From NCBI RefSeq assembly GCF_016026235.1, contig NZ_CP065613.1: a stretch of 64,000 nucleotides of DNA. One strand, written 5' to 3'. Source of the stretch: Escherichia coli (GTDB lineage: Bacteria > Pseudomonadota > Gammaproteobacteria > Enterobacterales > Enterobacteriaceae). Positions 1 to 64,000 of the stretch are shown here, piece by piece. A model generated the notes under the pieces. That model worked only from the letters and a program-made list of their open reading frames with translations, was not told where the DNA came from and made no database searches. Numbering within the stretch: the first letter of the stretch is position 1; the number at the start of each line of letters is the position of its first letter. The position numbers were made by a program, and so were the translations under genes.

Positions 1-342
1 TAACCGCCCACCGCCTGGCACTTCCCAGATAAATCGCAACGGTTCTGCTGCCGCTATACCGGAAAAGGCCACGGTGGTTCCGCTCTGCCCCTCTAATTCG
101 ACACAACGAGATTGCGAACACAAGCGAACCCGCAGTCCTGAAGGTGTCGGGCCGATAAGCTGATAACGCCACGCTACCAGCGTCATCAATCCTGAAGCAG
201 GTTGTCGCGTAGAAAGAGGCGCAGACGACATCGACTCACCGCGATGATTTAGCGTAATTCCTACACTACTTGCCTGCCACATCCCCTCCCCGGCGGCTTG
301 CACCAGCAGCGGAAACAATAATATTGCTAATAAGGTTCTCAT
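1..342 (-). CDS. flhE: FlhE flagellar protein, partial (C-terminal part runs off the window start)
   Basis: Minus-strand translation from ATG at 340-342 gives MRTLLAILLFPLLVQAAGEGMWQASSVGITLNHRGE..., matching FlhE; start overlaps flhA stop (ATGA-type overlap). Confidence 0.85.
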   Translation of the reverse strand, partial: MRTLLAILLFPLLVQAAGEGMWQASSVGITLNHRGESMSSAPLSTRQPASGLMTLVAWRYQLIGPTPSGLRVRLCSQSRCVELEGQSGTTVAFSGIAAAEPLRFIWEVPGGGRL

Positions 343-2420
343 TATTTGCCGCCAATTGTCGCCGTCATGCGGATATGTCGGTTATCAGACAGTTCCAGAT
401 TCGACAGGACCACTAACTGCGGCAAGCTGCGGCGCAGGAAGCGAGACAATAATGGTCGCAGCGCGTGGTTCACCAACAATACTGGCGGCGCACCCAGCAT
501 CTCCTGACGGGATAGCGCTTCCTGAGTTTGCGCCAGTAAACGATCCGCCAGCCCTGGCTCCAGTCCTCCCCCGCCCTGCAGCGCCTGTAGTAACAAACGT
601 TCCAGCGGTGTATCGAGGCCAATAACATGGACTTCATCTTTGCCAGGAAACCACTGCTGGGTAATCGCCCGTCCCAACGCCACGCGCACGACGGCGGTTA
701 ATTCATGTGGATCGCTTTGGATGGGCGCATGTTCCGCCAGCGTTTCGAGAATGGTGCGCATATCGCGAATCGGTACTTTTTCATCGAGGAGATTTTGCAG
801 CACTTTATGCAGTGTGGTGAGCGTGACGACGCCAGGAACGAGATCTTCCGTCAGCTTTGGCATCTCCTGGGCGACGCGATCCAACAGCTGTTGCGCCTCC
901 TGACGACCAAACAGCTCTGCGGCATGCTGGCTAATGAGGTGGTTAAGATGCGTTGCTACCACCGTGCTGGCCTCAACCACTGTGTACCCCTGAATCTGCG
1001 CCTGTTCTTTTAGCGCACTTTCAATCCAGATAGCATTCAGGCCAAATGCCGGATCGACGGTCGCCTCACCAGGTAACGTCCCGGCAGCGGTACCAGGGTT
1101 AATTGCCAGCCAGCGCCCCGGATAAGCATCACCACTGCCAATCTCTACGCCTTTCATCAAAATACGATAACGTGCCGGTTGCAGATCCATATTGTCGCGA
1201 ATGTGCACCACCGGCGGCAAGAAGCCCATTTCCTGAGCAAATTTCTTACGAATACTACGAATACGGCCCAGCAACTCGCCATCTTGTTGGAAATCAACCA
1301 TCGGGATCAGTCGATAACCCACTTCCATTCCCAGAGAATCTTCCAGTTGTACATCGTTCCACGTCGCTTCTACAACGGTATTATTCTCTGCCATTTTTAC
1401 CGGTTTGGGTTCGGCAGGCGCTTTTTGTTCGCGTCCGCGTATCCACCAGGCCAGCCCGAGCAATCCGGCAGTGAACAGCAAAAATACCAGGTTCGGCATT
1501 CCAGGCACCAGGCCGAGTAAACCGAGCACGGCGGCGCTTAACAACATAACGCTTGGGTTACTGAAAAGCTGATTCACCATCTGCTCGCCAACATCCTGAT
1601 CGGTGCTGACACGCGTAACGATGACCCCCGCGGCGGTAGAAATCACCAGCGCCGGAATTTGTGCCACCAGACCGTCGCCAATGGTCAATAGCGTATAACT
1701 TTCCGCCGCGTGTCCCATGCTCATGCCATGTTGCAGCACGCCGACCAGCAACCCGCCGACAACGTTAATGACCATGATGAGGATCCCGGCGATGGCATCG
1801 CCGCGAACAAACTTACTTGCCCCGTCCATTGAGCCGTAAAAATCGGCTTCCTGAGTGACTTCGGAGCGGCGTTTTTTCGCCTCATCTTCACCAATCAATC
1901 CGGCGTTAAGGTCGGCGTCAATCGCCATCTGCTTACCCGGCATACCATCGAGAACAAAGCGCGCACCCACTTCTGCGATACGCCCGGCACCTTTGGTAAT
2001 GACCATAAAGTTGATGATCACGAGAATGACAAACACCACGATACCGATAGCGAAATTGCCACCAACGAGGAAGTGACCGAACGCTTCGACCACCTTCCCT
2101 GCCGCCGCTGCGCCGGTATGCCCTTCCATCAAAATGATACGGGTTGAAGCCACGTTAAGTGCCAGACGCAACAGCGTGGTAAACAACAGAATGGTCGGAA
2201 ACGCAGCAAACTCGAGCGTGCGCTGGGTAAACATCGCCACCAGCAACACCATGATCGACAAGGCAATATTGAAGGTAAACAACAGGTCGAGTATGAATGC
2301 GGGCAGTGGCAGCACCATCATCGACAAGATCAACAGGATCAAAATCGGTCCGGCAAGGATCTGCCATTGTGTCGATTTCAGGTTTGCGGGCAGGCGCAGC
2401 ATCGCGGCCAGATTACTCAT
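342..2420 (-). CDS. flhA: Flagellar export apparatus protein FlhA (692 aa)
   Basis: ORF 342..2495 matches FlhA; the in-frame upstream extension is not used, start set at the conserved MSNLAAMLRLPANLKS (ATG at 2418-2420) overlapping the flhB 3' end. Confidence 0.95.
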   Translation of the reverse strand: MSNLAAMLRLPANLKSTQWQILAGPILILLILSMMVLPLPAFILDLLFTFNIALSIMVLLVAMFTQRTLEFAAFPTILLFTTLLRLALNVASTRIILMEGHTGAAAAGKVVEAFGHFLVGGNFAIGIVVFVILVIINFMVITKGAGRIAEVGARFVLDGMPGKQMAIDADLNAGLIGEDEAKKRRSEVTQEADFYGSMDGASKFVRGDAIAGILIMVINVVGGLLVGVLQHGMSMGHAAESYTLLTIGDGLVAQIPALVISTAAGVIVTRVSTDQDVGEQMVNQLFSNPSVMLLSAAVLGLLGLVPGMPNLVFLLFTAGLLGLAWWIRGREQKAPAEPKPVKMAENNTVVEATWNDVQLEDSLGMEVGYRLIPMVDFQQDGELLGRIRSIRKKFAQEMGFLPPVVHIRDNMDLQPARYRILMKGVEIGSGDAYPGRWLAINPGTAAGTLPGEATVDPAFGLNAIWIESALKEQAQIQGYTVVEASTVVATHLNHLISQHAAELFGRQEAQQLLDRVAQEMPKLTEDLVPGVVTLTTLHKVLQNLLDEKVPIRDMRTILETLAEHAPIQSDPHELTAVVRVALGRAITQQWFPGKDEVHVIGLDTPLERLLLQALQGGGGLEPGLADRLLAQTQEALSRQEMLGAPPVLLVNHALRPLLSRFLRRSLPQLVVLSNLELSDNRHIRMTATIGGK

Positions 2421-3561
2421 GGGTCGGTTTCTCGTTAATAAAATCCAGGGCTTCCGGCACCGGAAGATGAGTAGGTTGTACAGGGCGCTGTCCACCAGCC
2501 AGACGCCAGCGTTTCAGTTGCCAGACCTAGGCCAGCACTTCCGCCACCGCGGCGTACAGTTGACCCGGGATTTGTTGACCAATCTCCGCATGTCGATACA
2601 GCGCTCGCGCCAGCGGCGGCGCTTCAAGCGTCGGGACGTTATTTTCAGCGCCAATTTCACGAATGCGCAGCGCGACCAGCCCTGCACCTTTAGCGACCAC
2701 TTTCGGTGCGCTCATTTTGTTTTCGTCATACTGCAACGCTACCGAATAGTGGGTCGGGTTATTGACAATGACATCCGCTTTCGGCACATCGGCCATCATC
2801 CGACGCCGTGCAGCCGCTCGCTGCATCTGACGGATCCGCCCTTTAACATGGGGGTCGCCTTCGCTTTGTTTGAACTCATCACGAATATCCTGCCGCGACA
2901 TACGCAGCTTTTTCAGGTGGCTGAAGATTTGGAAAAAGACGTCAAATCCCACCATTGGAATGACACCAAGCACCACCAGCAGTGCGCATAGCCCTACCAG
3001 ATCCATCGCATTACCCATGGCGGTAATCGGAGACTCGGCCATTAAGCGCATCATCTGCGGCCAGTGATGCCAGAGAAAAAACCCCGTCACGCTGCCAACC
3101 AGGATGGTTTTCAAAATTGCTTTAAGTAACTCCGCGCCAGTCTGTGCCGAGAACATCCGTTTAATGCCCGGTAGCGGGTTGAGTTTGGAAAACTTCGGCT
3201 GCAAGGATTTGCCGCTAAATACCAGCCCTCCCAGCATGACCGGAGAAATGAGCGCCACCAGCACCACGCAGCTAATCAGCGGTAGCAGCGCCAGCATGGC
3301 TTCTCTGATCAGCAGAATAAACTGCCCGAGGATCAGATTCGGGTCATTGATAATACTGTGATCAAAATGCAGCCCAGCGGAGAGCATGCCCGACAATCGA
3401 CGGGCCAGGGACACACCGCCAAACCAGATAACACACACGCCCACCAGCAAAATCAGCAGTGAAGTCAGTTCACGGGAACGTGGGATTTGCCCCTCTTCCC
3501 GCGCTTTTTCTAGTCGGTGAGGTGTGGGGGCTTCTGTTTTGTCGTCGCTCTCGTCAGACAC
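2413..3561 (-). pseudogene. flhB: FlhB flagellar export switch protein with premature amber codon (TAG at 2527-2529); encodes 344 aa instead of ~382
   Basis: ORF 2527..3561 matches FlhB to ...AVAEVLA then TAG. The same frame continues after the stop (VWQLKRWRLAGGQRPVQPTHLPVPEALDFINEKPTHE*) to the expected stop overlapping the flhA start, so this is a point nonsense change, not the native end. Confidence 0.8.
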
Positions 3562-3796
3562 GTCGCCAATCCTGGAAAGAGTATTAAGCGTAAATGATGC
3601 CAGAGCGCAAAGCGTTCAATGGTTTGAGTAAGGGGCAAAACCGGCGGGATTTAGGACGTTTATGCAAAAATAGGTTCAGTTGCAGAACGTTTTGCGAACC
3701 ATTTTCCAGTTCTGATATTTAGCCATTTAGCCTATAGAATCGCCCACCGCCTCTCTGTTAGTTTGCTAATAATTAAATTATTACAAAGGTGATCAA

Positions 3797-5305
3797 ATGG
3801 AATGGCAACAATTGCTTAACTGCAACCGTCGGAAAGATAATCTAAAAAAAACCAACATAGCATTTTTACATCCCCTTGCTAGCGGAAGACAAGAGATCGA
3901 ACGGGATTACGACCGATTACTTTTTGCTGCGCCAACTCGTCGCCTTGCGGATAAAACACAAGTTTTCCCGTTAGATCAAAATGACAGCATACGGACGAGA
4001 CTGACTCATTCTCACGAAGTAGCAAACTTTGCTCGCGGAATAGGAATGAGACTCGCTTTCGAGATGAAGGAGCACATCTTTGGCGAAATACCCACGGGGA
4101 TTGTCGTTGAACGCGACGTTCCTGCTCTGTTAGCAGCGATCGGACTGGCACACGATCTCGGTAATCCACCATTTGGGCATCAAGGTGAAGCAGCGATGCG
4201 CGCATGGTTTAATAAAAATCTTCCAGGTCTTCTTGATAAAGAAGTAAACAGCGAAATATATAACGACTTTCTGCAATTTGATGGAAACTCACAAACCCTG
4301 CGCCTGGTTACCAAATTACAAATTATTAACGATAACTTTGGTCTGAATTTGACCTATGCCACGCTGGCTGCACTGATCAAATATCCCCGAGCTTCATATT
4401 CATCGGACAAACATTGGAAAAAGCACGGTTTTTTCTATTCTGAGCATGAGGTTGTCATGGATGTCTGGCAGCAAACGGGCCTTGGCGTACCAGGTAATGA
4501 TGCCGGTTGCCGCCACCCATTTACCTGGATAATGGAAGCTTGCGACGATATTGCCTACTCTGTGCTTGACGCAGAAGATACCATCAAGAAAGGATTTGCC
4601 TCATACCAGGATTTGCGTGATTTTTTGATGTCACAATCCGGGGCGAACGATGTAATTGAAAATGTTATTAAAGCTGTAGAGGCCAAAAATGACGCCTGGA
4701 AAGAGCAAAGAAATGCACTTTCACCGGCAGAAATTAATGAACTCAGTATGCAAATGTTCAGAGTGTATGCCACCAGTGCATTGATTAATGCCGTAGTAGA
4801 AGCCTTTCGCGAACAATTACCCACGCTGATGCAGCGTGACTGCCCGTTCAAAGATTTAATCTCGCAAAGCAAAGGTCACGCCCTCTGCACTGCCCTGAAA
4901 ATGTTCGACCGAACACGAGGCTACCTTCATCGTTCAGTCTTGCAACTGGAACTTAGGGGGTCTAATTACATTACTAACTTGATGGATATGCTCTGGATTG
5001 GCATCCATGGACACAAAACAAAGAAAGAACGAGACGGAGAACGCGAGTCCGCGTCTGCAGATAACCTTTTTGTTTCTCGTGAAGAATACCTGTCGGATAC
5101 TCCCTTTGGTCGCTATGCTTACGGGACAATATCTGAAAATTATCGCCGTGTGTTTGAAGATCCCGCCAATACACTCCCTGTTCTTTATAAAGAAGCGCAG
5201 TTGCTTACCGACGCAATCTCAGGCATGACGGATAGTTATTTAATGCGCCTTCACGATGAGCTAAAATCACTGTATGAATGTGGTCTCAAACACCCAACAG
5301 CTTGA
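3797..5305 (+). CDS. Dgt-family dGTP triphosphohydrolase-like HD-domain protein (502 aa)
   Basis: Motifs RTRLTHSHEVANF, LAHDLGNPPFGHQGE, FDGNSQTLRLV and FTWIMEACDDIAYSVLD align with conserved blocks of E. coli Dgt (recalled). RBS AAGGTGA 7 nt upstream of ATG. AT-rich relative to flanking che/flh genes. Confidence 0.8.
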   Translation: MEWQQLLNCNRRKDNLKKTNIAFLHPLASGRQEIERDYDRLLFAAPTRRLADKTQVFPLDQNDSIRTRLTHSHEVANFARGIGMRLAFEMKEHIFGEIPTGIVVERDVPALLAAIGLAHDLGNPPFGHQGEAAMRAWFNKNLPGLLDKEVNSEIYNDFLQFDGNSQTLRLVTKLQIINDNFGLNLTYATLAALIKYPRASYSSDKHWKKHGFFYSEHEVVMDVWQQTGLGVPGNDAGCRHPFTWIMEACDDIAYSVLDAEDTIKKGFASYQDLRDFLMSQSGANDVIENVIKAVEAKNDAWKEQRNALSPAEINELSMQMFRVYATSALINAVVEAFREQLPTLMQRDCPFKDLISQSKGHALCTALKMFDRTRGYLHRSVLQLELRGSNYITNLMDMLWIGIHGHKTKKERDGERESASADNLFVSREEYLSDTPFGRYAYGTISENYRRVFEDPANTLPVLYKEAQLLTDAISGMTDSYLMRLHDELKSLYECGLKHPTA

Positions 5306-6026
5306 ACAGCGTATCGCCGATTTTTTTACGCTTAGTGATGAGCATAAGAAAGCCAGAGTATTACTTGATACTCTGGCCTGTTCCTGTCCGGCCTGGATTT
5401 TTGGCGGGATGGTGCGTGACTTAGGCTTGTTTGGCGTCGAAGGATTCTCTTCAGACCTTGATATCGTCATCGGTCGCTCGCGTGAGGAACTCTTCCAGAC
5501 ATTGGCTGAACTGCCCGTCAAACAACTGCGTTTTAATAAGTTTGGTGGGATCCGTTTTCGTTATCACGACTTCGAATTTGATATCTGGAACCTCAATGAG
5601 ACATGGGCATTTCGGGAAAAACTTATATTTTGTGAGGATGAATCAAGTCTGTTAAACACTACGCTAATGAGTTGGGATGCCGTGCTCTATGATCTACGTA
5701 GTGAAAAAATTATCAGTAAAGATAATTATTTGACCGATTTAAATCGCAGACATCTTGAACTTGTTCTTCATACTAACCCCAATCCAAGCGGTTCGGTAAC
5801 GAAGATTTTACGCACTATTTTTACTAAGCAGGTAAAGAGTTTAGGGCCGGAACTCTGTCATTTCTTGCACCATGAACTGACGAAAAAACGTTATGAAGTA
5901 TGGCATCACTACGATGTACTGCACTACCAATCATCGTCATTTTCTCGTTCACAATTTAATGCATTGATAAATTTACTGGCGCAACAATCACGCTTCGCTG
6001 ATCTAAAATTATCAAACTACAAATAA
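5274..6026 (+). CDS. Minimal nucleotidyltransferase, CCA-adding enzyme / poly(A) polymerase head-domain type (250 aa)
   Basis: WIFGGMVRDLGLFGVEGFSSDLDIVIG matches the GGxVRDxLLG...DxD head motif of class II tRNA nucleotidyltransferases/PcnB. Start overlaps the upstream dGTPase-like ORF by 32 nt; exact start codon uncertain. Confidence 0.6.
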   Translation: MNVVSNTQQLEQRIADFFTLSDEHKKARVLLDTLACSCPAWIFGGMVRDLGLFGVEGFSSDLDIVIGRSREELFQTLAELPVKQLRFNKFGGIRFRYHDFEFDIWNLNETWAFREKLIFCEDESSLLNTTLMSWDAVLYDLRSEKIISKDNYLTDLNRRHLELVLHTNPNPSGSVTKILRTIFTKQVKSLGPELCHFLHHELTKKRYEVWHHYDVLHYQSSSFSRSQFNALINLLAQQSRFADLKLSNYK

Positions 6027-6113
6027 CCATCCTCCACGTACTCCCTGAACGAAACCCGCCACCCTGCTATCGGCCTGGCATCATCGCGCAGGCCGAAGTT
6101 CAGGCAATACAAA

Positions 6114-6758
6114 TCAAAATCCAAGACTATCCAACAAATCGTCCACCTGATCCTGACTGGCTACCACACCGGCTTTGCTGGTATCGACCTGAGGTCCATT
6201 AAGCAAACTCTGGTTTTCACGTTTTGGACGCGACTCCTGTTCCGGGATGTTTTCCAACAGCACCATCAGCAACTGGCGTTCGATCTCCTGAATGACATCC
6301 ATCATCCGCTTAATGACCTGCCCGGTGAGATCCTGAAAATCCTGCGCCATCATGATTTCCAGCAGTTGCGCGTTAGTAAAGCTGGTATGCGCGGGTACAT
6401 CTGCCAGAAATTGTCGTGTATCTGTTACCAGTTCACGGGCGTCGGCAAGGTCAATCGGATCGGCAAACCAGTCATCCCAACGTTGGGTTAACGCTTTTGC
6501 TGATTTCTCCATTTGATCCTGATGCGGTTGTGACGCCTCAACACTGTTCAGCGCCCGCTCCGCAGCCTGGGCGGTCATCTGCACAACATAGTACAAACGA
6601 TCGCGCGCATCGGGGATGGCTTCCGCCGCTTCGGCAATGGCCTGATCCAGCCCCAGTTCCCGCAAACTGTCGCGCAGCATACGCGTCAGGCTGCCGATGC
6701 GCGCAATGATATCGCCAGCTGAATGCTCGTCAGCAGGTTTGATTGATGGTTGCATCAT
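6114..6758 (-). CDS. cheZ: Chemotaxis phosphatase CheZ (214 aa)
   Basis: ORF matches CheZ from [18 protein letters not shown]; start placed at the ATGATG at 6753-6758 rather than the upstream in-frame ATG. Confidence 0.93.
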
Positions 6759-6768
6759 AGTCGCATCC

Positions 6769-8222
<1,454 letters not shown>

Positions 8223-8224
8223 CG

Positions 8225-9085
8225 TTAATCCTTACTTAGCGCATACACCGTCTGACCACGCAGCGTGAAGCGGCGCTCAAGGTGGCTAAAGTTTTCAGAG
8301 TGACCCGCAAACAGCAATCCGTCGGGTTTAAGGAGCGGAACAAAGCGGCGCAAAATCTCCTGCTGGGTATTTTGATCGAAGTAGATCATGACGTTACGAC
8401 AGAAGATCGCATCAAACGGCCCCGGCACGGTGTACTGTTTCGCCAGTAAATTCAGCGGGGCAAAATCAACATAGTTCGCCAGCTCCTGACGCACGCGTAC
8501 CAGCCCTTCATGCGGTCCCGTCCCTCGCATGAAATACCGTTGCAGTTGCTGCGGCGTCAGGTTTTTCAACTCTTCATGGCGATAAATACCGCTTCTGGCT
8601 TTTTCCAGCACTTCGGTGTCGATATCGCTGGCAAACACTTTCCAGCGTCCGGGCGCGGTGCCCAATGTGTCAGCCAGCGTCATCGCAATGCTGTATGGCT
8701 CTTCGCCGGTTGAAGCCGCCGCGCTCCATACGCGATACTCGCCAGAACGGCGACGTGCGTGATCCGCGAGCAGAGGGAAATGATGTGCCTCACGGAAAAA
8801 TGCCGTCAGATTCGTGGTCAGCGAATTGATAAACGCCTGCCACTCACCGCTGTGCTGATTAGATTCCAGCAAGTTCAGATAATGACCGAAATCCGTCAGT
8901 CCCAGCGAACGCAAACGACGAACCAGTCGGTTGTAAACCATGTCGCGTTTATGATCGGCCAGGACGATCCCGGCTCGTTGATAGATCAATTGACTTATCC
9001 GCCGAAAATGCGCGTCGGAAAGCGCCAGGCGCTCGGTCATCTGTAACAATAAAGACGTTTGCCCACAGGGCAGAGATGAAGTCAT
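8225..9085 (-). CDS. cheR: Chemotaxis methyltransferase CheR (286 aa)
   Basis: Full-length match [30 protein letters not shown]... Confidence 0.96.
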
Positions 9086-9103
9086 AGCGCCTTCTCAATC
9101 ACT

Positions 9104-10705
9104 TCAGGATACCACTGGCGCAATTTGTAACTGCGCCGACTCATGTCGTGCTACTTCATGTTCTTCAAGGGTAAATACCGCCACACGCGACGAAAGATGG
9201 TCGGCCTGATTCGCCAGTTGTTCCGTTGCCACCGCCGCTTCTTCTACCAGCGAGGCGTTCTGCTGAGTCACCTGATCCATCTGGCTGACAGCCTGTGCAA
9301 CCTGCTCAATCCCCCGCTGTTGTTCTTCCGACGCAGAGGCAATTTCTCCCATAATGTCGTTCACGCGGGTCACCGAACTGACAATATCGATCATGGTCGC
9401 GGCGGCGTTATTCACCAGTTTCGAACCCTGCTGGACACGATTGACTGACTCTTCGATCAGCCCTTTGATCTCTTTTGCTGCCTGCGCGCTACGGCTGGCA
9501 AGATTGCGCACTTCACCTGCCACTACCGCAAAACCACGCCCCTGCTCTCCGGCGCGAGCCGCTTCCACTGCCGCATTCAGGGCCAGAATATTGGTCTGGA
9601 AAGCAATTCCGTCGATAACGCTGATAATGTCGCCAATTTTTTGCGAGCTGGTGGCGATCTCCTGCATGGTGTGAGTCATGGTACTGACCTGAACACCGCC
9701 CGCCTGCGCCGTTGTCGCGGCATTTTTTGCCAGTTCCGACGCCTGTCGTGCGTTATCGGCGTTTTGCCCTACCGTGGCGGTTAATTGCTCCATACTGGCG
9801 GCCGTTTGTGCCAGCGATGCCGCCTGCTGTTCGGTACGACTTGAGAGATCGTTATTGCCTGCGACAATCTCCGCGATACCAATGTGCATCTCCTGGCTTC
9901 CCTTACGCACATCACTTACCGTCCCACGCAAAGCCTGCTGCATGGTCTTCAGACTGGCAAAAATGGCGGTGATCTCATTACGACCATATACCGCAATCGG
10001 ACGCGCCAGATTACCCGCAGCAATGCTGTCAAAATGGCTACCAATAATGGCCAGTGGTTGAACAATCATCTTGCGCGTCCACCACAGCGCACTGCTGATG
10101 TAGATTGCCGCAACAATAATCATGCTGATAAACACCAGCGCCGAAATCTGATAGTTACGCTGACTTTGCGCACTGGCGGCTTCCAGCACATGGTTGATCT
10201 CCAGCTGCCAGGCCTCAAAGTTAACGTCAAACGCATTCTGTGATCCCTGCACCGGCGCAGTGAGGAAATCCGAAAGTTGATTACTTTCAAGCCAGGTCGC
10301 CTGATGTTCGAGATCGTTGTGCCAGCGGGCAAAACTTTTCTCCGTCTCTTTTTGCAATGCCCTGACGTGCTCGTTGCCCGCAGTCATCGCCATAAAACTT
10401 TTAAACAGCGTGGTGGATTGCGTCAGACTGGCGCGCACCGTCGTCATCAACGTTTTAATGTCATCCGCCGGATAGCTAAGTGCCGTCAGAGTGCCCGCTT
10501 TGTTCAGCGCGGTACTGGCCTGTAACATTACCGCCCGAGTTTGCGCTAATGCCGCACGTTGCTGATTGCTCTGCTCGACCTGATTCAGTCGTTGCAAATC
10601 GTCGCGAAATGCCCAAAAAGACATGCCGTTACTGCCAATCTGCAAGATCCCGCAGAGAATCAAAATTAAAAACAGCGTGGTCGAAATTCGAATACGATTA
10701 AACAT
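9104..10705 (-). CDS. tap: Methyl-accepting chemotaxis protein IV Tap (dipeptide/pyrimidine chemoreceptor)
   Basis: Matches Tap from MFNRIRISTTLF (second Met of the ORF); HAMP and conserved MCP signalling domain present. Confidence 0.94.
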   Translation of the reverse strand: MFNRIRISTTLFLILILCGILQIGSNGMSFWAFRDDLQRLNQVEQSNQQRAALAQTRAVMLQASTALNKAGTLTALSYPADDIKTLMTTVRASLTQSTTLFKSFMAMTAGNEHVRALQKETEKSFARWHNDLEHQATWLESNQLSDFLTAPVQGSQNAFDVNFEAWQLEINHVLEAASAQSQRNYQISALVFISMIIVAAIYISSALWWTRKMIVQPLAIIGSHFDSIAAGNLARPIAVYGRNEITAIFASLKTMQQALRGTVSDVRKGSQEMHIGIAEIVAGNNDLSSRTEQQAASLAQTAASMEQLTATVGQNADNARQASELAKNAATTAQAGGVQVSTMTHTMQEIATSSQKIGDIISVIDGIAFQTNILALNAAVEAARAGEQGRGFAVVAGEVRNLASRSAQAAKEIKGLIEESVNRVQQGSKLVNNAAATMIDIVSSVTRVNDIMGEIASASEEQQRGIEQVAQAVSQMDQVTQQNASLVEEAAVATEQLANQADHLSSRVAVFTLEEHEVARHESAQLQIAPVVS

Positions 10706-10750
10706 CAACGCTCCCCATCAGGCGGCAATGACCGCGTTAGTAAATACTCG

Positions 10751-12412
10751 TCAAAATGTTTCCCAGTTTGGATCTTGTTCAGCAATTCGCAGTCGTGGCT
10801 GTGCCGGTGGTTGCTCACTGGCAGGACGGGATGGTGTTTGCGGTTTATTGGTGAGTGGGCTGGCTGCCAGACGGAACGCGGAAACCGCTTGCGTTAAACG
10901 ACTCGCCTGTTCTTCCAGCGCAGCGGCGGCGGCAGCTGATTCCTGCACCAGCGATGCGTTCTGTTGCGTGACGCGATCCATTTCCGAAACCGCCAATGCG
11001 ACTTGATCGATGCCACGGCTCTGTTCATCCGATGCCGATGCAATCTCGCCCATAATGTCAGTCACGCGAGTGACAGCATTGACGATATTGTTCATTGTTT
11101 CCCCGGCGCTTTCGACCAGCACCGAACCGGTATCAACGCGTGCGACGGAGTCTTCAATGAGGGCTTTGATCTCTTTTGCCGCTTGGGCGCTGCGACTGGC
11201 AAGATTACGCACTTCACCCGCCACCACGGCAAAACCACGGCCCTGTTCACCCGCACGCGCGGCTTCAACCGCGGCATTCAGCGCGAGGATATTAGTCTGG
11301 AAGGCAATACCGTCGATAACGCTGATAATGTCGGCAATTTTCTTCGAACTATCGGCGATCTCATGCATCGTTTTCACTACGCCATCCACCACTTTGCCGC
11401 CGTGCTGGGCGGTGTCGGAGGCACTTTGCGCCAGTTGCGAGGCCTGGCGGGCGTTATCGGCGTTTTGCTTCACTGTCGCGGTGAGCTGCTCCATGCTGGC
11501 GGCAGTTTCTTCCAGCGCGGATGCCTGCTGTTCAGTACGGGAGGAAAGATCGGTGTTGCCCGCCGCAATTTCACGGGTACCGGCATAGATGGCATCTGAA
11601 CCTTCGCGGACATGAGTGACGGTGTCAGTCAAAGAGCGTTGCATATGTGAAACGCTCTGCGCCAGGTCGCCCATTTCACTGCGCCCGTCAATGGTCAGGG
11701 TATTCGCCAGGTTACCACCGGCGATTTCGCGAATGTGAGCAATAATTTTTGCCAGCGGAGTAAGCAACATACGGCGAATGCCGTACCACGCCACCAGCAG
11801 AATCAATACCACCACCAGCGCGATAACCGCCAGTTGCCACTGGGCAAATCGGTAATCATCTGCGTTGTCAGTGACGATATCGCGATACAGTTTTTCACTG
11901 CTGAGGGCGTACTGAGCAAACGCTTCGCCCATTGCATTTTGCATTCCCTGGGTTGGCTGAGCGAAATAAGCTCCAGTATTGCCATAATCTAGATAATCAA
12001 TCAGTTCAGTTAACGCTGTGTAATAGTTTTTATATTTTTCATCAATATTACGACTGGTAGCGACCATTTCAGGTAACGGTGCCATGCTTTTGAATTTTTT
12101 ATAATGCGTCGCTGCCTGCGCCAATGTTTTCCTGGCGCTATCGAGCAATTCAACTTTGGCGTTACTTTGTTGATTGGAGGAATCCATCATCATCCGCACC
12201 GCTGAACGACTCAGGTTAATGCGCGTTTGCAGCATTAAATCCCAGGTTGACGTCAGCTCGCCCTGCTGTTCCCGTAATTGATTGGAAACCACAAAGCTCT
12301 TCTGGCTATGGTGAAGGGAAGAAAAAAACAGACTGCCGGAAATAAGCTGTAACAGTGCGAATACCCCCAGCACCATTACCAACAGCGTGACTACGCGGAT
12401 ACGGTTAATCAT
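10751..12412 (-). CDS. tar: Methyl-accepting chemotaxis protein II Tar (aspartate/maltose chemoreceptor), 553 aa
   Basis: Matches Tar from [23 protein letters not shown]-terminal NWETF pentapeptide present. Start ATG at 12410-12412. Confidence 0.94.
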
Positions 12413-12443
12413 AAGGCACCTTCCTGAAAACAAGTTGATCTCG

Positions 12444-12470
12444 TTATCGGCAAGAAGGGGGGAAACTTTA
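12444..12470 (-). promoter_or_regulatory. Sigma-28 (FliA) class III promoter of tar-tap-cheRBYZ
   Basis: Minus strand reads TAAAGTTT-N11-GCCGATAA, a perfect FliA consensus, about 30 nt upstream of the tar ATG. Confidence 0.85.
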
Positions 12471-12498
12471 TTGCTGATGCCACCCGCCGCGAAATTGA

Positions 12499-12530
12499 AA
12501 TAAAAAACCCGATGCGCAGATCATCGGGTT
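12499..12530 (-). terminator. Rho-independent terminator after cheW (end of motAB-cheAW operon)
   Basis: GC-rich hairpin AACCCGATG...CATCGGGTT followed on the minus strand by a T-run. Confidence 0.7.
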
Positions 12531-12556
12531 CATTTCAATTGAGGAAATCGGGAGAA

Positions 12557-13060
12557 TTACGCCACTTCTGACGCCGCGCTATCTAACAGCGCCATCTCTT
12601 CGCTGTTCAGCAGTTTTTCGATGTTCACCAGAATCAACATACGGTCGCCCAGTGCGCCCAGTCCAGTGAGATATTCTGTTGAAAGCGTCACGGCAAACTC
12701 TGGTGCCGGACGAATTTGCTCCGCCGTCAATGAAAGCACGTCTGAAACGCCGTCAACCACGATGCCGACCACCCGCTGTCCGAGATTCAGGACGATAACT
12801 ACCGTGTTGTCGTTATAGTCCACATCCACCTGGCTGAACTTAATTCGTAAGTCAACAATCGGCACAATAACGCCGCGCAGATTCGTGACGCCTTTGATAA
12901 ACGCTGGCGTGTTCGCAATCCGTGTTACCTGATCGTAGCCACGGATCTCCTGCACTTTCAGGATATCAATACCGTACTCTTCATCACCAAGGGTAAATAC
13001 CAGAAATTCCTGGCCTGACGGCTCGCTGGCCAGCTTTGTTACATTCGTCATACCGGTCAT
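12557..13060 (-). CDS. cheW: Chemotaxis coupling protein CheW (167 aa)
   Basis: Full-length match [42 protein letters not shown]... Confidence 0.96.
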
Positions 13061-13080
13061 ATTGTTACCTTTTTACTCAT

Positions 13081-15972
<2,892 letters not shown>

Positions 15973-16245
15973 GCTTCCTCGGTTGTCGTCTGTTGTTGCG
16001 GATTTTTCACCGCACGCACATGCTCTTCCAGTTCAATAAACGACGGACGTTCGCTGGAATAGAGCGTTTTGCGACCAAACTCAACGGCGATAGGCGGTGC
16101 GTAACCGTTCAGATTAGAAAGCAGAGTGACTTTGACGCACTGCATCATTTTGCTGGTTTCGGCGCTTTTCTGACGTAAAACACTCGCTAATGGGGAAATA
16201 AATCCGTAAGCCAATAAAATGCCGAGGAAAGTCCCCTGAGGAATC

Positions 16246-17528
16246 CCCAGAAAACAAGACAGGCATAGTGAGATGTGATCTAATTGATTGTGCTAACAAT
16301 TTCAAGGAGATCACCACTATGCCTGCACGTTCATTATGCCAAAATTTCCTTAACAACATACTGGCCCCTTTGCATCTTTACCGTCAAAAATCACTGATTG
16401 ACGCAACTAATGCTGTAATAAATGGCGCTTCCCTCACACTTACCAGTATCGGGCGTCATTTAACCGGTACGGCATCAGTTAAAAACAAAATAAAGCGGGT
16501 GGATCGACTGTTGGGGAATCGACATTTGCAAAATGAGGTTTCCACCATTTTTCAGCGAATTACCCAAAAGATTACGCGGGGAATGTCTCGTGTTGTGATA
16601 CTCATTGACTGGAGTGCTTATCATGCCTCTCGTTTTCAGCTTTTGCGGGCAAGCCTGGCATGTGACGGGCGTTCTTTACCGTTGATGAGTTGTGTCGTTC
16701 CATCATCACAGACAGCGAATGCAGATGTACATGAGCGTTTTCTGGAATCGCTTGCTGAGTGCTTTTCCCCCGGGACTGATGTCATTGTTATTACAGATGC
16801 CGGTTTTCAGGGGCGATGGTTCCAACAGCTCCGCTCCCGTGGCTGGACCTATATTTGCCGGGTACTGGGCAATCATTATTACAATGTTGGTAATGGCTGG
16901 GAAAAGGTGTCGGACTCAGGCACAAAAGCATCAACGACAGCAATTTATTTAGGTGAAGGCCTGCTGGGTCGAGATAAAAATGCACAACATGAAGGGCATT
17001 TTTATCTTTATAAAAGTAAGCCTAAAGGTCGTTGATTTAAACGCTCGAAGGAAAGAGCAACCAGACCATCGGTGACGGCTAAAGCTCGTACTGCCGGGAA
17101 ATCACCATGGTTTATTTTCACAAACAGTACTGAGTTCTCGCCAAAACAGGTAATGAAATTATACAGCCGTAGAATGCAAATTGAGCAAAATTTCAGGGAT
17201 GAAAAAATCCTCGCTGGGGATTTGGACTACGGTTTGGTGCCAGTCATTCATCCGGGCGGGTCACGGTATTGAGTCTGATCGCAACATTAGCCAGTATCAT
17301 TATGTGGTTAAGCGGTTTCAGCCTGGAAAACAAAGGGATACATCATAAATATCAGGCAAATACAGTGAAGCACAGGCGAGTCATCTCGTTATTAAAACTG
17401 GCGGAGAATGTGATTCGACATTCTCCACTCATACTAAACACACTGTCACTTGACGCAGGGCTGAAAGTTCTACAGCAACGGTATACCAATATGATAATGG
17501 TTTACTAAATTTTCTGGGGATCCCTCAG
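16246..17528 (+). mobile_element. IS4-family, IS10-like insertion sequence (~1.28 kb) inside motA
   Basis: Ends are inverted repeats CTGAGG(A/G)ATCCCCAGAAAA, resembling IS10 termini; flanked by a ~9 bp target duplication (GAAAGTCC core); internal ORFs homologous to IS10 transposase. Confidence 0.8.
16268..17508 (+). pseudogene. IS10-like transposase, degraded into three ORFs (16268..17035, 17072..17272, 17269..17508)
   Basis: Segments align in order with IS10 transposase blocks (KRVDRLLGNRHL, ILIDWS, ITDAGF, YSRRMQIEQNFRDEK, YQANTVKHRRV) but are separated by a stop and a frame change. Confidence 0.75.
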
Positions 17529-18285
17529 GGAAAGTCCCCACCATCGCATGTGCGATAAGCGCACCCAGCTCGGCGGCAGGACGATCGGCTGAACCTAACG
17601 CGTGAACGACCCCCATTACAGCCGCGACAATACCAAACGCCGGAAGTGAGTCCCCGACCAGCGCCAGACTGTTCGCCGGGACTTCTGCCTCGCTTTCGTG
17701 CGTCTCAATCTCTTCATCCATCAGGGCTTCGATTTCGAAGGTGTTCATATGACCGCTGATAATCAGACGCAGATAATCGACGATAAAATCAAGCATGACG
17801 CTATCCGCGAGGATGCGTGGGTAGCTGGCGAAGATCTCGCTCTCACGGGGATTTTCAATATCACGTTCCAGCGAAAACATCCCCATCTGCCGCGATTTCG
17901 CCATCAACCGATAAAGCAGAGCCAGCAGATCCATATACATTGCTTTGGTGTATTTGGAGCGACGAAACAGCAACGGCAGCGCTTTCAGCGTGCCTTTAAT
18001 CGCTTTGCCATTATTGCCGACGATAAACGACCCAATCCCTGCACCGGCAATAATCACCAGTTCAGCGGGTTGATAGAGTGCTCCAAGGCTTCCACCGGTC
18101 ATCAAATAACCGCCGAAAACTGTACCGAGAACAACCAGGTAACCTAATAAGATAAGCACGACATCATCCTTCCACTGTTGACCATGACAGGATGTTCAGT
18201 CGTCAGGCGTTAACGCGCGATTGGGGCAAAAAAAAGCAGCGGTACGTCGTTACCGCTGCTGGAATGTTGCGCCACACCGTATCAG

Positions 18286-18864
18286 TTAAACAGCCTGTAC
18301 TCTCTGTTCATCCAGCAGTTGTGGGATAATATCGGCAGGATTCTGGGAAAGTTTACGTCTTTTTACTGCCCGGGATGGCGGTTGACATAAGCTGCAGGCA
18401 AAGCTGCCAACAGGCTGGTGAGCGTGGGTAATAAAATTGCCGCCGCAGCAGTTGCAGCTGGAAAGTTGCAGTAATCCACTTTCAACAAACCGCACCAATG
18501 TCCAGGCACGGGTTAATGCCAGCAGTGGTCCTTCTTCTGCTTGTGGGCACTGTTCAAGGTATAAACGGTAGGCTTTGATCACCGCATCGACGCCATTACA
18601 CAAACCTGTTTTCAGTAAAAACTGCCATGCATTACAGAACATCGAAGCATGAACGTTTTGTTCCCAGGTCATAAACCAGTCGGTTGAGAATGGCAGCATG
18701 CCTTTCGGCGGTGGGCTTCCGCGCAGTTCTTTATAAAGTTTTATCAGGCGTCCGCGACTTAACTGTGTTTCGCTTTCCAGCATCTGCAAACGAGCGCCCA
18801 GGGTGATCAATTCCATTGCCAGCTGAATATCCCGCGCTTCCTGAACAATGCTTTTTTCACTCAT
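18286..18864 (-). CDS. flhC: Flagellar master regulator subunit FlhC (192 aa)
   Basis: Full-length match. Confidence 0.96.
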
Positions 18865-18866
18865 GA

Positions 18867-19217
18867 TCAGGCCCTTTTCTTGCGCAGCGCTTCTTCAGGC
18901 TGATTAACATCATTCAGCAAGCGTGTTGAGAGCATGATGCCGGTATGAATTTGCTGGAGATCGTCAACGCGGGAATCTTGCGTCAACTGAGTAATCGTCT
19001 GGTGGCTGTCAAAACGGAAGTGACAAACCAGTTGATTGGTTTCTGCCAGCTTAACCATTTGCGGAAGAGTCAGTGCCGCTAACGTTGTCGCCATTTCTTC
19101 ATTTATGCCGAGACGAAACATAGCGGACGCTTTGTCCTGAACAATCAAACGCTGTGCAAGTAGTAAATATGACAAGTTGATGTCATAAATGTGTTTCAGC
19201 AACTCGGAGGTATGCAT
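18867..19217 (-). CDS. flhD: Flagellar master regulator subunit FlhD
   Basis: Matches FlhD from [22 protein letters not shown]; the ORF has an in-frame upstream ATG at 19226 (MGIM...). Confidence 0.93.
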
Positions 19218-19996
19218 TATTCCCACCCAGAATAACCAACTTTATTTTTATGCGGTTTCACCGCACCCCGTGATGTCGCCGGGAAGCCCCAGTAAAAAAT
19301 AATTAGTATTAGAATAGTTGCGATAAGCTGCAATAAGCAGAACCACCTTTTTGGTTTAATATGTCCTTACAAATAGAAATGGGTCTTTACACTTATCTAA
19401 GATTTTTCCTAAATCGACGCAACTGTACTCGTCACTACACGCACATACAACGGAGGGGGGCTGCGATTTTCAATAATGTGTGATGCAGATCACACAAAAC
19501 ACTCAATTACTTAACATAAATGTATAAGTCATACTTTTGTTTTGGGTGTATTTCAATCTGTTAAAAAGTTTTTCGCTACGCTAGCAAGCAAAAATGAAAC
19601 AGGAATAATCGAAATGGGATGTTGCGCACAGTTAAAATAACTCACCGTAAATAATCATCTGCTATAAATAATCACTTTCATGCAATACCAGATAAGCTAT
19701 TTTTAAACAGACACTTACCGCACAACAAACTAATTAAATACAAAGAAAGGCAACAATCAACTTAATGTTAATGAAATGTTTTACATATATTAACCACTTG
19801 TTTAATGCGGAGAATCAGTACACTATTTTCTTATAATTACATTTGAAATTATATGATCACCGGGAGTGATTGATTAATTGTCTTTACTAATAATCAAACT
19901 AATATTTACCTGTTTGACCGAGTTGGGATTGCGTCGTTTCTCCATTAGGAGTAAAGCTTTAATGTCACCTGAAGTTCACAGAATAAGGAACAGGTT
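19218..19996. promoter_or_regulatory. flhDC upstream control region / uspC promoter region (AT-rich, long untranslated leader)
   Basis: ~780 bp AT-rich non-coding stretch between divergent flhD and uspC; no IS element present here. Individual binding sites not resolved by eye. Confidence 0.5.
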
Positions 19997-20425
19997 ATGA
20001 GCTATAGCAATATTCTTGTCGCTGTTGCGGTTACACCGGAAAGTCAGCAACTGCTGGCAAAAGCGGTATCTATCGCCAGGCCAGTAAAGGGACACATCAG
20101 TTTAATTACTCTCGCTTCCGACCCGGAAATGTACAATCAATTAGCCGCGCCGATGCTTGAAGATTTACGCAGCGTGATGCAAGAAGAAACGCAAAGCTTT
20201 CTTGATAAGTTAATTCAGGATGCGGGGTATCCCGTTGACAAGACGTTTATTGCCTACGGTGAGTTAAGCGAACATATTCTGGAAGTATGTCACAAACATC
20301 ATTTCGATTTGGTGATTTGCGGTAATCACAATCACAGTTTCTTTTCGCGAGCATCCTGCTCGGCGAAAAGAGTTATTGCCTCAAGTGAGGTCGATGTGCT
20401 GTTAGTTCCACTTACGGGAGATTAA
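19997..20425 (+). CDS. uspC: Universal stress protein C (142 aa)
   Basis: Full-length match MSYSNILVAVAVTPESQQLLAKAVSIARP... Confidence 0.93.
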   Translation: MSYSNILVAVAVTPESQQLLAKAVSIARPVKGHISLITLASDPEMYNQLAAPMLEDLRSVMQEETQSFLDKLIQDAGYPVDKTFIAYGELSEHILEVCHKHHFDLVICGNHNHSFFSRASCSAKRVIASSEVDVLLVPLTGD

Positions 20426-20431
20426 CCGCTC

Positions 20432-23787
<3,356 letters not shown>

Positions 23788-23798
23788 ACTCTCCTTAC

Positions 23799-25313
23799 TC
23801 AGGCAACAGCCTGGCTGACTTTAGGCATCGCAAGGCTCAGTGCCTGACGCTCATCTGCCTGCTCGTGTAACAATTCACCGGCGATTTCACCTTCCCGCAT
23901 CACCACAATCCGGTCGGCAACGCCGAGGACTTCAGGTAAGTCGCTGGAGGCAAACAGCACCGCCACACCCTGCGCCGCCAGCGCATAAATCACGTTGTAA
24001 ATTTCATGCTTAGCCCCAACATCAATGCCGCGCGTAGGTTCATCCAGCAAAATGACCTTCATCTCTTCCGATAACCAGCGGCCCAGAATGGCTTTTTGCT
24101 GATTTCCGCCTGAGAGATTCATGATCAGTTGCTCAGCGCCCGGCGTTTTGATGTTGAGCGAACGAATGTGCTGATCGGCATTGTTTTCTTCCCAACCGTT
24201 GTTGATTACACAACCGCCGAGCACATGTTTACGTCTGGCACTGATGTTGATATTGTCGCGAACGGAGTGCACGGGAATAATGCCTTCCGCTTTGCGATCT
24301 TCCGGGCAGAGCATCATGCCTGCGGCAATGGCGTGGCTCGGTTTACTAATATCGATCGGCTGTTGGTCGATATAAACCTGACCGGCGGTGATTTGCGTCC
24401 CGCCAAACAAGCCTTTCATTAATTCGCTACGCCCCGCCCCTACCAGACCAAACAGCCCAACAATTTCACCACTGCGAACCGCCAGACTTATTGGCGTACG
24501 CACGCCTGGTGCTTTCACAGCATCAAGACGCAGGCGCTCCTCGCCATAACTACGAGGTTGCCAGCCGTAGATATCGCCAATGTCGCGCCCGACCATCGCC
24601 TGCACCAGCGCGTCGTGGTCAACCTGCTGCATATCGGTAAAGGTTTTGACATAACGTCCATCTTTAAAGACAGTGATGGCATCGCTGAGGGCAAATATTT
24701 CTTCCATACGGTGAGAAACGTATAAGATCACCCGCCCCTCTTTTCGCAGTTCACGAATAACGCGGAAAAGATTGTCGATTTCGCGGGCAGAAAGGGAGCT
24801 GGTTGGCTCATCAAAGGCGATAATTTTAGCGTTACGCGCCAGCGCCTTGGCGATTTCAACCATCTGCCACTGACCAATGGAGAGATATTTCAGCGGCGTG
24901 TCCGGGTCAATATCCATACCAAGATGTTTAAGTTGTAAACCCGCCTCATAATTCAGCAATGAGCGATTCACAATGCCGCCTTTATGCGGCAGCTGGCCGA
25001 GATAGATGTTTTCCGCGACGGTCATTTCCGGCACGAGATGCAGTTCCTGGTAAATAATCGCCACACCCGCGTTAAGTGCTGCGGTCGTGTCGGAAAAGGA
25101 CATTTCCTGCCCATTAATCACTACAGAACCCGTGGTTGGCGCATAGTTGCCGCTGAGGATTTTTAAGAGAGTTGATTTTCCTGCGCCATTTTCACCCATC
25201 AACGCATGAACCTGACCGGCATAGCAGTCAAAACTAATATCCGTCAGCGCCTTAACGCAGGGAAACGTTTTACCGATGCCGCGAAATGAGAGATACGGGG
25301 TAGACTGTTGCAT
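23799..25313 (-). CDS. araG: L-arabinose ABC transporter ATP-binding protein AraG (504 aa)
   Basis: Matches AraG from [17 protein letters not shown]; two ABC cassettes (Walker [10 protein letters not shown] and GLVGAGRSE). Confidence 0.94.
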
Positions 25314-25382
25314 AACGTCTCCGTGAATCACTGGTCGTTCACACCCCCTCTGCATCATGCAGAGGGGAATTTTTCCGGCAAA

Positions 25383-26372
25383 TTACTTACCGCCTAAACC
25401 TTTTTTCTCCAGTTCTTCTTTAAAGTTGTCACGCGTGATCAGCACCACGTCGGTAACTTCGGTAAATTTTGGCGGTTCAACGTCTTTTGCTACCCAGTTG
25501 TAAAGCATTTCGCTGGATTTATAGCCATGTACGTCCGGGCTTGGCAGCAGGGAACCGTAGAAGCCGGTTGCCTGTGCTTTAGACAGTTCGCTCACCGCAT
25601 CCACACCGTTAATGCCAATGCCGATGATATCGGCAGCTTTAAAGCCCTGACCTTCCGTCGCGCGTACGCCGCCCAGCACGGTGCTGTCGTTCATACCGAC
25701 GATCAGCCAATGTTTAACTTCCGGATGTTGAACCAGCATTGAGTTGGCAGCGTCAAATGCCCCCGGGATGTCGTTAGATTTGGTAGGTACCTGATAAATT
25801 TGTTTTTCCGGGAATCCTGCAGCTTTCAGTGCGTCCATAGAACCCGTTGTACGGCGGCGGGCGGTATCCAGTTCGTTGGCGGTAATCGCCATCACCGCGC
25901 TTTCTTTGACATCCCAGCCACGTTTCTGCATCTCTTTATACAGTTCCTGGCCCTGACGTTCGCCAATTTTAGTCGCCGCCATCATCACCAGAGGAACGGT
26001 ATCCATTGGCTTACCTTTGGCGTTAACAAACTGGTCATCCACGGCAATGACTTTCATATCGTAGCCACGCGCTTTCGCGACGATGGCAGAGCCGAGTTTG
26101 GGGTCCGGAGTACAAATAACGAAACCTTTTGCGCCACTGGCAGCCAGGCTGTCGATCGCGTTCAATGTTTTTTCGCCATCCGGCACGGCAATCTTAATAA
26201 CCTCAAACCCTAAATCCTTCCCGGCTTTATCGGCAAACTTCCATTCGGTCTGGAACCACGGCTCTTCCGGTTGCTTCACCAGAAAACCGAGCTTCAGGTT
26301 CTCCGCCATAGCGGATTGTGACATAACGGCTGCCAGACCAATGGCTGCCAGGGCTTTAGTAAATTTGTGCAT
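25383..26372 (-). CDS. araF: L-arabinose-binding periplasmic protein AraF
   Basis: Matches AraF from MHKFTKALAAIGLAAVMSQSAMA (signal peptide). Confidence 0.94.
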   Translation of the reverse strand: MHKFTKALAAIGLAAVMSQSAMAENLKLGFLVKQPEEPWFQTEWKFADKAGKDLGFEVIKIAVPDGEKTLNAIDSLAASGAKGFVICTPDPKLGSAIVAKARGYDMKVIAVDDQFVNAKGKPMDTVPLVMMAATKIGERQGQELYKEMQKRGWDVKESAVMAITANELDTARRRTTGSMDALKAAGFPEKQIYQVPTKSNDIPGAFDAANSMLVQHPEVKHWLIVGMNDSTVLGGVRATEGQGFKAADIIGIGINGVDAVSELSKAQATGFYGSLLPSPDVHGYKSSEMLYNWVAKDVEPPKFTEVTDVVLITRDNFKEELEKKGLGGK

Positions 26373-27168
26373 GGTTCTCTCCAGCTTTAGTGTCGTTTTG
26401 TGTAGGGCAAAAACGAATGACATTCGTTAAATTAATCGGAAAACAAAGCATTACCTTTTAACTAAAAGATAAGTGACCGTGTTGACATAGTTTTAGCGAG
26501 AAATTAATTCTCCATAGGAGAGCAATATCACATCGCAGAATTACAGTGAGAACGTGCATAAATTTAGCGGGAAAAGACATAAGGGAAAGCCAATTTGTCA
26601 GACAAATTGTCGAATGCACAGCAGATTAATCCATAAGATTAGCCTGGAAATCCTTGTTGTCTTTGGTACCCATGCGGGATGTCTTCTTTTTAACCAGTCA
26701 ATAGGCCGCATTACCTGGCGTTGAGTTTTTGAAATGGTGTAATAACCGCAACTCAAAGATGTGGAAAATGCACGTCATTCATTTCGTCATTAATTATCAC
26801 TGTGCTCATTAATTAACATAACACGTATAATGAGAGCCATCTCGCAAAAATGAAAAAACGTTTTATAAAATCATCACTTCATCATGAATTCAAATTCATT
26901 GATTAATATCAACAAGATACAAAAAGCACTATCATTAAAATTCATTGCAGTTACATTGATTTCATCAATGAAATGTAAAAATATATAAACTTGATGATTT
27001 AAGCATTTTCTTATACCCGTTCAGACGTTATTCTTATTTCAGATCATCGTCAGAATTGACTCCACGATCACATTTCGGACCGGCAGAAAGGAATTATTCT
27101 GCAAACAGTAATTATGGTGTTTTGATTTATCTTGCACCTCTCCACTTCTGGATATAAGGATATTAGGT

Positions 27169-27672
27169 ATGGCAACCGCTGGAATGCTTCTCAAACTCAA
27201 CTCTCAAATGAACCGCGAGTTTTACGCATCCAATCTCTACCTTCACCTGAGTAACTGGTGTTCTGAACAGAGTCTGAACGGCACCGCCACTTTCCTTCGC
27301 GCCCAGGCACAGAGTAATGTGACCCAAATGATGCGCATGTTTAACTTTATGAAGAGTGTCGGCGCTACCCCCATCGTTAAAGCCATTGATGTTCCCAGTG
27401 AAAAACTGAACTCTCTGGAAGAACTGTTCCAAAAAACGATGGAAGAATACGAGCAACGTTCTAATACGTTGGCACAGTTAGCCGATGAAGCGAAAGAACT
27501 GAATGATGATTCAACCGTCAATTTCCTGCGCGATCTGGAAAAAGAACAGCAGCATGATGGTCTGTTGCTGCAAACCATTCTTGATGAAGTGCGCAGTGCG
27601 AAACTTGCGGGTATGTGCCCTGTGCAGACCGACCAACATGTTCTGAATGTCGTGTCACACCAGCTGCATTGA
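27169..27672 (+). CDS. ftnB: Ferritin-like protein FtnB (167 aa)
   Basis: Full-length match [40 protein letters not shown]... Confidence 0.92.
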
Positions 27673-27714
27673 TCATCATCGGCGCTAATGCATTGCGCCG
27701 ATGAAGGTTTTGAG

Positions 27715-27752
27715 AAACCGCTGCCTCATCTGTTTGAAGCAGCGGTTTTTTT
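27715..27752 (+). terminator. Rho-independent terminator downstream of ftnB
   Basis: Hairpin CCGCTGC...GCAGCGG followed by a run of 7 T. Confidence 0.7.
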
Positions 27753-28002
27753 AATGGGATTCACCCTGTGGGGTAAACTTGAGTTCAATAAGCGCGATGG
27801 CTTTTTGGATTGCCCGCATGGTGACCGGGTCTGCGGCGGCGGGATGGTTAGTAAAGTCGATATTCTTCAGCTGACTGGACATTTTTTCACGAACTTCAAC
27901 GGGCGCGATTACATCGAGAACATCCAGAATTTGTTTGATAACCAACTGGCAAGCAACCACATCAGAAACCAGTTCCTGATCGGCATTCAGCGGCTGGGAC
28001 AT
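27751..28002 (-). CDS. yecJ: DUF2766 family protein YecJ (83 aa)
   Basis: Full-length match [31 protein letters not shown]... Confidence 0.88.
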
Positions 28003-28088
28003 CGTAAACTCCTGATAGCATTTTGAAAGCCGTTATAGTAGCGGCTTCACATCTTCAGCGATAGTCACATCCACCGTCATCAGGACAC

Positions 28089-28116
28089 AAAAAAACCTGC
28101 CGGAGCAGGTTTTTTG
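28089..28116 (-). terminator. Rho-independent terminator downstream of azuC
   Basis: Hairpin CCTGC-CGGA-GCAGG flanked by A-run and T-run (bidirectional form). Confidence 0.65.
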
Positions 28117-28203
28117 TTATCGGAACATATTGCCTGGCGGTACGTCTTTGAACGTCTTGCAATAGTTATTGAACATACTTTTCAGGATTTTGCGCAGTTT
28201 CAT
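28117..28203 (-). CDS. azuC: Small membrane-associated protein AzuC (28 aa)
   Basis: Minus-strand translation ATG(28201-28203)...: MKLRKILKSMFNNYCKTFKDVPPGNMFR*. Not in the supplied ORF track (below its length cutoff). Confidence 0.85.
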   Translation of the reverse strand: MKLRKILKSMFNNYCKTFKDVPPGNMFR

Positions 28204-28465
28204 CGCGGCACTCCGACCATTTGTTATACAGGTGTTATTGTCTTTGCGCTTATAATATGACAACCATCACAAAAATCAATCTTTATGTGATACAAATCAC
28301 ATAAATACCCCTTTAATGTTATAAAAATGATAATCAAAAAACAGCCCCCCTATTTCTGACACCTACAGATGGCAAGAAATAGCGCCTGCCAGGCGTCTTT
28401 TCCGGCCATTGTCGCAGCGCTGTAACGCGTAAAATAGTGCTTTCTCTTACTCTTCTGGCTGGACC

Positions 28466-28789
28466 ATGAGACTTCTGATTCTGACTCTTTCATTAATAAC
28501 GCTGGCGGGGTGTACGGTTACTCGCCAAGCCCATGTGAGCGAAGTTGACGCGGCAACAGGTATTGTACGGTTGGTTTATGACCAGGCTTTTTTGCAGCAT
28601 GCCCATACCGATCGTTATGTCAGTCGCGGGATCGCCGATCGCGCATGCCAGCAGGAAGGCTATACCCACGCGATCCCCTTTGGTCAGCCAGTAGGCAACT
28701 GTAGCCTTTTTGCGGGTTCCTTATGTTTGAATACGGAATTCACTTTGTCATATCAGTGCCATCATTCCGCCTTCCCTGTCTTTCTCTAA
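28466..28789 (+). CDS. yecR: Lipoprotein YecR (107 aa)
   Basis: Match MRLLILTLSLITLAGCTVTRQAHVSEVDAATGIVRLVYDQAF...; lipobox LAGC. Confidence 0.9.
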   Translation: MRLLILTLSLITLAGCTVTRQAHVSEVDAATGIVRLVYDQAFLQHAHTDRYVSRGIADRACQQEGYTHAIPFGQPVGNCSLFAGSLCLNTEFTLSYQCHHSAFPVFL

Positions 28790-28959
28790 ATATTTTAATC
28801 AGCGAGGGGATCTTCGCTGATTAAATAAATAGCGGTAATGCGTTTTATTCCCATTCGTATTTTTAATAATTGAAGTTTATATTTTACCTTTTGCAAATAA
28901 TAAAATAACAAATTATAGTGACGCCACAGCAACAAATATAACCTTTGTGGAGCACTATC

Positions 28960-29457
28960 ATGCTGAAACCAGAAATGATTGAAAAACTTAATGAGCAGAT
29001 GAACCTGGAACTGTACTCTTCACTGCTTTATCAGCAAATGAGCGCCTGGTGCAGCTATCATACCTTCGAAGGTGCTGCCGCGTTCCTGCGCCGTCACGCC
29101 CAGGAAGAGATGACGCATATGCAGCGTCTGTTTGATTACCTGACTGATACCGGCAATTTACCGCGTATTAATACCGTTGAATCTCCGTTTGCTGAATATT
29201 CCTCACTTGATGAATTATTCCAGGAAACCTATAAACACGAACAATTAATCACCCAGAAAATTAACGAACTGGCTCATGCTGCAATGACCAATCAGGACTA
29301 CCCAACATTTAATTTCCTGCAATGGTATGTTTCTGAGCAGCATGAAGAAGAGAAACTGTTCAAATCGATTATTGATAAATTAAGCCTGGCAGGCAAAAGC
29401 GGCGAAGGTCTGTATTTTATCGACAAAGAACTCTCTACCCTCGACACACAAAACTAA
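28960..29457 (+). CDS. ftnA: Ferritin FtnA (165 aa)
   Basis: Matches FtnA from [55 protein letters not shown]. Confidence 0.94.
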
Positions 29458-29463
29458 TGCTCT

Positions 29464-29490
29464 CCGGCGGCAGGTTTACTGCCGCCGTTT
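29464..29490 (+). terminator. Rho-independent terminator downstream of ftnA
   Basis: Hairpin CGGCGGCAG-GTTTA-CTGCCGCCG followed by TTTC. Confidence 0.65.
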
Positions 29491-29494
29491 CAAA

Positions 29495-29734
29495 TCAGTG
29501 ACGGCAAATCTTACTCTGATCGGTCGAAAAACCGTCTTTCGAAGGTATAAATTTGCCTTTTGCTGCCAGAAACGCTACCAGCTCTCCCGCTGTCATCCCT
29601 TCTGCCGAGCAGGTGTGAAAACGTGCCTGTTCACCAAAACGCGCTTTAATCGCAGCTTCCAGACTGGCATGCGTATATTGCTCGCCTGATTCAATCATCA
29701 TATTTAACACTTCATGACCGTGAATAGAGTCCAT
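29495..29734 (-). CDS. yecH: DUF2492 family protein YecH (79 aa)
   Basis: Full-length match MDSIHGHEVLNMMIESGEQYTHASLEAAIKARFGEQARFHTCSAEGM... Confidence 0.88.
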   Translation of the reverse strand: MDSIHGHEVLNMMIESGEQYTHASLEAAIKARFGEQARFHTCSAEGMTAGELVAFLAAKGKFIPSKDGFSTDQSKICRH

Positions 29735-29924
29735 CGTCCCTCCTCAAAAAAAGCCTAGCGTAGCGATTGCCGCTTATGAAGACTTTGCGCCAGCGCAGGA
29801 CTGAATGCTTTTTATTGTACATTTATATTTACACCATATGTAACGTCGGTTTGACGAAGCAGCCGTTATGCCTTAACCTGCGCCGCAGATATCATTCATA
29901 AAGATCGTCAGGACAGAAGAAAGC

Positions 29925-31136
29925 GTGAAAAACAGAACCCTGGGAAGTGTTTTTATCGTGGCGGGAACCACAATTGGCGCAGGCATGCTGGCAATGCCGC
30001 TGGCTGCGGCCGGTGTTGGTTTTAGCGTTACGTTAATCTTGTTGATTGGGCTTTGGGCGTTGATGTGCTACACGGCGCTATTACTGCTGGAGGTGTACCA
30101 GCATGTTCCGGCAGATACCGGTCTGGGCACGCTGGCAAAACGCTATCTGGGACGCTACGGTCAATGGCTGACGGGCTTCAGTATGATGTTCTTAATGTAT
30201 GCTCTGACTGCGGCATACATCAGCGGTGCCGGTGAATTGTTGGCCTCCAGCATCAGCGACTGGACAGGTATTTCAATGTCGGCAACCGCTGGCGTGCTGT
30301 TGTTCACTTTTGTTGCCGGTGGCGTGGTTTGTGTTGGAACATCGCTGGTCGATTTATTTAACCGTTTTCTGTTCAGCGCCAAAATTATTTTTCTGGTGGT
30401 GATGCTGGTATTGCTGCTACCGCATATTCACAAAGTGAATCTTTTAACCCTGCCGTTGCAACAGGGGCTGGCTCTGTCAGCAATCCCGGTGATTTTTACC
30501 TCATTTGGTTTTCACGGTAGCGTGCCGAGTATTGTCAGCTATATGGATGGCAACGTTCGTAAGCTACGCTGGGTGTTTATAACCGGTAGTGCGATCCCCC
30601 TGGTGGCATATATTTTCTGGCAGGTGGCAACGCTTGGTAGCATTGATTCAACAACCTTTATGGGATTGCTGGCTAATCATGCTGGATTAAACGGGCTGTT
30701 ACAGGCGTTACGCGAAATGGTGGCCTCTCCGCATGTTGAGCTGGCAGTGCATTTATTTGCTGATTTAGCCCTCGCCACGTCATTTCTCGGCGTTGCGTTA
30801 GGCTTATTTGATTATCTGGCTGATTTATTTCAGCGTTCAAATACCGTTGGTGGACGGTTGCAAACTGGTGCAATTACCTTTCTGCCGCCGTTGGCGTTTG
30901 CACTGTTTTATCCACGAGGATTTGTGATGGCGCTGGGTTACGCCGGTGTGGCGCTGGCGGTACTGGCATTGATTATCCCTTCGCTGTTGACCTGGCAAAG
31001 CAGAAAGCACAATCCTCAGGCGGGTTACCGGGTGAAAGGTGGTCGTCCGGCGCTGGTGGTGGTGTTTCTCTGTGGTATTGCTGTGATTGGCGTGCAATTT
31101 TTGATTGCGGCAGAGTTGTTACCAGAAGTGGGGTGA
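29925..31136 (+). CDS. tyrP: Tyrosine-specific transport protein TyrP (403 aa)
   Basis: Full-length match; GTG start codon at 29925 ([30 protein letters not shown]). Confidence 0.94.
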
Positions 31137-31197
31137 TCAGATAGCCTCAAATTCCTTATTGGGTGCCAGAATTAACGCTGACACCCAATTTGACCTC

Positions 31198-31863
31198 TTA
31201 ATGCAGGCAGCACTGCTTAAATTTCTTACCACTACCGCACGGGCAAGGATCGTTACGCCCCGGTTTCTCTTCTGCTTTGATCGGTTGCTGAACAGCTTTT
31301 TCCTGCGGATGCGCCATCCAGTACGCATGTAGATCAAGCGCCGCCAGTCGAATGGCATCTACGCTCTCTTCAAACGCTTCTGGCGACATTTTCTCTACCC
31401 GCTCGAAGTTTTCCTCAGTACCGTGCAGCGCAATCGCCTCCAGCGCTGGTTTTAACGAATCGGGCAACGTTGACCAGTCAGAAAGTGCCACGCCCCGCAT
31501 ATAGCCAAAGCACCACTCCTCAACAATCGTCAGCTCGCTGCCATCAACTTCTCGCAAGCCGAATAACGGCTCAAACTGCTCCGGGAATTCGTTCAGACGC
31601 TCTGCGGTATCGGCCATATGTTGAAAAGCCAGGTTCATAAAGCGCGTCATCTCTTTCTCTGACGCCCAGCGCGGCACATAGTCAGCCCCACCCCACACGG
31701 CAACCAGCCACTGTGCCGGTTCAATCTCTTGCGGAGAACTCAACACCGCCGTCAATAAACCGTCCAGCTCCGCCACATCAAGGATGGCGTGGTCAGTGTT
31801 GTATTTGGTCAGAATATCGTCCAGCCATTCCAACTCACTTTCGTTTAACGGTCCCGTTTTCAT
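31198..31863 (-). CDS. yecA: UPF0149/SEC-C-motif protein YecA (221 aa)
   Basis: Full-length match; C-terminal metal-binding SEC-C motif [20 protein letters not shown]. Confidence 0.93.
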
Positions 31864-32002
31864 ACGCTTTTCCTTGTGGATCTCAACTCGCCAGCACCTA
31901 TCTTACATGCCGGTCCGTATCAGAGATACTTTTTGAGTGGCTTTGCCGGTGATTAAAAATTAAGGAGGGTGTAACGACAAGTTGCAGGCACAAAAAAACC
32001 AC

Positions 32003-32114
32003 CCGAAGGTGGTTTCACGACACTGCTTATTGCTTTGATTTTATTCTTATCTTTCCCATGGTACCCGGAGCGGGACTTGAACCCGCACAGCGCGAACGCC
32101 GAGGGATTTTAAAT
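32003..32114. repeat. Left direct repeat of the island: terminator-like hairpin plus 56 nt copy of the tRNA-Leu 3' end (32059..32114), att-like
   Basis: About 95% identical to 60482..60601 (the 3' part of intact leuZ and its downstream terminator); tRNA identity is lost after ...GAGGGATTTTAAAT at 32114. Confidence 0.85.
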
Positions 32115-32379
32115 TCTACGTAGGATCAATGAGTTACATAGCAGTGCATTGTGAAACTTTGCTGACGTTGAATGGTCGTCTTTGCAACCACTGGCAGAAA
32201 ATGGATAGCCGTAGATTGCGTTGAGCACAGAAACAGCACAGGGTAATCGTCTACCTGGTCCTGTAAAGGAGGTTGTTGCCACACAAGCTAAAGCGCTTGA
32301 CCTGCCCCCAGTATTCGGTACAACTGTCAGTTAGTAATGGACTGACCCCGTTACTTTATTCGTACCCCTTATAATGGGG

Positions 32380-32576
32380 TGTTAGCCAGCCAGACCCGGC
32401 ATGATTACTGCCCCCAGTCGTCCATGATCCGGGGGGTGATGTCACCGGGTCTGGTGGGGCGCTGGTAACCGCTAATAGGGGTCAGGTCAGGCACTTTTGC
32501 CGGGACCGTCTGTAACGTGGATGCCGGTACCTGCTCCCCGTGGTTATCTGGTTAACCCATATACAAGGGAGACAGA
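32380..32576 (+). ncRNA. Candidate structured non-coding RNA upstream of the IS110-family recombinase (possible bridge RNA)
   Basis: GC-rich non-coding stretch with a long inverted repeat (CCAGACCCGG ... CCGGGTCTGG) immediately 5' of the recombinase; bridge RNAs are encoded in the 5' non-coding end in the IS110 subgroup (established for IS621). Inference only. Confidence 0.25.
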
Positions 32577-33773
32577 ATGACCGAATCCAGCGATTACGAA
32601 TCCGTCCAGGTCTTTATCGGCGTTGATGTCGGTAAAGATACGCATCACGCTGTTGCCATTAATCGTTCAGGTAAACGCCTGTTCGATAAAGCATTACCCA
32701 ACGACGAAAACAAACTCAGGTCGCTAATATCTGACCTGAAACAACATGGTCAGATACTGCTGGTTGTTGATCAGCCAGCTACCATCGGTGCGTTACCTGT
32801 CGCCGTTGCCCGCTCAGAAGGAGTCCTTGTCGGATACCTCCCTGGACTGGCCATGCGCCGCATAGCCGACTTACACGCCGGTGAAGCTAAAACTGATGCT
32901 CGTGACGCTGCCATCATTGCCGAAGCTGCCCGTACCCTGCCTCACGCGCTACGCACGCTGAAACTGGCTGACGAGCAAATCGCCGAACTCTCCATGCTCT
33001 GCGGCTTCGATGATGATCTTGCCGCACAGACAACGCAGGCCAGCAACCGTATCCGCGGCCTTCTGACCCAGATACATCCGGCACTGGAGCGCGTTCTCGG
33101 TCCGAGACTTGAGCACCCGGCGGTACTCGATCTTCTCCAGCGATATCCCTCACCAGAAAAACTCGCTTCGCTGGGTGAGAAGAAGCTGGCAGCCCAGCTC
33201 TGCAAACTTGCGCCTCGTCTGGGTAAACGCCTTGCAGCAGACATAGCTCAGGCACTGGCCGAACAAACCGTCGTCGTTCCCGGCACGAATGCCGCTGCCG
33301 TAGTACTGCCACGTCTGGCACTCCAGCTCATCACGCTGCGTAAGCAAAGAGACGAGGTGGCGCTTGAGGTAGAACAGCGAGTTCTTGCTCACCCTCTTTA
33401 CCCGGTCCTGACCAGTATGCCCGGAGTCGGTGTCAGGACCGCAGCCAGACTCCTCACCGAGGTCGCCTGCCGCGCCTTCGCCTCTGCCGCACATCTCGCT
33501 GCTTATGCTGGCCTTGCGCCGGTAACTCGGCGATCCGGCTCGTCAATACGCGGTGAGCATCCCTCGCGACGGGGTAATAAAGCTCTCAAACGGGCGTTGT
33601 TCCTGTCGGCCTTCGCCGCGCTCAGGGATCCGCTCTCCAGGGCTTACTACACCCGCAAAATGAGTCAGGGAAAACGACACAATCAGGCGCTTATCGCCCT
33701 GGCGAGACGACGCTGCGACGTTCTGTTCGCCATGATGCGCGACGGGACTTTTTATACCCCGCAGGGGTCATAA
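32577..33773 (+). CDS. IS110-family transposase/recombinase (398 aa)
   Basis: N-terminal RuvC-like DEDD motif VFIGVDVGKDTHHAVAIN and C-terminal Transposase_20-type block PGVGVRTAARLL; RBS AAGGGAGA upstream of the ATG. Confidence 0.85.
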   Translation: MTESSDYESVQVFIGVDVGKDTHHAVAINRSGKRLFDKALPNDENKLRSLISDLKQHGQILLVVDQPATIGALPVAVARSEGVLVGYLPGLAMRRIADLHAGEAKTDARDAAIIAEAARTLPHALRTLKLADEQIAELSMLCGFDDDLAAQTTQASNRIRGLLTQIHPALERVLGPRLEHPAVLDLLQRYPSPEKLASLGEKKLAAQLCKLAPRLGKRLAADIAQALAEQTVVVPGTNAAAVVLPRLALQLITLRKQRDEVALEVEQRVLAHPLYPVLTSMPGVGVRTAARLLTEVACRAFASAAHLAAYAGLAPVTRRSGSSIRGEHPSRRGNKALKRALFLSAFAALRDPLSRAYYTRKMSQGKRHNQALIALARRRCDVLFAMMRDGTFYTPQGS

Positions 33774-33869
33774 CATGCTTGACAACTTAATAGGGGCACC
33801 CCCCGGTAGACGATCCTGCCCTATAGTTGGACTGACCCCACCCCGGTAGACGATCCTGCCCTATAGTTT

Positions 33870-34053
33870 GAGTATAGGGGGAGCATATGGGCACACCACG
33901 GTCAATCAACCAATGACTGAGCAAATCAGGCTCAACATTACGGTTGTTAGGACGCGTGTGCCAATCGCCTAGATAACGATAGCCCAATTCCTCAATAAAA
34001 AACCTGACTACGCGCTGTTGAGTTGCGCGTTCACGTTGTCCGACAGTTGTCAC
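33870..34053 (-). pseudogene. 5' remnant of a gene truncated by the IS110-family element (resembles an N-terminus of a restriction-enzyme or helicase subunit)
   Basis: ORF 33787..34053 begins MTTVGQRERATQQRVVRFFIEELGYRYLGDWHTRPNNRNVEPDLL and then reads into the repeat-containing end of the IS; it lies 23 nt downstream of the helicase gene stop, so it was the next gene in that operon. Homology assignment is weak. Confidence 0.3.
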
Positions 34054-36396
34054 TGTTCTTATTACCTTTAACTAATTATGCCAATTCAGACTCAAACGCT
34101 GCATCATTCGCTTCAGCCTCTGCGCCATCAATTAATGCCAAGACTCGGTCAAGAAAGCGTTGCGCTTCGTATACATCTGTTGCTTGCCGCAGATAATGAG
34201 GTATTCGTTCAACAAACTCGGAACGTGATAAAGGCTGATGTTCCAGCAAAGCCTCAAGCATTGCGGGCCGCAACAAACGACGATCAGCATCAACATTAGG
34301 AAGCTCAACCTCAATGACATGTGTGGCAAAATACTTAAGTTGCTCCTTAAGCCCCAAATTGGGCATAAGAGAATCAATTGAGTCAGACGCCACTTCAGCG
34401 CTTGACTCAATCGTTTCGACATATTCACAGGAAGGTACAACAACGTCTGGAGCCAATGTTTTAAGCTCATGGAGTTTACGGATAATCGGAGATAGAACCT
34501 CATCAGGATTACTGAACCAATCAGTGGACCAAATGCGGCTAATTCTCCAACCCAAACGCTCCAGAACCTCTTGACGCAAACGGTCACGATCACGAGCAGA
34601 TTTAGCTGAGTGATAAGCCGCACCATCACACTCTATGCCCATTAAGTAACGGCCAGGACAACCTGGATCTTTCACAGCTAGATCAATAAAGAATCCTGCA
34701 ACCCCTACCTGAGGTTCACACTCAAACCCAGCGTGATTGAGTGCTTCCATTACAGCAACCTCAAAGTCACTATCTGGAGCCCTGCCGGTATGCGTTGTGA
34801 GGGAATCTAGTTTGCCACTTTCGGCAAACTGTAAAAAACCTTTCAACGAAATAACACCAAGTTTACTGGTTTCACTCGTCAATACATCTTCAGAACGCAT
34901 TGAACTAAACACATGCATCCGTTTTTTTGATCGAGTGAAAAGCACATTCAAGCGACGCCAGCCAACATCGGAATTGATAGGTCCAAAGCGTTGATAAACC
35001 TTTCCACCATGCTCAGAAGGTCCATAGGTAAAGGAAATAAAGATTACATCACGCTCATCCCCTTGAACGTTCTCAAGGTTTTTCACAAAAAGTGGCTCTT
35101 CCATGGCATATAAGCCATCGATTGCATCGTTAAATTCAGGGCGATTTCGGCGCAATTCATCGATAGCGCGCTCAATTTGATCGCGTTGCTTGGAACTCAT
35201 GGCCACTACCCCGAGTGACTCACCCGGCCGGTGTTGCGCATGATGAAGTACGGCCTCAGCAACTGCTTGGGCTTCTTCAATATTGTGTTGATTGGAGAAC
35301 CGACCTTTTGACACATAGGTAAATTTAATCCCATACTCTGGAGACTCAGCATTTGGGGAAGGGAATATCACCAAATCACTGTTATAAAAATGGCGGTTAG
35401 AGTATGCAATCAACTTTTCATGTCGTGAACGATAGTGCCAACGCAAACGTCTCATAGGAAACAGTGGCAAAGCAGCATCCAAAATGCTGTCAGTATCACT
35501 TAAAGCCGCGGCATCATCGTCATCTTCTCCGTCGGCACTTCGATCAAAGAAACTGGTTGGTGGTAGCTGTTTCGGGTCACCAACGACCACTAGTTGCTTG
35601 CCCCTCGCGATGACACCCAATGCATCCTCTGGCTTCACCTGAGACGCTTCGTCCATCACCACCAGATCAAATTCCATTCGTCCAGGTTCTAGGTAATGAG
35701 CTGCTGACATTGGCCCCATCATGAAACAAGGTTTAATTGCAACCAGCGCATTACATGCACGGTTAACCAATTGCCTAATTGGAATATGTCTGGTTTTTTT
35801 ACCCAACTCATTTTTGATCAAAGCTAGTTCTGTATATTCACTTTTCTTACCACCAGAATTCCCTTCTGGTATATTTCGGTAAGCAATTTTTGCTGCAATC
35901 CGCTGACGTTGTAATTCAATCAGTTTTTTGTCGTAATCTTTAAATGACTTCTGCAAAGCATTGCGCTGTGAGCCGGAAACTCTCATCAATTCAGGGTGGA
36001 TGTGAATAACCTCCCGCGCCAGCTGGTCATGAATTGCTAATGCTAAACCCAATTCAACTTTTTCAATCGGGAGCGAGCCCGCAAGTACAGCACTCCAGAT
36101 TCGCTGCAATCCATTTTCATGCATCTGCTCGTAACAACGAATAAAGTTAACCCACCCGTTCAACCAACGGGGTTGCTGTATTGCTCTTTCGTTGCGCTCG
36201 ATTAATGTATTAAGAGAACCATCAGTCGACTTGAGCCACTGACTCCGCTCTAACTTTGTTTCTAGCGCATATAACTCAGCATTTTTAATCTGTTCATTCC
36301 ATTTCGAAACTATTTCCCCACCATCACGACATAGTAAATCGGGTGATGCTGCCAACTTACTGATTTAGTGTATGATGGTGTTTTTGAGGTGCTCCA

Positions 36397-36672
36397 GTGG
36401 CTTCTGTTTCTATCAGCTGTCCCTCCTGTTCAGCTACTGACGGGGTGGTGCGTAACGGCAAAAGCACCGCCGGACATCAGCGCTATCTCTGCTCTCACTG
36501 CCGTAAAACATGGCAACTGCAGTTCACTTACACCGCTTCTCAACCCGGTACGCACCAGAAAATCATTGATATGGCCATGAATGGCGTTGGATGCCGGGCA
36601 ACTGCCCGCATTATGGGCGTTGGCCTCAACACGATTTTACGTCACTTAAAAAACTCAGGCCGCAGTCGGTAA
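36397..36672 (+). CDS. insA: IS1 protein InsA
   Basis: [43 protein letters not shown]... matches InsA. Confidence 0.9.
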
Positions 36673-37094
36673 CCTCGCGCATACAGCCGGGCAGTGACGT
36701 CATCGTCTGCGCGGAAATGGACGAACAGTGGGGCTATGTCGGGGCTAAATCGCGCCAGCGCTGGCTGTTTTACGCGTATGACAGTCTCCGGAAGACGGTT
36801 GTTGCGCACGTATTCGGTGAACGCACTATGGCGACGCTGGGGCGTCTTATGAGCCTGCTGTCACCCTTTGACGTGGTGATATGGATGACGGATGGCTGGC
36901 CGCTGTATGAATCCCGCCTGAAGGGAAAGCTGCACGTAATCAGCAAGCGATATACGCAGCGAATTGAGCGGCATAACCTGAATCTGAGGCAGCACCTGGC
37001 ACGGCTGGGACGGAAGTCGCTGTCGTTCTCAAAATCGGTGGAGCTGCATGACAAAGTCATCGGGCATTATCTGAACATAAAACACTATCAATAA
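36591..37094 (+). CDS. insB: IS1 transposase InsB reading frame (expressed as InsAB by -1 frameshift)
   Basis: ORF matches InsB (...[21 protein letters not shown]...); overlaps insA in the -1 frame. Confidence 0.85.
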
Positions 37095-40000
37095 GTTGGA
37101 GTCATTACCAGTAAATCGTAATCACTACCACTAGCCAAATGTCTGATCTGGGTAGCCAAGGATACGCAATTTATCTTATCAACCAGTTGCTCGGCAAAAT
37201 TCAGCGTGTCGTTAATAGTGTCTAACGTCAGTTGATTATTTTTATACGCACCGCAAGCCAATGGGGTTAATTGTAAAAACGCCCCTAACTGTAACGAGTC
37301 ATTTTCAAGGGATATCTGAAGATCGTTTATGTTTTGCAAAATCTCGGAGGAATGAGTCATCTGCTCTAATGATATATCTGGATTGATAAACCATCCCTGC
37401 AAGGCAATGAGAGTATTCCGCACCTGTCGGTAAGATTGCATCAATACACCTTGCTCACCTAACCAAGATGCATGTTCTTCCAACAAGCTAGAAATACGCG
37501 GTAATAACTTAGCCTCGTGCTCGACCCGTTTAACCAAAGTCATTAATCTTGAGCTAATCTGCGATTTCTCGATTAAATGCACACCTTTGATAATCTCACC
37601 ATCTAGGTTAATTAATCCAGAGCCTATCGCAACTCGCTTTCCAAAACCTATCCCGTAACAAGCTCGGACCTTCTTGTACCAATCACGCAATAACATGAGT
37701 TGTTCACAGTCGGTGTCCAACCCTCGGAATGCATTACCAAGTTGATTACCAAAGTCACTTTGTTCAAACCGTTGTAACAGCTCCGAATACTTGAGCAAAT
37801 CAGCTGAGCAGCGTTTTAACTCAGCAAACTTAGTGTCAGGCTTACGAGATTGCGCCATGAGCAGTGCCTTGGCACTACGCCAATCACTCTTAAACCATGC
37901 AAATAATCCCCCTTGCTGGATAACAGCAACGGCATGCGCGAGCATCTCTTGGGAAGGCAACTGGTCCAATTGATACAAAGTAGATAGACCATCTCTTAAA
38001 GGACGCAATGTTTCGATTTGACACATTAAGTCGCGCAATACTGCATCGATATCATCATCATCAAAAAGAGGATCTCGAACTCTAATAAGCTCAGTCGGTA
38101 AAGCACCCAGAATCGACAACAACTCAGAGCAGAATAGCAATCCAGCTTGCGAATCATCGATATACGAAGCAATACCATCTGGCAAAGCATTTTTGAAATC
38201 GTTTAATTGCGCATAAATAGATGATAACTCATCATGAATTGATTGGATGGATTCAAGCCACCTGACCAAATCACGTAAAGTGAAATCCTCTGCTGCACCA
38301 TATTTTTCCAGCTCTTCACGAGGAAAGTCACACGATTGTCCTTGTTCTAAAAGTCGTAGCTTTTGAGGCTCGATAACCTGGCTCAAGGCCACATAATGAC
38401 CTTGTAGCAACTCGAACCTATCTAAATAGTGACGCACCCGTGCAATGGCATCGAGTGAATCTAGCTCACTAAGTGCTGGGAAATGCTCTGAACCACACAA
38501 CACTGGAAGATTCGACTGATCTTCTACCAATTGCTCAATATATTGAAGCGTATTAAGGCTTTCGCCTTCTAACGCCCACTTATCTACATATTCTTGATAG
38601 CTATGTTGAAAGTCGATAATTGATGTCTGCCAAGTTTGTAGCAAATCGACTATACGAGCGCTGTCAAACAATTGAATTTGTGTGTTATTCACACCGCTCC
38701 AAGGGTGCTCATATATTTCTGCATTAGCCCCCACCTGCTCACGAACCTCTTTGTAGATGCGGCTAAACTCTACTATTTGGTCACGCAGCCGTAATTGGGT
38801 CACTTTATCCAACTGCTTCCCGGAAAGGTTTTCGATATGAAGTGCTGTTGCATCAATATCTAATTTGTGACGATAACGTGTTGCACCACTCAAAATCTGA
38901 TGGATCGTTTTGCCTGTTTGCGCCCATTGGTTATTGATCAATGCGGCATATTCATTGAGCTGCTGCTTAAGATCTTCATAACGCAAAATCTGAGCATCAA
39001 TCTCTTCCATAGTAGGCATGGTCGCCTGACTCACCAAGCGAGCATTAATATCATCCAGCACCTTGCGCTTATGAGTTTTATGACTGTGCAACTCTAAGCA
39101 AAATTGACCTAGCCCCGCACGATCCAAGCGACGTTTGACGACCTCCAGTGCAGCCATCTTCTCTGCCACAAACAGGACTTTCTTACCGTTGAGCAGAGCT
39201 GCTGCAATCAAGTTGGTGATCGTTTGTGATTTGCCACTACCAGGAGGGCCCTCAATGACTAAGTTTTGACCACGGATAGCATCGATCAACGCACTGTGCT
39301 GCGAGCTATCCGCATCATCGATTAGTGGAACCTTGTCATGAATATCAGGGTAACTATCGATGCAGTACTCATGCTGACCGAAGCCACCAGGTAAGCCGGA
39401 ATTCTCTTGACCACAGCTCTGACTGGTGAAAAAGCGACGAATTACTTCATGAGACAATATATTGCGCTTGTCACAAGGCCAGCGGGCAGGATCGAGGTCA
39501 AGATACATCATCATCTTGCCAAAATTGAGCAAGCTAAGTGCACCATAACGTTTCACAGACCATTTAGGTTTGTGCTGCTCTACAACCTTCTTCACCGAAG
39601 CAAAATAAGACTCTGGAGTTTCCTCTTCATTGAACAAAGGAAGAGCGAGGCCAAAGTCAGCCTGAAGTTTTTCCTTCAAAGAGAGATTGGGCAAAATATC
39701 TTCACCCGTGTAATAAAGTTGAAACTTGTAAAGACCATCCTTCGGATCTAATTTTCCTCGTTCACATCTCACCGGAATTGTAAATAACGGTGCATAACGT
39801 GCCTTTTCAGAGGAATCGCTTTCATACCACTCAAGGAACCCTAACGCCAAATACAAGATGTTGGCGCCACTCTCCTCCAAAGCAGTTTGAGCCTTACCAT
39901 AGATGGCGCGCAAACAAGCTTCCAGTTCATTTGGATAAAGCAGAGCCTGTATCCGATTATCGTCATGAGAGGAATTGGAAGAAGATATACTAATCTCATT

Positions 40001-40774
40001 CCCAGCCTTTGCCTGTCGTTCAAAATCCTCAAGCCCTTCATAGCCTGCTAAGCAGCACGCCTCCTTCAACGCTGACAAAGCTATACCTTGATTAACGTAT
40101 TCAGAACGAATCCCTGTTAATTTTCCATTCTGGCCTTGGGCATATTGCAAGATAAACTGATGGGCTTTTTCCAGCAACTCTCTATCTGAATCAGAAACAA
40201 CCGTTTTATGGCTATCTGGTAAATCAAAATCTGTACGGATTCCTAAGACGTGCGCCCAATCCTTAGCGCTAGGATGAGCTCTTAACTGTATATCTTTACC
40301 ATCTGGCCCAACTTTGAGATAGCCATGCTCTAACAGCTGCGCTCTAGTTGGATCGGGCACAGGAGCAAATTCCATCGGGATTTCCGAGCAAAGGGTTTCA
40401 TAAAGCTGTTCTGGTAATTCATCAACAATACGTAGTGAAGACCCTTTTTGAGTGATAGGGAAATTCAAAAGTCGATTTCGAGACGTAAGGTCCAATAACT
40501 TCTTACGCATAGCCTCGAGGGAAGTCAGAATAAAATCTGAGCCTCCTTGATTGAGTTCCTCTGCTGTAGAGGTATCTACAGTCGACATAATGTTCTCCAT
40601 TTCTTAGGGTCCACAAGTAAAACGTTTTATGCTGATGCATCACAAAAAGACCGCAGTAAACTGCTGCAAAGAAGAGGAGATTTTTAGTCTCCCCTTCTTT
40701 ATCAATCAGATCATACAATCAACTTAACGCCCATTAGTTGATAGCAGCCAAATTTCATAAACAGATTCAATCCG

Positions 40775-42817
40775 TTATTGCTGAATTTGATTGGATAGTA
40801 AGACCTGCAACATATCTTGTTGATGCTCAGCTATCTCATCTTCCAGCCAACGACCTTTATCTTTCATCAGCCGAATCATAGCAAGCAATTTAAGACTATC
40901 AGTCTGGTTATTGGCAAGGCTTGCTTCAAAGTGCTCCTGCTTCTGTTGCGGCTGGAAGTTACTCAAGCGCGAGTTCTTGCTGTGGCTGATAAGGCAAAGG
41001 TTGCCAAACGAATGGAGTGCACTCTGCTCAACCGGTTTATAGCCATCCATCGGATGCTGGGGTGAGAAGTGCTCCACCGAGCTGCGGAAAGTGAACTCAA
41101 AGGAGCCAGCAACTTTGTCGCTATTCCGATCTCGTACCCACAGCAGATAGTCGAGGAAGTTGAAGACAAAGTTGTTCTCGATATGACCGAAGCGAAGTTT
41201 GGATGTAATCACCTTGTGCCAACTCTCATCCACATTGATGGCGGGCAACAGGGCGTTATCAAGGTAGAGCATCTGGTAATAGGAAGCCCCTTCACCAGGC
41301 GCCAAAAAGCGCTGGAAGACAAAGCGGCGAGCCTGACTCTCCAGATAGGACAGATAAGCCCCGGCATCCACCGGTTGATCAGGGTGACAATTGTCGAACA
41401 GATATCTCAGTGCACCATTCAGCCAATGTTTGTAAACCAGGGTCGGGGTCGACACATGAAACGCCGACAGCAACATCAGGACCCGCCGGTTAACACCAGA
41501 GAAACCATTCTCATTTTCATCCTTGTCAAAGGTATTGATGTAACTGACGCTCTTTTCCGAATACCAGTGCAGCCGCTTCAGACTCCAACTATCCTTGCCA
41601 TCGGCAAACTCGCGCTTGATGATGAACTGATCAAACAGATACTTGCTCTTTAACAGGCCATAGATAAAACGCTGAACTGCCGCTACTGGATCCGGTTGCC
41701 TTATCACTCGCAGCTCAAACTGATCGACCAGTTGTTTATCATCAAGCGGCACCCCCTCCGTATCACCCGGGTCGCGGCTCACGAGTCGCAGCACATGGAG
41801 CAAGAAGTTGGAGAAGTTGATGACGCTGTTAAAGCGCTCGGAGCCTGCGCTCTCCTCCTCCACCGTCTGCTCACCATCAAGCTTGTCATCCTGCAAAATG
41901 GCCAACAAGGTGCGCCCTTGGCTACCGGCAGCTGCACGGCTTTTATCGGCAGCGTCGGCCGTGTTTGGGGATCCTAGCAGTTCAAGCAGATGGGCAAAAT
42001 CACGGGGCACAAACTGACCCCAGTCGCTCTCACCAAACAGACGGTGGCGCTCTTGCGGGGTAAAGCCGTACTGGATATAGCGCTCCATATTGGCGCAGGC
42101 ATCCCATACCCGAGTCAGGATATGAATACTTTGGCGACGATGCTCTTCCTCGGGTATCTGGTTCAGCGTCTCCATCAGCCGCGCCTTGATCACTTCATGC
42201 TTTTCCAACTGCTCGCCGCGATTGTTCATCGCCTCGAAGAAGTGATTGAGATCGGTATCCTTGGGTACTTCGATACGAGAGATCTGCACATGCTTGAAGA
42301 GGTAGTCGCAAAAGGCCGTCAGTTTAGCCCCTACCAAACCAAGATCCGCCATTGCCTTGCCAATCAGCTCAAAACCGTTCACCAAACCTTCATTGAAGGT
42401 ACTCCCCCGCAAATCGTAGGGGGCAACACCCTGCCATAAGCGCTCGAAGGTATGGCTCGATATCGGGCGACTCTCAAAAGCGAGGTTGATGGTCTGATAC
42501 CAGCTCATATCCACCGAATCTATCGCGTGATGTTTGAGCCAATTGGCCAGCAGAGAGAGGGTAGTAAAGCGCTGCTGGCCATCGATTACCTCGAAACTGC
42601 CATCGTCCCGGGCAAACACCACCAGGGTGCCGATATAGTAGGTTTGCGGCCCCTTACCACTGACCAATTTTTGCTGATAATCCAGCACATCCTGCAGCAG
42701 CTGGGTGATCTCTCCCTCACCCCAGGCATAGTTGCGCTGGTACATGGGCACCAGATAGCGGGCGCGATCTTCAAGCAGTGCACGAATGGAAAAGGGGCGA
42801 ACGCCTGCATCATTCAT
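40775..42817 (-). CDS. DUF262 + DUF1524 (HNH-like) protein, GmrSD-family type IV restriction-like (680 aa)
   Basis: N-terminal DUF262 motifs ([26 protein letters not shown]) and C-terminal HNH-type block ([19 protein letters not shown]). GC-rich compared with the AT-rich island cargo. Confidence 0.75.
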
Positions 42818-44264
42818 AATATTTCATCTCCCGAAACAGCCCGACCAGCTCATCTTCGGCACCATTGCGATTGTTCTTGTTCTCTCGACTGCTCATGCTA
42901 GGCAAAGGGAAGCCGTGCAGATCTCCCGGCAGACGAGCATCACGAATGGCACGGATCAGATTGTGCTCCAGCACATAGTTATCCATGGTTGCCAACTGCA
43001 CTACCTGCTGGCGGATGCGGCAGCGATAGGCCCAGATAAAGCACTTCTCGATGGCCAGTGACAGCCCTTGGCTGCCGAACTTGTCGATATAGAAGATCAG
43101 TGCGCAGTCGAACATGGCCCGCACATAACGATCCCCGGTGCGGTGGCGACGCTCGTAGCTGCCCAGGGTCGATAGCACCTTGCTGGCCATCGGTGTCAGC
43201 GTTTCGCCGAGCAGGGTGGCAGATTGCGCCTTGCCGGAATCAGACTCCTCGGCCACGATGGCGGCCACCCGCGTCTGGTAGTACTCGGCCATCTCGAAAA
43301 AGCGCCGACCATTGATGATCATCTGGTCGAGATGAAAGGGAAACGTCATGTACTGGCCGTCAATCTTGCGCTGGTACTGGCGGTTGTACTCATCGACAAA
43401 GTGGTGGGCGATGCGCAGCGACTCCACGTAAGGATAATGCCCTACCCGATCTAGGTTGACCCCCTTGAAGAGATCCACCTCCCCCTTGCCAAAGTAGCGG
43501 GCCGACTTGCCCTCGGCCCACTGGCGTACCCGATAGAGATAGAGGGCGAACAGATTGGCCAGCTCGTCGCTTGGCAGGCGCTCCCAATGGGCGACCGCCT
43601 CGGCCTTGAGATTGGCCTCATGACCGGCAAACTCGCGCAGGTGAAATGCCTTGAGCAGATCGTGAGGAGCCAGATCGCGCCCCCGGGCATTTTGCGAATC
43701 GAAGAACTGGAACGCCTCCGAGATATCCTGCAGTACAAAGCAGACCACCTGACAGCGGTTGAGCAGAAAGTCAATTTGCTGCTCGTCAAACTCAGGGCGG
43801 GCCACCAGCCGACGCAACTCCAGATAGTTGCGTCTGAGGTTGAACTCCGAATCCCGGCTGGGGAAGCGCTGGCGCTGCATAAACGCATCGATAGGTCCAC
43901 GCAAGACCTGCAATTGCTCACGCAGATCCTGACGTTGAAACCGGATACTCTTCTCTTTGCCACTGCGATTTTCGTTATCCAGCACCTCGATCAGCGCCTT
44001 GACGGTCAACATCAGGGTCAGGGTGCGTTGCTGACCATCGACGATATCAAGCATCTCGCCCTGCTCACTATCGGTGTGCTGATGAAACACCACCGAGCCC
44101 AGCCGGTAGGCGCTCTTGTCCTGATGGGTTGCCAAATCGGTAAAGAGATCCGAGATATTCTTGGAGCCCCAGCGGTAAGGTCGCTGATAGCTTGGGATGG
44201 CCAGTTGGGGAATGGCCAGCAACTGGCGTACCGACTGCACTTGATTATTAATGCTCTCCATCAT
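42810..44264 (-). CDS. DUF262 (ParB-like nuclease/NTPase domain) protein (484 aa), partner of the downstream DUF262-DUF1524 gene
   Basis: Motifs [17 protein letters not shown] and [12 protein letters not shown]; 3' end overlaps the downstream gene start by 8 nt. Confidence 0.7.
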
Positions 44265-44276
44265 GCCTCCTGCGGT

Positions 44277-44887
<611 letters not shown>

Positions 44888-44918
44888 GACAAATGAGCCC
44901 ATTGGAATAAGTTAGAAA

Positions 44919-45674
44919 CTACATATCTGCCAACAACATCCCAGCCATACCATCCAGTCGCTTCTTAACCTTTTCCCAGCCCGGCATAACCTGCCCCATC
45001 AGACGGTAAAACTCCTCGCTGTGGTTGTGCTCAGCCACATGGCATAACTCATGTAGCAAAACATAATCGATACATTCTGAGGATGCCTTAACCAGCCATG
45101 GATTCAGGGTCAGACAGCCTTTTGCTGAACAGTTGCCCCATTGCGTTTGCATCGCCCGCAGACGTATCGGAGGACGCTCACTGACCCAAAGGGTCTGCGG
45201 AATCAGTAAATCAAGCCTGCGCTGAAAAACATCTCTGGCACGTTCCCGATACCATTCAGCCAGCAAGGCTTTAATCTTTTCTGCCGATTTGTGTCTGACA
45301 GTCACTTCCAGACGCCCACGCAACATTTTCACTCGTTGCGGCACAGTAGCGTCTTCTGTCACTTTCAACTGATATTGCTTACCGAGATAATAATGGCTTT
45401 CTCCGCTGACATACTGACGCGGAACAATGTGTATCTGTTGCTCCCTGAAATCACGCAGTTGCTGGTATATCCAGCGCCCACGTTTTTTCAGCGCAGACAA
45501 TACCTCGTGCTCCGGTGTTTCAGGCGGTACAGAGGCCACAACCCGGCAGTCCGGATAAACCTTAATGAGCACCCTGCCCTTTACGACCTGACGCGGAACA
45601 CACTGTACGACGATGACCTCATCACCATAGACAATGCGTAACGCTTTCATTGATGGCGATTCTTTTTCACTCAT
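44919..45674 (-). CDS. M48-family zinc metallopeptidase (YgjP/DUF45-like), type I R-M associated (251 aa)
   Basis: HExxH motif LLHELCHVAEHNHSEEF; start overlaps the hsdR stop; this family is commonly encoded next to type I hsd genes. Confidence 0.75.
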   Translation of the reverse strand: MSEKESPSMKALRIVYGDEVIVVQCVPRQVVKGRVLIKVYPDCRVVASVPPETPEHEVLSALKKRGRWIYQQLRDFREQQIHIVPRQYVSGESHYYLGKQYQLKVTEDATVPQRVKMLRGRLEVTVRHKSAEKIKALLAEWYRERARDVFQRRLDLLIPQTLWVSERPPIRLRAMQTQWGNCSAKGCLTLNPWLVKASSECIDYVLLHELCHVAEHNHSEEFYRLMGQVMPGWEKVKKRLDGMAGMLLADM

Positions 45675-48600
45675 GATTTCATCAAACCAACGCGCAGTAT
45701 CTGGATGATGGTTTCAACAATACGGTTAACCTGATTCATTCCGGCACCAATTTCCCGGCAGGCCGTAAACAGCAGTGGTAGCAGACTTGTCTTAACGACT
45801 TTCTCAATGTCCTGGGGGTTCAGGGAGTTTTCTGCCACCGCTTTGACGATAATGTTGTCCACTTCAAAAGCCAGCTTCGTCCACTTATCCTGCACCTGAA
45901 CGTCGTTTACCGCAAAAACCTCAGGTAGCTCTTTTTTAAATACACCGTAATACGCCTGAGCATGCTTGTTTACCGCCAGTGCATCCGGGATATCGCTGAG
46001 CTTACGGGCTTCAACCTGTTCTTCAAATTCACGGAACAAAAGGTACTGTTTCAGCGGATGGTCAAACAGTTTTTCAGCCTCTTCGATAGCCATACGCAGG
46101 AGTTTTGAAAATGCCTCCTGAGCATACGGGTCATCACGCAATTCCTGCTCAATCATCTTTGTCACACGGGTTTTAATGATGTCGGTTTCATTGCGGGTTT
46201 TATTGTTGTCCCACTCTTCGGGCTTTTCGCTCTTGCCCATTTTACCGACTTCATACACGCCATCCGGTTCACGAACTTCAACGCCGGTGACATGCTTATC
46301 CAGCAGTTTTTTCACCTGCTCAGCGTAGTCGTCATAATTGACCTGCTCTCCACTTACCTGCATCGCCCACTGGCGCAGGCTGGACATCTGTTTTACGGTT
46401 TCTTTATAGAGATTTCGGTCTTGTTCCGTAAAGCTCTTGTCGGTGAAGAAGGTAGCGGACTGCAGTGCCACTTTCAGGCATCCGGCAAAGGCCGTTAACG
46501 CCTCGAAGAAATCATCACGGGTTTTCTGATGGATATCGACCATCTCTCCGTCACGTTCTTCCATTTTAGGCACCAGTACCGCACGTAACTGCTCAGTATC
46601 ATTTTTGTTTTTAACACCGGCAAATATGGCCCACAGCTGGTTATACAGATGCGGCAGGCGCTTGTATTCAGAGCTCATGGCGCTGTACAGCCCGTCAATA
46701 TCTTTGATATCGTATCCGCCCTGAGTTCGGGAGGCGAGGTCCTGATATTTGCCGATAGTCGTGTCCAGCTCAGCCAGAATACCGCGATAATCAATCAGCA
46801 GACCGAACTTTTTTAGTGGATGCAGTCGGTTCACCCGCGCAATCGCCTGGATAAGGTTGTGGGACTTAAGCGGCTTGTCGATATACAGCACGGTATTCTT
46901 CGGCTCATCAAACCCGGTGAGCAGTTTATCAACGACTATCAGCAATTTGAGCTTCTCATCGGTATCGAAACGACTGATGACATTACGGGTATACACAGAC
47001 TCATCCTGCGTGCCGACATTATCCTTCCACCATTTCGTCACTTCCGGCAGTTTGCTTTCATCCACTTCGGTATTCCCTTCCCGGGTATCCGGCGGGCTGA
47101 TAACTACAGCTGACTCAAACAACCCGGCTTCATCAAGATACTTTTTATATTTGATGGCGGAAATCTTGCTGTCGCAGGCAAGCTGGCCTTTCAGTCCCTC
47201 ATCAATATTCTTCGAGAAGTGCGTGGCGATATCGAGTGCGATCAGACGGATGCGATCATCTGCACTATAAACCTCACCTTTACGGGCATATTTACGCTTC
47301 AGGTCGGCTTTTTGCGCTTCGCTTAACCCATCGGTAATACGATCAAACCAGGCATCTATTGCCCGATCGTTAACCTCAAGGTCGGGAATACGTTCTTCAT
47401 ACAGCAAAGGTGTAACGGCTTTATCTTCTACCGCTCGCTGCATGGTATAAGCGTGGACAATCGGCCCGAATTTATTAGTGGTCTTATCTTCTTTCAGCAA
47501 CGGCGTACCGGTAAATGCCACAAAGGCGGCGTTCGGCAGTGCCAGTTTCATTCGCACATGGTTCTCACCCCCCTGGCTCCGGTGTCCTTCATCAATCAGT
47601 ACGATGATGTCGGGGCTGGTATTGACGCATTCAGGAAGTTTTGTCGCTGAATTAAATTTCTGGATAAGGGTGAAGATAATGCGTTCTTTACCAGAGCCAA
47701 TCTGCTGTGCCAGTTTCTGGCCAGAGGTCGCCATTGCTTTGGCCTTATCATCCTTTCCGGCCAGTTCGCCACCAGAAGCGAAAGTGCCGCTGAGCTGCCC
47801 TTCAAGATCGACACGGTCCGTCACCACCACAATGCGACACTGCTTCAGGCTGTCATGAAGAATCAGCGCCTTACTGAGGAACACCATGGTGTACGATTTA
47901 CCGGAGCCCGTGGTATGCCAGATCACACCACCTTCTCTGCCCCCGTCCGGTCTGCGGGTGCTTATGCGTTCCAGCAGCCTTTTAATCCCGAACACCTGCT
48001 GATAGCGGGCGACAATTTTCCCGGTCTTTTTATCAAACAGGGTGAAAAAGCGGGTCATCTCCAGCAGACGTTCCGGTGAAAGCAGGCTGATGAGCAGCTT
48101 ATCCTGCCCGCTGACGGCCAGTTCACCGGCGGCGATTAACTGTTGGTACCAGTCGAGATCGGCTGAAGGACGATGATCAAACAACGCATGAATTTGTTCA
48201 GTCGATAACTTATGGTTGCGCAGCGCATACATCTGCGCGTAAGTAATATCTTCTTCGCGCCATGCCGCCCAGAATTTCATTGGTGTATGACAGGTACCGT
48301 AGCGCCCGTCATGCCCGTTAATCGACAGTAATATCTGGCTGTAAGCAAACAGCTGCGGGATTTCGTCGTTGAGCTGATTGCGGATACTCTGGGATATCCC
48401 TTCGTCAATGGTTGGCCCTTTCTTGCCGTGACCCGCCGGGCTTTTCGCTTCAATGACGGCCAGCGGGATACCATTCACAAAACACACAATATCCGGTCTG
48501 CGGGTTTCGACACCGCCTGACCGCAATACCGTAAATTCTTCGGTAAAATGGAACTGGTTATTTTCCGGATGTTCCCAGTCGATCAGCGCAATGGTGGGGT

Positions 48601-48958
48601 TCACCTTCTTGCCATCGACAAACTCCGTGACGGCGATACCGTAGAGCAGATGGTTATACATCCGTTCATTGGCTTTGAGCAGCCCTTCATTGAGCGCCGG
48701 AGAACAGACCTGTGATATCAGGTTATCCAGTGCTTTTTCCGATAACTGGCAGGTTTTGCCACCCGCCATAAAGGAACGCTTCGACAGCTCTTCACGCAGA
48801 ACCGGACGCAGCACCACCTCATCCTGTTTATAGCCCCGGTAATCCATAATCTGTTTCGGAGATAAAAACGTCCAGCCGAGGCTGGTCAGTAACGTCAGTG
48901 CCGGAATTTTGGCGCTGTATTCTTCCTGGAATTTTGGCGTGTACGTCTGGTTCATCAT
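45671..48958 (-). CDS. hsdR: Type I restriction enzyme R subunit HsdR (1,095 aa)
   Basis: Size and motor-domain motifs (TGSGKS Walker A, DEGHRSQ DEAD-box-like motif II) typical of HsdR. Confidence 0.9.
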   Translation of the reverse strand: MMNQTYTPKFQEEYSAKIPALTLLTSLGWTFLSPKQIMDYRGYKQDEVVLRPVLREELSKRSFMAGGKTCQLSEKALDNLISQVCSPALNEGLLKANERMYNHLLYGIAVTEFVDGKKVNPTIALIDWEHPENNQFHFTEEFTVLRSGGVETRRPDIVCFVNGIPLAVIEAKSPAGHGKKGPTIDEGISQSIRNQLNDEIPQLFAYSQILLSINGHDGRYGTCHTPMKFWAAWREEDITYAQMYALRNHKLSTEQIHALFDHRPSADLDWYQQLIAAGELAVSGQDKLLISLLSPERLLEMTRFFTLFDKKTGKIVARYQQVFGIKRLLERISTRRPDGGREGGVIWHTTGSGKSYTMVFLSKALILHDSLKQCRIVVVTDRVDLEGQLSGTFASGGELAGKDDKAKAMATSGQKLAQQIGSGKERIIFTLIQKFNSATKLPECVNTSPDIIVLIDEGHRSQGGENHVRMKLALPNAAFVAFTGTPLLKEDKTTNKFGPIVHAYTMQRAVEDKAVTPLLYEERIPDLEVNDRAIDAWFDRITDGLSEAQKADLKRKYARKGEVYSADDRIRLIALDIATHFSKNIDEGLKGQLACDSKISAIKYKKYLDEAGLFESAVVISPPDTREGNTEVDESKLPEVTKWWKDNVGTQDESVYTRNVISRFDTDEKLKLLIVVDKLLTGFDEPKNTVLYIDKPLKSHNLIQAIARVNRLHPLKKFGLLIDYRGILAELDTTIGKYQDLASRTQGGYDIKDIDGLYSAMSSEYKRLPHLYNQLWAIFAGVKNKNDTEQLRAVLVPKMEERDGEMVDIHQKTRDDFFEALTAFAGCLKVALQSATFFTDKSFTEQDRNLYKETVKQMSSLRQWAMQVSGEQVNYDDYAEQVKKLLDKHVTGVEVREPDGVYEVGKMGKSEKPEEWDNNKTRNETDIIKTRVTKMIEQELRDDPYAQEAFSKLLRMAIEEAEKLFDHPLKQYLLFREFEEQVEARKLSDIPDALAVNKHAQAYYGVFKKELPEVFAVNDVQVQDKWTKLAFEVDNIIVKAVAENSLNPQDIEKVVKTSLLPLLFTACREIGAGMNQVNRIVETIIQILRVGLMKS

Positions 48959-49007
48959 TAATCCTTTTCTTTCTGGCGCTACTCGCTACTGGTCACATGA
49001 AGATTCA

Positions 49008-49691
49008 TCAATGCAGACAGCACTTCTTAAATTTTTTACCGCTGCCACACGGACACGGGTCATTTCGCCCGGGCATGTTTTCTGCCCCCTTCACTGGAAC
49101 AGGCCGGGATGATGCCTCTGACATTCTCACCGACAACCAGTGCTGGTAAAGCGCCAGTGCCGCAGGCTGAATGAGAGTAATACTCTGTTCAAATTGAACA
49201 GGTGACATTTTCTCAACCACTGGGAAGTTCTTTTCGATACCATGAAGGGCTATCGCCTCCAGCGAGGGACGTAAGGCCTCTGGCAAGGCTGACCAGTCAT
49301 CCAGAGACCGGCCTTTCATATACCCGAAACACCACTCTTCGACGATTGTATATGTCTTCCCCTTCACCTCACGTCCATTGAAAATCGGTTCAAACTGTTC
49401 AGGGGCCTCATACAGGCAGCCAGCGATATCGTTCATATGCTGAAAACACAGCCCCACAAAACGCGTCATCTCTTTTTCAGTGGTCCAGTGAGGGTAGTAG
49501 TCACCTCGCCCCCAGATAGCACTAAGCCAGGTATTAGGGGGGATCATATTCGGGCCAGAGACAATCGCTGTCAGAAAGCCATCCAGCTCAGAGAAACAGA
49601 GCACAGAGTCATCATTGCCGTATTTCAGCAACACCTCTTCCAGCCAGTCGATTTCCCGGTCAATCAGCGGCCCGCTTTTCGTCAGTTTCAT
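49008..49691 (-). CDS. YecA-family (UPF0149) SEC-C-motif protein paralog embedded in the type I R-M operon (227 aa)
   Basis: Aligns along its length with chromosomal YecA (31198..31863), including the C-terminal [20 protein letters not shown]; start ATG overlaps the hsdS stop (ATGA). Confidence 0.85.
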
Positions 49692-50914
49692 TCGGCAACC
49701 GCCTCATCGACCTTAACACGACGTTTGCCAGTCAATAGCTGTTGCATCAGGGCTTTTTTCTCATCTCTCAGGCAGGCGAGTTTTTTCTCCAGCGTGGAGA
49801 TTTCGGTGTCAGCAGCGGACAGCACGGCGGCGATTTTTTGTTGCTCTTTAATAAATGGGCAAGAAAAGCTTAAAGTTTCAAAATCTTTCTTGGAAAGTTC
49901 TAAAAATGTTGAGCCAGATGATTTTTTGATCATCTCATTTGTGTTCATTTGCAACAAATAATAAATAAATTCGATATTAAACCCTTCATTCGGAATGATG
50001 TTTTTAAAACCTTGATTGGTACAAATTTCCGATGTCGAAATTGCTAAAGCACCAATGGTAGCTCTTGTACATACCATCAAACTACCTTTTGGCAAAAGAA
50101 CAGCTGAGCTATTTAGTAATCCCGCAGGAGTAATTTTTCTACTAGTATTGCTAACGAACCTACCCGTTAATGCAGTAACATCAGTTGGGGTAAGCCATAG
50201 AATATCGCCTTCCCAATACATGGCCATGTTTGTATCAGGTGTTCCACCGGATACAACTTTGCCCATTTGTATTAGTTTAGTAATTTTCCACTCCCCACTA
50301 AACCTCACCCCATTCTCATCCAACAACCGTTTATTCCCGGTAAGCAATTGCTGCATCAGGGCTTTTTTCTGCTGTTGACTGTTGGCGAGAAGGCTTTCCG
50401 TCACCGAAATTGCCTTATCCCAGGCGGTCAGAATTTGAGATATTTTATCTTGTTCACAAATAGCAGGAGTTTTTATGTTTAACGCTCTAATATCAGAAAG
50501 GTTAATTCTAGAAAAGGTAGAACCACCTGCACTTTTTGCTATCTGTCGCTGGACTAAATCTGATTGTAATGTGTAGTAAATAAACCGCCAATCTGCATGG
50601 ATTGCTTTAATTAAGACAGTGTCTTGCCCTAATACAAATGGCTTTTTGGAATCCACATAGCTAACAACACCGACAGACTGGTTACGACTCATAACCAAAT
50701 CACCTTGTTCAACAACACAGTGATCCATCAGAGAGCGATATTCTTCTTCTGTAACTCTTTTTACAGGTGAAATCAGATCTAAGGCTCCCCATTTTATCGT
50801 CCCCGGTGAGACAAGTGGTATTCCCGATTTAACGTACTCAGGAGTCCTGTGTTTGCAATCGATTATCGACGCAACCGATGAGAGTTTCTGAGATGACCAC
50901 CCCTTAGGAATCAT
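49688..50914 (-). CDS. hsdS: Type I restriction-modification specificity subunit HsdS (408 aa)
   Basis: Two variable target-recognition domains separated and followed by the conserved repeat [11 protein letters not shown]; start overlaps the hsdM stop. Confidence 0.88.
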
Positions 50915-52427
50915 AACCCAACTCCTTCAGATACCCCGCCATCTCCGTTTCCAGCTTCGCCAGTTCCGCCTTCAGTTGCTCGCGTTCGGCGCGTACGGCC
51001 AGCAAATCAATCTCGTCTTCTTCTTCAAAGGTATCGACATAGCGCGGAATATTGAGGTTGTAATCGTTGTCCTGAATTTCCTTCAGGCTGGCAAGATAGG
51101 CGTATTTCTCGACGTTATCGCCATCACGGTAGGTCTTGACGATTTTCTTAATGTTTTCTTCGCTAAGCTGGTTCTGGTTTTTACCTGCCTTGAATTCACG
51201 GCTGGCATCGATAAACAGCACCTTGTCATCAACTTTCTGCTTTTTGAAAATCAGAATCGCAGCCGGAATCCCCGTACCGTAGAACAGTTTTTCCGGCAGA
51301 CCAATTACCGCATCCAGCAAATTTTCGTCGATCAGTTTCTGGCGAATTTTACCTTCGCTGGAGCCACGGAAAAGCACACCGTGTGGCACAACTACGCCCA
51401 TACGGCCAGTTCCCGGTTTCAGGGTTTCGATCATATGCGAGATAAAAGCGTAATCTCCTTTAGTCTTCGGCGGTACACCGCGACGAAAACGGCCAAACTT
51501 ATCGTTCTCGGCCTCGTCATGGCCCCACTTATCGAGGCTGAACGGTGGGTTAGCGGTCACGATATCAAACAGCATCAGGTCGCCATTTTTATCGAGCAGC
51601 TTCGGGTTGCGAATGGTATCGCCCCACTCGATTTTATGGTTGTCTTCCCCGTGCAGGAACATATTCATTTTCGCCAGCGACCACGTAGAACCGATCGCTT
51701 CCTGACCGAACAATGCATAGTTACGACTATCATGCCCGGAGACAATTTTACGCCCACACTTCATCAATAATGAACCGGAACCACAGGCTGGATCGCAGAT
51801 GGTATCACCCGGTTGCGGATCGAGCAGTTCTGCAATCAGGTCCGAAACTTCCGGCGGGGTATAGAACTCCCCGGCTTTCTGCCCACCGCTGGCGGCAAAG
51901 TTTTTGATCAGGTATTCGTAAGCATTGCCGATAACGTCCAGCGTACCGACACGACTCGGCTTCAGGTTGAGATCTTCACCGGCGAAGTCTTCCAGTAGCT
52001 GACGAAGGATGGTGTTTTTCTGTTTTTCTTCGCCAAGACGATCGGTGTTAAACGAAATATCCTGGAACACGCTTTTCCCGGCATCTTTCAGTTTGGTTCC
52101 GTTGGCTTCTTCGATTGCATGCAGAGCCTGATCGATACGCTCACCGTTACCCGGCTCATGGCGGCGTTCGTACAGCGCATAAAAGCTGGCACTTTTTGGC
52201 AGTACAAAACGCTCGTTGGCCATCATCGCTTCAATCAGTTCCGGCACATCGCCATACTGTTCTTTGTATTCGTCATAGTGATCCTGCCAGACATCTGAAA
52301 TGTACTTGAGGAACAGCATGGTAAGGATAAAGTCTTTATAGGTATCAGCACTGATGGTGCCACGGAACGTATCACACGCGGCCCACAGGGCTTTGTTGAT
52401 CGTGTCCTGACTGATTTTGTCGTTCAT
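50904..52427 (-). CDS. hsdM: Type I restriction-modification N6-adenine DNA methyltransferase subunit HsdM (507 aa)
   Basis: AdoMet-binding and catalytic motifs (DPACGSGSLL, NPPF). Confidence 0.9.
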   Translation of the reverse strand: MNDKISQDTINKALWAACDTFRGTISADTYKDFILTMLFLKYISDVWQDHYDEYKEQYGDVPELIEAMMANERFVLPKSASFYALYERRHEPGNGERIDQALHAIEEANGTKLKDAGKSVFQDISFNTDRLGEEKQKNTILRQLLEDFAGEDLNLKPSRVGTLDVIGNAYEYLIKNFAASGGQKAGEFYTPPEVSDLIAELLDPQPGDTICDPACGSGSLLMKCGRKIVSGHDSRNYALFGQEAIGSTWSLAKMNMFLHGEDNHKIEWGDTIRNPKLLDKNGDLMLFDIVTANPPFSLDKWGHDEAENDKFGRFRRGVPPKTKGDYAFISHMIETLKPGTGRMGVVVPHGVLFRGSSEGKIRQKLIDENLLDAVIGLPEKLFYGTGIPAAILIFKKQKVDDKVLFIDASREFKAGKNQNQLSEENIKKIVKTYRDGDNVEKYAYLASLKEIQDNDYNLNIPRYVDTFEEEDEIDLLAVRAEREQLKAELAKLETEMAGYLKELGYDS

Positions 52428-52730
52428 GAATCATCCTGGTCTGAAGAAAAAGCTAGCGATGCAGGGCTTTGCATCTTAAAAATTTCGGTAAATGATACCG
52501 TAAGATGCCTCCCCTGACACGCCAATATCGCAGCATTCAGGTTTGCATCATCCCCGTAATATCGACATGAGACAGACTGACACAACCTGGCTCGTCACTC
52601 GCTAAAAACCAATTATCTTAGTAAGATAGCATCCATATTAGCCATGGTGTAAAACTGCCGTTGGGGTAATGATGATCCATATATCACCCGTTCTGGTGTG
52701 TGAAGCTGACATCATCCATAATCGGCAACG

Positions 52731-53966
52731 TTGATGCCCTTTGATAGTAATGATGACCGTCAATGTGATTCCCCTGCTGACTGGAGGTCTCCGGATAGTA
52801 TGAGTATTACCAACTGCGTTATCGGCCCACTTTACGATGAGCAAATAAAAAAAACACTTATGTATGCTGACCATAAATTCAAGCGGCTAATGAATACACG
52901 AATGTCGTTACTCGAACATTTATCACCCCACTATGACTTATCTTCCATGTTCAGCTATGAGTTGGAGGGAAGAGTTTTTCGGATTAAATTGATCAAGCCT
53001 GAGATTAAATTATCTCGCCAGCAGTTGATCTTCTCCTCACTCTTTTTAGAGCAAGATTTTCTAAAAGAATATAAAAAACACATCTCAAATACTCTACAAA
53101 AAACAATCAAACAGTGCATTAAAAAATACAAACAAAAAATCAAAATCGAGCCTTCTATTTTAGATTACATATCAGCGTCACCCCGCAATACGTCGAGTTA
53201 TGTATTACATGAGATAGTTTCTCAATGTGAACATTGCGATGAAATTCGCAATATTAAAAATGATATATTGCTTGATGAACTAACGTTGAATGGCCGGATC
53301 ACTAACATTTCAAAATACATTAAAAACAGTCAAGATAAAATCGTCGAACATATAGAGTTCTGCACTCATAAACTTGTCAATATAAGTCGTAAGAATCGTC
53401 ACATTTTCAACAGCACCACAATCTCTGGCAGAAAACCCAACATCACTGGTGTTTTACTTTGCCTTTCAGAATTGATAAGCAACCTGCATATTTACCCAAC
53501 TGAAATTAATAATATAAGCAATGCCATAATATTAAGCATTGTATACTCTGTACTTCAACATCTTCAATCCGGAAGAAAAACAGAAAAAACAAAAACCTCT
53601 CCAGCACTGGATTTCATCCCCACCATCATCGCACCTCATGTTTTCTACCTGGCGAAACGCGAAAAATCCTCTCAATATAAATACATTGAAAAAGAATATC
53701 TTCTCGGCCAGTTACTTATATTTTTGATGTATAAAACAGTTTACTACTCGATTCATAACATCAGGGTAAGCCGTAAGCATTTCTATAACGATATAAAACC
53801 AAAATTAATGATACTAAAAAAAGAAAGCTTATTAAGCACCAATTTCATGAAAAATCGAAGAGAGATTAGTGGTGAAGTCTTTGGTGATGTTGGTAGTATT
53901 GAGGCTGATTTTCGAGAAATCAGCACATTGATTCATCGGCGAAAGGCTCTGTTTATTTCCTTTTAA
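52731..53966 (+). CDS. AT-rich hypothetical protein (411 aa), no recognisable motif
   Basis: Long ORF in a strongly AT-rich segment; Lys/Ile/Asn-rich product; start codon uncertain (the first ~25 codons are GC-richer than the rest). Confidence 0.55.
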   Translation: MMPFDSNDDRQCDSPADWRSPDSMSITNCVIGPLYDEQIKKTLMYADHKFKRLMNTRMSLLEHLSPHYDLSSMFSYELEGRVFRIKLIKPEIKLSRQQLIFSSLFLEQDFLKEYKKHISNTLQKTIKQCIKKYKQKIKIEPSILDYISASPRNTSSYVLHEIVSQCEHCDEIRNIKNDILLDELTLNGRITNISKYIKNSQDKIVEHIEFCTHKLVNISRKNRHIFNSTTISGRKPNITGVLLCLSELISNLHIYPTEINNISNAIILSIVYSVLQHLQSGRKTEKTKTSPALDFIPTIIAPHVFYLAKREKSSQYKYIEKEYLLGQLLIFLMYKTVYYSIHNIRVSRKHFYNDIKPKLMILKKESLLSTNFMKNRREISGEVFGDVGSIEADFREISTLIHRRKALFISF

Positions 53967-54368
53967 TCTTTAGAGAACACTATATCATCGTGAAGCAGAG
54001 CTAATTTCAGCCTTGCATAGATCATTATCAATGCCATAGACAGTGTTAATCATATGACATCGTTCCGGTATTGATACTGATTATCAGGCCTTGGTTTTAT
54101 GTAATTTAAACACCACCATCTCTGAAACCTCACAGTGCTCATATTTTAACCATAAAAACTAACCGATTTACACCCGCCACACACCGTCATAACTTATTGT
54201 ATTTAAATAGCTATAAGCCTCTAACTCACTGATTACACCATTAAATTCAAGCCATATCCTTACGCAGATTCAAGCTTGCCCCTGCTGCCATTCACGTTTT
54301 AGGATTACCTCGCTAACACGACATGCTACTTTTTAAATCAGTGTAATAATTCAAACGAGGATAAAATT

Positions 54369-55499
54369 ATGTTCGAGAAAATGAAAAACAATGTAACCCG
54401 TATGCCGGGGAATTTAACAAAACTTAATCAATACCAAAAAGACATTGATCACCTGTCTAAACTATTTTCTGAACAGCAATTACTGGAACTAATGACGACT
54501 ACCGAATCCGATCAAATATTGCAAATGAAGCCTGCTGTAGATATTCTTCATGTACTATCTCCATCAGCATCTACTGCTAAGCATATCAATTTTTTTCAGC
54601 ACGTCCCAGTGCTCGAACAATGGTTAAAAAAGGAGTGCACTGCCTTTAATTTACTGGCAGTACATTTCTATTCACAGCAATCCCGTAAAAATGTAATTCC
54701 GAAAGAAATCTGTATGCTACTGGATGCATTTATTGAAACTGAACTTTCATCTGCGGTTAATGGTAATAATAATGCCGAACTCCTTTCTTGTTTTCAAAAC
54801 ACGCTGGATAAAATGTGCAATACACTAACATTTATAGACCACACAGTTACGGAACAATCAGGTCAAGTAGCAATGCTTGATTTCAGCGCAAAAATGCATG
54901 AATATACTGTTGAAATCAGGACCTTTTTGAAGTCTGAATACTGGCTAAACAAACTACCTAAGGATATTAACATTCCAGCCATTGACCTATCCTGGCTTGT
55001 GTTTTGTTACTTTTGCTCTGAATATCTTTTTGTATTTATTCAAACAACGCTCAATACAATGAAGGCAGGAAAAATCATTCGTGATAACTACCTTTATCAT
55101 CCTAAAATGATTGCATTGATCATTTTATCTATGCTGCCTTATGAAGTCATTCATAACGATGGATCACTGAATAAGTTTAAAACGCCTTTAACCAGCCCTG
55201 ATGAGTTCATAATCAAATCTATTTGCATTAAAGGTAAGCAAAACACTACAGGGCATAAAAAAGATATAGAACAATTGCTTCGTAAGACATATATCTATAT
55301 TGCATTACTCTTAAACCCTGAGTGGGCACCATCTTCCAAGGAGTTGATTTCCTTTTTATCAGGAAAGTCCTCAGTGATAAGTGGTTCACTCAACTTCCAG
55401 TCAACCTCCAGTGGTCTGGGTGTTCAAACAAACAATATAACTCTTCTTAAGAATGAGGTTTACTTCGAAAAAATAGCGAACAAGATCATGAAACTGTAG
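54369..55499 (+). CDS. AT-rich hypothetical protein (376 aa), no recognisable motif
   Basis: Long ORF in an AT-rich segment; RBS-like GAGGA upstream of the ATG. Confidence 0.55.
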   Translation: MFEKMKNNVTRMPGNLTKLNQYQKDIDHLSKLFSEQQLLELMTTTESDQILQMKPAVDILHVLSPSASTAKHINFFQHVPVLEQWLKKECTAFNLLAVHFYSQQSRKNVIPKEICMLLDAFIETELSSAVNGNNNAELLSCFQNTLDKMCNTLTFIDHTVTEQSGQVAMLDFSAKMHEYTVEIRTFLKSEYWLNKLPKDINIPAIDLSWLVFCYFCSEYLFVFIQTTLNTMKAGKIIRDNYLYHPKMIALIILSMLPYEVIHNDGSLNKFKTPLTSPDEFIIKSICIKGKQNTTGHKKDIEQLLRKTYIYIALLLNPEWAPSSKELISFLSGKSSVISGSLNFQSTSSGLGVQTNNITLLKNEVYFEKIANKIMKL

Positions 55500-55642
55500 T
55501 TTCTTAATATAATGGCGACATGGAATTGTGTTGCCATTATATCCGAATCTGCGTTTTTTCACCTGATGAACTGTGAAAGCTGTAACTGGCAGACTATAAC
55601 CTCACATCGTATTTTTCCAGTGTCATTTACAGGAGAAATACG

Positions 55643-56779
55643 ATGCCTATTCTGGATCTGCGTTTCAGCAACAAATCAATTCACCAACTTCCACATCCCC
55701 TCACGGGTTGTCAGGAATACCGTGATATTCACTGCCAAAACCTGCGTGCTCTGGTGTATCCCAATCGGATCACGCTGGCCTTTCGTGCCACTATAAACAA
55801 TCAGCGTATATATGAAACCCTGGGTCAGTTCCCTCAGCTCTGCGTTGAGGATGCCCGTCAGCATGTGATGAAACTGCTTGCTGATAAAAATCGTCTTGCG
55901 GTTCAGTCCCGTCGATTCACTGTGGAACAGGCCATCAATGACCTGTGGCTACCGGATTTGCAGTTGTATAAAAAGAGTCCTCAGTCAGAGTTGTCAAAAC
56001 TCAACCTCTACGTTCGCCCGTTCTGGGGCAAGCGGCAACTTCGCGACATCACGGCAGGAGAACTAGAACAATATGCTGCTGGCTTACGGGAAAAATTACG
56101 TCCGTCAACAGTAAACCGTATCCTCGCAATATTGTCCAAAATATGCTCTCTGGCAGTACGTGCTGGATGGATCACACATTCCCCGATGTCACATGTCCGC
56201 TATCTGAAAGAAAATAACATTCGCTATCGCACACTGTCAGCGACAGAAATCCCGCGCTTTATTGACGCGGCAACAGCGCTGCAAACACCGGCAGCTGATT
56301 CTATATTGCTTGCTCTTTATACGGGGATGCGTATTGGTGAGGTATGTACCCTGAAATGGGAGTACTGGCACCCGGATATGCATCAACTCATACTGCCTGA
56401 TACAAAGTCCGGACACCCTTTCACCTGCCCACTTGCACCTCCAGCCATTGCAGTTGTCCAGTGCCAGCAGGACCTGATGCTCAGCAAAACTTACATTTTT
56501 CCACAACTAACCGACAATGCCCGCCCTCTGGCATATCCGCGTGCAACCTTTGCCCGTATTTGCCGGGATGCCGACATTGATAACCTGCGGATGCATGACC
56601 TGCGCCGTACCTTTGCCACCCGGGTACTACAGGCGACCGGGGATATTGCAATCGCTTCCCATCTGCTAAATCACCATTCACTCACGGCGACCCGTCGCTA
56701 CGCTTTTCACAATGCAGCGACATCACACGCAGTGGTTTCTCAGGTCATAGAAAGTTATGACACAAAAATGAACCTATGA
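55643..56779 (+). CDS. int: Tyrosine recombinase / phage-type integrase (378 aa)
   Basis: C-terminal catalytic motifs (MRIGEVCTLKW, HDLRRTFATRVL, LNHHSLTATRRYAFH) and an N-terminal arm-type region (FSNKSIHQLP). Confidence 0.85.
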   Translation: MPILDLRFSNKSIHQLPHPLTGCQEYRDIHCQNLRALVYPNRITLAFRATINNQRIYETLGQFPQLCVEDARQHVMKLLADKNRLAVQSRRFTVEQAINDLWLPDLQLYKKSPQSELSKLNLYVRPFWGKRQLRDITAGELEQYAAGLREKLRPSTVNRILAILSKICSLAVRAGWITHSPMSHVRYLKENNIRYRTLSATEIPRFIDAATALQTPAADSILLALYTGMRIGEVCTLKWEYWHPDMHQLILPDTKSGHPFTCPLAPPAIAVVQCQQDLMLSKTYIFPQLTDNARPLAYPRATFARICRDADIDNLRMHDLRRTFATRVLQATGDIAIASHLLNHHSLTATRRYAFHNAATSHAVVSQVIESYDTKMNL

Positions 56780-56921
56780 TCTGTGATTCGTGATTGATGC
56801 AACACTCGTTTAAGGACGGTATTGTCATTGCATGCTTCTGCAGGGCCCTGCATTAAGTCATCACAGAATGTGGATTGATATTAAATCCGCGTGGCTTCTT
56901 ATTCTCTGAAACCGGAGGTTT

Positions 56922-57050
56922 ATGTATTTAACCATTAAGCAGTTCGCAGAAAGATTTAATCTTTCTGCATCCACGGTTGCGTCAGATATATCGCGCAACC
57001 CCGGAAAACTCCCGCCCTTCATCAGAATTGGGCGGGCTATACGATTCTCT
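56922..57050 (+). pseudogene. AlpA-family helix-turn-helix regulator/excisionase-like gene truncated by IS1
   Basis: MYLTIKQFAERFNLSASTVASDISRNPGKLPPFIRIGRAIRF resembles AlpA-type HTH proteins; the reading frame runs into the IS1 terminal repeat at 57051. Confidence 0.6.
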
Positions 57051-57818
57051 GGTAATGACTCCAACTTACTGATAGTGTTTTATGTTCAGATAATGCCCGA
57101 TGACCTTGTCATGCAGCTCCACCGATTTTGAGAACGACAGTGACTTCCGTCCCAGCCTTGCCAGATGTTGTCTCAGATTCAGATTATGTCGCTCAATGCG
57201 CTGAGTGTAACGCTTGCTGATAACGTGCAGCTTTCCCTTCAGGCGTGATTCATACAGCGGCCAGCCATCCGTCATCCATACCACGACCTCAAAGGCCGAC
57301 AGCAGGCTCAGAAGACGCTCCAGTGTGGCCAGAGTGCGTTCACCGAAGACGTGCGCCACAACCGTCCTCCGTATCCTGTCATACGCGTAAAACAGCCAGC
57401 GCTGACGTGATTTAGCACCGACGTAGCCCCACTGTTCGTCCATTTCAGCGCAGACAATCACATCACTGCCCGGTTGTATGCGCGAGGTTACCGACTGCGG
57501 CCTGAGTTTTTTAAGTGACGTAAAACCGTGTTGAGGCCAACGCCCATAATGCGTGCACTGGCGCGACATCCGACGCCATTCATGGCCATATCAATGATTT
57601 TCTGGTGCGTACCGGGCTGAGAGGCGGTGTAAGTGAACTGTAGTTGCCATGTTTTACGGCAATGAGAGCAGAGATAGCGCTGATGTCCGGCAGTGCTTTT
57701 GCCGTTACGCACCACGCCTTCAGTAGCGGAGCAGGAAGGACATCTGATGGAAATGGAAGCCACGCAAGCACCTTAAAATCACCATCATACACTAAATCAG
57801 TAAGTTGGCAGCATTACC
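57051..57818 (-). mobile_element. IS1 (768 bp), divergent isoform, no target site duplication
   Basis: Terminal repeats GGTAATGACTCCAACTTA (57051..) and GGTAATGCTGCCAACTTACTG (reverse complement at 57818); insA 57488..57763 and insB 57066..57569 differ at several residues from the IS1 copy at 36342. Flanking 9-mers differ (CGATTCTCT vs CATCTTCAA). Confidence 0.9.
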
Positions 57819-57935
57819 CATCTTCAAATGGGAGTACCAGCTCTGTTTTCAACAGACTCATTACTGACTCCGGAAGAAGGAGCGACGGCAGGTCTTGCCA
57901 GTTCGAGACAAATTTCATTGAATAATCCTCATAAA

Positions 57936-57972
57936 CAAAAAACCCGATACGATTAACGTATCGGGGTTTTTA
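57936..57972. terminator. Bidirectional rho-independent terminator
   Basis: Hairpin CCCGATACG-ATTAA-CGTATCGGG flanked by A-run and T-run. Confidence 0.6.
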
Positions 57973-58013
57973 TACATCCGCATAACTATTATTTACAGTT
58001 ATTGGTTTTCTAT

Positions 58014-58256
58014 TTAAATTCTTTCATAATACCCACAGTCCATACAGATAAGCACTGGCGCATTATTTCTTTCACACTGTTCAAGGAATCCAAATAGTTT
58101 TTTAATAGCCTTAATAATTTCTTTCAGTATTTCAGGTAAAAACTCCAGGCTAATATACCCAGAGCGTTTATTATCGGTTATCGATGGCAGTTTTCCTGCT
58201 GAACTTATCAATGTATTACAACTGCCACACTGTGGGCATTTTAAATGCATCCTCAT
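58014..58256 (-). CDS. Small zinc-ribbon protein (80 aa), AT-rich
   Basis: Two CxxC pairs (CPQCGSC ... CMDCGYY). Confidence 0.5.
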   Translation of the reverse strand: MRMHLKCPQCGSCNTLISSAGKLPSITDNKRSGYISLEFLPEILKEIIKAIKKLFGFLEQCERNNAPVLICMDCGYYERI

Positions 58257-58286
58257 TCTCCATATTTATAGTTTGCTAAAAAGTAG

Positions 58287-59516
58287 TCACATCTGCTTCG
58301 TAGCCGCAGTATTCAGAAGCAGGTCAGTCACTCCCTGCCCTGTCTGACGCATACGTTCCGGTGTTAATTTCGCGTAACGTTCTGTACTCTGAATACTGGC
58401 ATGCGCCAGTTGGGCTTTAACGTCATACAGGCTGAATTGACCACTCGAAACCAGTAAAGAGGCAACAGAATGACGTGTGGTGTGAAAACAGACTTCATTC
58501 TTGTCTATACCGCACTGTGCCAGTATTTTTTCATATGCCCATCGGGGTTCCGATATCGGTTTTCCATTATCCTTAATGGCGAACAGATACGGATTACTGC
58601 CAACTCGTGGGATAGCATCAATAATCGATAATGCGGCATCGCTTAGATATACCGTCCGACTGCGACCATTTTTTGTATAAGGAATGAACAGAGTACGATT
58701 GGCCCGGTCGATATGTTCATGCCTGACATTAAGCATTTCTGATTTGCGTGTACCGGTTAACAACAACATGGCTATCAATCCCCCGGCAGCTTTGTTGGGA
58801 TATTGGGTAGCAGCGTCAAGAATGCGCCTGATCTCATCAGCATCAAAAAAGCGCGTCCGCTGATTATTCTCTTTCAGTAAAGGGATCTTATCGGCTTCAT
58901 TCTTTTCCAGCACATCCTGTCGCAACGCATAACGCCCCATCGTTTTCAGAATAGCAAGGGCTCTGTTACAGGTAGACGGCGCATATTGCTGCCCGTGAAT
59001 ACGCCCCTCCAGCATGTCAAACAGCACCTGTTGTATCTCTCTGGCCCTGAGATCGCAGTAACGTATCTTTCCCAGACGAGGTTCAATGTATTGCGTGAAA
59101 CGCTGAACATCCTTATCCCAGGACTTTTTATGGCGTTTGATGAACGGAACATAGGTCTGGTGAAAAAACTCACTAAGTGTTGGCATCGCACGATAATTAT
59201 CGCGTTCTGCTTTAGGGTCATTTCCCAGTGCAATCGCCTCCTTATGACGGCGAGCTATCTGGCGAGCTGTCCCCACATCAATTTCAGGGAATCTGCCAAT
59301 ACTGATACTTTTTTTGGTACCGTGGAATGTGTAGCGCAGGAGGAAACGTTTGTTACCCGTTCGACCTGAGAGACATTTGAGGCCAATAACTTCGGTATCA
59401 GATACCTCAAGCTCTGTAGATCTGGTATCTGTGTTTGCCGGAAGGGCTTTGATGGATGAATTGGTGAATCGGAAGGATTTTTGCATATTTATCCTCATGT
59501 ATCTGATTGATATCAT
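58287..59516 (-). CDS. int: Tyrosine recombinase / P4-type integrase (about 400 aa; start may be a downstream Met)
   Basis: Arm-type N-terminus (FRFTNSSIKALP), catalytic motifs (LLLTGTRKSEMLNVRHEHI, HTTRHSVASLL, STERYAKL); located close to the tRNA-Leu end of the island. Confidence 0.85.
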   Translation of the reverse strand: MISIRYMRINMQKSFRFTNSSIKALPANTDTRSTELEVSDTEVIGLKCLSGRTGNKRFLLRYTFHGTKKSISIGRFPEIDVGTARQIARRHKEAIALGNDPKAERDNYRAMPTLSEFFHQTYVPFIKRHKKSWDKDVQRFTQYIEPRLGKIRYCDLRAREIQQVLFDMLEGRIHGQQYAPSTCNRALAILKTMGRYALRQDVLEKNEADKIPLLKENNQRTRFFDADEIRRILDAATQYPNKAAGGLIAMLLLTGTRKSEMLNVRHEHIDRANRTLFIPYTKNGRSRTVYLSDAALSIIDAIPRVGSNPYLFAIKDNGKPISEPRWAYEKILAQCGIDKNEVCFHTTRHSVASLLVSSGQFSLYDVKAQLAHASIQSTERYAKLTPERMRQTGQGVTDLLLNTAATKQM

Positions 59517-59566
59517 GGAGATAATATATATCTGAAGGTGTTTTTATTACGGGGCAGGATTGAAGA

Positions 59567-60307
59567 ATGGAAAAGCTATTAGACGCGTACAAACGGATAT
59601 TACAGGAAGTTGACGCCCAGTCATTTAACCTGAATGAGGATAAATACTCAGGCGTCTTTTTACCCGTGCCCTTTGAAGAATACTGGCACTCACCGGTAAA
59701 AATCATACTGGTTGGACGTGAAACCGCTGGCTGGAATACTCTGAATGGTAAGAACACGATATCACGGGTGCTGGGACTTATACCTGACGTCACCATCGGG
59801 CAGGTGGTTGGAGAGGCTGTAGATCGTTACAGGAATCATCTTCCGGTACAAAATGATGGCACCACGAACCTCAAATCACGTAGCCGCTTCACGCAGTATC
59901 ATTTCCGGCTGGCCCGGGAGCTTAATATTCCTCCTCAGGCTATCGTGTATGCCAATCTACTGGCGTGGGATTACGACGGACTGACCCCTCTCAATCGCCC
60001 TCAAAATGAAGTGCAGGAAGTTATATTAGCCTCGCTGAAGCTGCTGGCGGTACAAATTAAACACCTTGAGCCTGATTTCATCATCTTTGCATCCGGAGCC
60101 CGGAGAACAGACTACATCATAAAACAGGTGCTTACTGAGCTGGGCGGCTATGAGACTTCTGCAGTCATTCCGGGGAAGCTATGGGAGTTCAAAACAGGTA
60201 ATGCAATCTGTTTCAGAATTGCCCATCCACGGGCTATGCGCGGACACCAGAAGTACAGAGATGAGGTGATTGCACGAATTAAGCAACTTTGTACTCAGGG
60301 TGGCTAG
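59567..60307 (+). CDS. Hypothetical protein (246 aa) between integrase and leuZ
   Basis: Long ORF with RBS-like sequence; no confident family assignment from sequence alone. Confidence 0.55.
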   Translation: MEKLLDAYKRILQEVDAQSFNLNEDKYSGVFLPVPFEEYWHSPVKIILVGRETAGWNTLNGKNTISRVLGLIPDVTIGQVVGEAVDRYRNHLPVQNDGTTNLKSRSRFTQYHFRLARELNIPPQAIVYANLLAWDYDGLTPLNRPQNEVQEVILASLKLLAVQIKHLEPDFIIFASGARRTDYIIKQVLTELGGYETSAVIPGKLWEFKTGNAICFRIAHPRAMRGHQKYRDEVIARIKQLCTQGG

Positions 60308-60481
60308 AGCATTACAGCTTGCTCAGCGGCCCCCTTCCCGGAAGCGTACCGGAAAACAGGCAAAGCGGCCTGGTTCTCTATGCTGGAAGCGACACGTTCG
60401 ATTCGGCATTGCCAGGCTGAAGATTGCAGCTCATCGCACCCCGTGAGCACAGGATATGCACAGGACATGAATTTCAGGCAC

Positions 60482-60601
60482 AAAAAAACCACCCGGAGGT
60501 GGTTTCACGACACTGCTTATTGCTTTGATTATTCTTGTCTTTCCCATGGTACCCGGAGCGGGACTTGAACCCGCACAGCGCGAACGCCGAGGGATTTTAA
60601 A
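60482..60601. repeat. Right direct repeat of the island (leuZ 3' part plus downstream terminator hairpin)
   Basis: About 95% identical to 32003..32114. Confidence 0.85.
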
Positions 60602-60633
60602 TCCCTTGTGTCTACCGATTCCACCATCCGGGC
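60547..60633 (-). tRNA. leuZ: tRNA-Leu (anticodon UAA)
   Basis: Reverse complement reads GCCCGGATGGTGGAATCGGTAGACACAAGGGATTTAAAATCCCTCGGCGTTCGCGCTGTGCGGGTTCAAGTCCCGCTCCGGGTACCA. Confidence 0.95.
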
Positions 60634-60645
60634 TCGGGAAGAAAA

Positions 60646-60719
60646 TGGAGGCGCGTTCCGGAGTCGAACCGGACTAGACGGATTTGCAATCCGCTACATA
60701 ACCGCTTTGTTAACGCGCC
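60646..60719 (-). tRNA. cysT: tRNA-Cys (anticodon GCA)
   Basis: Reverse complement reads GGCGCGTTAACAAAGCGGTTATGTAGCGGATTGCAAATCCGTCTAGTCCGGTTCGACTCCGGAACGCGCCTCCA. Confidence 0.95.
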
Positions 60720-60773
60720 AAATTCTTCAGGCCTTTCAGCCAGACATCCGCTTGACGCCGATGTCTTTTAAAC

Positions 60774-60849
<76 letters not shown>

Positions 60850-61000
60850 ATTCATCAAGCAATCAGTTAATCACTTGATTTTATTATCGTCTGGCAATCA
60901 GTGCCGCCGTTCGATGCGTTGCATTCTACTTACCTGGCGCGATGAGTCAACGATATTTTTCACCACTTTTGATCGTTTGCTGAAAATTACGCCGAAACGA

Positions 61001-61549
61001 TCACTGATCAAGCAAATCTGCACGCGCAGCGCTCAAATATTGCAACATTGACCACAGAGTCAGTACCGCAGCCACAAAGAAAAGTGCAATACCGGCGTAC
61101 TCAACCCAAATGTTCGGACGCCACAGCAGCCAGGCCAACGCCACCATCTGGGCAGTGGTTTTCACTTTCCCAATCCAGGAGACAGCCACGCTACTGCGTT
61201 TACCCAACTCCGCCATCCATTCGCGTAGCGCAGAAATAATAATTTCACGGGCGATCATCGTTGCCGCCGGTAGGGTCACCCACCAGCTGTGATAATGCTC
61301 GGTTACCAGCACCATGGCGATAGCCACGAGAACTTTATCTGCTACAGGGTCAAGGAAAGCACCAAACCGGGTACTCTGGTTCCAGCGGCGTGCCAGAAAA
61401 CCATCGAACCAGTCAGTCACCGCCGCGACGCAGAAAATGAGCGCGGCGGCAAACGGCGACCAGGTGACAGGCAGATAAAAGACCAATACAAAGAATGGGA
61501 TAAGGATGACACGGAACAGTGTAAGCAACGTAGGGATATTAAATTGCAT
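61001..61549 (-). CDS. pgsA: CDP-diacylglycerol--glycerol-3-phosphate 3-phosphatidyltransferase PgsA (182 aa)
   Basis: Full-length match [27 protein letters not shown]...; CDP-alcohol phosphatidyltransferase motif [10 protein letters not shown]. Confidence 0.94.
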
Positions 61550-61605
61550 AATGACGGGTAACTATCTGTTGTCAGTAAGATTACCCCTATGTTGCTACAG
61601 AGACA

Positions 61606-63438
61606 TCAATGTTTCAACGACCAGAAGATCTTTTCTGCCAGACCTTGCGAAATACCCGGCACTTTTGCAATTTCCTCGACGCTGGCGTTACGTAAACCTT
61701 GCAAACCGCCCATATATTTCAACAACATTTGCCGACGTTTTGGCCCGACGCCTTCAATGGTTTCCAGGGAACTGGTATTTTTGACTTTCGCCCGTTTTTT
61801 ACGGTGCCCGCCAATCGCGTGATCATGTGATTCATCGCGAATATGCTGGATAACATGCAGCGCGGGTGAATCTGGCGGCAAACTAAATCCCTCACCTTCC
61901 GGCTCAAAGAACAGCGTTTCCAGTCCAGCCTTACGATCTGCTCCTTTGGCAACGCCAAGTAGCAGCGGATGATTTTTATCCCATGAGACATCCAGTTCGG
62001 CGAAGACATTTTTCGCCTGCGCAAGCTGGCCTTTGCCGCCGTCGATAAGGATCACATCCGGGATCTTACTGTCGTCAATGGCTTTACCATAACGCCGACG
62101 CAGCACCTGATTCATCGCCGCATAATCATCGCCCGGCGTAATGCCAGTAATGTTATAGCGCCGATACTCCGCACGCAGCGGGCCGTTAGCATCAAACACC
62201 ACACAGGAGGCGACGGTTTGTTCACCCATGGTATGGCTGATGTCAAAGCACTCCATCCGCTTCACTTCCGGCAATTTCAACACGCTGGCAAGCGCGGTCA
62301 GCCGCTGGTGAACGGTAGATTGCTGCGAAAGTTTGCTGGTTAAGGCCGTCGCCGCATTGGTACGCGCGAGTTTCAGATAACGCGCTCTATCGCCACGAGG
62401 TTTGGTTTGAACATTAATCTTGCGTCCCGCCAGTTCTGAAAGGGAATCGGCGAGCAGCGTTTTATCGCTAAGATTAAAATCGAGCAGGATCTCACCCGGT
62501 AAGGTGCGCATCTGGCTGCCTTGTAAATAGAACTGACCTACGAAGGTTTCCACCACCTCGCTCAGTTCCGTACCGCCAGGCACTTTCGGGAAATAGCTGC
62601 GGCTGCCGAGCACTTTGCCCTGACGAATGAACAATACGTGGACACAAGCCATGCCCGCATCGAACGCCACACCAATAACGTCAAGGTCGTCGCCGGTATT
62701 AGAAACAAACTGTTTTTCGGTGACGCGTCGCACCGCCTGAATTTGGTCGCGAATACGTGCCGCTTCTTCAAACTCCAGATTCTGGCTGGCAGTTTCCATA
62801 CGGCTAATCAGTTGCGTAAGCACCTGATCATCTTTGCCAGACAAAAACAGGCGCACATACTCGACCTGCTGAGCGTATTCTTCTTCACTCACCAGTCCTT
62901 CAACGCACGGTCCCAGACAGCGCCCTATCTGATATTGCAGACACGGACGCGAGCGATTGCGATAAACACTATTTTCGCACTGGCGAATGAGGAATATCTT
63001 TTGCAGTAGCGCCAGTGTTTCACGTACGGCATAGCCATTCGGGAACGGGCCGAAATATTCACCTTTGGCATGCTTCGCACCACGATGCATCGCCAGACGC
63101 GGGTGGGTATCGCCACTCAGGAAGATAAAAGGATAAGATTTATCATCGCGTAGCAAAACGTTGTAACGCGGCTGATAGAGTTTGATGTAGTTGTGTTCCA
63201 GCAACAGCGCTTCGGTTTCTGTGTGAGTAACCGTTACATCAATTTGCTGGATCTGGGCGACCAGCGCTTCGGTTTTGCGCGAAGCGAGGTTGCTACGGAA
63301 ATAGCTGGAAAGCCGTTTTTTCAGGTCTTTCGCTTTGCCGACATAGATAACCGTACCACCAGCATCGTACATGCGATAAACGCCTGGCTGGCTGGTTACG
63401 GTTTTTAAAAACGCTTTTGCGTCAAACTGATCACTCAC
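61606..63438 (-). CDS. uvrC: Excinuclease ABC subunit C UvrC (610 aa)
   Basis: Full-length match with GIY-YIG N-terminal domain ([24 protein letters not shown]). Confidence 0.95.
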
Positions 63439-64000
63439 TGACTTGATAATGTCTCCGCATTACACAGACCATGGCGAATTGCCAGGTGAGTCAGCTCAAC
63501 ATCGCCATGAATGTTTAGTTTACTGAACATACGATAGCGGTAGCTGTTCACCGTTTTCGGACTGAGATTGAGCTGTTCTGAGATCTCATTGACCTTCTGG
63601 CCCTTGGTGATCATCAGCATAATCTGCAATTCACGTTCAGACAAACTGGCAAATGGGCTTTCTGTTTTTTCTGGTTCGATCTGGCTTAACGCCATTTGTT
63701 GAGCGATATCAGAAGCAATGTAACGCTGCCCTGAATAGACAGAACGAATCGCACTCACGACTTCCTGCGGAGCCGCGCCTTTGCTGAGGTAGCCCGCAGC
63801 ACCGGCCTGCATGACTTTAGCTGGTAAAGGGTTTTCTGTATGGACGGTAAGCATGATGATTTTGACATCAGCTGTGGAACGCGCGATTTTACGCGTCGCC
63901 TCAAGACCGCCAATGCCCGGCATACTCATGTCCATTAGCACCACGTCAACGGCATTTGTCCGGCACCACTTAACGGCGTCTTCACCGCACGATGCCTCAC
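63435..64000 (-). CDS. uvrY: Response regulator UvrY, partial (N-terminus beyond the window end)
   Basis: ORF 63435..63944 matches UvrY from ...[22 protein letters not shown] to the C-terminus; the reading frame stays open to the window edge. Confidence 0.88.

What the first reader, a model, noticed from the sequence alone, without database searches (positions are those of the whole stretch)
2526..2531. flhB carries a premature amber codon within a CCTAGG context
The FlhB frame stops at TAG (2527-2529, minus strand) after ...AVAEVLA, yet the same frame stays open and FlhB-like for 37 more codons up to the canonical stop overlapping the flhA start. This is therefore a single-base nonsense change (TGG or CAG to TAG), not the native end. 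The site reads CCTAGG, which is what C-to-T deamination at the methylated cytosine of a Dcm site (CCWGG) produces. The loss removes the extreme C-terminus of the FlhB cytoplasmic domain, which may weaken rather than abolish export-switch function.
Basis: partly seen in the sequence, partly recalled or inferred. Interest (0 to 1): 0.5.

Follow-up and report, generated by a model that had tools for sequence, protein, structure and literature searches.

The report
Amber-truncated flhB in a decaying flagellar locus
The flagellar export gene flhB really carries a recent single-base stop codon, made at a methylated-cytosine site, in an invasive-type E. coli clone whose motility genes are already breaking down, so it is ordinary gene decay with a clear mutational cause.

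Summary
flhB (window 3561..2414, minus strand) has TAG at 2529..2527, codon 345. K-12, two outgroups and the closest complete relative (E. coli FDAARGOS_943) all have TGG inside GCCTGGGTC. The change is G-to-A opposite the inner cytosine of a CCWGG site. All 37 downstream codons are unchanged.

It is not a sequencing error: at least 20 public contigs encode the same 344-residue product. None of 5,386 complete RefSeq genomes matches the 81-mer exactly.

The allele is the newest lesion in a clone that already had cheA Q579-amber (also at CCWGG) and probably motA::IS. The window also has a 4-bp cheA deletion.

Eight of 20 G:C-to-A:T differences from FDAARGOS_943 fall on the inner C of CCNGG (1.65% of G:C positions; P about 6e-10), at CCSGG as well as CCWGG. 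That relative carries a plasmid whose restriction enzyme is 304/305 identical to R.Ecl18kI (CCNGG). So 5-methylcytosine deamination is well supported, but Dcm need not be the only methylase.

Salmonella truncations two to seven codons further on keep export activity. The product may therefore be partly active, but motility is lost anyway. This is ordinary pseudogenisation; interest is low to moderate.

The parts
2527..3561 (-). Truncated flhB coding sequence: GTG start, 344 codons, then the amber stop.
   Evidence: ORF list. Alignment to K-12 flhB shows 18 nt differences: 14 synonymous, S43C, I81F, G98C and W345*. Pfam PF01312 is recorded for the identical product.
2527..2529 (-). Premature amber codon TAG, codon 345. 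The ancestral codon is TGG (Trp). The mutated base is window 2528.
   Evidence: Polarised as derived using FDAARGOS_943 and the two outgroups L014 and L015.
2527..2531 (-). Former CCWGG site. Ancestral CCTGG now reads CCTAG, a G>A change opposite the inner cytosine of the complementary CCAGG.
   Evidence: K-12 and relatives read GGCCTGGGTCT; the window reads GGCCTAGGTCT.
2414..2526 (-). Orphaned 3' end of flhB: codons 346-382 plus the native TAA. It is still in frame and identical to K-12.
342..2420 (-). flhA, intact at 692 codons. Its ATG at 2420..2418 overlaps the native flhB stop (ATGAGTAA). It now lies 106 nt downstream of where flhB translation ends.
   Evidence: The product is identical to that of the relatives (WP_000066983.1 is annotated in L012 and L014).
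13081..15041 (-). cheA pseudogene with two lesions: a 4-bp deletion at the 14242/14241 junction (codon ~267) and Q579 CAG>TAG at 13311..13309. The amber is CCCAGG>CCTAGG, again at the inner C of a CCWGG site.
   Evidence: The amber alone is present in L021, where CheA is called at 578 residues and flhB is intact.
16237..17528 (.). IS4-family element of about 1.29 kb inserted in motA after nt 631, with an 11-bp target duplication. MotA is truncated after about 210 of 295 residues.
   Evidence: Collinearity break against FDAARGOS_943. NCBIfam hits: NF033591 IS4-family transposase, and MotA residues 1-210.
11183..11183 (.). Window-lineage C>T at the inner C of CCTGG. In tar this is Q410 CAG>CAA, synonymous.
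   Evidence: Shared with L018 and L020 but not L021.
19291..19291 (.). Window-lineage G>A at the inner C of CCGGG (a CCSGG site).
27397..27397 (.). Window-lineage G>A at the inner C of CCGGG (a CCSGG site).
42113..42113 (.). Window-lineage G>A at the inner C of CCCGG (a CCSGG site), inside the defence island.

Best explanation
A real, recent, clone-specific nonsense mutation (flhB W345am, TGG>TAG). It most likely arose by spontaneous deamination of 5-methylcytosine to thymine at the inner cytosine of the bottom-strand CCAGG of a CCTGG/CCAGG site that escaped repair.

It arose in an IS-rich E. coli clone whose closest complete relative carries a Shigella/EIEC-type invasion plasmid. The inner C of all CCNGG sites is a strong transition hot spot in this clone. 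The likely cause is a small ColE1-type plasmid encoding an Ecl18kI/SsoII-type CCNGG restriction-modification system, acting alongside chromosomal Dcm.

The mutation became fixed in a sub-lineage that already carried cheA Q579am and, by inference, motA::IS. It therefore met relaxed selection and is one step in the stepwise decay of the flagellar and chemotaxis regulon.

The product lacks the last 38 residues. These are the final two turns or so of helix alpha-4 plus the whole proline-rich C-terminal tail. The product keeps the transmembrane domain, the NPTH autocleavage site and the early-substrate pocket residues. By analogy with Salmonella FliK-bypass truncations, it would probably still export but with a loosened or less efficient specificity switch. 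flhA translation may also fall, because the ATGAGTAA stop/start overlap is no longer used.

Shown: the mutation, its polarity, its context, its clonal distribution, the order of the lesions and the CCNGG enrichment. Inferred: the chemical cause of this single event, the presence of the methylase in this very strain, neutrality, and the phenotype.
For: **Mutation and context.**

**Derived state.**

**Independent assemblies.** The exact product is in NCBI (STM86623.1, GCA_001907535.1) and in Logan runs ERR9828666, SRR3578993 and SRR30892832; 20 contigs were read. No exact 81-mer match was found in 5,386 complete genomes.

**Order of events.** 13311 (cheA amber) and 10437 are shared by the window, L018, L020 and L021. 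11183 is shared by the window, L018 and L020. 2528 and 8188 occur only in the amber carriers. Contigs of L018, L020 and L021 end at the motA insertion point.

**Hot spot.** 8 of 20 G:C>A:T differences lie at the inner C of CCNGG, against an expected 1.65% (P=5.8e-10). With the private SNPs of relatives the count is 11 of 26 (P=1.5e-13).

**Prior for the sites.** W345 is the only nonsense-capable CCWGG 5mC position in flhB: 1 of 34 transition routes and 1 of 102 overall. cheA Q579 is one of 3 of 45.

**Methylase.** After the CCSGG hits were seen, the closest relative was found to carry plasmid NZ_CP065617.1. It encodes a 379-aa C5-methyltransferase with HTH_3 and DNA_methylase domains, and a restriction enzyme 304/305 identical to R.Ecl18kI, PDB 2FQZ. 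The same relative has chromosomal dcm and vsr intact.

**Function.** Salmonella numbering is E. coli +1. Alleles W348fs, K351-TAG, W353-TAG and P362fs export both substrate classes, and the pocket is A286/P287/A341/L344 (PMC13060781). FlhB 1-350, 1-355 and 1-360 showed increased motility without FliK but not with it (Inoue 2019, as cited in PMC7771051). Deleting the proline-rich region in Shewanella lowered flagellation by about 30%.
Against: - A single event cannot be assigned a chemical cause. TGG can only become a stop by G>A, so the transition class is forced by the codon.
- The window holds neither dcm nor the plasmid, so methylation in this strain is inferred from the mutational footprint and from a relative.
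- The CCNGG motif was recognised after looking at the data. The later private-SNP and plasmid checks are the only independent support.
- In other E. coli backgrounds W345 is hit as TGA (4 backgrounds) nearly as often as TAG (at least 6). W345* products are no commoner in public data than truncations at non-Dcm codons. W345 is therefore not a conspicuous species-wide hot spot.
- The truncation point lies 2 codons upstream of the shortest characterised functional Salmonella allele and 1 residue after pocket residue L343, so the product could be null.
- The shared motA::IS rests on contig ends, not on sequence.
Confidence: 0.72

Rival explanations
1. An ordinary replication-error or other non-methylation G:C>A:T transition that happens to lie in a CCWGG site. 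On this reading the Dcm context is coincidence.
For: TGG can reach a stop only through G>A, so the substitution type is uninformative. In other E. coli backgrounds the neighbouring unmethylated position gives TGA about as often (4 backgrounds against at least 6 for TAG). W345* is not over-represented relative to control nonsense positions. Twelve of the 20 transitions in the clone are not at CCNGG.
Against: Only 1 of 34 transition-type nonsense routes in flhB lies on a 5mC position, and that is the one used. The cheA amber repeats the pattern (3 of 45). The joint chance is about 0.002. Clone-wide enrichment at the inner C of CCNGG is about 40-fold.
Confidence: 0.15
2. The truncation was positively selected. 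Either it shuts down flagellar export in an invasive, host-adapted pathogen, or it is a gain-of-function FliK-bypass-like allele that loosens the export switch.
For: Shigella and EIEC lose motility convergently (established knowledge). C-terminal FlhB truncations in Salmonella are gain-of-function suppressors (PMC13060781; PMC8041783). Two of the three CCWGG hits inside genes in this lineage are nonsense, against 18 of 78 such positions being nonsense-capable.
Against: Two of three against 23% gives P of about 0.13, which is not significant. cheA, and probably motA, were already inactive when the amber arose, so motility-related selection had little left to act on. fliK is intact in the relative, so there is nothing to bypass. 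A truncation that leaves export partly active would be a poor way to silence flagella.
Confidence: 0.1
3. Sequencing or assembly error; the true base is G.
For: None, beyond the general possibility for any single base.
Against: The identical 344-residue product and identical DNA are found in at least 20 contigs from separate NCBI assemblies and SRA runs. The allele co-segregates with a second private SNP, 8188.
Confidence: 0.01
4. The amber is read through by a suppressor tRNA or by context-dependent read-through, so full-length FlhB is still made.
For: The downstream 37 codons are undamaged.
Against: The undamaged tail is expected for a very recent mutation. The window's three tRNAs are Leu(taa), Cys(gca) and Gly(gcc), none with a CUA anticodon. 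No signal or structure stands out around the site. The rest of the genome could not be checked.
Confidence: 0.02

Closest known systems
lacI amber hot spots at Dcm sites (Coulondre, Miller, Farabaugh and Gilbert 1978). 5-methylcytosine deamination at CCAGG/CCTGG is opposed by Vsr very-short-patch repair. Methylation-induced hypermutation in natural E. coli and Salmonella populations was described by Cherry 2018, cited here through PMC9520237.
   Same: There is a G:C>A:T change at the inner cytosine of CCWGG that creates an amber codon: TGG>TAG in flhB and CAG>TAG in cheA. There is also a significant excess of such changes across the clone.
   Different: Here the excess extends to CCSGG sites, which Dcm does not methylate and Vsr is not known to protect. 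This implies a second methylase with CCNGG specificity. The apparent rate ratio of about 30-50x exceeds the 8x quoted for Dcm, but it rests on only 8 events.
Salmonella FliK-bypass flhB alleles with C-terminal truncation: W348fs, K351-TAG, W353-TAG and P362fs (Kutsukake 1994; Williams 1996; PMC13060781), and the engineered FlhB 1-350, 1-355 and 1-360 (Inoue 2019).
   Same: The C-terminal end of helix alpha-4 and the flexible proline-rich tail (FlhB_CCT/PRR) are lost. The transmembrane domain, the NPTH site and the early-substrate pocket residues are retained.
   Different: The stop is at Salmonella-equivalent residue 346. That is 2 residues upstream of the shortest characterised allele and immediately after pocket residue L344(St). 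No phenotype is known. It occurs naturally in a strain with dead motA and cheA, not under selection for motility.
Flagellar gene decay in Shigella and enteroinvasive E. coli: IS insertions, deletions and point mutations in flhDC, flhA, fliD and other genes (established knowledge, for example Al Mamun, Tominaga and Enomoto 1996-97).
   Same: Several independent inactivating lesions occur in one regulon. The window has motA::IS, cheA frameshift plus amber, and flhB amber. The sister lineage has cheZ frameshift and fliR::IS1. The genome is IS1- and IS600-rich, and the relative's plasmid carries invasion-plasmid markers.
   Different: flhDC is intact here. The lesions are young and differ between sister lineages, so the clone is at an early stage of decay. 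Two of the lesions are methylation-site ambers rather than IS events.
SsoII/Ecl18kI-type CCNGG restriction-modification systems on small ColE1-like plasmids of Enterobacteriaceae.
   Same: The closest relative's 5.8-kb plasmid encodes an enzyme 304/305 identical to R.Ecl18kI. A divergently transcribed 379-aa HTH plus C5-methyltransferase lies next to it.
   Different: The plasmid is not in the window, and its presence in the window's own strain is not shown. Its role as a mutator is inferred from the CCSGG footprint only.

Membership tests
FlhB / EscU-YscU export-switch family (Pfam Bac_export_2) | Sequence membership and synteny: located upstream of flhA with overlapping stop/start, in the flhBAE operon. 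| tested here: met
   1131 of 1149 nt are identical to K-12 flhB. PF01312 is recorded for the identical product, with flhA and flhE downstream. E=3e-232 to Salmonella FlhB chains.
FlhB / EscU-YscU export-switch family (Pfam Bac_export_2) | NPTH autocleavage motif and the early-substrate pocket (St A286, P287, A341, L344) are retained. | tested here: met
   The translation contains VNNPTHYS and ...AAVAEVLA, ending one residue after L343(Ec)=L344(St).
FlhB / EscU-YscU export-switch family (Pfam Bac_export_2) | Full-length C-terminal domain, including the end of helix alpha-4 and the proline-rich tail. | tested here: not met
   The stop at codon 345 removes residues 345-382. The gene is a truncated allele or pseudogene of the family.
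5-methylcytosine deamination hot-spot mutation at a Dcm-type site | The ancestral sequence is CCWGG and the change is C>T at the inner cytosine (G>A on the other strand). | tested here: met
   Ancestral GGCCTGGGTCT against window GGCCTAGGTCT. The derived state was shown with three references.
5-methylcytosine deamination hot-spot mutation at a Dcm-type site | Statistical excess of transitions at the methylated position in the same lineage. | tested here: met
   8 of 20 against 1.65% expected, P=5.8e-10. CCWGG alone gives 3 hits among the 17 transitions first tallied, against 0.85% expected, P=4e-4. Three further hits occur among 6 private SNPs of relatives. Caveat: the motif was defined after seeing the first data.
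5-methylcytosine deamination hot-spot mutation at a Dcm-type site | The site is actually C5-methylated in this strain (a methylase is present and active). | not testable with these tools
   dcm/vsr and the plasmid lie outside the window. In the closest relative dcm and vsr are annotated intact, and an Ecl18kI-type R-M plasmid is present.
5-methylcytosine deamination hot-spot mutation at a Dcm-type site | The same site mutates recurrently, above background, in independent lineages. | tested here: not met
   W345* recurs: TAG in at least 6 other backgrounds, TGA in 4, TAA in 1. However, the 20 contigs for the K-12-allele 344-aa product fall within the range of control truncations at non-Dcm codons, 15-42 contigs, with two controls at 0.
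FliK-bypass class of FlhB C-terminal truncations | The truncation falls in the region of the known alleles (St 348-362) and leaves the core fold intact. | tested here: inconclusive
   The stop corresponds to St 346, which is 2 residues upstream of W348fs. No structure or stability test was run.
FliK-bypass class of FlhB C-terminal truncations | Phenotype: exports early and late substrates and suppresses a fliK null (polyhook-filaments). | not testable with these tools
   This needs genetics and secretion assays.
SsoII/Ecl18kI-type CCNGG R-M system as the source of CCSGG methylation | A restriction enzyme of CCNGG specificity paired with an HTH plus C5-methyltransferase. | tested here: met
   Met in the relative FDAARGOS_943 only: 304/305 identity to PDB 2FQZ R.Ecl18kI, with an adjacent divergent 379-aa methylase carrying PF01381 and PF00145.
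SsoII/Ecl18kI-type CCNGG R-M system as the source of CCSGG methylation | Present in the strain that the window comes from. | not testable with these tools
   Only 64 kb of chromosome is available. The indirect evidence is the window-lineage transitions at the inner C of CCSGG (19291, 27397, 42113), plus 7537 in L018 and 1788 in L021.

The most novel reading that the evidence does not exclude
A small mobilisable plasmid carrying an Ecl18kI/SsoII-type CCNGG restriction-modification system acts as a sequence-specific mutator in this invasive-type E. coli clone. About 40% of the clone's recent G:C>A:T substitutions in this 52-kb comparison fall on its target cytosine. Where the target is CCWGG in the right frame, it makes amber codons (flhB W345, cheA Q579). 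On this reading a selfish R-M element is measurably speeding up the pseudogenisation that accompanies host adaptation.
Probability: 0.45. Interest if true: 0.45.

Novelty: new member of a known kind. Interest (0 to 1): 0.3.

Why it matters
On its own the amber codon is one more pseudogene in a lineage that is losing motility.

It is useful in three modest ways. First, it is a clean natural example of the textbook route from a methylated cytosine to an amber codon, with a twin in cheA 11 kb away. Second, it led to a clone-level signature at CCNGG, including CCSGG sites that Dcm does not touch. That signature fits a restriction-modification plasmid found in the nearest relative. If confirmed genome-wide, it would show a mobile R-M system shaping the mutation spectrum and gene loss of a pathogen clone. 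Third, the allele is a natural FlhB 1-344 truncation, just beyond the range tested in Salmonella. It could help define how much of helix alpha-4 the export switch needs.

For annotation, flhB, cheA and motA in this window should be called pseudogenes. The nested lesions also give ready-made markers for sub-lineages of the clone.

Tried and rejected
**Sequencing error.** Rejected: the same DNA is in many independent assemblies.

**Native short FlhB.** Rejected. No complete E. coli genome matches the TAG-bearing 81-mer. The 345-residue Shigella 'FlhB' entries in the same cluster are N-terminally shortened calls with a normal C-terminus, not the same truncation.

**Species-wide hot spot at W345.** I looked up exact 344-residue products in nine other allele backgrounds and found three. 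The DNA confirmed real TAG, TGA and TAA stops in several backgrounds. Control truncations at ten non-Dcm nonsense-capable codons were just as common, so I do not claim recurrence above background. Many of the hits are contigs that simply end there.

**Selection for nonsense.** Two of three genic CCWGG hits are nonsense, against 23% expected. This is not significant.

**RNA structure that would couple flhA translation to flhB.** The fold of 2385..2535 is no better than shuffles, z=+1.17. Polarity on flhA stays an inference.

**Suppressor tRNA in the window.** None found.

**Literature.** Williams 1996, Kutsukake 1994 and Cherry 2018 are not held, so they are cited second-hand through PMC13060781, PMC7771051 and PMC9520237. 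Searches for the assembly accessions gave nothing useful.

**Samples carrying the methylase.** I tried to see which samples carry the Ecl18kI-type methylase. It is too widespread, in 2,086 blocks, to tell whether the window's sub-lineage has it.
Full report
**1. The observation**

On the minus strand, window 2540..2521 reads aagtgctggc ctaggtctgg. CCTAGG is therefore 2531..2526 and TAG is 2529..2527. The ORF list gives a 344-residue ORF at 2527..3561 (-) ending ...AVAEVLA.

Translating 3561..2414 in one frame gives FlhB with a single internal stop. It continues as VWQLKRWRLAGGQRPVQPTHLPVPEALDFINEKPTHE for 37 codons. It ends at TAA 2416..2414, inside ATGAGTAA, where flhA starts at 2420.

Against K-12 flhB there are 18 nucleotide differences: 14 synonymous, three missense (S43C, I81F, G98C), and nt 1034 G>A. 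The last converts TGG (W345) to TAG in the context GGCCTGGGTCT > GGCCTAGGTCT. Nothing differs downstream of the stop.

**2. Real or artefact, and whose allele is it**

An 81-mer centred on the TAG has no exact match in 5,386 complete RefSeq E. coli genomes. The best matches are all 80/81.

The exact 344-residue product is nevertheless on record: NCBI STM86623.1, assembly GCA_001907535.1, and Logan runs ERR9828666, SRR3578993 and SRR30892832. Twenty contigs were read, and their DNA is 0-1 SNP from the window over up to 13.5 kb. The base is therefore not a sequencing error.

The same allele with TGG restored (382 residues, same three missense changes) is also on record. It occurs in E. coli FDAARGOS_943 (NZ_CP065615.1) and a few draft genomes.

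The whole window is collinear with FDAARGOS_943. Over about 52 kb of alignable sequence there are about 30 point differences plus IS differences.

FDAARGOS_943 carries a 155-kb IS-laden IncF plasmid with sepA, virK, capU, phoC and an IpaH-type NEL ligase fragment. Its chromosome is rich in IS1 and IS600. The clone is therefore of the enteroinvasive E. coli/Shigella-like kind. This is inferred from the relative; the window itself shows only the IS load.

**3. Polarity and order of events**

Two outgroups at about 99.2% identity (AHM8C212RI = L014; SC467 = L015) and K-12 all have C at window 2528 on the plus strand. The TAG is therefore derived.

Public contigs give a nested series:

| Lesion (window position) | Carried by |
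|---|---|
| cheA Q579am (13311) and tap A90V (10437) | window, L018, L020, L021 |
| tar synonymous change (11183) | window, L018, L020 |
| flhB W345am (2528) and cheB S12L (8188) | amber carriers only |

L021 has an intact flhB, and its CheA is called at 578 residues. It therefore has the cheA amber alone, without the 4-bp deletion seen in the window.

The contigs of L018, L020 and L021 all end where the window has an IS in motA. This suggests, but does not prove, that motA::IS is also older than the flhB amber.

The sister lineage (FDAARGOS_943 and its kin) has a different set of lesions instead: a cheZ frameshift, fliR::IS1, yecT::IS600, araF::IS1 and ftnB::IS1.

The flagellar and chemotaxis regulon is thus decaying independently in sister lineages. 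flhB W345am is the newest lesion in the window's branch.

**4. Other lesions in the window**

- cheA (15041..13081, -) has a 4-bp deletion at 14242/14241, and CAG>TAG at 13311..13309 in CCCAGG>CCTAGG.
- motA is cut after nt 631 by an IS4-family element of about 1.29 kb at 16237..17528, with an 11-bp duplication.
- flhDC, motB, cheW, tar, tap, cheR, cheB, cheY, cheZ and flhA remain open.

**5. The mutational cause**

In CCTGG the first G pairs with the inner cytosine of the complementary CCAGG. That cytosine is the one methylated by Dcm (established knowledge). Its deamination gives exactly CCTAG.

Of 102 possible single-base nonsense changes in flhB, 34 are G:C>A:T transitions. Only one of these lies on a CCWGG 5mC position, and it is W345. 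In cheA, three of 45 transition routes do, and Q579 is one of them.

Listing all differences from FDAARGOS_943 showed more. Twenty are G:C>A:T, and eight of these hit the inner C of CCNGG.

- CCWGG hits: 2528, 11183 and 13311.
- CCSGG hits: 19291, 27397 and 42113 in the window lineage, and 11105 and 15722 in the FDAARGOS lineage.

Such positions make up 420 of 25,444 G:C positions, or 1.65%. This gives P=5.8e-10 and a rate ratio of about 40. One C>A change (25259) also sits on the inner C of a CCGGG site.

The motif was recognised after seeing these data, so I looked for independent support.

- (a) Private SNPs of three relatives add 3 of 6 at the inner C of CCNGG: 7537, 1072 and 1788.
- (b) A CCNGG-specific C5-methylase was predicted, and one was then found in the closest relative. 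Its 5.8-kb ColE1-type plasmid NZ_CP065617.1 encodes a 379-residue HTH plus C5-methyltransferase. A divergently transcribed restriction enzyme beside it is 304/305 identical to R.Ecl18kI, PDB 2FQZ. That enzyme cuts CCNGG (established knowledge).

Chromosomal dcm and vsr are annotated intact in that relative.

The literature accessible here says that the inner C of Dcm sites mutates C>T about 8-fold faster in natural E. coli and Salmonella. It also says that other R-M methylase motifs show similar biases (Cherry 2018, as summarised in PMC9520237).

I conclude that 5mC deamination is the likely origin of the flhB amber. In this clone the methylation is probably laid down by two enzymes.

**6. A test that did not support a stronger claim**

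If W345 were a conspicuous hot spot, the same stop should recur. It does. Exact 344-residue products exist in three other FlhB allele backgrounds. The DNA shows TAG in at least six further backgrounds, TGA in four and TAA in one. None of these has the dgt-like insertion that marks the window's clone.

Control look-ups of K-12-allele products truncated at non-Dcm codons were just as frequent:

| Truncation | Contigs |
|---|---|
| W345* (the allele in question) | 20 |
| W347* | 16 |
| Q358* | 25 |
| Q362* | 22 |
| Q334* | 15 |
| Q330* | 19 |
| R323* | 26 |
| W167* | 42 |
| W164* | 30 |
| W352* | 0 |
| Q348* | 0 |

The public collection is so large that most nonsense alleles of flhB are present. 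Some of the hits are merely contigs that end at that point.

Recurrence therefore says nothing special about W345. The near parity of TAG and TGA also argues against a strong Dcm-only effect at this site across E. coli in general. The case for 5mC rests on the clone-specific spectrum.

**7. Consequence for the protein**

Salmonella numbering is E. coli +1, so the stop corresponds to St W346. The product keeps the four transmembrane helices and the NPTH autocleavage site. It also keeps the early-substrate pocket residues, St A286, P287, A341 and L344. L344 is equivalent to Ec L343, the penultimate residue of the truncated protein.

It loses the last two turns or so of helix alpha-4 and the whole flexible proline-rich tail.

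Evidence from other systems:

- Salmonella alleles W348fs, K351-TAG, W353-TAG and P362fs are FliK-bypass mutants that still secrete early and late substrates (PMC13060781).
- FlhB 1-350, 1-355 and 1-360 gave increased motility in the absence of FliK but not in its presence; 1-355, 1-360 and 1-365 showed slightly looser hook-length control (Inoue 2019, as cited in PMC7771051).
- Mutations at the end of alpha-4 and in the tail are gain-of-function for substrate entry (PMC8041783).
- Deleting the proline-rich region in Shewanella lowers flagellation by about 30% (PMC7771051).

However, this stop is two residues beyond the characterised range and directly abuts the pocket, so a null cannot be excluded.

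Translation of flhB now ends 106 nt before the flhA start, instead of overlapping it. A drop in FlhA synthesis is possible. The local RNA fold is unremarkable (z=+1.17), so this remains an inference.

In this strain the question is moot: MotA and CheA are inactive.

**8. Read-through**

The window's only tRNAs are Leu(taa), Cys(gca) and Gly(gcc). Nothing suggests programmed read-through. The intact downstream codons are what a very recent mutation leaves behind.

**9. Comparison with what is known, and novelty**

The mechanism is the classical Dcm-site amber hot spot, and the setting is the well-known flagellar decay of invasive E. coli and Shigella. The allele itself is deposited in databases as an ordinary 'FlhB', and I found no description of it.

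It is a new member of a known kind. The one less ordinary element is the CCNGG, rather than CCWGG, footprint and its link to an Ecl18kI/SsoII-type plasmid. Methylation-induced hypermutation by R-M methylases is already described in general terms.

**10. Verdict**

Interest is low to moderate, at 0.3.

Noticed in passing
window 13309-13311 and 14241-14242 (cheA, minus strand): cheA carries two independent lesions. One is a second amber, Q579 CAG>TAG, in the same CCTAGG-producing context. The other is a 4-bp deletion at about codon 267. The amber is older than the flhB amber, because it occurs alone in GCA_902503985.1.
   Followed up: yes
window 16237-17528 (inside motA, 15969-18159 minus strand): An IS4-family element of about 1.29 kb with an 11-bp target duplication splits motA after nt 631. 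It is absent from FDAARGOS_943. Contig ends suggest it is shared by sister isolates whose flhB is intact.
   Followed up: partly
window-wide; positions 2528, 11183, 13311, 19291, 27397, 42113 (window lineage) and 11105, 15722 (FDAARGOS_943 lineage): Eight of 20 G:C>A:T differences from the closest relative hit the inner C of CCNGG, CCSGG included (P about 6e-10). This fits an Ecl18kI/SsoII-type methylase found on a 5.8-kb plasmid of the relative.
   Followed up: yes
window 25259: A C>A transversion on the inner C of a CCGGG site, the same target cytosine as the transitions. It is unexplained; it could be chance or a different lesion at the methylated base.
   Followed up: no
window 3797-6026 (+ strand), between flhB and cheZ: A two-gene insertion that is absent from K-12. 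It consists of a 502-residue dGTPase-like HD protein and an overlapping 250-residue protein. The first matches the PADLOC dGTPase model at 1e-70 and the NCBIfam dGTP_triPase subfamily, but scores below the equivalog cut-offs. The second has no family hit. The pair looks like a small anti-phage cassette lodged in the flagellar region. It is present in a minority of E. coli genomes.
   Followed up: partly
window 3270, 3321, 3435 (flhB codons 98, 81, 43): The clone's FlhB differs from both close outgroups by three missense changes in the membrane domain: S43C, I81F and G98C. All are transversions to T at first codon positions. FlhA has none among 20-31 synonymous differences. C43 is also the Salmonella and Shigella residue. 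F81 and C98 were seen only in this clone among the sequences compared here. This may be an early sign of relaxed constraint on flhB.
   Followed up: partly
window 34076-40600 (minus strand), IS1 at 36342-37109: The 1,911-residue DUF4011 anti-phage protein Hhe is split by an IS1 in the window. It is intact in FDAARGOS_943 and in EC-JS426.
   Followed up: partly
window about 34000-57000: A defence island lies between yecA and tRNA-Leu. It contains Hhe, two DUF262 (GmrSD-like) proteins, and a type I R-M system (M, S, R) with an embedded YecA-family protein and an M48 peptidase. It also holds IS1 remnants, a tyrosine recombinase and unannotated ORFs (52731-53966, 54369-55499). A 10-bp insertion/deletion relative to FDAARGOS_943 lies at 55176-55185.
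   Followed up: no
window 32349-33828: An IS110-family element (398-residue transposase, NF033542) lies between yecA and the island. It is absent at this place in FDAARGOS_943.
   Followed up: no
L012/L013/L028 (FDAARGOS_943), not in the window: The sister lineage has its own lesions: a cheZ frameshift (1 bp, opposite window 6328/6329), fliR::IS1, yecT::IS600, araF::IS1 and ftnB::IS1. All these loci except fliR are intact in the window; fliR lies outside it. Whether fliR::IS1 predates the split, which would mean the export apparatus was already dead, could not be tested.
   Followed up: partly
L040-L062 (other E. coli backgrounds): Nonsense alleles of flhB are common in public data. W345 is found as TAG, TGA and TAA in about ten unrelated backgrounds. 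One near-identical group (L040, L041, L045, L049; 1-4 SNPs apart) carries all three stop codons. Truncations at eight other codons are equally frequent.
   Followed up: yes

What the first reader, a model, noticed from the sequence alone, without database searches (positions are those of the whole stretch)
3562..6113. Low-GC two-gene insertion between flhB and cheZ: dGTPase-like HD hydrolase plus CCA-type nucleotidyltransferase (candidate uncharacterised module)
The flhB start and cheZ stop are 2.55 kb apart here, against roughly 0.2 kb in the K-12 layout as I recall it. The insert is clearly AT-richer than the flanking flagellar genes and carries two co-directional genes with a 32 nt overlap. 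Gene 1 has the hallmark blocks of Dgt-family dGTPases (RTRLTHSHEV, HDLGNPPFGH, FDGNSQ, WIMEACDDIAYS). Gene 2 has the head motif of class II tRNA nucleotidyltransferases / poly(A) polymerase (GGMVRDLGLFG...SDLDIVIG). Stand-alone dGTPases are established anti-phage dNTP-depletion effectors, but I cannot place a dGTPase translationally coupled to a CCA-type NTase in any described system. The bacterial CCA-adding enzyme itself is a fusion of an NTase head and an HD domain, so a split HD/NTase pair could act on tRNA 3' ends or on nucleotides. Its position inside a sigma-28/FlhDC-controlled region is also unusual.
Basis: partly seen in the sequence, partly recalled or inferred. Interest (0 to 1): 0.85.

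Follow-up and report, generated by a model that had tools for sequence, protein, structure and literature searches.

The report
Clover anti-phage system (CloA/CloB) copy

Summary
A 2,438-bp low-GC segment (window 3662-6099) lies between flhB and cheZ. These genes are 201 bp apart in K-12-like genomes and 2,552 bp apart here. The segment carries a 502-aa HD dGTPase and a 250-aa nucleotidyltransferase that overlap by 32 nt. It is present in 106 of 5,426 complete E. coli genomes.

The "uncharacterised" reading does not hold. Gene 1 is 66% identical to Salmonella CloA (PDB 9p8s-9p8v, E 3e-189). All catalytic, dGTP-contacting and dTTP-activator residues are conserved, as are 9 of 10 residues that bind the inhibitor p3diT. 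Gene 2 is a CloB homologue. It is 35-36% identical to the tested type, has an invariant D61/D63/D103 triad, and its confident model resembles class II CCA-adding enzymes. In all 29 related loci examined, CloB directly follows a CloA gene.

This is therefore the Clover system of Yamaguchi et al. 2025. CloA is a dTTP-activated dGTPase, and CloB makes p3diT, which restrains it.

Two things remain open. This lineage has not itself been tested; the tested E. coli H5 copy lies in a selC island. Unlike that copy, this lineage has no mobility genes and holds the same flhB-cheZ position in several enterobacterial genera.

Novelty: already known. Interest is low.

The parts
3562..3661 (.). flhB-proximal intergenic DNA shared with K-12-like genomes. 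It presumably holds the flhB class-2 promoter and is not part of the strain-specific segment.
   Evidence: It is near-identical to the empty-site genome L002 up to about 3661. Blocks in it are conserved across genera. Promoter function is inferred, not tested.
3662..6099 (.). Strain-specific low-GC segment of 2,438 bp that carries cloA-cloB. It replaces about 100 bp of REP-like spacer found in K-12-like genomes.
   Evidence: Boundaries come from alignment to L002. GC is 0.44 against 0.53-0.55 in the flanks. It is present in 106 of 5,426 complete E. coli genomes. No terminal direct or inverted repeats were found.
3712..3740 (+). Candidate sigma-70 promoter for cloA (CTGATA-17-TAGAAT).
   Evidence: This is a consensus scan hit. 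The number of hits in the region was not above the shuffle expectation, so it is only a candidate.
3797..5305 (+). cloA: a 502-aa HD-domain dGTP triphosphohydrolase, the Clover effector.
   Evidence: ORF. PDB 9p8s-9p8v (Salmonella CloA) match at E 2.8e-189, 66% identity. The equivalents of H69/H117/D118/D242, H126/E129, the dGTP contacts, 9/9 dTTP-site residues and 9/10 p3diT-site residues are conserved. PADLOC dGTPase E 1e-70. TIGR01353 scores above its cut-off.
5274..5305 (+). 32-nt overlap of the cloA 3' end with the cloB 5' end, suggesting translational coupling.
   Evidence: ORF coordinates. Overlaps of 26-50 nt recur at the called cloA/cloB genes of the other loci.
5274..6026 (+). cloB: a 250-aa Pol-beta-superfamily nucleotidyltransferase with a class II CCA-enzyme-like head. 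It is the predicted synthase of the inhibitory signal p3diT.
   Evidence: ORF. The family has 1,033 representative clusters. G44, G45, R48, D61, D63, G92, D103, W105 and W111 are invariant. It is 35-36% identical (E 1e-54 to 6e-57) to the CloB of E. coli H5 and Atlantibacter, which carries D71/D73. AF2 pLDDT is 95.9. The top Foldseek hits are CCA-adding enzymes.
6044..6104 (.). Stable hairpin in the 87-nt spacer between the convergent cloB and cheZ genes. It may be a transcript-end structure and has no U-tract.
   Evidence: The plus strand folds at -28.6 kcal/mol with z = -4.6, and the minus strand at -35.3 kcal/mol with z = -2.65. The terminator scan did not call it.

Best explanation
The segment encodes a Clover anti-phage defence system.

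CloA (3797-5305) is a dGTP-specific triphosphohydrolase that is inactive by itself. CloB (5274-6026) is co-expressed from the overlapping downstream gene. It condenses thymidine nucleotides into p3diT (5'-triphosphothymidyl-3'5'-thymidine), which sits in an allosteric pocket at the CloA dimer interface and holds the enzyme off in uninfected cells.

When a phage that inflates the dNTP pool infects the cell (T5-like phages, through Dmp and NrdAB), rising dTTP binds an adjacent, mutually exclusive pocket. This completes the active site. CloA then depletes dGTP and phage DNA replication stalls.

What is shown and what is inferred: the mechanism was shown experimentally for the Salmonella SA20044414 and E. 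coli H5 systems. For this copy, homology and conservation of the ligand-contacting residues are shown here. The activities themselves are inferred.

This copy belongs to a diverged lineage. It is not on a mobile island and lies at the flhB-cheZ junction in several enterobacterial genera.
For: - The mechanism and the definition of the system come from PMC12265719.
- Window CloA matches the deposited SeCloA chains (8 chains per entry) at E 2.8e-189. It is 66% identical to SeCloA and 59% to E. coli H5 CloA.
- These CloA residues are conserved: metal ligands H71/H119/D120/D250, the dyad H128/E131, 8/8 dGTP contacts, 9/9 dTTP-pocket residues including the essential Y452 equivalent (Y481), and 9/10 p3diT-pocket residues including the three arginines and the base-reading D39, N77 and Q319.
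- CloB keeps the D-x-D...D catalytic triad, which is invariant across 91 homologues. It aligns end to end with H5-type CloB, whose D-x-D is at 71/73 as in the paper, and it has a confident NTase fold.
- The cloA-then-cloB order holds in 29/29 loci, from Enterobacteriaceae to Photobacterium, Burkholderiales, Verrucomicrobia and Bacillota.
- The distribution is accessory (2% of E. coli genomes) and the GC is low.
- Both genes are intact here and in RefSeq.
Against: - No experiment exists for this lineage.
- CloB is only 35-36% identical to the tested enzymes, so its product is inferred, mainly from the conserved pocket in CloA.
- CloA differs from SeCloA at the octamer-contact residue H263 (Q271 here) and at switch residues Q427 (D455) and L174 (I177). 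It also has a charged loop insertion of about 20 aa (roughly residues 409-434) just before the C-terminal helical bundle that forms the dTTP pocket. Assembly state and activation threshold could therefore differ.
- The locus has no neighbouring defence genes, unlike the H5 and Atlantibacter copies.
Confidence: 0.85

Rival explanations
1. A Clover-like system with altered wiring. It would have the same two-enzyme architecture, but this lineage's CloB would make a different nucleotide signal. Alternatively, the system would be transcriptionally coupled to the flagellar regulon, through the shared divergent flhB promoter region or antisense read-through from the tar-cheZ operon, so that immunity tracks motility.
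For: CloB is only 35-36% identical to tested CloBs. The flhB-cheZ or cheZ-adjacent position recurs in Escherichia, Enterobacter, Cronobacter, Pseudescherichia, Buttiauxella, Atlantibacter and Pluralibacter. No canonical terminator separates cheZ from cloB.
Against: The thymine-reading and triphosphate-binding residues of the p3diT pocket and the dTTP pocket are conserved in CloA, which argues for the same ligands. The paper found p3diT also with a distant Xanthomonas CloB. A strong hairpin sits between cloB and cheZ. Conserved position can be explained by descent alone.
Confidence: 0.08
2. The pair persists mainly as a selfish addiction module, with CloA as toxin and CloB as an enzyme-type antitoxin. 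It would give little present-day defence benefit in this lineage.
For: Inactivating CloB is highly toxic in the tested systems. This would stabilise the pair at a fixed chromosomal site with no mobility genes. Decayed copies exist: an IS-split cloA in L004, remnants in Buttiauxella izardii L030, and a split CloA match in Erwinia persicina L014.
Against: Both ORFs are intact, and all functional residues, including the phage-cue (dTTP) pocket, are conserved across genera. This implies selection on sensing and not only on toxin neutralisation. The tested homologues protect more than 10,000-fold.
Confidence: 0.04
3. A stand-alone anti-phage or housekeeping dGTPase that happens to lie next to an unrelated NTase acting on tRNA 3' ends (a split CCA-enzyme-like repair pair).
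For: PADLOC's single-gene dGTPase model hits gene 1. CloB's nearest solved folds are CCA-adding or A-adding enzymes.
Against: Gene 1 falls below the NCBIfam cut-offs for both the anti-phage dGTPase (183 against 400 bits) and housekeeping Dgt (271 against 405). It matches CloA far better, at E 3e-189 against 2e-38 for E. coli Dgt. The pairing is invariant in 29/29 loci with overlapping genes. CloB has 250 aa against 342-517 aa for the CCA/PAP hits and covers only 28-41% of them by TM-score normalised to the target, so it has no room for the tRNA-binding body and tail.
Confidence: 0.03

Closest known systems
Clover defence system (CloA dGTPase + CloB NTase) of Salmonella enterica SA20044414 and E. 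coli H5 (Yamaguchi et al. 2025, PMC12265719; PDB 9p8s-9p8v)
   Same: It has the same two-gene, overlapping cloA-then-cloB operon. CloA is 59-66% identical to the tested proteins, with catalytic, substrate, dTTP-activator and p3diT-inhibitor residues conserved. CloB is homologous over its full length with the same D-x-D...D active site.
   Different: CloB is only 35-36% identical. CloA is 502 aa against 471 aa, with a charged loop insertion of about 20 aa and with H263 replaced by Q. The tested E. coli H5 copy sits in an integrase-bearing island at tRNA-Sec next to QueC-like and methylase genes, and occurs in 8 of 5,426 genomes. This copy has no mobility or defence neighbours and lies between flagellar operons. 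This lineage is experimentally untested.
Stand-alone anti-phage dGTPases (Tal et al. 2022; Shewanella SpdGTPase, PDB 9p8w; NCBIfam NF041026; PADLOC dGTPase)
   Same: It has an HD-domain dGTPase fold and defends by depleting dGTP. The PADLOC dGTPase model hits at E 1e-70.
   Different: It matches 9p8w only at E 2e-24 over residues 31-202 and scores below the NF041026 cut-off. According to the paper, SpdGTPase is hexameric, constitutively active in vitro and has no NTase partner.
E. coli housekeeping Dgt (PDB 4x9e; NCBIfam NF003429)
   Same: It belongs to the same TIGR01353 dGTP triphosphohydrolase subfamily and has the same HD/HE chemistry.
   Different: It scores below the equivalog cut-off (271 against 405 bits) and matches at E 2e-38 only. 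It is an accessory gene present in 2% of genomes, not a core gene.
Class II CCA-adding / A-adding enzymes and bacterial poly(A) polymerase (Pfam PF01743)
   Same: It shares the GGxxRD...DxD head motif and the head fold. Foldseek gives E 3e-9 to 6e-5 with TM-score (normalised to the query) of 0.45-0.59, and the family profile hits T. maritima CCA enzyme at E 0.004.
   Different: The Pfam hit is sub-threshold (E 0.066). At 250 aa it lacks the tRNA-binding body and tail. In Clover the enzyme makes a free dinucleotide from dTTP and does not extend tRNA.
Other defence systems with inhibitory nucleotide signals (Hailong oligodeoxyadenylate; Panoptes/MISS 2'3'-c-di-AMP)
   Same: The logic is the same: a constitutively made nucleotide holds the effector off, and infection relieves the block (as discussed in PMC12265719).
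   Different: The enzymes, signals and effectors differ. This comparison rests on the paper's discussion and was not tested here.

Membership tests
Clover (CloA/CloB) | Two-gene operon with the dNTPase gene directly followed by the NTase gene on the same strand | tested here: met
   cloA is at 3797-5305 and cloB at 5274-6026, with a 32-nt overlap. The same order holds in 29/29 related loci.
Clover (CloA/CloB) | CloA HD-domain metal site (H69, H117, D118, D242) and HE catalytic dyad (H126, E129) | tested here: met
   The window equivalents H71, H119, D120, D250, H128 and E131 are all identical.
Clover (CloA/CloB) | CloA allosteric dTTP-activator pocket (R47, D61, Q172, K256, S418, N420, A444, T449, Y452) | tested here: met
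   All 9 residues are identical in the window protein, and the pocket is conserved across the enterobacterial and betaproteobacterial homologues.
Clover (CloA/CloB) | CloA p3diT-inhibitor pocket (T25, R29, R34, D37, R38, F41, N75, N181, Q311, R314) | tested here: met
   9 of 10 residues are identical. Only T25 differs (L27 here), and that position varies across the family.
Clover (CloA/CloB) | Close sequence relationship to experimentally characterised CloA | tested here: met
   E 2.8e-189 and 66% identity to PDB 9p8s; 59% identity to E. coli H5 CloA.
Clover (CloA/CloB) | CloB Pol-beta NTase active-site motif [D/E]h[D/E]...h[D/E]h | tested here: met
   D61-L-D63 and F-D103-I are invariant in 91 homologues. 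They align with D71/D73 of H5-type CloB. The NTase fold is confirmed.
Clover (CloA/CloB) | Octameric 'four-leaf clover' assembly of CloA | not testable with these tools
   No multimer prediction was run. The contact residue R46 is conserved, but H263 is Q271 here and a loop insertion of about 20 aa precedes the C-terminal bundle.
Clover (CloA/CloB) | dGTP-specific hydrolysis that requires dTTP and is inhibited by p3diT; CloB synthesises p3diT | not testable with these tools
   This is biochemistry, shown only for the Salmonella, E. coli H5 and Xanthomonas proteins.
Clover (CloA/CloB) | Protection against T5-like phages; toxicity when CloB is inactivated | not testable with these tools
   This is a phenotype, shown for the Salmonella and E. 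coli H5 operons.
Stand-alone anti-phage dGTPase (NCBIfam NF041026 / NF003701) | Score at or above the curated whole-protein cut-off | tested here: not met
   183 bits against a cut-off of 400, and 152.9 against 383. The PADLOC dGTPase model does hit at E 1e-70.
Housekeeping Dgt (NCBIfam NF003429; also NF002205) | Score at or above the curated equivalog cut-off | tested here: not met
   271 bits against 405, and 358 against 439. Only the broad subfamily TIGR01353 passes, at 284.7 against 152.
Class II CCA-adding enzyme / poly(A) polymerase (PF01743) | Significant match to the PolyA_pol head domain profile | tested here: inconclusive
   Pfam E 0.066 for a single sequence. The family profile against PDB CCA enzymes gives E 0.0036 over motif A only. 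Fold similarity is strong.
Class II CCA-adding enzyme / poly(A) polymerase (PF01743) | C-terminal body and tail domains that hold the tRNA or RNA primer | tested here: not met
   CloB has 250 aa against 342-517 aa for the matched enzymes. TM-score normalised to the target is only 0.28-0.41.

The most novel reading that the evidence does not exclude
The flhB-cheZ Clover lineage may be an anciently resident, mostly vertically inherited immune module of Enterobacteriaceae and not island cargo. Its fixed place between a class-2 (flhBAE) and a class-3 (tar-cheZ) flagellar operon may couple its expression to motility. Alternatively, its diverged CloB may make a signal other than p3diT. Either would show that a nucleotide-sensing defence can be wired into a core regulon.
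Probability: 0.1. Interest if true: 0.5.

Novelty: already known. Interest (0 to 1): 0.22.

Why it matters
The main value is corrective. A module flagged as uncharacterised can be annotated as cloA/cloB, where RefSeq currently has 'dgt' and 'hypothetical protein'. PADLOC-DB v2.0.0 matches only the dGTPase half. The NTase matches nothing in PADLOC or NCBIfam and is sub-threshold in Pfam (E 0.066).

Clover itself matters because it shows that immunity can sense a metabolite (dTTP) and be restrained by a self-made nucleotide.

Two points are added here. E. coli has two distinct Clover lineages: a selC-island type in 8 of 5,426 genomes, which was the one tested, and this flhB-cheZ type in 106 of 5,426, which is untested. 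The second type also keeps its chromosomal position across several genera without any mobility genes, which is unusual for a defence system and could be followed up cheaply.

Tried and rejected
- CloB in annotation libraries: PADLOC and NCBIfam gave no hit. A single-sequence phmmer search against the PDB also gave nothing, even at E 10. The fold had to be established by structure prediction.
I re-ran it with a narrower enterobacterial alignment, so the census is biased towards close relatives.
- Supplementary Table 1 of the Clover paper (CloB homologue list) is not held as text. I could not verify that this exact protein (WP_050428686.1) is listed.
- Nicastro et al. 2023, the earlier computational description of the pair, is not held.
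- Mobile-element signatures: only short chance-level repeats flank the segment, with no target-site duplication or terminal inverted repeats. No integrase or transposase is adjacent. I rejected the idea of a transposon or integrative island.
- Promoter and terminator scans were not above the shuffle expectation, so the cloA promoter is only a candidate.
- Rfam found nothing in the region.
- Is the window's system the tested 'E. coli H5' Clover? No. The H5 operon is 2,200 bp, lies at selC, and its CloB is 35% identical to this one.
- Literature search for flhB-cheZ as a known defence hotspot found nothing relevant in the held library.
Full report
**1. Observation**

The ORF map shows flhA (342-2420, minus strand) and flhB (start 3561, minus strand). 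Two plus-strand ORFs follow, at 3797-5305 (502 aa) and 5274-6026 (250 aa), and they overlap by 32 nt. Next come cheZ (6114-6758, minus strand), cheY, cheB and cheR.

The flhB-cheZ gap is 2,552 bp here. In a K-12-like genome (L002) it is 201 bp.

GC falls to 0.38-0.48 across the gap, against 0.52-0.59 in the flanks. Measured exactly, the strain-specific segment has GC 0.44 and GC3 0.41-0.42, while flhA/flhB/cheZ/cheB have GC3 0.57-0.61.

Alignment with the empty site places the segment at about 3662-6099. The first 100 bp upstream of flhB and the last 14 bp before the cheZ stop are shared with K-12-like genomes. Where the segment lies, the K-12-like genome has about 100 bp of REP-like sequence instead.

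No terminal direct or inverted repeats were found, and no integrase or transposase is adjacent.

In RefSeq complete E. coli genomes, 106 of 5,426 carry the segment, always on the chromosome and at 98-100% identity. The other sampled genomes have the short spacer, so the site is either empty or holds this one cargo.

The window is 100% identical over 3400-6300 to strain FDAARGOS_943. There, PGAP annotates 'dgt: dGTP triphosphohydrolase' (WP_038338857.1) and 'hypothetical protein' (WP_050428686.1).

**2. What the genes are**

*Gene 1.* It hits the PADLOC dGTPase model at E 1e-70. It passes the broad NCBIfam subfamily TIGR01353. It falls below the curated cut-offs for housekeeping Dgt (271 against 405 bits; 358 against 439) and for the stand-alone anti-phage dGTPase (183 against 400). 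Pfam sees only a weak HD hit.

Against solved structures, the best matches by far are PDB 9p8s, 9p8t, 9p8u and 9p8v ('DNTP triphosphohydrolase', 473 residues, eight chains per entry) at E about 3e-189. E. coli Dgt (4x9e) matches at 2e-38 and 9p8w at 2e-24.

*Gene 2.* It has no PADLOC or NCBIfam hit, a sub-threshold Pfam PolyA_pol hit (E 0.066), and no single-sequence PDB hit. It nevertheless belongs to a large family, with 1,033 representative clusters at E<=0.001. Across 91 homologues G44, G45, R48, D61, D63, G92, D103, W105 and W111 are invariant.

An AlphaFold2 model built on that alignment is very confident (pLDDT 95.9, pTM 0.91). Its top 46 Foldseek PDB matches are all class II CCA-adding or A-adding enzymes or bacterial poly(A) polymerase. 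E-values run from 3e-9 to 6e-5, and TM-scores normalised to the query are 0.45-0.59. The family profile also hits the T. maritima CCA enzyme at E 0.004 over the GGxxRD...DxD motif.

At 250 aa, however, the protein is too short for the tRNA-binding body and tail.

**3. Identification as Clover**

A full-text search found Yamaguchi et al., bioRxiv 2025 (PMC12265719). The paper defines 'Clover', a two-gene defence system made of a dNTPase (CloA) and an NTase (CloB).

The paper reports the following:
- Operons from Salmonella enterica SA20044414 and E. coli H5 protect more than 10,000-fold against T5-like phages.
- HD-motif mutations abolish defence, and CloB active-site mutations are toxic.
- CloA is an octamer. 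It is inactive alone, is activated specifically by dTTP and hydrolyses only dGTP.
- Escape phages carry mutations in Dmp or NrdAB, which raise dNTP levels.
- CloB makes p3diT. This binds an allosteric pocket at the CloA dimer interface, inhibits with an IC50 of about 7.6 uM, and raises the dTTP threshold for activation.

The deposited structures are the PDB entries hit above. The preprint prints '8P9S-8P9V' alongside 9P8W. The chain length, the eight chains per entry and the residue numbering all fit 9p8s-9p8v.

**4. Residue-level membership test**

I rebuilt SeCloA residues 1-468 from the printed alignment. The paper's numbering matched at every named residue checked except 'Q377', which is E in the sequence.

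The window protein is 66% identical over 464 aligned positions. Conservation by residue class is as follows:

| Residue class | SeCloA residues | Window residues | Conserved |
|---|---|---|---|
| Metal ligands | H69, H117, D118, D242 | H71, H119, D120, D250 | 4/4 |
| HE dyad | H126, E129 | H128, E131 | 2/2 |
| dGTP contacts | eight residues listed in the paper | identical | 8/8 |
| dTTP pocket | R47, D61, Q172, K256, S418, N420, A444, T449, Y452 | identical (Y452 is Y481) | 9/9 |
| p3diT pocket | T25, R29, R34, D37, R38, F41, N75, N181, Q311, R314 | only T25 differs (L27) | 9/10 |

The differences lie outside these sites. L174 is I177, Q427 is D455, and the octamer-contact residue H263 is Q271. 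There is also a charged loop insertion of about 20 aa at roughly residues 409-434.

The same pattern holds across 22 further CloA homologues taken from loci next to CloB.

The tested type of CloB has its D-x-D at 71/73. The Atlantibacter (L008) and E. coli H5 (L033) proteins have exactly that, and the window CloB aligns to them over its full length at 35-36% identity (E 1e-54 to 6e-57), with its own D-x-D at 61/63.

**5. Co-occurrence and context elsewhere**

In every locus recovered through CloB, a CloA homologue lies immediately upstream on the same strand. This covers 9 loci from exact-protein look-ups and 20 species-representative genomes. The called genes overlap in the look-up loci; the genome-scan loci were examined by tblastn only. 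The loci include Photobacterium, Pseudacidovorax, Rhizobacter, Limnohabitans, a Verrucomicrobia MAG and a Bacillota MAG.

The tested E. coli H5 operon is a different lineage. It is 2,200 bp long, sits in an integrase-bearing island at tRNA-Sec beside QueC-like, PfkB-like, glycosylase and methylase genes, and occurs in 8 of 5,426 genomes. The Atlantibacter copy of that lineage lies among type I R-M and DarTG genes.

The window's lineage, by contrast, lies between flhB and cheZ in these taxa:
- E. coli
- Enterobacter hormaechei and E. quasihormaechei
- Cronobacter
- Pseudescherichia vulneris
- 'Escherichia sp. ESNIH1'
- an Enterobacteriaceae MAG
- an unidentified Logan contig (L010)
- Buttiauxella, where the B. 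izardii copy is decayed

It lies next to cheZ in Atlantibacter subterranea and A. hermannii, Pluralibacter gergoviae and a JGI metagenome contig (L003).

Between genera, CloA (63-72%) and CloB (43-58%) are far more diverged than FlhA (89-96%), FlhB (72-84%) and CheZ (79-91%). Pairwise divergences broadly track the flanks (Pearson 0.80 and 0.89; the pairs are not independent, so this is descriptive only). The window-L010 pair is an exception. Its Clo proteins (80% and 73%) are closer than its flanks predict, which suggests some allelic exchange.

This pattern fits long residence at the site with frequent loss, possibly helped by recombination through the conserved flanks. It does not fit a generic integration hotspot.

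**6. Local regulatory features (weak evidence)**

- One sigma-70-like site (3712-3740, plus strand) lies upstream of cloA, but hits in the region were not above the shuffle expectation.
- The flhB-proximal 100 bp is shared with K-12 and partly conserved across genera.
- The 87-nt cloB-cheZ spacer folds into a stable hairpin (-28.6 kcal/mol, z = -4.6) without a U-tract.
- No Rfam family matches in the region.

**7. Verdict**

Best explanation (confidence 0.85): this is a functional Clover system that works as published. CloA is a dGTPase activated by dTTP, and CloB makes p3diT to restrain it.

What is shown here is homology, conservation of the ligand-contacting residues, the fold, the operon architecture and the distribution. 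Enzyme activities, the identity of the signal, the oligomeric state and the phage range are inferred for this lineage.

Novelty: already known as a kind. This copy is an untested, diverged member with an unusual syntenic, non-mobile location. Interest is low, at about 0.2.

Noticed in passing
window 2527-2529 (flhB, minus strand, codon 345): flhB carries an in-frame stop (W345*). FlhB is therefore truncated to 344 aa from the normal 382 aa. The otherwise identical strain FDAARGOS_943 has Trp at this codon. That strain instead has a frameshifted cheZ, which is intact in the window. This may point to independent loss of motility functions in close relatives.
   Followed up: partly
L005, L006, L007, L010, L016-L019, L024, L030 (flhB-cloAB-cheZ); L003, L020-L022 (cloAB-cheZ): The cloAB pair occupies the same flhB-cheZ or cheZ-adjacent position in at least seven enterobacterial genera. 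Clo protein divergence is much larger than that of the flanking flagellar genes, and there are no mobility genes. I found no mention of this in the held literature.
   Followed up: partly
L033 (E. coli H5, NZ_CP010169.1 1122857-1125056) and L008/L009 (Atlantibacter hermannii): A second Clover lineage is the one that was experimentally tested. It lies in a tRNA-Sec (selC) integrase island next to PfkB/QueC-like, glycosylase and Dam-like methylase genes. It occurs in only 8 of 5,426 complete E. coli genomes.
   Followed up: yes
L004 3365-6038; L030 5740-6533; L014 4796-5996: Some Clover copies at related loci are decayed. An IS3-family element splits cloA in an Enterobacter genome. Only remnants of cloA and a broken cloB remain in Buttiauxella izardii. 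The CloA match is split into two segments in Erwinia persicina NBRC 102418.
   Followed up: no
window 49688-57569 and 60550-60849: The far end of the window looks like a separate genomic island. It holds type I R-M hsdS (49688-50914, minus strand) and hsdM (50904-52427, minus strand). Two large ORFs of unknown function follow at 52731-53966 and 54369-55499 in a region of GC about 0.35-0.39. Then come a tyrosine-integrase-like ORF (55643-56779), an IS1 InsB-like ORF (57066-57569) and three tRNA genes. These assignments were read from the translations and not searched.
   Followed up: no
window 18000-21000, 25000-30000, 34000-41000: These are further stretches of GC at or below about 0.45 within the window. 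They were not examined.
   Followed up: no
window 12460-12537 (+): Rfam matches the C0465 sRNA here at 111.6 bits. This is an ordinary E. coli feature.
   Followed up: no
L002 about 1762-1860 (K-12-like empty site): In genomes that lack cloAB, the corresponding spacer holds a REP-like palindromic element (...GTCGGATGCGGCGTCATCGCCTTATCAGACCGCCTGATATGACG...). The two states of the locus therefore differ by replacement and not by a clean insertion. I recognised the REP element from memory and did not test it.
   Followed up: no
PMC12265719, data availability statement and text: The preprint lists the CloA coordinates as 8P9S-8P9V, whereas the matching PDB entries are 9p8s-9p8v. It also names a dGTP contact 'Q377', where the deposited sequence as reconstructed has E377.
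   Followed up: partly

Follow-up and report, generated by a model that had tools for sequence, protein, structure and literature searches.

Stand-alone anti-phage dGTPases were reportedly described by Tal et al. in 2022, and Nicastro et al. are said to have been the first, in 2023, to note a dGTPase gene paired with a nucleotidyltransferase (NTase) gene. The biology of Clover, a system built on such a pair, was already described in 2025; the source for its mechanism is a preprint (Yamaguchi et al., bioRxiv 2025, PMC12265719), and a literature search found no later Clover or p3diT papers beyond it. The hosts studied were Salmonella enterica SA20044414, E. coli H5, and Xanthomonas oryzae, and the experimentally tested CloB proteins were IMG 2897288306, 2719124845, and 8060537493 (PMC12265719). 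In all three hosts, CloB makes p3diT (5'-triphosphothymidyl-3'5'-thymidine) from dTTP, even though the Xanthomonas CloB is distant, and p3diT restrains CloA, a dTTP-activated dGTPase (PMC12265719). The Salmonella and E. coli H5 operons protect against T5-like phages, and in both operons a catalytically dead CloB is toxic (PMC12265719). Salmonella CloA forms an octameric "four-leaf" assembly, in which H263 pi-stacks between dimers (PMC12265719).

Two groups of defense systems invite comparison. Stand-alone anti-phage dGTPases (SpdGTPase; "dGTPase" in PADLOC) are, like CloA, HD effectors that deprive the phage of dGTP, but SpdGTPase is constitutively active, hexameric, and devoid of an NTase partner, unlike CloA (PMC12265719). 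Hailong (oligodeoxyadenylate) and Panoptes/MISS (2'3'-c-di-AMP) have been named as functional analogues (PMC12265719) and follow the same logic as Clover: an NTase constitutively produces a nucleotide that keeps the effector inactive, and this block is lifted upon infection.

Here we describe the gene structure, operon conservation, CloA homology, ligand-pocket conservation, CloB fold, and island boundaries of a two-gene locus in E. coli. All positions refer to the analyzed stretch of contig NZ_CP065613.1, 64,000 nt in length (the window). The open reading frame (ORF) at 5274-6026 is very probably cloB, the regulatory NTase of the Clover anti-phage system, and the gene upstream, annotated as dgt, would then be cloA.

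Results

The ORF at 5274-6026 (+) starts with ATG and encodes 250 aa; its translation includes NLNETWAFREKLIFCEDESSLLNTTLMSWDAVLYDLRSEKIISKDNYLTDLNRRHLELVLHTNP. The same 753-bp coding sequence is annotated by RefSeq in E. coli SMS-3-5 as a "hypothetical protein" (WP_001103661.1). It is a real gene and not a chance ORF, since the identical protein is found on 629 contigs, full-length homologs with 36-73% identity are present in other enterobacteria, and an exhaustive HMM search collected a CloB family of 1,490 cluster representatives. The initial annotation called the start codon ambiguous. The ATG at 5274 does overlap the upstream gene, and the sequence 5' of cloB (gagctaaaatcactgtATG) shows no strong Shine-Dalgarno element, but the ambiguity is minimal: because the frame opens just 3 codons 5' of this ATG, GTG 5280 is the sole alternative start. 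The overlap of cloA and cloB spans 32 nt (5274-5305, +) read in two frames, and translation of the two genes is probably coupled. In homologous operons, alignment of the junctions shows that an overlap of 17-47 nt is kept; at one of these loci (L016), the dGTPase and NTase genes do not overlap.

The upstream gene, cloA (3797-5305, +; "dgt" in RefSeq), encodes a protein of 502 aa with an HD domain and a C-terminal helical bundle, which is expected to be a dTTP-activated, p3diT-inhibited dGTP triphosphohydrolase. A phmmer search matched it to PDB entries 9p8s-9p8v, cryo-EM structures of octameric Salmonella CloA, with E = 2.8e-189 and 65% identity; these eight-chain entries (9p8s/t/u/v) are titled "DNTP triphosphohydrolase" and are assigned to Salmonella CloA by the data statement of the preprint (PMC12265719). 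The match to housekeeping E. coli Dgt (4x9e), at 2e-38, is far weaker than that to Salmonella CloA (3e-189), and SpdGTPase from Shewanella (PDB 9p8w) matches at 2e-24. Among curated models, the PADLOC dGTPase model matches CloA at 1e-70 and NCBIfam dGTP_triPase scores above its cutoff, while NCBIfam antiphage_dGTPase falls below it (183 vs 400 bits).

Conservation extends to individual residues. All six catalytic residues (H71, H119, D120, H128, E131, and D250) are identical to those of Salmonella CloA; the HD motif H119-D120 (4151-4156, +), read from the sequence, maps to H117/D118 of that protein. In a global alignment, the dTTP pocket is identical at 9 of 9 positions, with R49, D63, Q175, K264, S446, N448, A473, T478, and Y481 aligning to R47, D61, Q172, K256, S418, N420, A444, T449, and Y452 of Salmonella CloA (PMC12265719). 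The p3diT pocket of the Salmonella protein comprises T25, R29, R34, D37, R38, F41, N75, N181, Q311, and R314 (PMC12265719), of which nine are kept in the window CloA as R31, R36, D39, R40, F43, N77, N184, Q319, and R322; the exception is T25, replaced by L27. Thus, both pockets known from Clover CloA are present. Two further differences set the window protein apart from Salmonella CloA: an insertion of ~20 residues near residue 410, in the C-terminal bundle, and Q271 at the position of H263, the inter-dimer stacking residue of the octamer.

CloB aligns to P0050, the NTase encoded after Salmonella-type CloA, with 36% identity over 249 residues (99% of length; E = 6e-57). Its homology to a tested CloB rests on this proxy ortholog and not on the sequences used in the preprint: the upstream neighbor of P0050 is ~85% identical to Salmonella CloA and collinear with it, and the catalytic aspartates of P0050 are D71/D73, the numbering mutated in the preprint, where their substitution with alanine abolished p3diT synthesis (PMC12265719). 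These residues correspond to D61/D63 of the window CloB, whose N terminus is 10 residues shorter than that of the Salmonella-type protein. As in Clover, where CloB is a Pol-beta NTase of ~250-276 aa encoded directly 3' of the CloA dGTPase, the window NTase gene follows the dGTPase gene and its product carries a DxD...D active site. The preprint lists the E. coli H5 Clover operon at 2,200 bp (PMC12265719); the window operon, measured from the start codon of cloA through the stop codon of cloB, is 2,230 bp long and may therefore differ from the allele tested. A variant of 2,200 bp, encoding proteins of 492 and 250 aa, was found in a metagenome contig (L008), whose CheB is only 94% identical to that of E. 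coli; no complete E. coli genome carries this variant.

A dGTPase-family gene lies directly 5' of the CloB-family NTase gene in all 10 distinct neighborhoods examined for this family of ~1,500 representatives; the sample included E. coli, Enterobacter, Atlantibacter, two further enterobacteria, and three remote metagenomic members. The same-strand order of cloA (3797-5305) and cloB (5274-6026) in the window is thus repeated in 9 other neighborhoods, and one of the two further enterobacteria carries the pair twice, once with an NTase of 250 aa and once with one of 276 aa. The functional tie to the adjacent HD protein suggested in the initial annotation is borne out by this arrangement.

The pair resides on an island of 2,444 bp (3656-6099), the Clover island, in the flhB-cheZ spacer, where it replaces a 93-bp REP-like stretch of E. 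coli K-12. The window is E. coli chromosome, and in a blastn search of the K-12 spacer against it, homology stops at 3655 and resumes at 6100. The GC content is 39-47% in the island versus 52-57% in the flanks. Of 5,426 complete E. coli genomes, 106 (~2%) carry the island intact; IS elements have degraded it in Shigella and in a single Enterobacter, and the Salmonella-type copy neighbors type I R-M and DarTG genes; together, these features give the locus an accessory, defense-like character. Repeat, terminator, and Rfam scans of the island gave nothing beyond chance: direct repeats do not flank it, cloB is not followed by a plus-strand terminator, and no RNA family matched. A candidate sigma-70 promoter of the cloAB operon (CTGATA-17-TAGAAT; 3712-3740, +) is the sole plus-strand sigma-70 match upstream of cloA; it is a consensus match only and counts as weak evidence, because such matches are no commoner in the region than in shuffles.

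The RefSeq names, "dgt: dGTP triphosphohydrolase" and "hypothetical protein," would suggest an additional housekeeping dgt paralog with an unrelated gene behind it, the two having no shared role. We regard this as the least probable of the readings considered here, with next to no chance of being correct: the genes are linked in 10 of 10 sampled neighborhoods and usually overlap, they are accessory, being carried by ~2% of E. coli on a low-GC island, and the product of the first is much closer to Salmonella CloA than to E. coli Dgt.

By its motifs and predicted fold, CloB is a compact class II-type NTase composed of an N-terminal helical hairpin, a head, and a neck, and is a putative p3diT synthase. 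The first part of motif A, G44-G45-M-V-R48-D49 (5403-5420, +), is equivalent to the GGxVRD of class II NTases and is invariant or almost so throughout the family; its counterpart in E. coli Cca is GGAVRD, and it also falls within the alignment to PolyA_pol model positions 1-63. The catalytic carboxylates D61-L-D63 (5454-5462, +), which follow S60, are invariant in 43 diverse homologs, and the third, D103 (5580-5582, +), lies in an F-D-I-W sequence and is likewise invariant in the family; across the 43 CloB-family sequences, which show 22-41% identity, G44, G45, and R48 are also without exception. The published active-site logo of CloB, [D/E]h[D/E]...h[D/E]h (PMC12265719), is present as D61-L-D63 and F-D103-I. 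Two other motifs of class II CCA enzymes are missing. In both hhalign runs, T129-T130-L131 (5658-5666, +) occupies the position of motif B (RRD), so that the arginines that sense the ribose 2'-OH are lost. For motif D (EDxxR), residues 166-181 (HTNPNPSGSVTKILRT) contain no E-D pair, whichever of the two registers is used; the two runs differ by 3 residues here, and our claim is limited to the absence of this pair.

No curated model recognizes CloB (Pfam, NCBIfam, and PADLOC 2023). Pfam matched only the PolyA_pol head, at residues 40-104, with i-E = 0.066, which places CloB below the threshold of PF01743, unlike class II CCA/PcnB enzymes; when 32 CloB-family members were scanned separately, none matched PolyA_pol at E <= 0.001. 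NCBIfam yielded a sub-threshold pcnB fragment alone (11.8 bits vs a cutoff of 305), and PADLOC returned no match.

The predicted model of CloB consists of a 38-residue N-terminal helical hairpin, an extra element relative to class II CCA/PcnB enzymes, followed by the head and a helical neck domain (residues ~150-240), and ends after five neck helices. The folds nearest to it are those of class II CCA-adding enzymes and poly(A) polymerase (PDB 3h37, 1miv, 3aql, 4wby, and 9kma). Only 187-206 CloB residues align to these targets of 344-517 aa, and an alignment of 202 residues covers head and neck. The CloB-family profile retrieved from the PDB copy searched only PAP/CCA heads at E ~0.08 and no solved CloB structure, and CloB does not have the cGAS/DncV-like fold of the CD-NTase (CBASS) family. 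Judged from the model, CloB combines a head of the class II CCA-adding/poly(A)-polymerase type with a neck and lacks both body and tail. The assignment to Pol-beta-type NTases in the initial annotation agrees with these nearest relatives, and the motif that it placed near the N terminus is recovered within the first ~105 residues. Its description of the protein as "head-only" does not hold, given the helical neck: the C-terminal half lacks an assignable motif at the level of sequence (Pfam, PADLOC) but is assignable at the level of fold. A complete canonical CCA-enzyme body does not appear in the prediction.

One alternative is that CloB is a stripped-down enzyme of the CCA-adding, tRNA-repair, or poly(A) type, working on the 3' ends of RNA and relying on the HD protein for substrate recognition. 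The pair would then be a two-protein counterpart of E. coli Cca, itself annotated as an NTase-HD fusion. The nearest folds and the weak PolyA_pol and pcnB matches point in this direction, yet we consider it highly improbable. Class II CCA/PcnB enzymes (PF01743) share with CloB the head fold with GGxVRD...DxD, but hold tRNA or RNA with a body and tail, both of which are absent from CloB at 250 aa. CCA addition by CloB is unlikely because CloB has T-T-L in place of RRD, the ribose 2'-OH sensor, and no EDxxR, the base template; this loss fits a free deoxynucleotide substrate, not tRNA. The HD partner, in turn, is not a Cca-type phosphohydrolase but a dGTPase-family homolog of CloA with both nucleotide pockets intact, and the family product has been determined as p3diT, made from free dTTP and not on an RNA 3' end (PMC12265719).

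Discussion

If the window operon works like the Salmonella, E. coli H5, and Xanthomonas systems, for which the mechanism has been established (PMC12265719), p3diT synthesis and defense activity would proceed as follows. In an uninfected cell, CloB would join two molecules of dTTP, the 3'-OH of one attacking the alpha-phosphate of the other, and the two-metal site formed by D61/D63/D103 would release p3diT and PPi. p3diT would occupy a basic pocket located where two CloA subunits meet in the dimer (R31, R36, R40, D39, F43, N77, N184, Q319, R322), so that more dTTP is needed to activate CloA and the dGTPase does not harm its own cell. T5-like phages, by means of the enzymes Dmp and NrdAB, would increase dTTP, which would then fill the adjacent activating pocket of CloA (R49, D63, Q175, K264, S446, N448, T478, Y481), and active CloA would hydrolyze dGTP, stalling phage DNA replication. 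The initial annotation proposed either that the NTase depends on the HD protein for substrate recognition or that it uses a non-tRNA substrate. The second proposal is in line with the synthesis of p3diT from dTTP in this family (PMC12265719), whereas the dependence is probably reversed, with the NTase product allosterically inhibiting the dGTPase CloA.

A Clover-like pair might still operate differently, with this CloB lineage making another nucleotide signal, or with CloB binding CloA directly in the manner of a classical antitoxin and not via p3diT. CloB is just 36% identical to the Salmonella-type protein, one p3diT contact is changed and CloA bears an insertion, and the 32-nt overlap would favor stoichiometric co-expression. 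However, the window CloA keeps 9 of 10 p3diT contacts, among them D39, N77, and Q319, which read the base, and p3diT is still the product of the distant Xanthomonas enzyme (PMC12265719). The toxicity of catalytically dead CloB (PMC12265719) indicates that catalysis, and not the mere presence of the protein, protects the cell, which counts against an antitoxin. We therefore give these possibilities little credence and favor p3diT as the signal of the window operon.

As to the origin of CloB, one speculation, to which we assign a small chance, is that it is a pared-down head and neck of a class II CCA-adding enzyme, re-tooled so that free dTTP serves in two roles, primer and donor. The RRD ribose sensor would have given way to the invariant T130, EDxxR would have been lost, and an N-terminal hairpin would have been gained whose near-invariant R13 could hold the acceptor triphosphate. 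An immune-signal synthase would then have arisen from the tRNA-maturation NTase lineage and not from cGAS/CD-NTase, the lineage to which the preprint likens CloB (PMC12265719). A bolder variant is conceivable, in which the E. coli CloB lineage, being merely 36% identical to the Salmonella type, makes an additional or different product. T129/T130, N88, W105, W111, and R13 are concrete CloB residues for probing deoxythymidine selection.

Clover exemplifies immune control through opposing nucleotide signals, a discovery that has already been made. For the genomes that carry it, the present assignment means that the pair labeled "dgt" and "hypothetical protein" in ~2% of complete E. coli and in many Enterobacter and Cronobacter can be named cloA/cloB, and that the flhB-cheZ spacer is a recurrent site of diverged Clover operons in several enterobacterial genera.

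Identity of the upstream gene

The HD gene upstream of the NTase ORF (positions 3797 to 5305, + strand) matched four eight-chain "DNTP triphosphohydrolase" entries, 9p8s, 9p8t, 9p8u, and 9p8v, at an E value of 2.8e-189 in a phmmer search of the PDB, versus only 2e-38 for housekeeping E. coli Dgt and 2e-24 for the stand-alone defence dGTPase 9p8w. The four entries belong to the description of the Clover defence system (Yamaguchi et al., bioRxiv 2025, PMC12265719), where the codes are printed as 8P9S to 8P9V; 9P8W agrees as printed. On sequence grounds, we identify the upstream gene as cloA. Its product is 65% identical to Salmonella CloA, the sequence of which was recovered from the PDB alignment.

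Pocket and catalytic residues named in the preprint (PMC12265719) were transferred through the alignment of the window and Salmonella proteins. All six metal/HD/HE catalytic residues (H71, H119, D120, H128, E131, and D250) and all nine contacts to the activator dTTP (R49, D63, Q175, K264, S446, N448, A473, T478, and Y481) are kept, as are 9 of the 10 contacts to the inhibitor p3diT (R31, R36, D39, R40, F43, N77, N184, Q319, and R322), the remaining one, T25, being L27 in the window. The window protein differs from Salmonella CloA by a charged insertion of ~20 residues near residue 410 (HKTKKERDGERESASADNLFVSREEYLS; residues ~406 to 433, window 5012 to 5095), by Q271 in place of H263, an inter-dimer pi-stack residue, and by D455 in place of Q427. 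Given the insertion and Q271, the oligomeric state of window CloA could differ from that of the Salmonella protein.

The NTase as a CloB family member

The ORF at 5274 to 6026 (+; 753 bp, 250 aa) stands as initially annotated; counted from the ATG at 5274, its first 32 nt are shared with the end of cloA. Its start had been called ambiguous; since the frame is open for just three codons upstream, the choice narrows to ATG 5274 or GTG 5280, and these two candidates remain. A start codon at this position is kept in homologous operons, with overlaps of 17 to 47 nt and a single exception, locus L016, which has no overlap.

PADLOC returned zero matches for the NTase, Pfam found the PolyA_pol head only (E = 0.066), and NCBIfam found a pcnB fragment (E = 0.077). 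A word-indexed search recovered 52 full-length relatives at 28 to 99% identity (Enterobacter, Cronobacter, Pseudescherichia, Atlantibacter, and metagenomes), and an exhaustive profile search recovered 1,490 representatives at 50% clustering, the best 150 of which are mostly 245 to 325 aa long. The suspected tie to the HD neighbor was confirmed: a dGTPase-family gene lies directly upstream in every neighborhood opened, namely, in Enterobacter hormaechei, again between flhB and cheZ, in two other enterobacteria adjoining cheZ (one with two loci, encoding NTases of 250 and 276 aa), in Atlantibacter hermannii inside a defence island, and in three remote metagenomic members, where it was confirmed by NCBIfam.

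The Atlantibacter operon is of the Salmonella type: its CloA aligns collinearly with Salmonella CloA from the PDB at about 85% identity. In its 276-aa NTase, P0050, the catalytic aspartates are D71 and D73, the positions that the preprint mutated (PMC12265719), and P0050 aligns with the window NTase end to end (36% identity, E = 6e-57). Compared in this way, through P0050 rather than the preprint's own CloBs, the window ORF is assigned by sequence to the CloB family. Across 43 sequences 22 to 41% identical to window CloB, the catalytic triad (D61, D63, and D103) and G44, G45, R48, N88, G92, W105, W111, and T130 are invariant. The operon spans 2,230 bp, versus 2,200 bp quoted for E. coli H5 (PMC12265719), and may therefore be a different allele from the one tested there. 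For the dead CloB mutant, the preprint's text has D71A/D73A and its Figure 3 legend D61A/D63A; this second numbering belongs to the 250-aa E. coli-type CloB found in the window.

Fold of the C-terminal half

An AlphaFold2 model of CloB built from a 32-sequence alignment (mean pLDDT 92, pTM 0.88) comprises an N-terminal helical hairpin (residues 7 to 37), an alpha/beta head (about 39 to 150), and five helices (152 to 237). The "head-only" description was therefore mistaken, as the C-terminal half is modeled as a neck domain; the predicted absence of a tRNA-binding body holds, with body and tail both missing from the model. Profile alignment with E. coli Cca, the class II CCA-adding enzyme, is weak (E = 0.023 and 0.0027) and agrees with the fold match: GGMVRD...DLD of CloB aligns onto GGAVRD...DRD of Cca. 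In both runs T129-T130-L131 falls on the motif B RRD, and neither has an E-D pair at the EDxxR position, where the register differs by three residues between runs. Class II CCA enzymes use RRD to sense the 2'-OH of the ribose and EDxxR to template the base. With both motifs lost, the suggested non-tRNA substrate is plausible, and we infer that the loss is as expected for a dTTP-using enzyme. The preprint makes no mention of a CCA-type fold ("CCA" has 0 occurrences; PMC12265719).

Proposed mechanism

By homology to the published system, CloB would join two dTTP molecules into p3diT, which would occupy a basic pocket at the CloA dimer interface and raise the dTTP activation threshold. The reported EC50 for dTTP is ~15 µM without p3diT, and >200 µM dTTP is required with 20 µM p3diT (PMC12265719). 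T5-like phages would push dTTP up via Dmp and NrdAB, and the raised dTTP would switch CloA on, leading to dGTP hydrolysis and failure of phage replication. Inactivating the CloB catalytic site is reported to make both the Salmonella and the E. coli H5 operon toxic (PMC12265719), because CloA is then left without restraint. The initial annotation had the NTase depending on the HD protein; by the same homology the direction would be reversed, the NTase product acting on the HD enzyme. The best local support for the same circuit operating here, as it most likely does, comes from window CloA, which retains both pockets.

Insertion site and decay

On this stretch of E. coli chromosome, the pair lies between flhA (342 to 2495, -) and flhB (2527 to 3561, -) on one side and cheZ, cheY, cheB, cheR, tap, and tar, in that order and all on the - strand, on the other. 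Homology to E. coli K-12 ends at 3655 and restarts at 6100; between these points, 2,444 bp (39 to 47% GC, versus 52 to 57% outside) replace a 93-bp REP-like palindromic spacer (K-12 locus L014, 1787 to 1879; …TGTCGGATGCGGCGTCATCGCCTTATCAGACC…). Intact pairs occur in 106 of 5,426 complete E. coli genomes, all at flhB-cheZ, and remnants occur in nine more. The pair forms an accessory island; neither flanking direct repeats nor an integrase was found in the window. Elsewhere in the window, Rfam places the C0465 sRNA next to tar (12460 to 12537, +) and a three-tRNA cluster near the far end (60550 to 60849, -).

Diverged Clover operons occupy the flhB-cheZ spacer or adjoin cheZ in E. coli, E. hormaechei, and two other enterobacteria (window 3656 to 6099; L006, 4590 to 6753; L011, 3566 to 5765; metagenome contig L008, 3554 to 5753). 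Their CloB proteins are only 50 to 68% identical, versus 94 to 95% for CheB in two pairs (L008 and L011 against the window), which suggests either a hotspot of repeated insertion or defence genes that evolve very fast. Window CheB (7173 to 8222) reads VDDLALMRQ versus VDDSALMRQ in both related loci, an S12L difference immediately following the acidic receiver-domain residues D10 and D11.

In Enterobacter (L005, GCA_013731155.1, 3365 to 6753), an IS3-family transposase splits cloA into 396-aa and 87-aa pieces beside an intact 250-aa cloB ORF; loss of cloA first fits CloA as the toxic partner. In two Shigella flexneri loci (L020 and L021, 5001 to 5162), cloB is reduced to a 53-aa C-terminal remnant adjoining cheZ, with IS elements in place of cloA and, in L020, of flhB; many "partial" CloB fragments of the 90% cluster are S. 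flexneri contig ends. The Atlantibacter island (L002/L003, 1 to 12831) sets its Salmonella-type operon among genes for a type I restriction R subunit, a YgjP/SprT-like protease, Macro and DarT (DarTG), an Ogg-HhH/methyltransferase pair, and a PfkB-nucleoside deoxyribosyltransferase/QueC cluster.

A July 2025 preprint described the Clover system together with its signal and mechanism, included a representative from E. coli, and catalogued more than 650 homologues (PMC12265719). The window locus is therefore already known, though public annotation says otherwise: in strain SMS-3-5, RefSeq lists the same cloB CDS as "hypothetical protein" (WP_001103661.1), directly after "dgt". What our analysis adds is modest: the CCA-lineage fold predicted for CloB, from which two motifs have been lost, and the apparent recurrence of insertion at flhB-cheZ.

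Follow-up and report, generated by a model that had tools for sequence, protein, structure and literature searches.

The tandem chemoreceptor genes tar (MCP-II) and tap (MCP-IV) of Escherichia coli K-12, which belong to the tar-tap-cheRBYZ ('meche') operon, are the closest described system to the locus considered here. The hairpin tip and methylation helices of MCPs are constrained, since all receptors of this type use the same CheA and CheW and assemble into mixed trimers. The high-abundance receptor Tar ends in the pentapeptide NWETF, which tethers CheR and CheB, and the low-abundance receptor Tap lacks it. Fusions of the two genes have a laboratory history as well: Slocum, Halden and Parkinson (1987, J Bacteriol 169:2938) reportedly obtained Tar-Tap hybrid transducers from spontaneous tar-tap deletions, and Weerasuriya et al. 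(1998, J Bacteriol 180:914) are said to have engineered Tar/Tap chimeras. PMC2229510 cites both sets of Tar/Tap fusions as functional chimeras. Among the papers listed by phrase searches for a tar-tap fusion, hybrid, chimera or deletion, none describes a natural one.

The window, that is, the whole stretch of 64,000 nucleotides of E. coli DNA analysed here, carries both genes on the minus strand. The tap gene occupies 9104-10705 (533 aa plus stop) and encodes the dipeptide chemoreceptor MCP-IV, as judged from its open reading frame, Pfam domains and annotated relatives. The tar gene occupies 10751-12412 (553 aa plus stop) and is assigned on the same kinds of evidence to the aspartate/maltose chemoreceptor MCP-II. 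The pair is flanked by cheR (8225-9085) on the tap side and by cheW (12557-13060) on the tar side, and the order cheW-tar-tap-cheR, all on one strand, is that of the orthologous locus. Pfam finds TarH, HAMP and MCPsignal domains in the products of both tap (6e-42, 1.7e-09 and 5.7e-56, respectively) and tar (2.9e-41, 1.6e-11 and 1.5e-62), which is the architecture of the Tar/Tsr class of 36-heptad transmembrane MCPs. Tar ends in ...DPNWETF, with the NWETF codons at 10754-10768 (minus strand) in the translation, and Tap ends in ...IAPVVS, without the pentapeptide. Positions 9000-12500 share 99.6% identity with K-12 and 99.9% with E. coli FDAARGOS_943, in both of which tar and tap are annotated, and the preliminary description was right about the two genes, their direct orientation and their known paralogy. 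The likeness to K-12 extends to gene order, strand, the lengths of 553 and 533 aa, domain architecture and a sigma-28 promoter upstream of tar; only a few substitutions separate the two loci, and the neighbouring cheA and motA are inactivated in the window.

The 45-nt spacer between the genes (10706-10750, minus strand) reads as a GGGGAG ribosome-binding site before the tap ATG. Inspection by eye found no evident terminator in this spacer, which fits co-transcription of tar and tap, at the level of sequence. Upstream of tar, a putative promoter of the FliA (sigma-28) type for the operon, TAAAGTTT-N11-GCCGATAA, was read directly at 12444-12470 (minus strand); it matches the FliA consensus. An Rfam search at the gathering threshold found no structured RNA inside tar or tap, its sole match being the C0465 sRNA in the cheW-tar spacer (12460-12537, plus strand; 111.6 bits, E=1e-21), which overlaps the sigma-28 promoter on the opposite strand. 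There are also antisense stop-free reading frames of 106-211 aa opposite both MCP signalling domains (9354-9674, 10964-11599 and 11010-11588, all on the plus strand). These are most likely a by-product of an Ala/Glu/Gln-rich coding strand rather than genes.

Two neighbouring chemotaxis and motility genes are damaged. The cheA pseudogene (13081-15041, minus strand) reads as two open reading frames, 13309-14187 and 14223-15095. Compared with FDAARGOS_943, a substitution at 13311 introduces a stop codon, after which the product ends in ...KTEAT, and the loss of 4 bp near 14240 changes the reading frame. The motA gene is interrupted (15973-18159). Its N-terminal part survives as a reading frame at 17470-18159 (minus strand) with MotA_N and MotA_ExbB domains, and a DDE_Tnp_1 transposase frame lies at 16268-17035 (plus strand); in comparison with FDAARGOS_943 there is an insertion of about 1.3 kb. 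Together the two lesions suggest a non-motile lineage in which the tar and tap reading frames are still intact. Since cheA and motA are inactivated, this strain probably has no working chemotaxis pathway for Tar and Tap to serve. Elsewhere in the window there are two IS1 transposase frames of 167 aa each (36591-37094, plus strand, and 57066-57569, minus strand; Pfam DDE_Tnp_IS1, E=6e-78 and 1e-74). Between flhB and cheZ, two genes are inserted (3797-6026, plus strand). The first encodes a 502-aa HD-domain protein that matches a PADLOC anti-phage dGTPase model (E=1e-70), and the second is a 250-aa frame that overlaps the first and has no Pfam or PADLOC match. In FDAARGOS_943 the same pair is annotated as dgt and a hypothetical protein.

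The cytoplasmic domains of tar and tap form direct repeats on the same strand at an offset of +1701 nt. The tap copy of this paralogous region, which comprises the methylation helices and hairpin tip, lies at 9206-9850 (minus strand; codons 286-500; repeat families D1/D2) and the tar copy at 10907-11551 (minus strand; codons 288-502). Aligned without gaps over 645 nt, they are 72.1% identical, and blastn of tap against tar returns a single HSP of 634 columns with 74.3% identity (E=7e-111), a value that rules out chance similarity. The register is exact: in 50-nt windows at +1701, identity is 0.6-0.84 over 9204-9853 and 0.2-0.45 over the sensing domains, fixed-offset identity in the N-terminal halves is down to 20-40%, and at an offset of 1700, which the preliminary description literally gave, it is 23%. 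That description had placed long stretches of near-identical DNA at about 9350-9700 and about 11050-11400. A direct repeat is indeed present there, but its DNA is not near-identical: the level of identity, which had been left for confirmation, is 74.4% between 9350-9700 and 11051-11401. Megablast with a 28-nt word finds no match between the genes. The longest exact run is 24 nt (9609-9632, partner 11310-11333), followed by runs of 18 nt (9750-9767, partner 11451-11468) and 16 nt (9463-9478).

What is nearly identical is the protein. The best stretch is the hairpin-tip core, 9464-9631 in tap (minus strand) and 11165-11332 in tar, where 143 of 168 nt (85%) agree and all 56 residues (DIISVIDG...AAKEIK) are identical to Tar. 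Codon positions 1 and 2 of this core are 97-100% identical and the third position only about 50%. The core is also about 95% identical to Tsr, and the tip is thus of the invariant type found in Tar/Tsr-class MCPs. The conserved signalling domain is therefore near-identical as protein and not as DNA (about 74%). Selection keeps the MCP domain nearly constant in protein, because the hairpin tip contacts CheA and CheW and packs in mixed trimers of dimers, and the silent sites of tar and tap have diverged to the same extent as those of tar and the unlinked tsr. We consider it very likely that the locus is an ordinary, long-known pair of tandem paralogues in an E. coli-type tar-tap-cheR-cheB-cheY-cheZ operon, and that its direct repeat is the cytoplasmic domain for signalling and adaptation which the two MCPs have in common.

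Theoretically, ongoing gene conversion between the adjacent genes could maintain or refresh their similarity by concerted evolution, and the repeat had been proposed as a substrate for it. The K-12 tsr gene, which is unlinked on the chromosome, serves as the comparison, the measure being identical codons per identical residue in the cytoplasmic domain. The fraction is 0.51 for tar-tap (81/159), 0.52 for tar-tsr (95/182) and 0.47 for tap-tsr (73/156), with longest perfect runs of 24, 28 and 20 nt, respectively. Concerted evolution predicts higher silent similarity in adjacent than in unlinked copies; tar-tap (0.51) equals tar-tsr (0.52) and the tar-tsr run is even longer, so adjacency adds nothing and the pair is not homogenised. 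Under a null model in which codons are independently redrawn from local codon usage, the expected nucleotide identity of tar and tap is 65.1 +/- 1.2%, against 70.4% observed, and a run of at least 24 nt has P=0.015. This modest excess speaks for some conversion and means that silent sites are not fully randomised, but it is also present against the unlinked tsr; there may have been ancient conversion among all MCP genes. Two divergent lineages do show small clusters of tap variants that match the tar base (9302-9335 and 9479-9485). In five other lineages, however, substitutions toward the paralogue (7+3 and 4+4) are balanced by substitutions away from it (6+6 and 3+4) in the homologous zone, and within-strain tap/tar identity stays at 71-72%. 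Thus none of the three tests (tsr comparison, codon null and lineage polymorphisms) gives a signal specific to adjacency, and ongoing conversion between tar and tap is in our judgement highly improbable.

The pair is widespread in its intact form. At least 80% of 9000-12500 is covered in 4,321 complete E. coli genomes, and the full-length region is 97.2-99.9% identical among the matches listed. Deletions that join the two genes were sought with a chimeric query composed of 9000-9210 (the end of cheR with the 3' end of tap) and 11600-12000 (the sensing domain of tar), pieces that are joined only where the approximately 1.7 kb between them is missing. Three of the 5,385 complete E. coli genomes matching this query carry an exact 1701-bp, in-register tar'-'tap fusion. 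The joined span in these genomes is 1300 bp rather than 3001 bp, so that exactly 1701 bp is lost, and each has a single gene of 1608 nt (535 aa) between cheW and cheR. The three strains are ETEC4088 (pig, Belgium), ET474 (frog, China) and PEC389 (pig, Korea). The natural 535-aa alleles have the same topology as the laboratory Tar-Tap hybrids, with a Tar N-terminus in register with a Tap C-terminus, but the latter are laboratory isolates and the former come from wild pig and frog isolates.

When all sites that differ between tap and tar are scored as tap-type or tar-type, every fusion changes from tap-type to tar-type just once and cleanly. ET474 and PEC389 are tap-type up to and including site 9608 and tar-type from site 9633 onwards, which places the crossover within the 24-nt run at 9609-9632. 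In ETEC4088 the corresponding sites are 9749 and 9768, and the crossover therefore lies within the 18-nt run at 9750-9767. Over 4300 nt there is no difference between ET474 and PEC389, and 65 sites set ETEC4088 apart from both, which means that there were two independent events. With uniform placement over a zone of 675 nt, the probability that both crossovers fall in the two longest runs by chance is about (44/675)^2 = 0.004. The repeat is therefore, as had been proposed, a substrate for deletion, a real but weak one. The reciprocal product, a duplication with a tap'-'tar hybrid between tap and tar, was not found on any of the 4,321 chromosomes, since each has the tap sensing-domain DNA exactly once. 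Matches to the tar/tap region also occur on plasmid-labelled records, in 4 places with the chimeric query and in 1 with the tap sensing-domain query.

Paralogous repeats can in principle collapse during assembly, and the preliminary description named this pair as a common source of such collapse. If so, the repeat itself, or the fused alleles elsewhere, would be an artefact of collapsed or mis-joined paralogous sequence. The longest word shared by the genes is 24 nt, and only 18 nt at one of the junctions, and megablast gives no match between them. Words of this size should be shorter than the k-mers of common assemblers. Moreover, the window is collinear with the 4,321 complete genomes that hold the intact pair, and the fused alleles recur exactly: the identical hybrid proteins are recorded on 28 and 71 contigs from many separate public assemblies, always in the context cheA-cheW-hybrid-cheR-cheB-cheY-cheZ. 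This recurrence marks them as inherited alleles and not assembly errors. An artefact is hardly credible on these data; the tar/tap pair of the window is correctly assembled, and the fused alleles are real as far as their sequences tell. One draft genome with the ET474-type hybrid, GCA_907172595.1, has a split cheR with products of 210 and 89 aa (4127-4986 of locus L010).

The rarity of the fusions agrees with the quality of the repeat. Efficient RecBCD/RecA exchange needs perfect identity over about 23-27 bp, and once divergence reaches about 20%, exchange is strongly suppressed by mismatch repair. The tar and tap copies are direct repeats on the same molecule (+1701, same strand), as a RecA substrate should be, but they have neither long stretches of unbroken identity (well beyond about 25 bp) nor low divergence, with runs of at most 24 nt and 26% divergence. 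With about 74% identity over about 640 nt, they would make a poor, though not null, substrate for unequal homologous exchange. Such a substrate agrees with a yield of two events among 5,385 genomes, both of which have their junctions in the longest runs. The exchange may have been RecA-dependent or may have occurred by slippage. The 18-nt crossover is below the usual RecBCD/RecA minimum, so the ETEC4088 event may have used another route.

A rare exchange of this kind deletes exactly 1701 bp and leaves one in-frame gene. Its predicted product follows Tar as far as about residue 315-321 or 360-368 and Tap from there on, and would thus combine the sensing, transmembrane and HAMP parts of Tar with the tip and C-terminus of Tap. 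Since the hybrid ends as Tap, NWETF is lost, which should lower methylation-dependent adaptation and clockwise signalling. The laboratory hybrids of Slocum 1987 and Weerasuriya 1998 reportedly give grounds for expecting both effects. At least two wild E. coli lineages retain the hybrids, which recur on dozens of contigs. One could imagine that selection maintains them in animal-associated strains as variants that retune adaptation and the response to aspartate and maltose, rather than that they are neutral or slightly deleterious deletions. If that were true, the tar/tap repeat would be a built-in switch between two states, one with both receptors and one with a single receptor; we consider this reading improbable.

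Most natural loss of tap has a different origin. Lane et al. (2006) and Borziak et al. (2013) are said to have described tap loss in B2-phylogroup and uropathogenic E. coli. About 1,100 of 5,425 genomes cover just 61% of 9000-12500. In RM14723, a B2-type strain in which the junction was read, 9211-10584 is missing and tar is intact. This deletion of 1374 bp lies inside tap and is bounded by an 8-bp microhomology, CCTGATTC, at 9205-9212 and again at 10579-10586. About 1,100 complete E. coli genomes carry this type of internal tap deletion. An exchange between tar and tap is ruled out as the cause of the common loss, because the deletion runs between the two CCTGATTC repeats within tap. One microhomology deletion thus accounts for nearly all natural tap loss, and the tar/tap paralogy is not used. 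The observation agrees with published reports of Tap loss in B2 and uropathogenic E. coli at the same locus (PMC3559539). The description of Tap as 'completely lost' in B2 strains (PMC12623472) differs from RM14723 in one respect, since both tap ends are still present there as remnants, namely a 5' piece, which the annotation lists as a pseudogene of 152 nt, and some 100 nt from the 3' end.

For the window itself these results are of little import, because it holds a textbook pair of paralogues. The paralogy, the operon and the laboratory fusions have long been known, and the natural hybrids are a minor addition and not a new kind of gene. The idea of near-identical DNA is replaced by that of a repeat conserved in protein and diverged at silent sites, and hence weak as a recombination substrate. 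The contrast is between two independent fusions in 5,385 genomes, both at the longest perfect runs, and a single microhomology deletion behind nearly all tap loss. In E. coli the tar/tap repeat is a known paralogy that only rarely fuses the two genes in wild strains, and the natural hybrids are a small test system, already at hand, for how exchange between diverged repeats depends on the length of perfect identity.

What the first reader, a model, noticed from the sequence alone, without database searches (positions are those of the whole stretch)
16237..17538. motA split by an IS10-like element whose transposase is itself degraded
The MotA reading frame is interrupted after ...AHAMVGTF by a 1.28 kb element with IS10-like termini (CTGAGGAATCCCC / CTGAGGGATCCCC) and a ~9 bp flanking duplication. 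The transposase homologue is broken into three ORFs by a stop and a frame change, so the insertion is old enough for the IS to have decayed, or the element was immobile on arrival. motB downstream is intact, but expression now depends on read-through from the IS.
Basis: partly seen in the sequence, partly recalled or inferred. Interest (0 to 1): 0.45.

Follow-up and report, generated by a model that had tools for sequence, protein, structure and literature searches.

The report
motA knocked out by insertion sequence ISEc60
The flagellar motor gene motA of an E. coli strain, probably of the invasive Shigella-like type, is cut in two by a catalogued mobile element (ISEc60, a relative of IS10) in a flagellar region that carries other dead genes too, which is the ordinary way such lineages lose motility.

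Summary
A 1293-bp IS4-family element (16236-17528) with IS10-type ends and a 10-bp target duplication (GGAAAGTCCC) splits motA after codon 210. Removing it restores an intact 295-aa MotA. The element is ISEc60, a named IS that is multicopy in enteroinvasive E. coli.

It differs from the intact 1294-bp consensus at only two positions, and both inactivate the transposase:
- A798T (R239*), at window 17033.
- A one-base loss in an A7 run, at 17202-17207.

The "old, decayed IS" reading is not supported.
- There are no other changes in the element.
- A sister assembly has the same motA insertion and the same stop codon but a normal A7 run.
- All five copies retrieved from that assembly by look-up of the truncated product carry the stop. 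Other genomes have intact copies at three of the same sites.
- The stop is therefore a lineage-wide IS allele, not local decay.
- The frameshift may be a homopolymer miscall.

motB is intact, but that has no functional consequence. MotA is truncated, cheA has two lesions, flhB has a nonsense codon, and the IS exit carries a strong hairpin followed by a U-run.

This is ordinary, already-known biology.

The parts
16236..17528 (+). ISEc60 copy (IS4 family, IS10-related), 1293 bp. The transposase gene lies on the + strand, antisense to motA.
   Evidence: 99.6-99.8% identical over its full length to copies annotated 'IS4-like element ISEc60 family transposase'. It differs from the consensus at 2 positions.
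16226..16235 (.). Left copy of the 10-bp target-site duplication, GGAAAGTCCC.
17529..17538 (.). Right copy of the 10-bp target-site duplication, GGAAAGTCCC.
16236..16254 (+). Left terminal inverted repeat, CTGAGGAATCCCC... It has no GATC and lies next to the 5' end of the transposase gene, like the corresponding IS10A end.
17510..17528 (-). Right terminal inverted repeat, CTGAGGGATCCCC... It contains a GATC, like the other IS10A end.
16260..16325 (.). 66-nt hairpin enclosing the transposase ribosome-binding site and ATG (16319). On the - strand it is followed by UCUUGUUUUCU. It sits where RNA-OUT sits in IS10A.
   Evidence: Folding energy -37.9 and -40.6 kcal/mol, z -6.0 and -5.6. Conserved in 5 relatives, with 2 compensatory pairs. 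RNA-OUT position in IS10A. No Rfam hit here.
16319..17035 (+). Transposase fragment 1: 238 aa with D97 and D160, ending at a premature TGA.
17033..17035 (+). Nonsense codon TGA in place of AGA (R239*; IS position 798, A to T).
   Evidence: Shared by 5 copies in GCA_900449985.1.
17072..17272 (+). Transposase fragment 2, in the same frame as fragment 1. It contains the Y282-R285-E289-K296 motif.
17202..17207 (+). A6 run where intact copies have A7 (frameshift after K296).
   Evidence: Absent from the orthologous copy L004.
17269..17508 (+). Transposase fragment 3: the C-terminal 79 aa in the shifted frame.
17470..18159 (-). motA' ORF: 210 native MotA codons plus 19 IS-encoded codons (229 aa in all).
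15969..16235 (-). The 3' remainder of motA (native codons 208-295; codons 208-210 fall within the duplicated 10 bp). It overlaps the motB start by 4 nt.
15046..15972 (-). motB, intact, 308 aa.
13081..15041 (-). cheA pseudogene in the same operon: a 4-bp deletion at about 14240 and Q578* at 13309-13311.

Best explanation
An ISEc60 element transposed into a GGAAAGTCCC site inside motA and duplicated 10 bp. ISEc60 belongs to the IS4 family and is a distant relative of IS10. The insertion truncates MotA after residue 210 and so destroys the stator. This happened in a clonal E. coli lineage, probably enteroinvasive, that is shedding its flagellar system: cheA and flhB are also dead.

The insertion is evolutionarily recent, not old. 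The stop codon in its transposase is an allele shared by several ISEc60 copies of this lineage. It either spread between copies by gene conversion or was carried by defective copies that were moved in trans. The extra frameshift in an A7 run is either a very recent slippage or a sequencing miscall.

Shown here: the anatomy, the identity of the element, the restoration of MotA on excision, and the distribution of the two alleles.

Inferred: loss of motility, polarity on motB-cheAW, the route by which the stop allele spread, and the enteroinvasive assignment.
For: - Anatomy and chance.
- Identity: the element is 99.6-99.8% identical over its full length to PGAP-named ISEc60 copies that have an intact 396-aa transposase. 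NF033591 scores 360 bits against a cut-off of 152. The transposase is 36% identical to the IS10A transposase, and D97, D160 and E289 align with IS10A D97, D161 and E292. The ends match IS10A at 12 of 13 bases and are identical to ISSfl1 over the first 13.
- Target duplication: 10 bp at 19 independent sites.
- Excision restores a 295-aa MotA.
- The same junction ORF is present in 6 contigs from several assemblies, so this is not a misassembly. None of 5426 complete E. coli genomes has the junction.
- The element differs from the consensus at only two positions.
- Sister assembly: its motA copy has the stop but a normal A7 run. Five of its copies carry the stop, and other genomes have intact copies at three of the same sites.
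- Further flagellar lesions: cheA has a 4-bp deletion and Q578*, and flhB has W345*. The flhB lesion is shared by at least 20 contigs.
- Background: flagellar loss and IS expansion in Shigella and EIEC (PMC7373316).
Against: - No phenotype or expression data are available.
- The enteroinvasive assignment is indirect. It rests on the names attached to close ISEc60 copies (O28ac, O124, LT-68, Shigella dysenteriae) and on the pattern of pseudogenes. No virulence plasmid was seen.
- The five stop-bearing copies were found by looking up the truncated product, so intact copies in that genome would have been missed.
- The same-site comparisons could reflect independent insertions, because the element has a strong target preference.
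Confidence: 0.9

Rival explanations
1. One reading: the insertion is ancient and its transposase has decayed in place by neutral mutation.
For: The transposase does carry two inactivating lesions in this sequence.
Against: There are only 2 differences in 1294 bp from the intact consensus, and none is neutral. The motA halves rejoin into an intact ORF. The stop is shared by at least 5 copies at different loci in a sister genome. The frameshift is missing from the orthologous copy.
Confidence: 0.05
2. The frameshift (A6 in place of A7 at 17202-17207) is a homopolymer sequencing or assembly error, and the motA copy really carries only the stop codon.
For: The sister assembly is identical to the window over 6.7 kb except for this one base. 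The A6 form was found only in a 454-era draft (LT-68) and a PacBio-only NCTC assembly (my recollection of the platforms). Some copies in that NCTC genome are A7. The best-matching copy in each of the 29 complete RefSeq records that hold this stretch is A7.
Against: An A7 run is also a true slippage hotspot. The error could equally be in the sister assembly. No reads are available.
Confidence: 0.5
3. The motA copy was already defective (A798T) when it inserted, having been moved in trans by transposase from an intact ISEc60 copy elsewhere, for example on a plasmid.
For: Several stop-bearing copies have proper 10-bp duplications at distinct sites (motA, L008, L010, L011). The motA site is occupied only in this lineage.
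Against: IS10-type transposases act mainly in cis (established knowledge of IS10; not tested for ISEc60). In other genomes three of the same sites hold intact copies, which fits conversion after insertion better.
Confidence: 0.3
4. The IS supplies an outward promoter that keeps motB-cheAW expressed, giving a functional rewiring.
For: The orientation is right. The transposase 5' end faces motB, as pOUT faces outward in IS10. An extended -10-like TGGCATAAT lies on the - strand at 16333-16341 (read from the sequence).
Against: The promoter scan found nothing there. The exit carries a -40.6 kcal/mol hairpin plus a U-run. Translational coupling to motA is lost. MotB is useless without MotA, and cheA has two lesions.
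Confidence: 0.1

Closest known systems
ISEc60 (IS4 family), as annotated by NCBI PGAP in E. coli genomes such as CFSAN029787 and FDAARGOS_943
   Same: 1292 of 1294 positions, the same ends, the same 10-bp duplication and the same palindromic target type.
   Different: This copy has R239* and, in this assembly, a one-base loss after K296, so it cannot make the 396-aa transposase.
IS10 / IS10A (the Tn10 element)
   Same: - Terminal 13 bp match at 12 of 13.
- Only the end distal to the transposase start has a GATC.
- DDE and Y-R-E-K residues align.
- A long hairpin overlies the transposase start, where RNA-OUT lies in IS10A.
   Different: - Only 36% protein identity.
- The duplication is 10 bp; IS10's 9 bp is from my own knowledge.
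- The target is cgGGGAWWTCCCcg; IS10's NGCTNAGCN is from my own knowledge.
- The hairpin does not match Rfam RNA-OUT.
ISSfl1 of Shigella flexneri
   Same: The first 20 bases of the left end are identical (CTGAGGAATCCCCAGAAAAC). The transposase is 52% identical. The 5' hairpin is homologous, with compensatory changes.
   Different: It is a different IS species. The one ISSfl1 copy examined has a 9-bp duplication.
IS-mediated loss of flagellar genes in Shigella and EIEC (for example IS in flhDC)
   Same: An IS disrupts a flagellar gene in an IS-rich lineage that has several flagellar pseudogenes (PMC7373316).
   Different: Here flhDC is intact. The hits are in motA (IS), cheA (deletion plus nonsense) and flhB (nonsense).

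Membership tests
IS4 family | DDE transposase with the Y(2)R(3)E(6)K signature | tested here: met
   Aligned to the IS10A transposase, D97, D160 and E289 match IS10A D97, D161 and E292, and Y282, R285, E289 and K296 are present. In the window copy the stop at codon 239 precedes E289.
IS4 family | Curated family profile matched above its cut-off | tested here: met
   NF033591 (IS4 family transposase) scores 360.5 bits against a cut-off of 152. Pfam PF01609 is on record for the gene products.
IS4 family | One long ORF between short terminal inverted repeats, with a direct target duplication | tested here: met
   Intact copies have a single 1191-nt ORF in a 1294-bp element. The inverted repeats match at 18 of 19 bases. 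The duplication is 10 bp at 19 sites.
ISEc60 (same IS species) | Near identity to the reference element (the ISfinder isoform rule: more than 95% at protein level or more than 90% at DNA level; from my own knowledge) | tested here: met
   99.85% DNA identity to copies that PGAP names ISEc60. The ISfinder reference entry itself could not be consulted.
IS10-type antisense control (RNA-OUT, Rfam RF00240) | Match to the RNA-OUT covariance model | tested here: not met
   No hit at E<=1 in 15900-17800. The positive control, IS10A, scores 85.9 bits.
IS10-type antisense control (RNA-OUT, Rfam RF00240) | Stable stem-loop overlapping the transposase start and transcribed antisense | tested here: inconclusive
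   The hairpin at 16260-16325 is strong (z about -5.6 to -6) and conserved, with 2 compensatory pairs in 5 sequences. Transcription was not tested and the promoter is inferred only.
MotA (flagellar stator) | Full-length 295-aa protein with four transmembrane helices | tested here: not met
   The native sequence ends at residue 210. The full length is recovered only after excision in silico.

The most novel reading that the evidence does not exclude
The transposase-null allele (R239*) has spread through the ISEc60 copies of this lineage. This would have happened by gene conversion, possibly favoured by selection, and it would silence an IS that had expanded to dozens of copies. The motA copy would then be one member of a population that shut itself down. 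A further point of interest is that the ISEc60/ISSfl1 clade has an RNA-OUT-like antisense hairpin that the Rfam model does not capture.
Probability: 0.3. Interest if true: 0.3.

Novelty: already known. Interest (0 to 1): 0.12.

Why it matters
It matters little beyond annotation. It adds one documented lesion (motA::ISEc60) to the familiar picture of flagellar decay driven by IS expansion in invasive E. coli and Shigella lineages. It also gives a lineage marker shared by several assemblies.

The correction is more useful than the finding. An IS with a broken transposase is not necessarily old. Here the break is a shared allele of the IS population, plus a doubtful homopolymer call.

The by-products may help IS annotation:
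- a 10-bp duplication;
- a palindromic cgGGGAWWTCCCcg target, often a terminator-like hairpin;
- an IS10-like 5' hairpin.

Tried and rejected
- Rfam scan for RNA-OUT in the element gave no hit. The control on IS10A worked.
- A PDB sequence search with the transposase found nothing.
- Exact look-ups of the 66-aa frameshift ORF and of a 1170-aa island ORF, meant to find the source assembly, returned no record.
- Literature searches for ISEc60 returned two antimicrobial-resistance surveys, which I did not open. Searches for the assembly accessions returned nothing. A search for enteroinvasive + motA + insertion sequence returned nothing that looked relevant from titles and abstracts.
- I considered whether the 224-aa partial products seen in 36 short-read contigs report on the 798 polymorphism. 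I rejected this: those products end near IS position 757, next to the point (position 760) where truncated plasmid copies end.
- I considered UGA read-through or programmed slippage on the A run as ways to keep the transposase alive. There is no evidence for either, and the A7 form is the intact single-ORF state.
- Misassembly of the insertion is rejected, because independent assemblies share the junction.

Full report
**What is there**

The window carries the E. coli flagellar region II on the - strand: flhEAB, cheZYBR, tap, tar, cheWA, motBA and flhCD. It is colinear with E. coli E2863 apart from insertions.

motA starts at 18159. It runs normally for 210 codons (...AHAMVGTF) and then enters foreign DNA. 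The resulting ORF ends after 19 further codons, giving 229 aa.

The foreign DNA spans 16236-17528 (1293 bp). It is bounded by 19-bp inverted repeats that differ at one base, CTGAGGAATCCCCAGAAAA and CTGAGGGATCCCCAGAAAA. These are found twice in the window against none in 100 shuffles. The element is flanked by a direct repeat, GGAAAGTCCC, at 16226-16235 and 17529-17538. Removing the element and one repeat copy restores an uninterrupted 295-aa MotA. That protein differs at 2-3 residues from each of three E. coli MotA proteins it was compared with.

**What the element is**

A megablast against 5426 complete E. coli genomes finds full-length matches at 99.6-99.8% identity. NCBI's annotation calls them 'IS4-like element ISEc60 family transposase', and each has one intact 396-aa ORF in a 1294-bp element.

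- The intact protein scores 360 bits on NCBIfam NF033591 (IS4 family), against a cut-off of 152.
- It is 36% identical to the IS10A transposase over 93% of its length and 52% identical to the ISSfl1 transposase.
- In the alignment, D97, D160 and E289 fall on IS10A D97, D161 and E292. That these are the catalytic residues is from my own knowledge of IS10. The family signature Y282-R285-E289-K296 is present.
- Fetched IS10A ends read CTGAAGAATCCCC and CTGAAGGATCCCC, so each end of this element matches at 12 of 13 bases. As in IS10A, only the end far from the transposase start carries a GATC. The first 13 bases of both ISSfl1 ends are identical to this element's ends.

**Target duplication and target site**

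Nineteen distinct ISEc60 insertion sites were gathered from the window and from public loci. All show a 10-bp duplication. Three of them (L025, L027, L034) begin or end with a base other than G or C, which removes the ambiguity at the ends. The sites share a palindromic consensus, cgGGGAWWTCCCcg. Several are terminator-like hairpins. The motA site (gaGGAAAGTCCCca) is a fair match.

**The state of the transposase**

Compared with the consensus of intact copies, the window copy differs at exactly two positions.

- IS position 798, A to T (window 17033). This turns AGA into TGA, giving R239*.
- One A missing from an A7 run (window 17202-17207). This shifts the frame just after K296.

Either lesion is expected to abolish the enzyme. 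The stop removes E289, and the frameshift replaces the last 100 residues.

**Why 'old and decayed' does not hold**

- There is no other difference in 1294 bp, and the two motA halves show no further damage.
- An independent assembly, GCA_900449985.1, whose proteins are named Escherichia coli in the source records, has the same motA insertion. It is identical to the window over 6.7 kb except that its A run is A7. It has the stop but not the frameshift.
- Looking up the truncated 238-aa product returned five ISEc60 copies at five loci of that genome. All carry A798T and are otherwise consensus, apart from one private change in one copy. Four of them have proper 10-bp duplications.
- In other genomes (GCA_031665325.1 and FDAARGOS_943), three of the same sites hold intact copies: fryC, nupC-pdeA, and the PTPS-flanked junction.
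- In the complete RefSeq genomes, none of the 20 records with this stretch has A798T as its best match.

The stop is therefore a lineage-specific allele present in several copies. It reached them either by gene conversion between copies or because defective copies were moved in trans. I cannot decide between these two routes. The look-up was biased towards mutant copies, and the strong target preference makes independent same-site insertions conceivable.

**The frameshift is doubtful**

- The A6 form turns up in many copies of E. coli LT-68 and in some copies of another NCTC assembly. That NCTC genome also has intact copies.
- The best-matching copy in each of the 29 complete RefSeq records that hold this stretch is A7.
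- The A6 form is also missing from the orthologous motA copy.

Either it is real slippage at a hotspot or it is a homopolymer miscall. I put these at roughly even odds. No short-read contig reaches that position.

**Consequences for the operon**

- motB (15046-15972) is intact, and its exact sequence is the one that a source names MOTB_ECOLI. Its start overlaps the motA stop by 4 nt, so the normal translational coupling is lost. This is an inference.
- Transcripts from upstream of motA must cross 1.3 kb of untranslated antisense IS. They meet a terminator-like site at 17428-17401.
- At the exit they meet a 66-nt hairpin (16260-16325; -40.6 kcal/mol, z -5.6) followed by UCUUGUUUUCU.
- The hairpin encloses the transposase ribosome-binding site and ATG. 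It is conserved in five relatives, with two compensatory pairs.
- It sits at the same place relative to the start codon as RNA-OUT does in IS10A, although the Rfam model does not detect it.
- Reading the sequence, I see an extended -10-like TGGCATAAT on the - strand (16333-16341). It would start an antisense RNA of about 70-80 nt at the base of the hairpin. On the + strand there is AAGACA, a 17-nt spacer, then TG-n-TCTAAT, which overlaps a GATC. Both are inferences, and the promoter scan did not flag them.
- Read-out into motB is thus possible in principle but not favoured by the anatomy.

The question has no functional consequence in any case. MotB needs MotA. In the same operon cheA has a 4-bp deletion (about 14240) and Q578* (13309-13311). 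flhB carries W345* (2527-2529).

**Context**

- The flhB lesion is shared by at least 20 contigs, and one of them is 99.993% identical to the window over 13.6 kb. The window therefore comes from a clonal lineage.
- The motA junction ORF is on record in 6 contigs and in none of 5426 complete genomes.
- Names attached to close ISEc60 copies include E. coli O28ac, O124, LT-68 and Shigella dysenteriae. The window holds at least three IS1 copies and several pseudogenes.
- This fits the published picture of IS expansion and flagellar loss in Shigella and EIEC (PMC7373316). I saw no virulence plasmid, so 'enteroinvasive' is an inference.

**Verdict**

This is a real, correctly located IS insertion in motA by a catalogued element. 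It is a textbook kind of event in a lineage where it is expected. The reading of age is wrong, and the point about motB has no functional consequence. Interest is low.

The only mildly unusual point is the lineage-wide nonsense allele in the IS population.

Noticed in passing
window 13081-15041: cheA is a pseudogene with two lesions: a 4-bp deletion at about 14240 and CAG to TAG (Q578*) at 13309-13311.
   Followed up: yes
window 2413-3561: flhB carries TGG to TAG (W345*) at 2527-2529, which removes the last 38 residues. At least 20 contigs of a clonal lineage share it.
   Followed up: yes
window 3656-6099: A 2.4-kb insert lies between flhB and cheZ, where E. coli E2863 has 93 bp. It holds a dGTPase-like gene (PADLOC dGTPase, 237 bits) and a 250-aa ORF with no family match. 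It may be a small defence cassette.
   Followed up: partly
window 32114-60472: A 28-kb island lies beside the tRNA-Leu/Cys/Gly cluster and is absent from E2863. It holds an Hhe anti-phage gene that appears to be split by an IS1-sized insertion (halves at 37088-40600 and 34076-36355; a 167-aa ORF at 36591-37094 lies between them). It also holds two HEC-06/Orf5-like genes (40775-44264) and a type I restriction-modification set (45671-52427).
   Followed up: partly
19 ISEc60 sites: window 16226-16235 and loci L001-L034: ISEc60 inserts into a palindromic cgGGGAWWTCCCcg target with a 10-bp duplication. Many of the sites look like intrinsic-terminator hairpins. The target resembles the element's own GGGGATYCC ends.
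   Followed up: partly
L013 1418-4014 (also L014): Two complete ISEc60 copies lie in tandem, separated by only 10 bp (GGGATTTACC). The pair is flanked by GGGATTTTCC on both sides. It may be an insertion into a duplicated target or a dimer intermediate.
   Followed up: no
L009 and L019; L002: Some ISEc60 copies lack matching duplications, which indicates recombination between copies (inversion or deletion). The same hybrid junction occurs in two different assemblies.
   Followed up: no
window 16260-16325: A conserved 66-nt hairpin lies over the transposase start in the ISEc60/ISSfl1 clade, positioned like IS10 RNA-OUT. The Rfam RF00240 model does not recognise it.
   Followed up: partly

Follow-up and report, generated by a model that had tools for sequence, protein, structure and literature searches.

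The window, that is, the whole 64,000-nucleotide stretch of Escherichia coli DNA which was analysed (contig NZ_CP065613.1), carries an insert of 28,488 bp at 32115-60602. The insert parts yecA from leuZ, which adjoin each other in K-12, and leuZ is followed in turn by cysT and glyW. The features delimiting the site are the following.

31198-31863, minus strand: yecA
31982-32114, minus strand: yecA-side repeat ("attL"), comprising the displaced native 3' 56 nt of leuZ (32059-32114) and the native 3'ETS-leuZ and terminator (31982-32058)
60472-60602, minus strand: leuZ-side repeat ("attR"), comprising the element-borne 3'ETS-leuZ allele and terminator (60472-60546) and element-borne 3' 56 nt of leuZ (60547-60602)
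60547-60633, minus strand: intact leuZ, tRNA-Leu (UAA), found by ARAGORN and scoring 57.7 bits with the Rfam tRNA model

The first-pass annotation had recognised a horizontally acquired island at leuZ, with about 28.4 kb inserted between genes adjacent in K-12, and had suggested alignment with island-free genomes as a check. The K-12 annotation bears out the adjacency. The flanks, joined in silico, are contiguous in 3782 of the 5426 complete E. coli genomes, representing the empty site (100% coverage and 98.9-99.8% identity among the matches listed); the repeats thus mark the real ends of the island, and the insert belongs to the accessory genome.

The published site of E. coli pipolins is this same tRNA-Leu gene (leuZ), in the pgsA-yecA interval. 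Pipolins are integrative elements distinguished by piPolB, their primer-independent DNA polymerase of family B, and the core genes reported in the literature are piPolB, IntSXT, IntP2 and DUF2787.

The direct repeat and the 3'ETS-leuZ allele

The repeat copies, of 133 bp on the yecA side and 131 bp on the leuZ side, are identical in 128 of 133 aligned columns and differ by three substitutions and one 2-bp indel. A 38-nt piece of the repeat occurs exactly twice in the window, against zero occurrences expected by chance. Att-type direct repeats including the terminator had already been proposed as the boundaries of the island, and this is supported; the repeat had been rightly described as containing the 3' 56 nt of leuZ, but its length had been underestimated (about 112 bp, about 95% identical, with about 55 bp beyond the tRNA), as 75-77 bp lie beyond the gene. 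In order, it runs from the leuZ anticodon loop to the tRNA 3' end, the 67-nt 3'ETS-leuZ sRNA and the operon terminator. The K-12 annotation places 3'ETS-leuZ (b4759) immediately 3' of leuZ; that the additional repeat sequence is this annotated sRNA had escaped the first reading. Nor is the repeat unusually long, as had been stated: where elements cross over within a tRNA gene, blocks of identity are known to reach about 250 bp (PMC10111431), and unrelated leuZ phages carry the same block.

The yecA-side copy equals the empty-site sequence of K-12 and UPEC132 across the aligned stretch. The leuZ-side copy has variants absent from both of these empty-site sequences, and its terminator-loop change and 2-bp deletion are common to pipolins L003 and L011; its terminator hairpin is predicted to fold. 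The former is the native allele and the latter the allele of the element. The 5' 31 nt of leuZ are native; the repeat has its inner edge at the anticodon loop, from which point onward the gene, identical in this part in both copies, would have been supplied by the element. Five distinct leuZ-side copies from pipolins or prophages and three phage attP sequences bear on selection acting on the element-borne 3'ETS, a small sample. In phages mEp390 and Fostie, the 3'ETS allele has weaker predicted RyhB pairing.

A different origin of the repeat deserves consideration, namely that it is not an att site but a by-product of RecA-dependent homologous recombination, by which the island would have spread through the leuZ/3'ETS and yecA flanks. 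An identity block of 131 bp would suffice for RecA, sequencing data showed no detectable excision of pipolins (PMC7385651), and in the pipolin remnant M160133 native and pipolin alleles are mixed within the leuZ-side repeat, a mosaic that points to gene conversion or to recombination between the copies. However, transfer through flanking homology would create no duplication, and the same anticodon-loop-to-terminator block occurs as attP beside integrase genes in the independently isolated phages mEp390 (annotated attP), Fostie and ZF40. Moreover, the inner repeat edge falls at the same anticodon-loop position, within 1 nt, in unrelated elements, a signature of site-specific recombination. We regard the RecA route as improbable, and site-specific integration as the better account of the repeat.

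Insertion elements and defence cargo

The left and central parts of the insert contain the following features.

32350-33827, plus strand: IS110-family insertion immediately within the left boundary (transposase ORF 32577-33773; NCBIfam NF033542, 239 bits)
34076-40600, minus strand: hhe anti-phage helicase gene, split into ORFs 34076-36355 and 37088-40600, which match the two halves of the NCBIfam and PADLOC Hhe models
40775-44264, minus strand: two overlapping DUF262-family genes (680 and 484 aa), a candidate HEC-06-like/SspE-like restriction module
44512-44891, no strand assigned: old IS1 fragment beside an IS3-type scar, at the cargo-module boundary
44919-52427, minus strand: type I restriction-modification (R-M) operon, made up of the genes in the next five lines
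50904-52427, minus strand: hsdM (TIGR00497, 284 bits, above cut-off)
49688-50914, minus strand: hsdS
49008-49691, minus strand: YecA-family gene (PADLOC PDC-S12, E-value 1e-97)
45671-48958, minus strand: hsdR (TIGR00348, 463 bits, above cut-off)
44919-45674, minus strand: M48 metallopeptidase gene (RefSeq name in L001-L003)
52731-55499, plus strand: two AT-rich orphan genes (411 and 376 aa; 35.6% GC)

Restriction and defence-type genes dominate the cargo and GC content is mosaic (0.574 in the IS110 segment, 0.54 in the DUF262 pair and 0.356 in the orphan genes), both as the first-pass annotation had described. The IS110 insertion, whose junction sequences were read, is absent at the corresponding point of the related islands L001 and L002. 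An IS1 copy at 36342-37109, flanked by a 9-bp target duplication (AGTAAATCG), lies within hhe, which is intact in L001-L003 (5736 bp); the gene is inactivated by this simple insertion, the second IS1 of the island besides the one between the integrases. The DUF262 pair matches PADLOC HEC-06 and Orf5/SspE (E-values 1e-33 and 3e-30), and in L001-L003 both genes bear the RefSeq name "DUF262 domain-containing protein". The old IS1 fragment and its neighbouring scar are kept in all three related islands examined, L001-L003, where they appear as pseudogenes. The two orphan genes are kept in related pipolins and are hypothetical in L002 and L003. They matched no NCBIfam, PADLOC, PHROG or Pfam family, and the sole homologues of the 411-aa protein are enterobacterial hypothetical proteins.

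Two integrases and the loss of the pipolin core

The right end of the insert is organised as follows.

55643-56779, plus strand: intact IntP2-type tyrosine recombinase (Pfam Phage_integrase, E-value 6.5e-21; family name from PMC11551731)
56922-57059, plus strand: 5' remnant of an excisionase/HTH gene, 46 of 66 codons, cut by IS1 (tblastn with the L003 protein)
57051-57818, minus strand: IS1 without target-site duplication at the deletion junction, between the integrases (junction sequences read)
57820-57918, minus strand: 5' remnant of a pipolin core hypothetical gene (hyp372), 33 of 123 codons (tblastn, 100% identity)
58014-58256, minus strand: small conserved ORF, 80 aa, 3' of the integrase gene (phrog_32727, E-value 1e-57)
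58287-59516, minus strand: intact IntSXT-type integrase with arm-binding domain, adjoining the tRNA (Pfam Arm-DNA-bind_3 and Phage_integrase)
59567-60307, plus strand: conserved pipolin orphan, 246 aa, between integrase and att repeat (phrog_29550, E-value 7e-177)

Both tyrosine integrases, and the IS1 between them, lie where the first-pass annotation had placed them, and both integrases have Phage_integrase domains. The IntP2-type recombinase shares 98.7% amino acid identity with the L003 recombinase which precedes excisionase and piPolB, and the IntSXT-type enzyme is 100% identical to the L003 integrase over 399 residues (tblastn in both cases). The latter is presumed to be the integration/excision enzyme, the role proposed for it in PMC11551731; for E. 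coli pipolins, excision and integration by either enzyme are described as unconfirmed in vivo (PMC9710591). The 246-aa orphan, annotated in L003, L011, L012 and L014, is 95% identical at the amino acid level to the L003 gene.

The IS1 between the integrases stands in place of 8.6 kb of L003 (32818-41425). That segment encodes piPolB, an HTH regulator, DUF726 and DUF2787, along with the C-terminal end of the excisionase, two small hypothetical proteins and some additional hypothetical ones. The full-length L003 excisionase protein matches TIGR01764 "excise". A tblastn search found no piPolB-like sequence anywhere in the window (best E-value 6.9), and the exact deletion junction occurs in none of the 5426 complete E. 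coli genomes. In contrast to the copy in hhe, with its 9-bp duplication, the junction IS1 has no target duplication. It marks an internal 8.6 kb deletion and not a seam between islands. The loss could have taken more than one step: the comparison with L002 shows DNA missing to the left and to the right of an IS1 in a similar position.

The two integrases and the IS1 had been taken as a sign of tandem or composite islands, i.e. two islands which entered leuZ one after the other, each with its integrase, and subsequently merged, the IS1 being the seam. The integrases are only about 27% identical in amino acid sequence and lie in opposite orientations on either side of the IS1, the insert has mosaic GC, and tandem prophage accretion at the site has left three att repeats in some genomes (PMC7385651). 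Nevertheless, the window has only two att copies, and the IS1 replaces contiguous pipolin core instead of joining two ends. Intact single pipolins also contain the pair together, with order and orientation unchanged, whether their cargo is that of the window element (L002, L003) or another (L014). IntSXT and IntP2 are core genes of a single element, and no tandem pipolins were found in Enterobacterales (PMC11551731). A composite of two islands is thus largely refuted and very unlikely.

Relationship to pipolins

Apart from IS elements and the 8.6 kb gap, L001, L002 and L003 align collinearly with the window. Intact piPolB pipolins share with the island, at 98-99.9% nucleotide identity, its two ends, the integrase pair, the orphan core genes and the entire cargo module. 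The nearest relative, FDAARGOS_943, which is 99.9% identical to the window element, retains piPolB. The L002 polymerase has D59, E61, D368, K613, H614, K623 and R625, the residues of the biochemically characterised piPolB, and the core genes follow one another in the same order in the intact pipolin L014, whose cargo differs. Published pipolin cargo includes type 1 RM, PDC-S12, hhe and HEC-06, which the cargo of the window matches (Hhe, the HEC-06-like DUF262 pair and type I R-M with PDC-S12). On these sequence comparisons, the insert is best explained as one pipolin-derived genomic island at the published pipolin site, with a probability of about 0.88 for the explanation as a whole (identity, deletion, repeat origin and decay). 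As piPolB, the defining gene, is absent, the element is strictly a pipolin derivative and not a pipolin.

The IntSXT module is found without a piPolB match in at least 59 genomes (355 with the module against 296 with any piPolB DNA), and "piPolB-less, pipolin-like islands" are mentioned in PMC11551731. Neither the pipolin family nor the loss of piPolB had been recognised in the first-pass annotation.

Descent from a prophage or phage satellite that decayed at leuZ is the least credible alternative, since no phage structural, lysis or replication genes were found in the island in NCBIfam, PADLOC and PHROG searches and its nucleotide-level collinearity is with piPolB elements, even though pgsA-yecA sites, when occupied, mostly hold prophages (PMC11551731), P2-like prophages use the leuZ site (L006) and several island ORFs match PHROG families.

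Proposed history and present state

For the pipolin-derived island we propose that recombination between attP and attB by an IntSXT-type integrase took place within or close to the leuZ anticodon loop, a crossover placed by the repeat start and three element-specific variants only. The insertion of 28 kb would cut everything past the crossover off from the glyW-cysT-leuZ promoter, and attP would bring a replacement for the remaining transcription unit, i.e. the tRNA 3' half, the RyhB/RybB sponge and the terminator, which would explain the repeat length of 131-133 bp. An IS1-associated 8.6 kb deletion removed piPolB and most of the excisionase; IS1 has also inserted into hhe, and IS110 near the left end. 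With piPolB and excisionase lost, this is now probably an immobile or poorly mobile defence island, in which type I R-M, PDC-S12 and the two DUF262 genes would make up the working cargo.

Comparison with known systems

Like the E. coli pipolins described by Redrejo-Rodriguez 2017, Flament-Simon 2020 and Mateo-Caceres & Redrejo-Rodriguez 2024, the island occupies the leuZ site and has att-like repeats, IntSXT- and IntP2-type recombinases, orphan core genes and the same cargo set; unlike them, it has been stripped of piPolB, the HTH regulator, DUF726, DUF2787 and the greater part of the excisionase, and its Hhe is inactivated by IS1. The IS-decayed remnant M160133 (L013) similarly lost its core module through IS elements, leaving defence cargo fixed beside leuZ, but it lost both integrases too, whereas in the window element the two integrases and the two att repeats are all intact.

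In the leuZ phages (mEp390, Fostie, ZF40 and P2-like prophages), the identity block runs, as in the window, from the anticodon loop through the tRNA 3' end and a 3'ETS-like spacer to the terminator hairpin, although integrases and genomes are unrelated and the phage 3'ETS alleles are more diverged (76-88% identity). Phage HP1 also has long tRNA-operon identity.

Extended identity blocks which replace the 3' end of the target gene are established knowledge (PMC10111431). An element-supplied 3'ETS-leuZ sponge was not found in the pipolin or 3'ETS-leuZ papers searched, and it is the sole mildly new point here, the rest being largely known. As in the extended att blocks of other tRNA elements (Williams 2002; PMC10111431), the crossover would lie within the gene and attP would replace everything downstream, including sequence beyond the gene; in the window, by contrast with those cases, what is replaced downstream has itself been characterised as a regulatory RNA, namely 3'ETS-leuZ, a sponge for RyhB and RybB.

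Island boundaries and the empty site

The island lies at a tRNA-Leu gene between pgsA and yecA, the site reported for pipolins, elements encoding the polymerase piPolB (PMC11551731), and it is flanked by att-like direct repeats, one of which overlaps the tRNA. The features which define its edges are the following.

31198-31863, minus strand: yecA (NCBIfam)
31982-32114: yecA-side repeat, 133 bp
60472-60602: leuZ-side repeat, 131 bp
60547-60633, minus strand: leuZ, tRNA-Leu (UAA), followed by cysT and glyW (ARAGORN)
61001-61549: pgsA (NCBIfam)

Repeat search and pairwise alignment showed that the two copies are identical in 128 of 133 columns, differing by three substitutions and one 2-bp indel, and that they contain the last 56 nt of leuZ together with 75-77 bp downstream of it. 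A 38-nt stretch of the repeat occurs exactly twice in the window, where no occurrence is expected by chance. The first-pass annotation had described a repeat of about 112 bp, comprising the 3' 56 nt of the tRNA and about 55 bp beyond; the tRNA portion holds, while the total length and the downstream portion were underestimated. The repeats can be aligned with those of two intact pipolins (L003, strain 99COLEC, and L011). The main texts of the pipolin papers state no length for the att repeat.

In K-12, yecA adjoins leuZ (RefSeq annotation). The two flanks were joined across one repeat copy and searched in 5426 complete E. coli genomes, and the joined sequence was contiguous in 3782 of these, the listed examples being single pieces with 98.9-99.8% identity. 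The repeats therefore mark the true ends of a 28,488-bp accessory insert (32115-60602). Together with the K-12 adjacency, this bears out the original description of a repeat-bounded island between yecA and leuZ, and it argues against the 28 kb being core sequence in other genomes or the repeats lying away from the junctions. In approximately 30% of complete genomes the site does not have the simple contiguous, empty form, some of these sites being perhaps rearranged and not occupied.

Identity of the island and its relatives

A megablast search of the cargo against E. coli genomes recovered at least 80% of it at the matching locus in 72 genomes. In the annotated regions of three relatives, FDAARGOS_943 (L001), 50EVAW (L002) and 99COLEC (L003), the island is longer than that of the window, and between the recombinase genes it carries an excisionase-like HTH gene, a small hypothetical gene, a 2.6 kb gene annotated as "DNA polymerase type-B family", genes for an HTH regulator, DUF726 and DUF2787, and two hypothetical genes. 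Enterobacterial pipolins have been described with just this architecture: their core consists of piPolB, DUF2787, an IntSXT-type recombinase close to the tRNA and an IntP2-type recombinase with an excisionase after it, and their cargo module is rich in defence genes, with type I restriction-modification (R-M), PDC-S12, hhe and HEC-06 named among them (PMC7385651, PMC11551731). The names of the matched strains are absent from the text of PMC7385651.

Sequence searches of the relatives' polymerase against NCBIfam, Pfam and PDB returned nothing significant (Pfam DNA_pol_B_2, E-value 0.009), and its identity as piPolB was set by the residue numbering of the Cell Reports paper. Residues D59, E61, D368, K613, H614, K623 and R625, which were mutated in that biochemical study of piPolB, are all present in the polymerase of 50EVAW, including the KH-X8-KTRG motif, and the relatives of the window are thus bona fide pipolins.

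The window is approximately 99% identical to and collinear with 99COLEC, apart from IS elements, hsdS variation, a cold-shock gene and a gap in the core.

32350-33827: IS110-family insertion in the window
36342-37109: IS1 within hhe in the window
hsdS: variation in the target-recognition domains
99COLEC: extra cold-shock-domain gene
57051-57818: IS1 in the window, in place of 99COLEC 32818-41425

Identity to the three relatives is 98-99.9% on both sides of the missing-core junction, and FDAARGOS_943, the closest relative at 99.9% identity, keeps a 2601-bp piPolB gene. The island demonstrably descends from a pipolin bearing piPolB.

Insertion sequences distinguish even these close relatives. 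FDAARGOS_943 carries IS1 in araF and ftnB, IS600 copies after IntP2 and IS2 in the IntSXT region, none of which is present in the window (stretches compared: window 26125-27438 and FDAARGOS_943 8001-10849), the two lineages having gained IS elements independently. The junctions of the IS110-family insertion (32338-32349 and 33801-33871) both show the motif GGACTGACCCC, and the right end of the element holds a 31-bp near-copy (33801-33831) of the target flank which follows it (33841-33871). This donor/target resemblance is much longer than a simple target duplication, and it may reflect sequence-guided IS110 targeting or flank DNA which the element brought along from a previous insertion.

Loss of piPolB and decay of the core

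A tblastn search of the whole window with the 50EVAW piPolB protein yielded only a chance match (E-value 6.9), and the position of the gene falls inside the 8.6 kb which the window lacks relative to 99COLEC. When the 99COLEC core proteins were used as tblastn queries, piPolB, the HTH regulator, DUF726, DUF2787 and two other core genes had no match anywhere in the window; the hypothetical protein hyp534 was likewise without a match. DUF2787, the HTH regulator, DUF726 and hyp534 all belong to the deleted segment, so that the DUF2787 and WYL/HTH core genes expected around IntSXT in a pipolin are missing from the window. The excisionase is cut by IS1 after codon 46 of 66 and one core hypothetical gene is reduced to its first 33 codons, and the 246-aa orphan beside the att repeat is intact.

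The IS1 at the junction (57051-57818) has no target-site duplication, whereas the IS1 in hhe is flanked by a clean 9-bp one, a pattern consistent with an adjacent deletion mediated by IS1 or with two IS1 copies having recombined; set beside 50EVAW, the deletion may have taken more than one step. A search of the 5426 complete E. coli genomes for the exact deletion junction found no match. Since piPolB is also kept in the 99.9% identical relative, its loss is read as recent and lineage-specific, although the lack of a second genome with this junction means that the deletion can be neither dated nor demonstrated to be shared.

Pipolin decay of this kind recurs. In strain M160133 (L013) piPolB and both integrases were lost to an IS3 element. 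Among complete E. coli genomes, the module of IntSXT plus orphan (at least 80%) is present in 355 and any piPolB DNA in 296, so that at least 59 genomes carry derivatives without piPolB, a lower bound obtained from the counts and not from cross-tabulation. The literature may thus understate how often IS-driven decay turns pipolins into fixed defence islands. ExplorePipolin is keyed on piPolB and discards genomes which lack it, and islands such as this one are therefore missed by piPolB-based finders; in annotation, the island should carry the label "pipolin remnant". Judging by what is known of the family, it would have lost autonomous replication and probably efficient excision as well. It represents a natural test case, with att repeats and integrases kept and polymerase and excisionase gone, and as such could reveal whether maintenance or mobility depends on piPolB.

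Two integrases in a single element

55643-56779: IntP2-type recombinase, intact, 98.7% identical to the 99COLEC protein
58287-59516: IntSXT-type integrase, intact, 100% identical to the 99COLEC protein over 399 residues, with Arm-DNA-bind_3 and Phage_integrase domains

The IntSXT label is taken from the literature and not from a phylogeny made here. The two proteins share approximately 27% amino-acid identity; IntSXT has a clear arm-binding domain and adjoins the tRNA, while the arm-domain match of IntP2 is only marginal. In the window IntP2 stands next to the excisionase remnant of 46 codons, beyond which piPolB is gone.

The two integrase genes, the IS1 between them, the mosaic GC content and the defence cargo were all described correctly at first reading, and from the integrases and the IS1 a tandem or composite array of islands had been proposed. 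Comparison with intact pipolins does not support this reading. The pair keeps its positions in 50EVAW and 99COLEC, which share the cargo of the window, and in an intact pipolin with different cargo (L014: dCTP deaminase, a restriction endonuclease and another type I system), so that neither integrase goes with a particular cargo. Moreover, neither a search for the att sequence allowing three mismatches nor a repeat search found a third att copy in the window, and no tandem pipolins have been reported in Enterobacterales, where IntSXT is seen as the primary integrase (PMC11551731). The island is thus best read as one element with two integrases, which the IntSXT-type enzyme would have integrated by recombination in or near the anticodon loop. 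PMC9710591 says of the mechanism by which E. coli pipolins excise and integrate that it "still needs to be confirmed in vivo". A degraded prophage and acquisition by homologous recombination only were also considered and rejected.

Anatomy of the repeat

In K-12, leuZ is directly followed by the 67 nt of 3'ETS-leuZ (b4759; RefSeq annotation), an RNase E-processed sponge for the small RNAs RyhB and RybB, in which an ARN-rich linker binds Hfq and a hairpin serves as terminator; processing by RNase E, binding of Hfq and activity as a sponge are known for the K-12 allele only (bioRxiv 10.1101/2021.04.25.441314). Rfam, run in E-value mode on 28-64 kb of the window, reported three tRNAs only, and as there is no Rfam family for 3'ETS-leuZ the K-12 annotation was used. 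According to it, the repeat takes in the 3' half of leuZ, all of 3'ETS-leuZ and the terminator, and ends a few bases further on. The leuZ terminator escaped the consensus terminator scan, but folding showed that both 3'ETS copies in the window form a 9-bp hairpin followed by a U-tract.

The alleles of the two repeats indicate their origin. All four yecA-side copies (window, FDAARGOS_943, 50EVAW and 99COLEC) are of native type, matching the empty-site allele of K-12 and UPEC132 throughout the repeat. The window, 99COLEC and L011 agree in their leuZ-side copies, which all lack 2 bp and are altered alike in the terminator loop and within the first 10 nt of the spacer; the element allele in the window has C at ETS position 10, an A-run shortened by 2 nt and a UCCG loop. 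From this pattern it follows that the copy on the functional tRNA came with the element and that the native copy was displaced 28 kb from its promoter; the element-derived origin of the allele next to leuZ is well supported. The arrangement is as expected if crossover took place at the inner edge of the repeat, ATTTAAAATCCC in the anticodon loop. This edge is common to the pipolin and three phage attP sites, with a 1-nt offset in phage record 520873, which has host flank beyond the repeat and was not counted as an independent attP. The same edge and the block from anticodon loop to terminator are found beside the integrase genes of mEp390 (annotated attP), Fostie and the Pectobacterium phage ZF40, phages isolated independently of one another, and both also occur in an O157 P2-like prophage.

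The length of the repeat has a simple reason and is not exceptional. Extended identity blocks of up to ~250 bp are known, in which the crossover is internal to the target gene and attP brings a substitute for the gene portion beyond it; such blocks may reach into a terminator (PMC10111431, citing Williams 2002). By analogy with this family of elements, the incoming copy would restore tRNA, sponge RNA and terminator, which offers a functional reason for its extent.

In M160133 the leuZ-side repeat (6780-6883) is native through the terminator and pipolin-type just beyond it, a mosaic which suggests that the two 131-bp repeats underwent gene conversion or homologous exchange with each other. At the yecA end of the island (window 31982-34076), hhe is read in the direction of the native 3' half of leuZ with its 3'ETS and terminator, which are stranded there. 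Where relatives lack the IS110 or IS3 insertion, transcription of hhe may stop at this orphaned host terminator, and some native 3'ETS RNA could still arise by read-through.

Element-borne alleles of 3'ETS-leuZ

The segment predicted to pair with RyhB and RybB, AAGCAGUGUCGUG, is invariant in 11 of 11 aligned E. coli copies, and the terminator stem is likewise invariant across them, changes being located in the linker, the loop and beyond the U-tract. Duplex energies, calculated with duplexfold, which ignores intramolecular structure and is therefore only comparative, were -32.5 kcal/mol (native) and -32.1 kcal/mol (pipolin) with K-12 RyhB, and -26.7 and -27.6 kcal/mol, respectively, with K-12 RybB. 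In this small sample the native allele and the pipolin allele of the window are thus equal within 1 kcal/mol. Across elements, the 3'ETS alleles vary in the ARN/Hfq-binding linker, in the terminator loop and, in some phages, in the flank of the pairing site.

In the phages mEp390 (L007, 1501-1621) and Fostie (L008, 1501-1632) the tRNA T-stem within the attP block carries a compensatory double change, from GCGGG/CCCGC to GTGGG/CCCAC. Their attP 3'ETS has an altered pairing-site flank, with weaker predicted pairing to RyhB (-22.8 vs -32.5 kcal/mol) and about unchanged pairing to RybB.

It seems improbable that each leuZ element, by swapping the host 3'ETS-leuZ sponge and stranding the native copy promoter-distal, alters sponge dosage or affinity and with it the noise threshold of small-RNA regulation in iron and envelope-stress control. 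A phenotypic consequence of the swap, whether a side effect or one carrying a benefit, is speculation. The supply of the sponge by the element has a small chance of regulatory significance and the current understanding stands; work on small RNAs in non-K-12 strains may nevertheless concern element-borne alleles of 3'ETS-leuZ.

Defence cargo

The genes hsdR, hsdM and hsdS form one operon, and their lengths equal those in FDAARGOS_943. HsdR and HsdM pass their NCBIfam cut-offs, and HsdS is recognised with a lower score, in line with its variable target-recognition domains. The hhe gene is split by IS1, which is flanked by a 9-bp duplication, into two ORFs covering model positions 1-1061 and 1060-1797; the window encodes no intact ~1900-aa Hhe protein with DUF4011 and helicase domains, and Hhe is inactive. 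From what is known of these families, continuing defence would come from the type I R-M system, with the YecA-like PDC-S12 protein and an M48 peptidase, and from the DUF262 pair. Further cargo genes are located as follows.

49008-49691, minus strand: YecA-family gene (PADLOC PDC-S12), its last 4 bp shared with the start of hsdS
52731-53966 and 54369-55499, plus strand: two AT-rich orphan genes (35.6% GC) between hsdM and IntP2, conserved in related pipolins

The two orphan proteins matched no family in NCBIfam, PADLOC, PHROGs or Pfam. Homologues of the 411-aa orphan in a large protein search were all "hypothetical proteins" of Escherichia, Salmonella, Klebsiella and Edwardsiella, and a weak match to AbiJ_NTD4 (E-value 0.04) is its sole domain hint; the two could be an uncharacterised defence pair.

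The YecA-like cargo protein is 58% identical to chromosomal YecA (31198-31863, minus strand), whose gene flanks the integration site. The cargo gene, which places a SEC-C-motif protein in an R-M operon, may once have been captured from a yecA beside an att site. An IS1 fragment (44512-44891), with an IS3-type "integrase core" pseudogene just to its left, separates the DUF262 pair from the type I R-M operon, an arrangement also present in the three relatives, which looks like an old scar at the boundary of exchanged cargo modules.

Comparison with known systems

An open-access literature search linking leuZ or its 3'ETS with prophage attP sites returned nothing relevant, an absence which is no proof of novelty. 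The island family, its site, repeats, two integrases and cargo have all been published already, and the only point not found in the papers searched is that the repeat holds 3'ETS-leuZ, so that elements integrating at leuZ supply the expressed sponge allele. Set against pipolins, the island lacks the hallmark piPolB and has an intact IntP2 gene next to a truncated excisionase, but it is alike in its site, its att-like repeats, its IntSXT recombinase and the types of its cargo.
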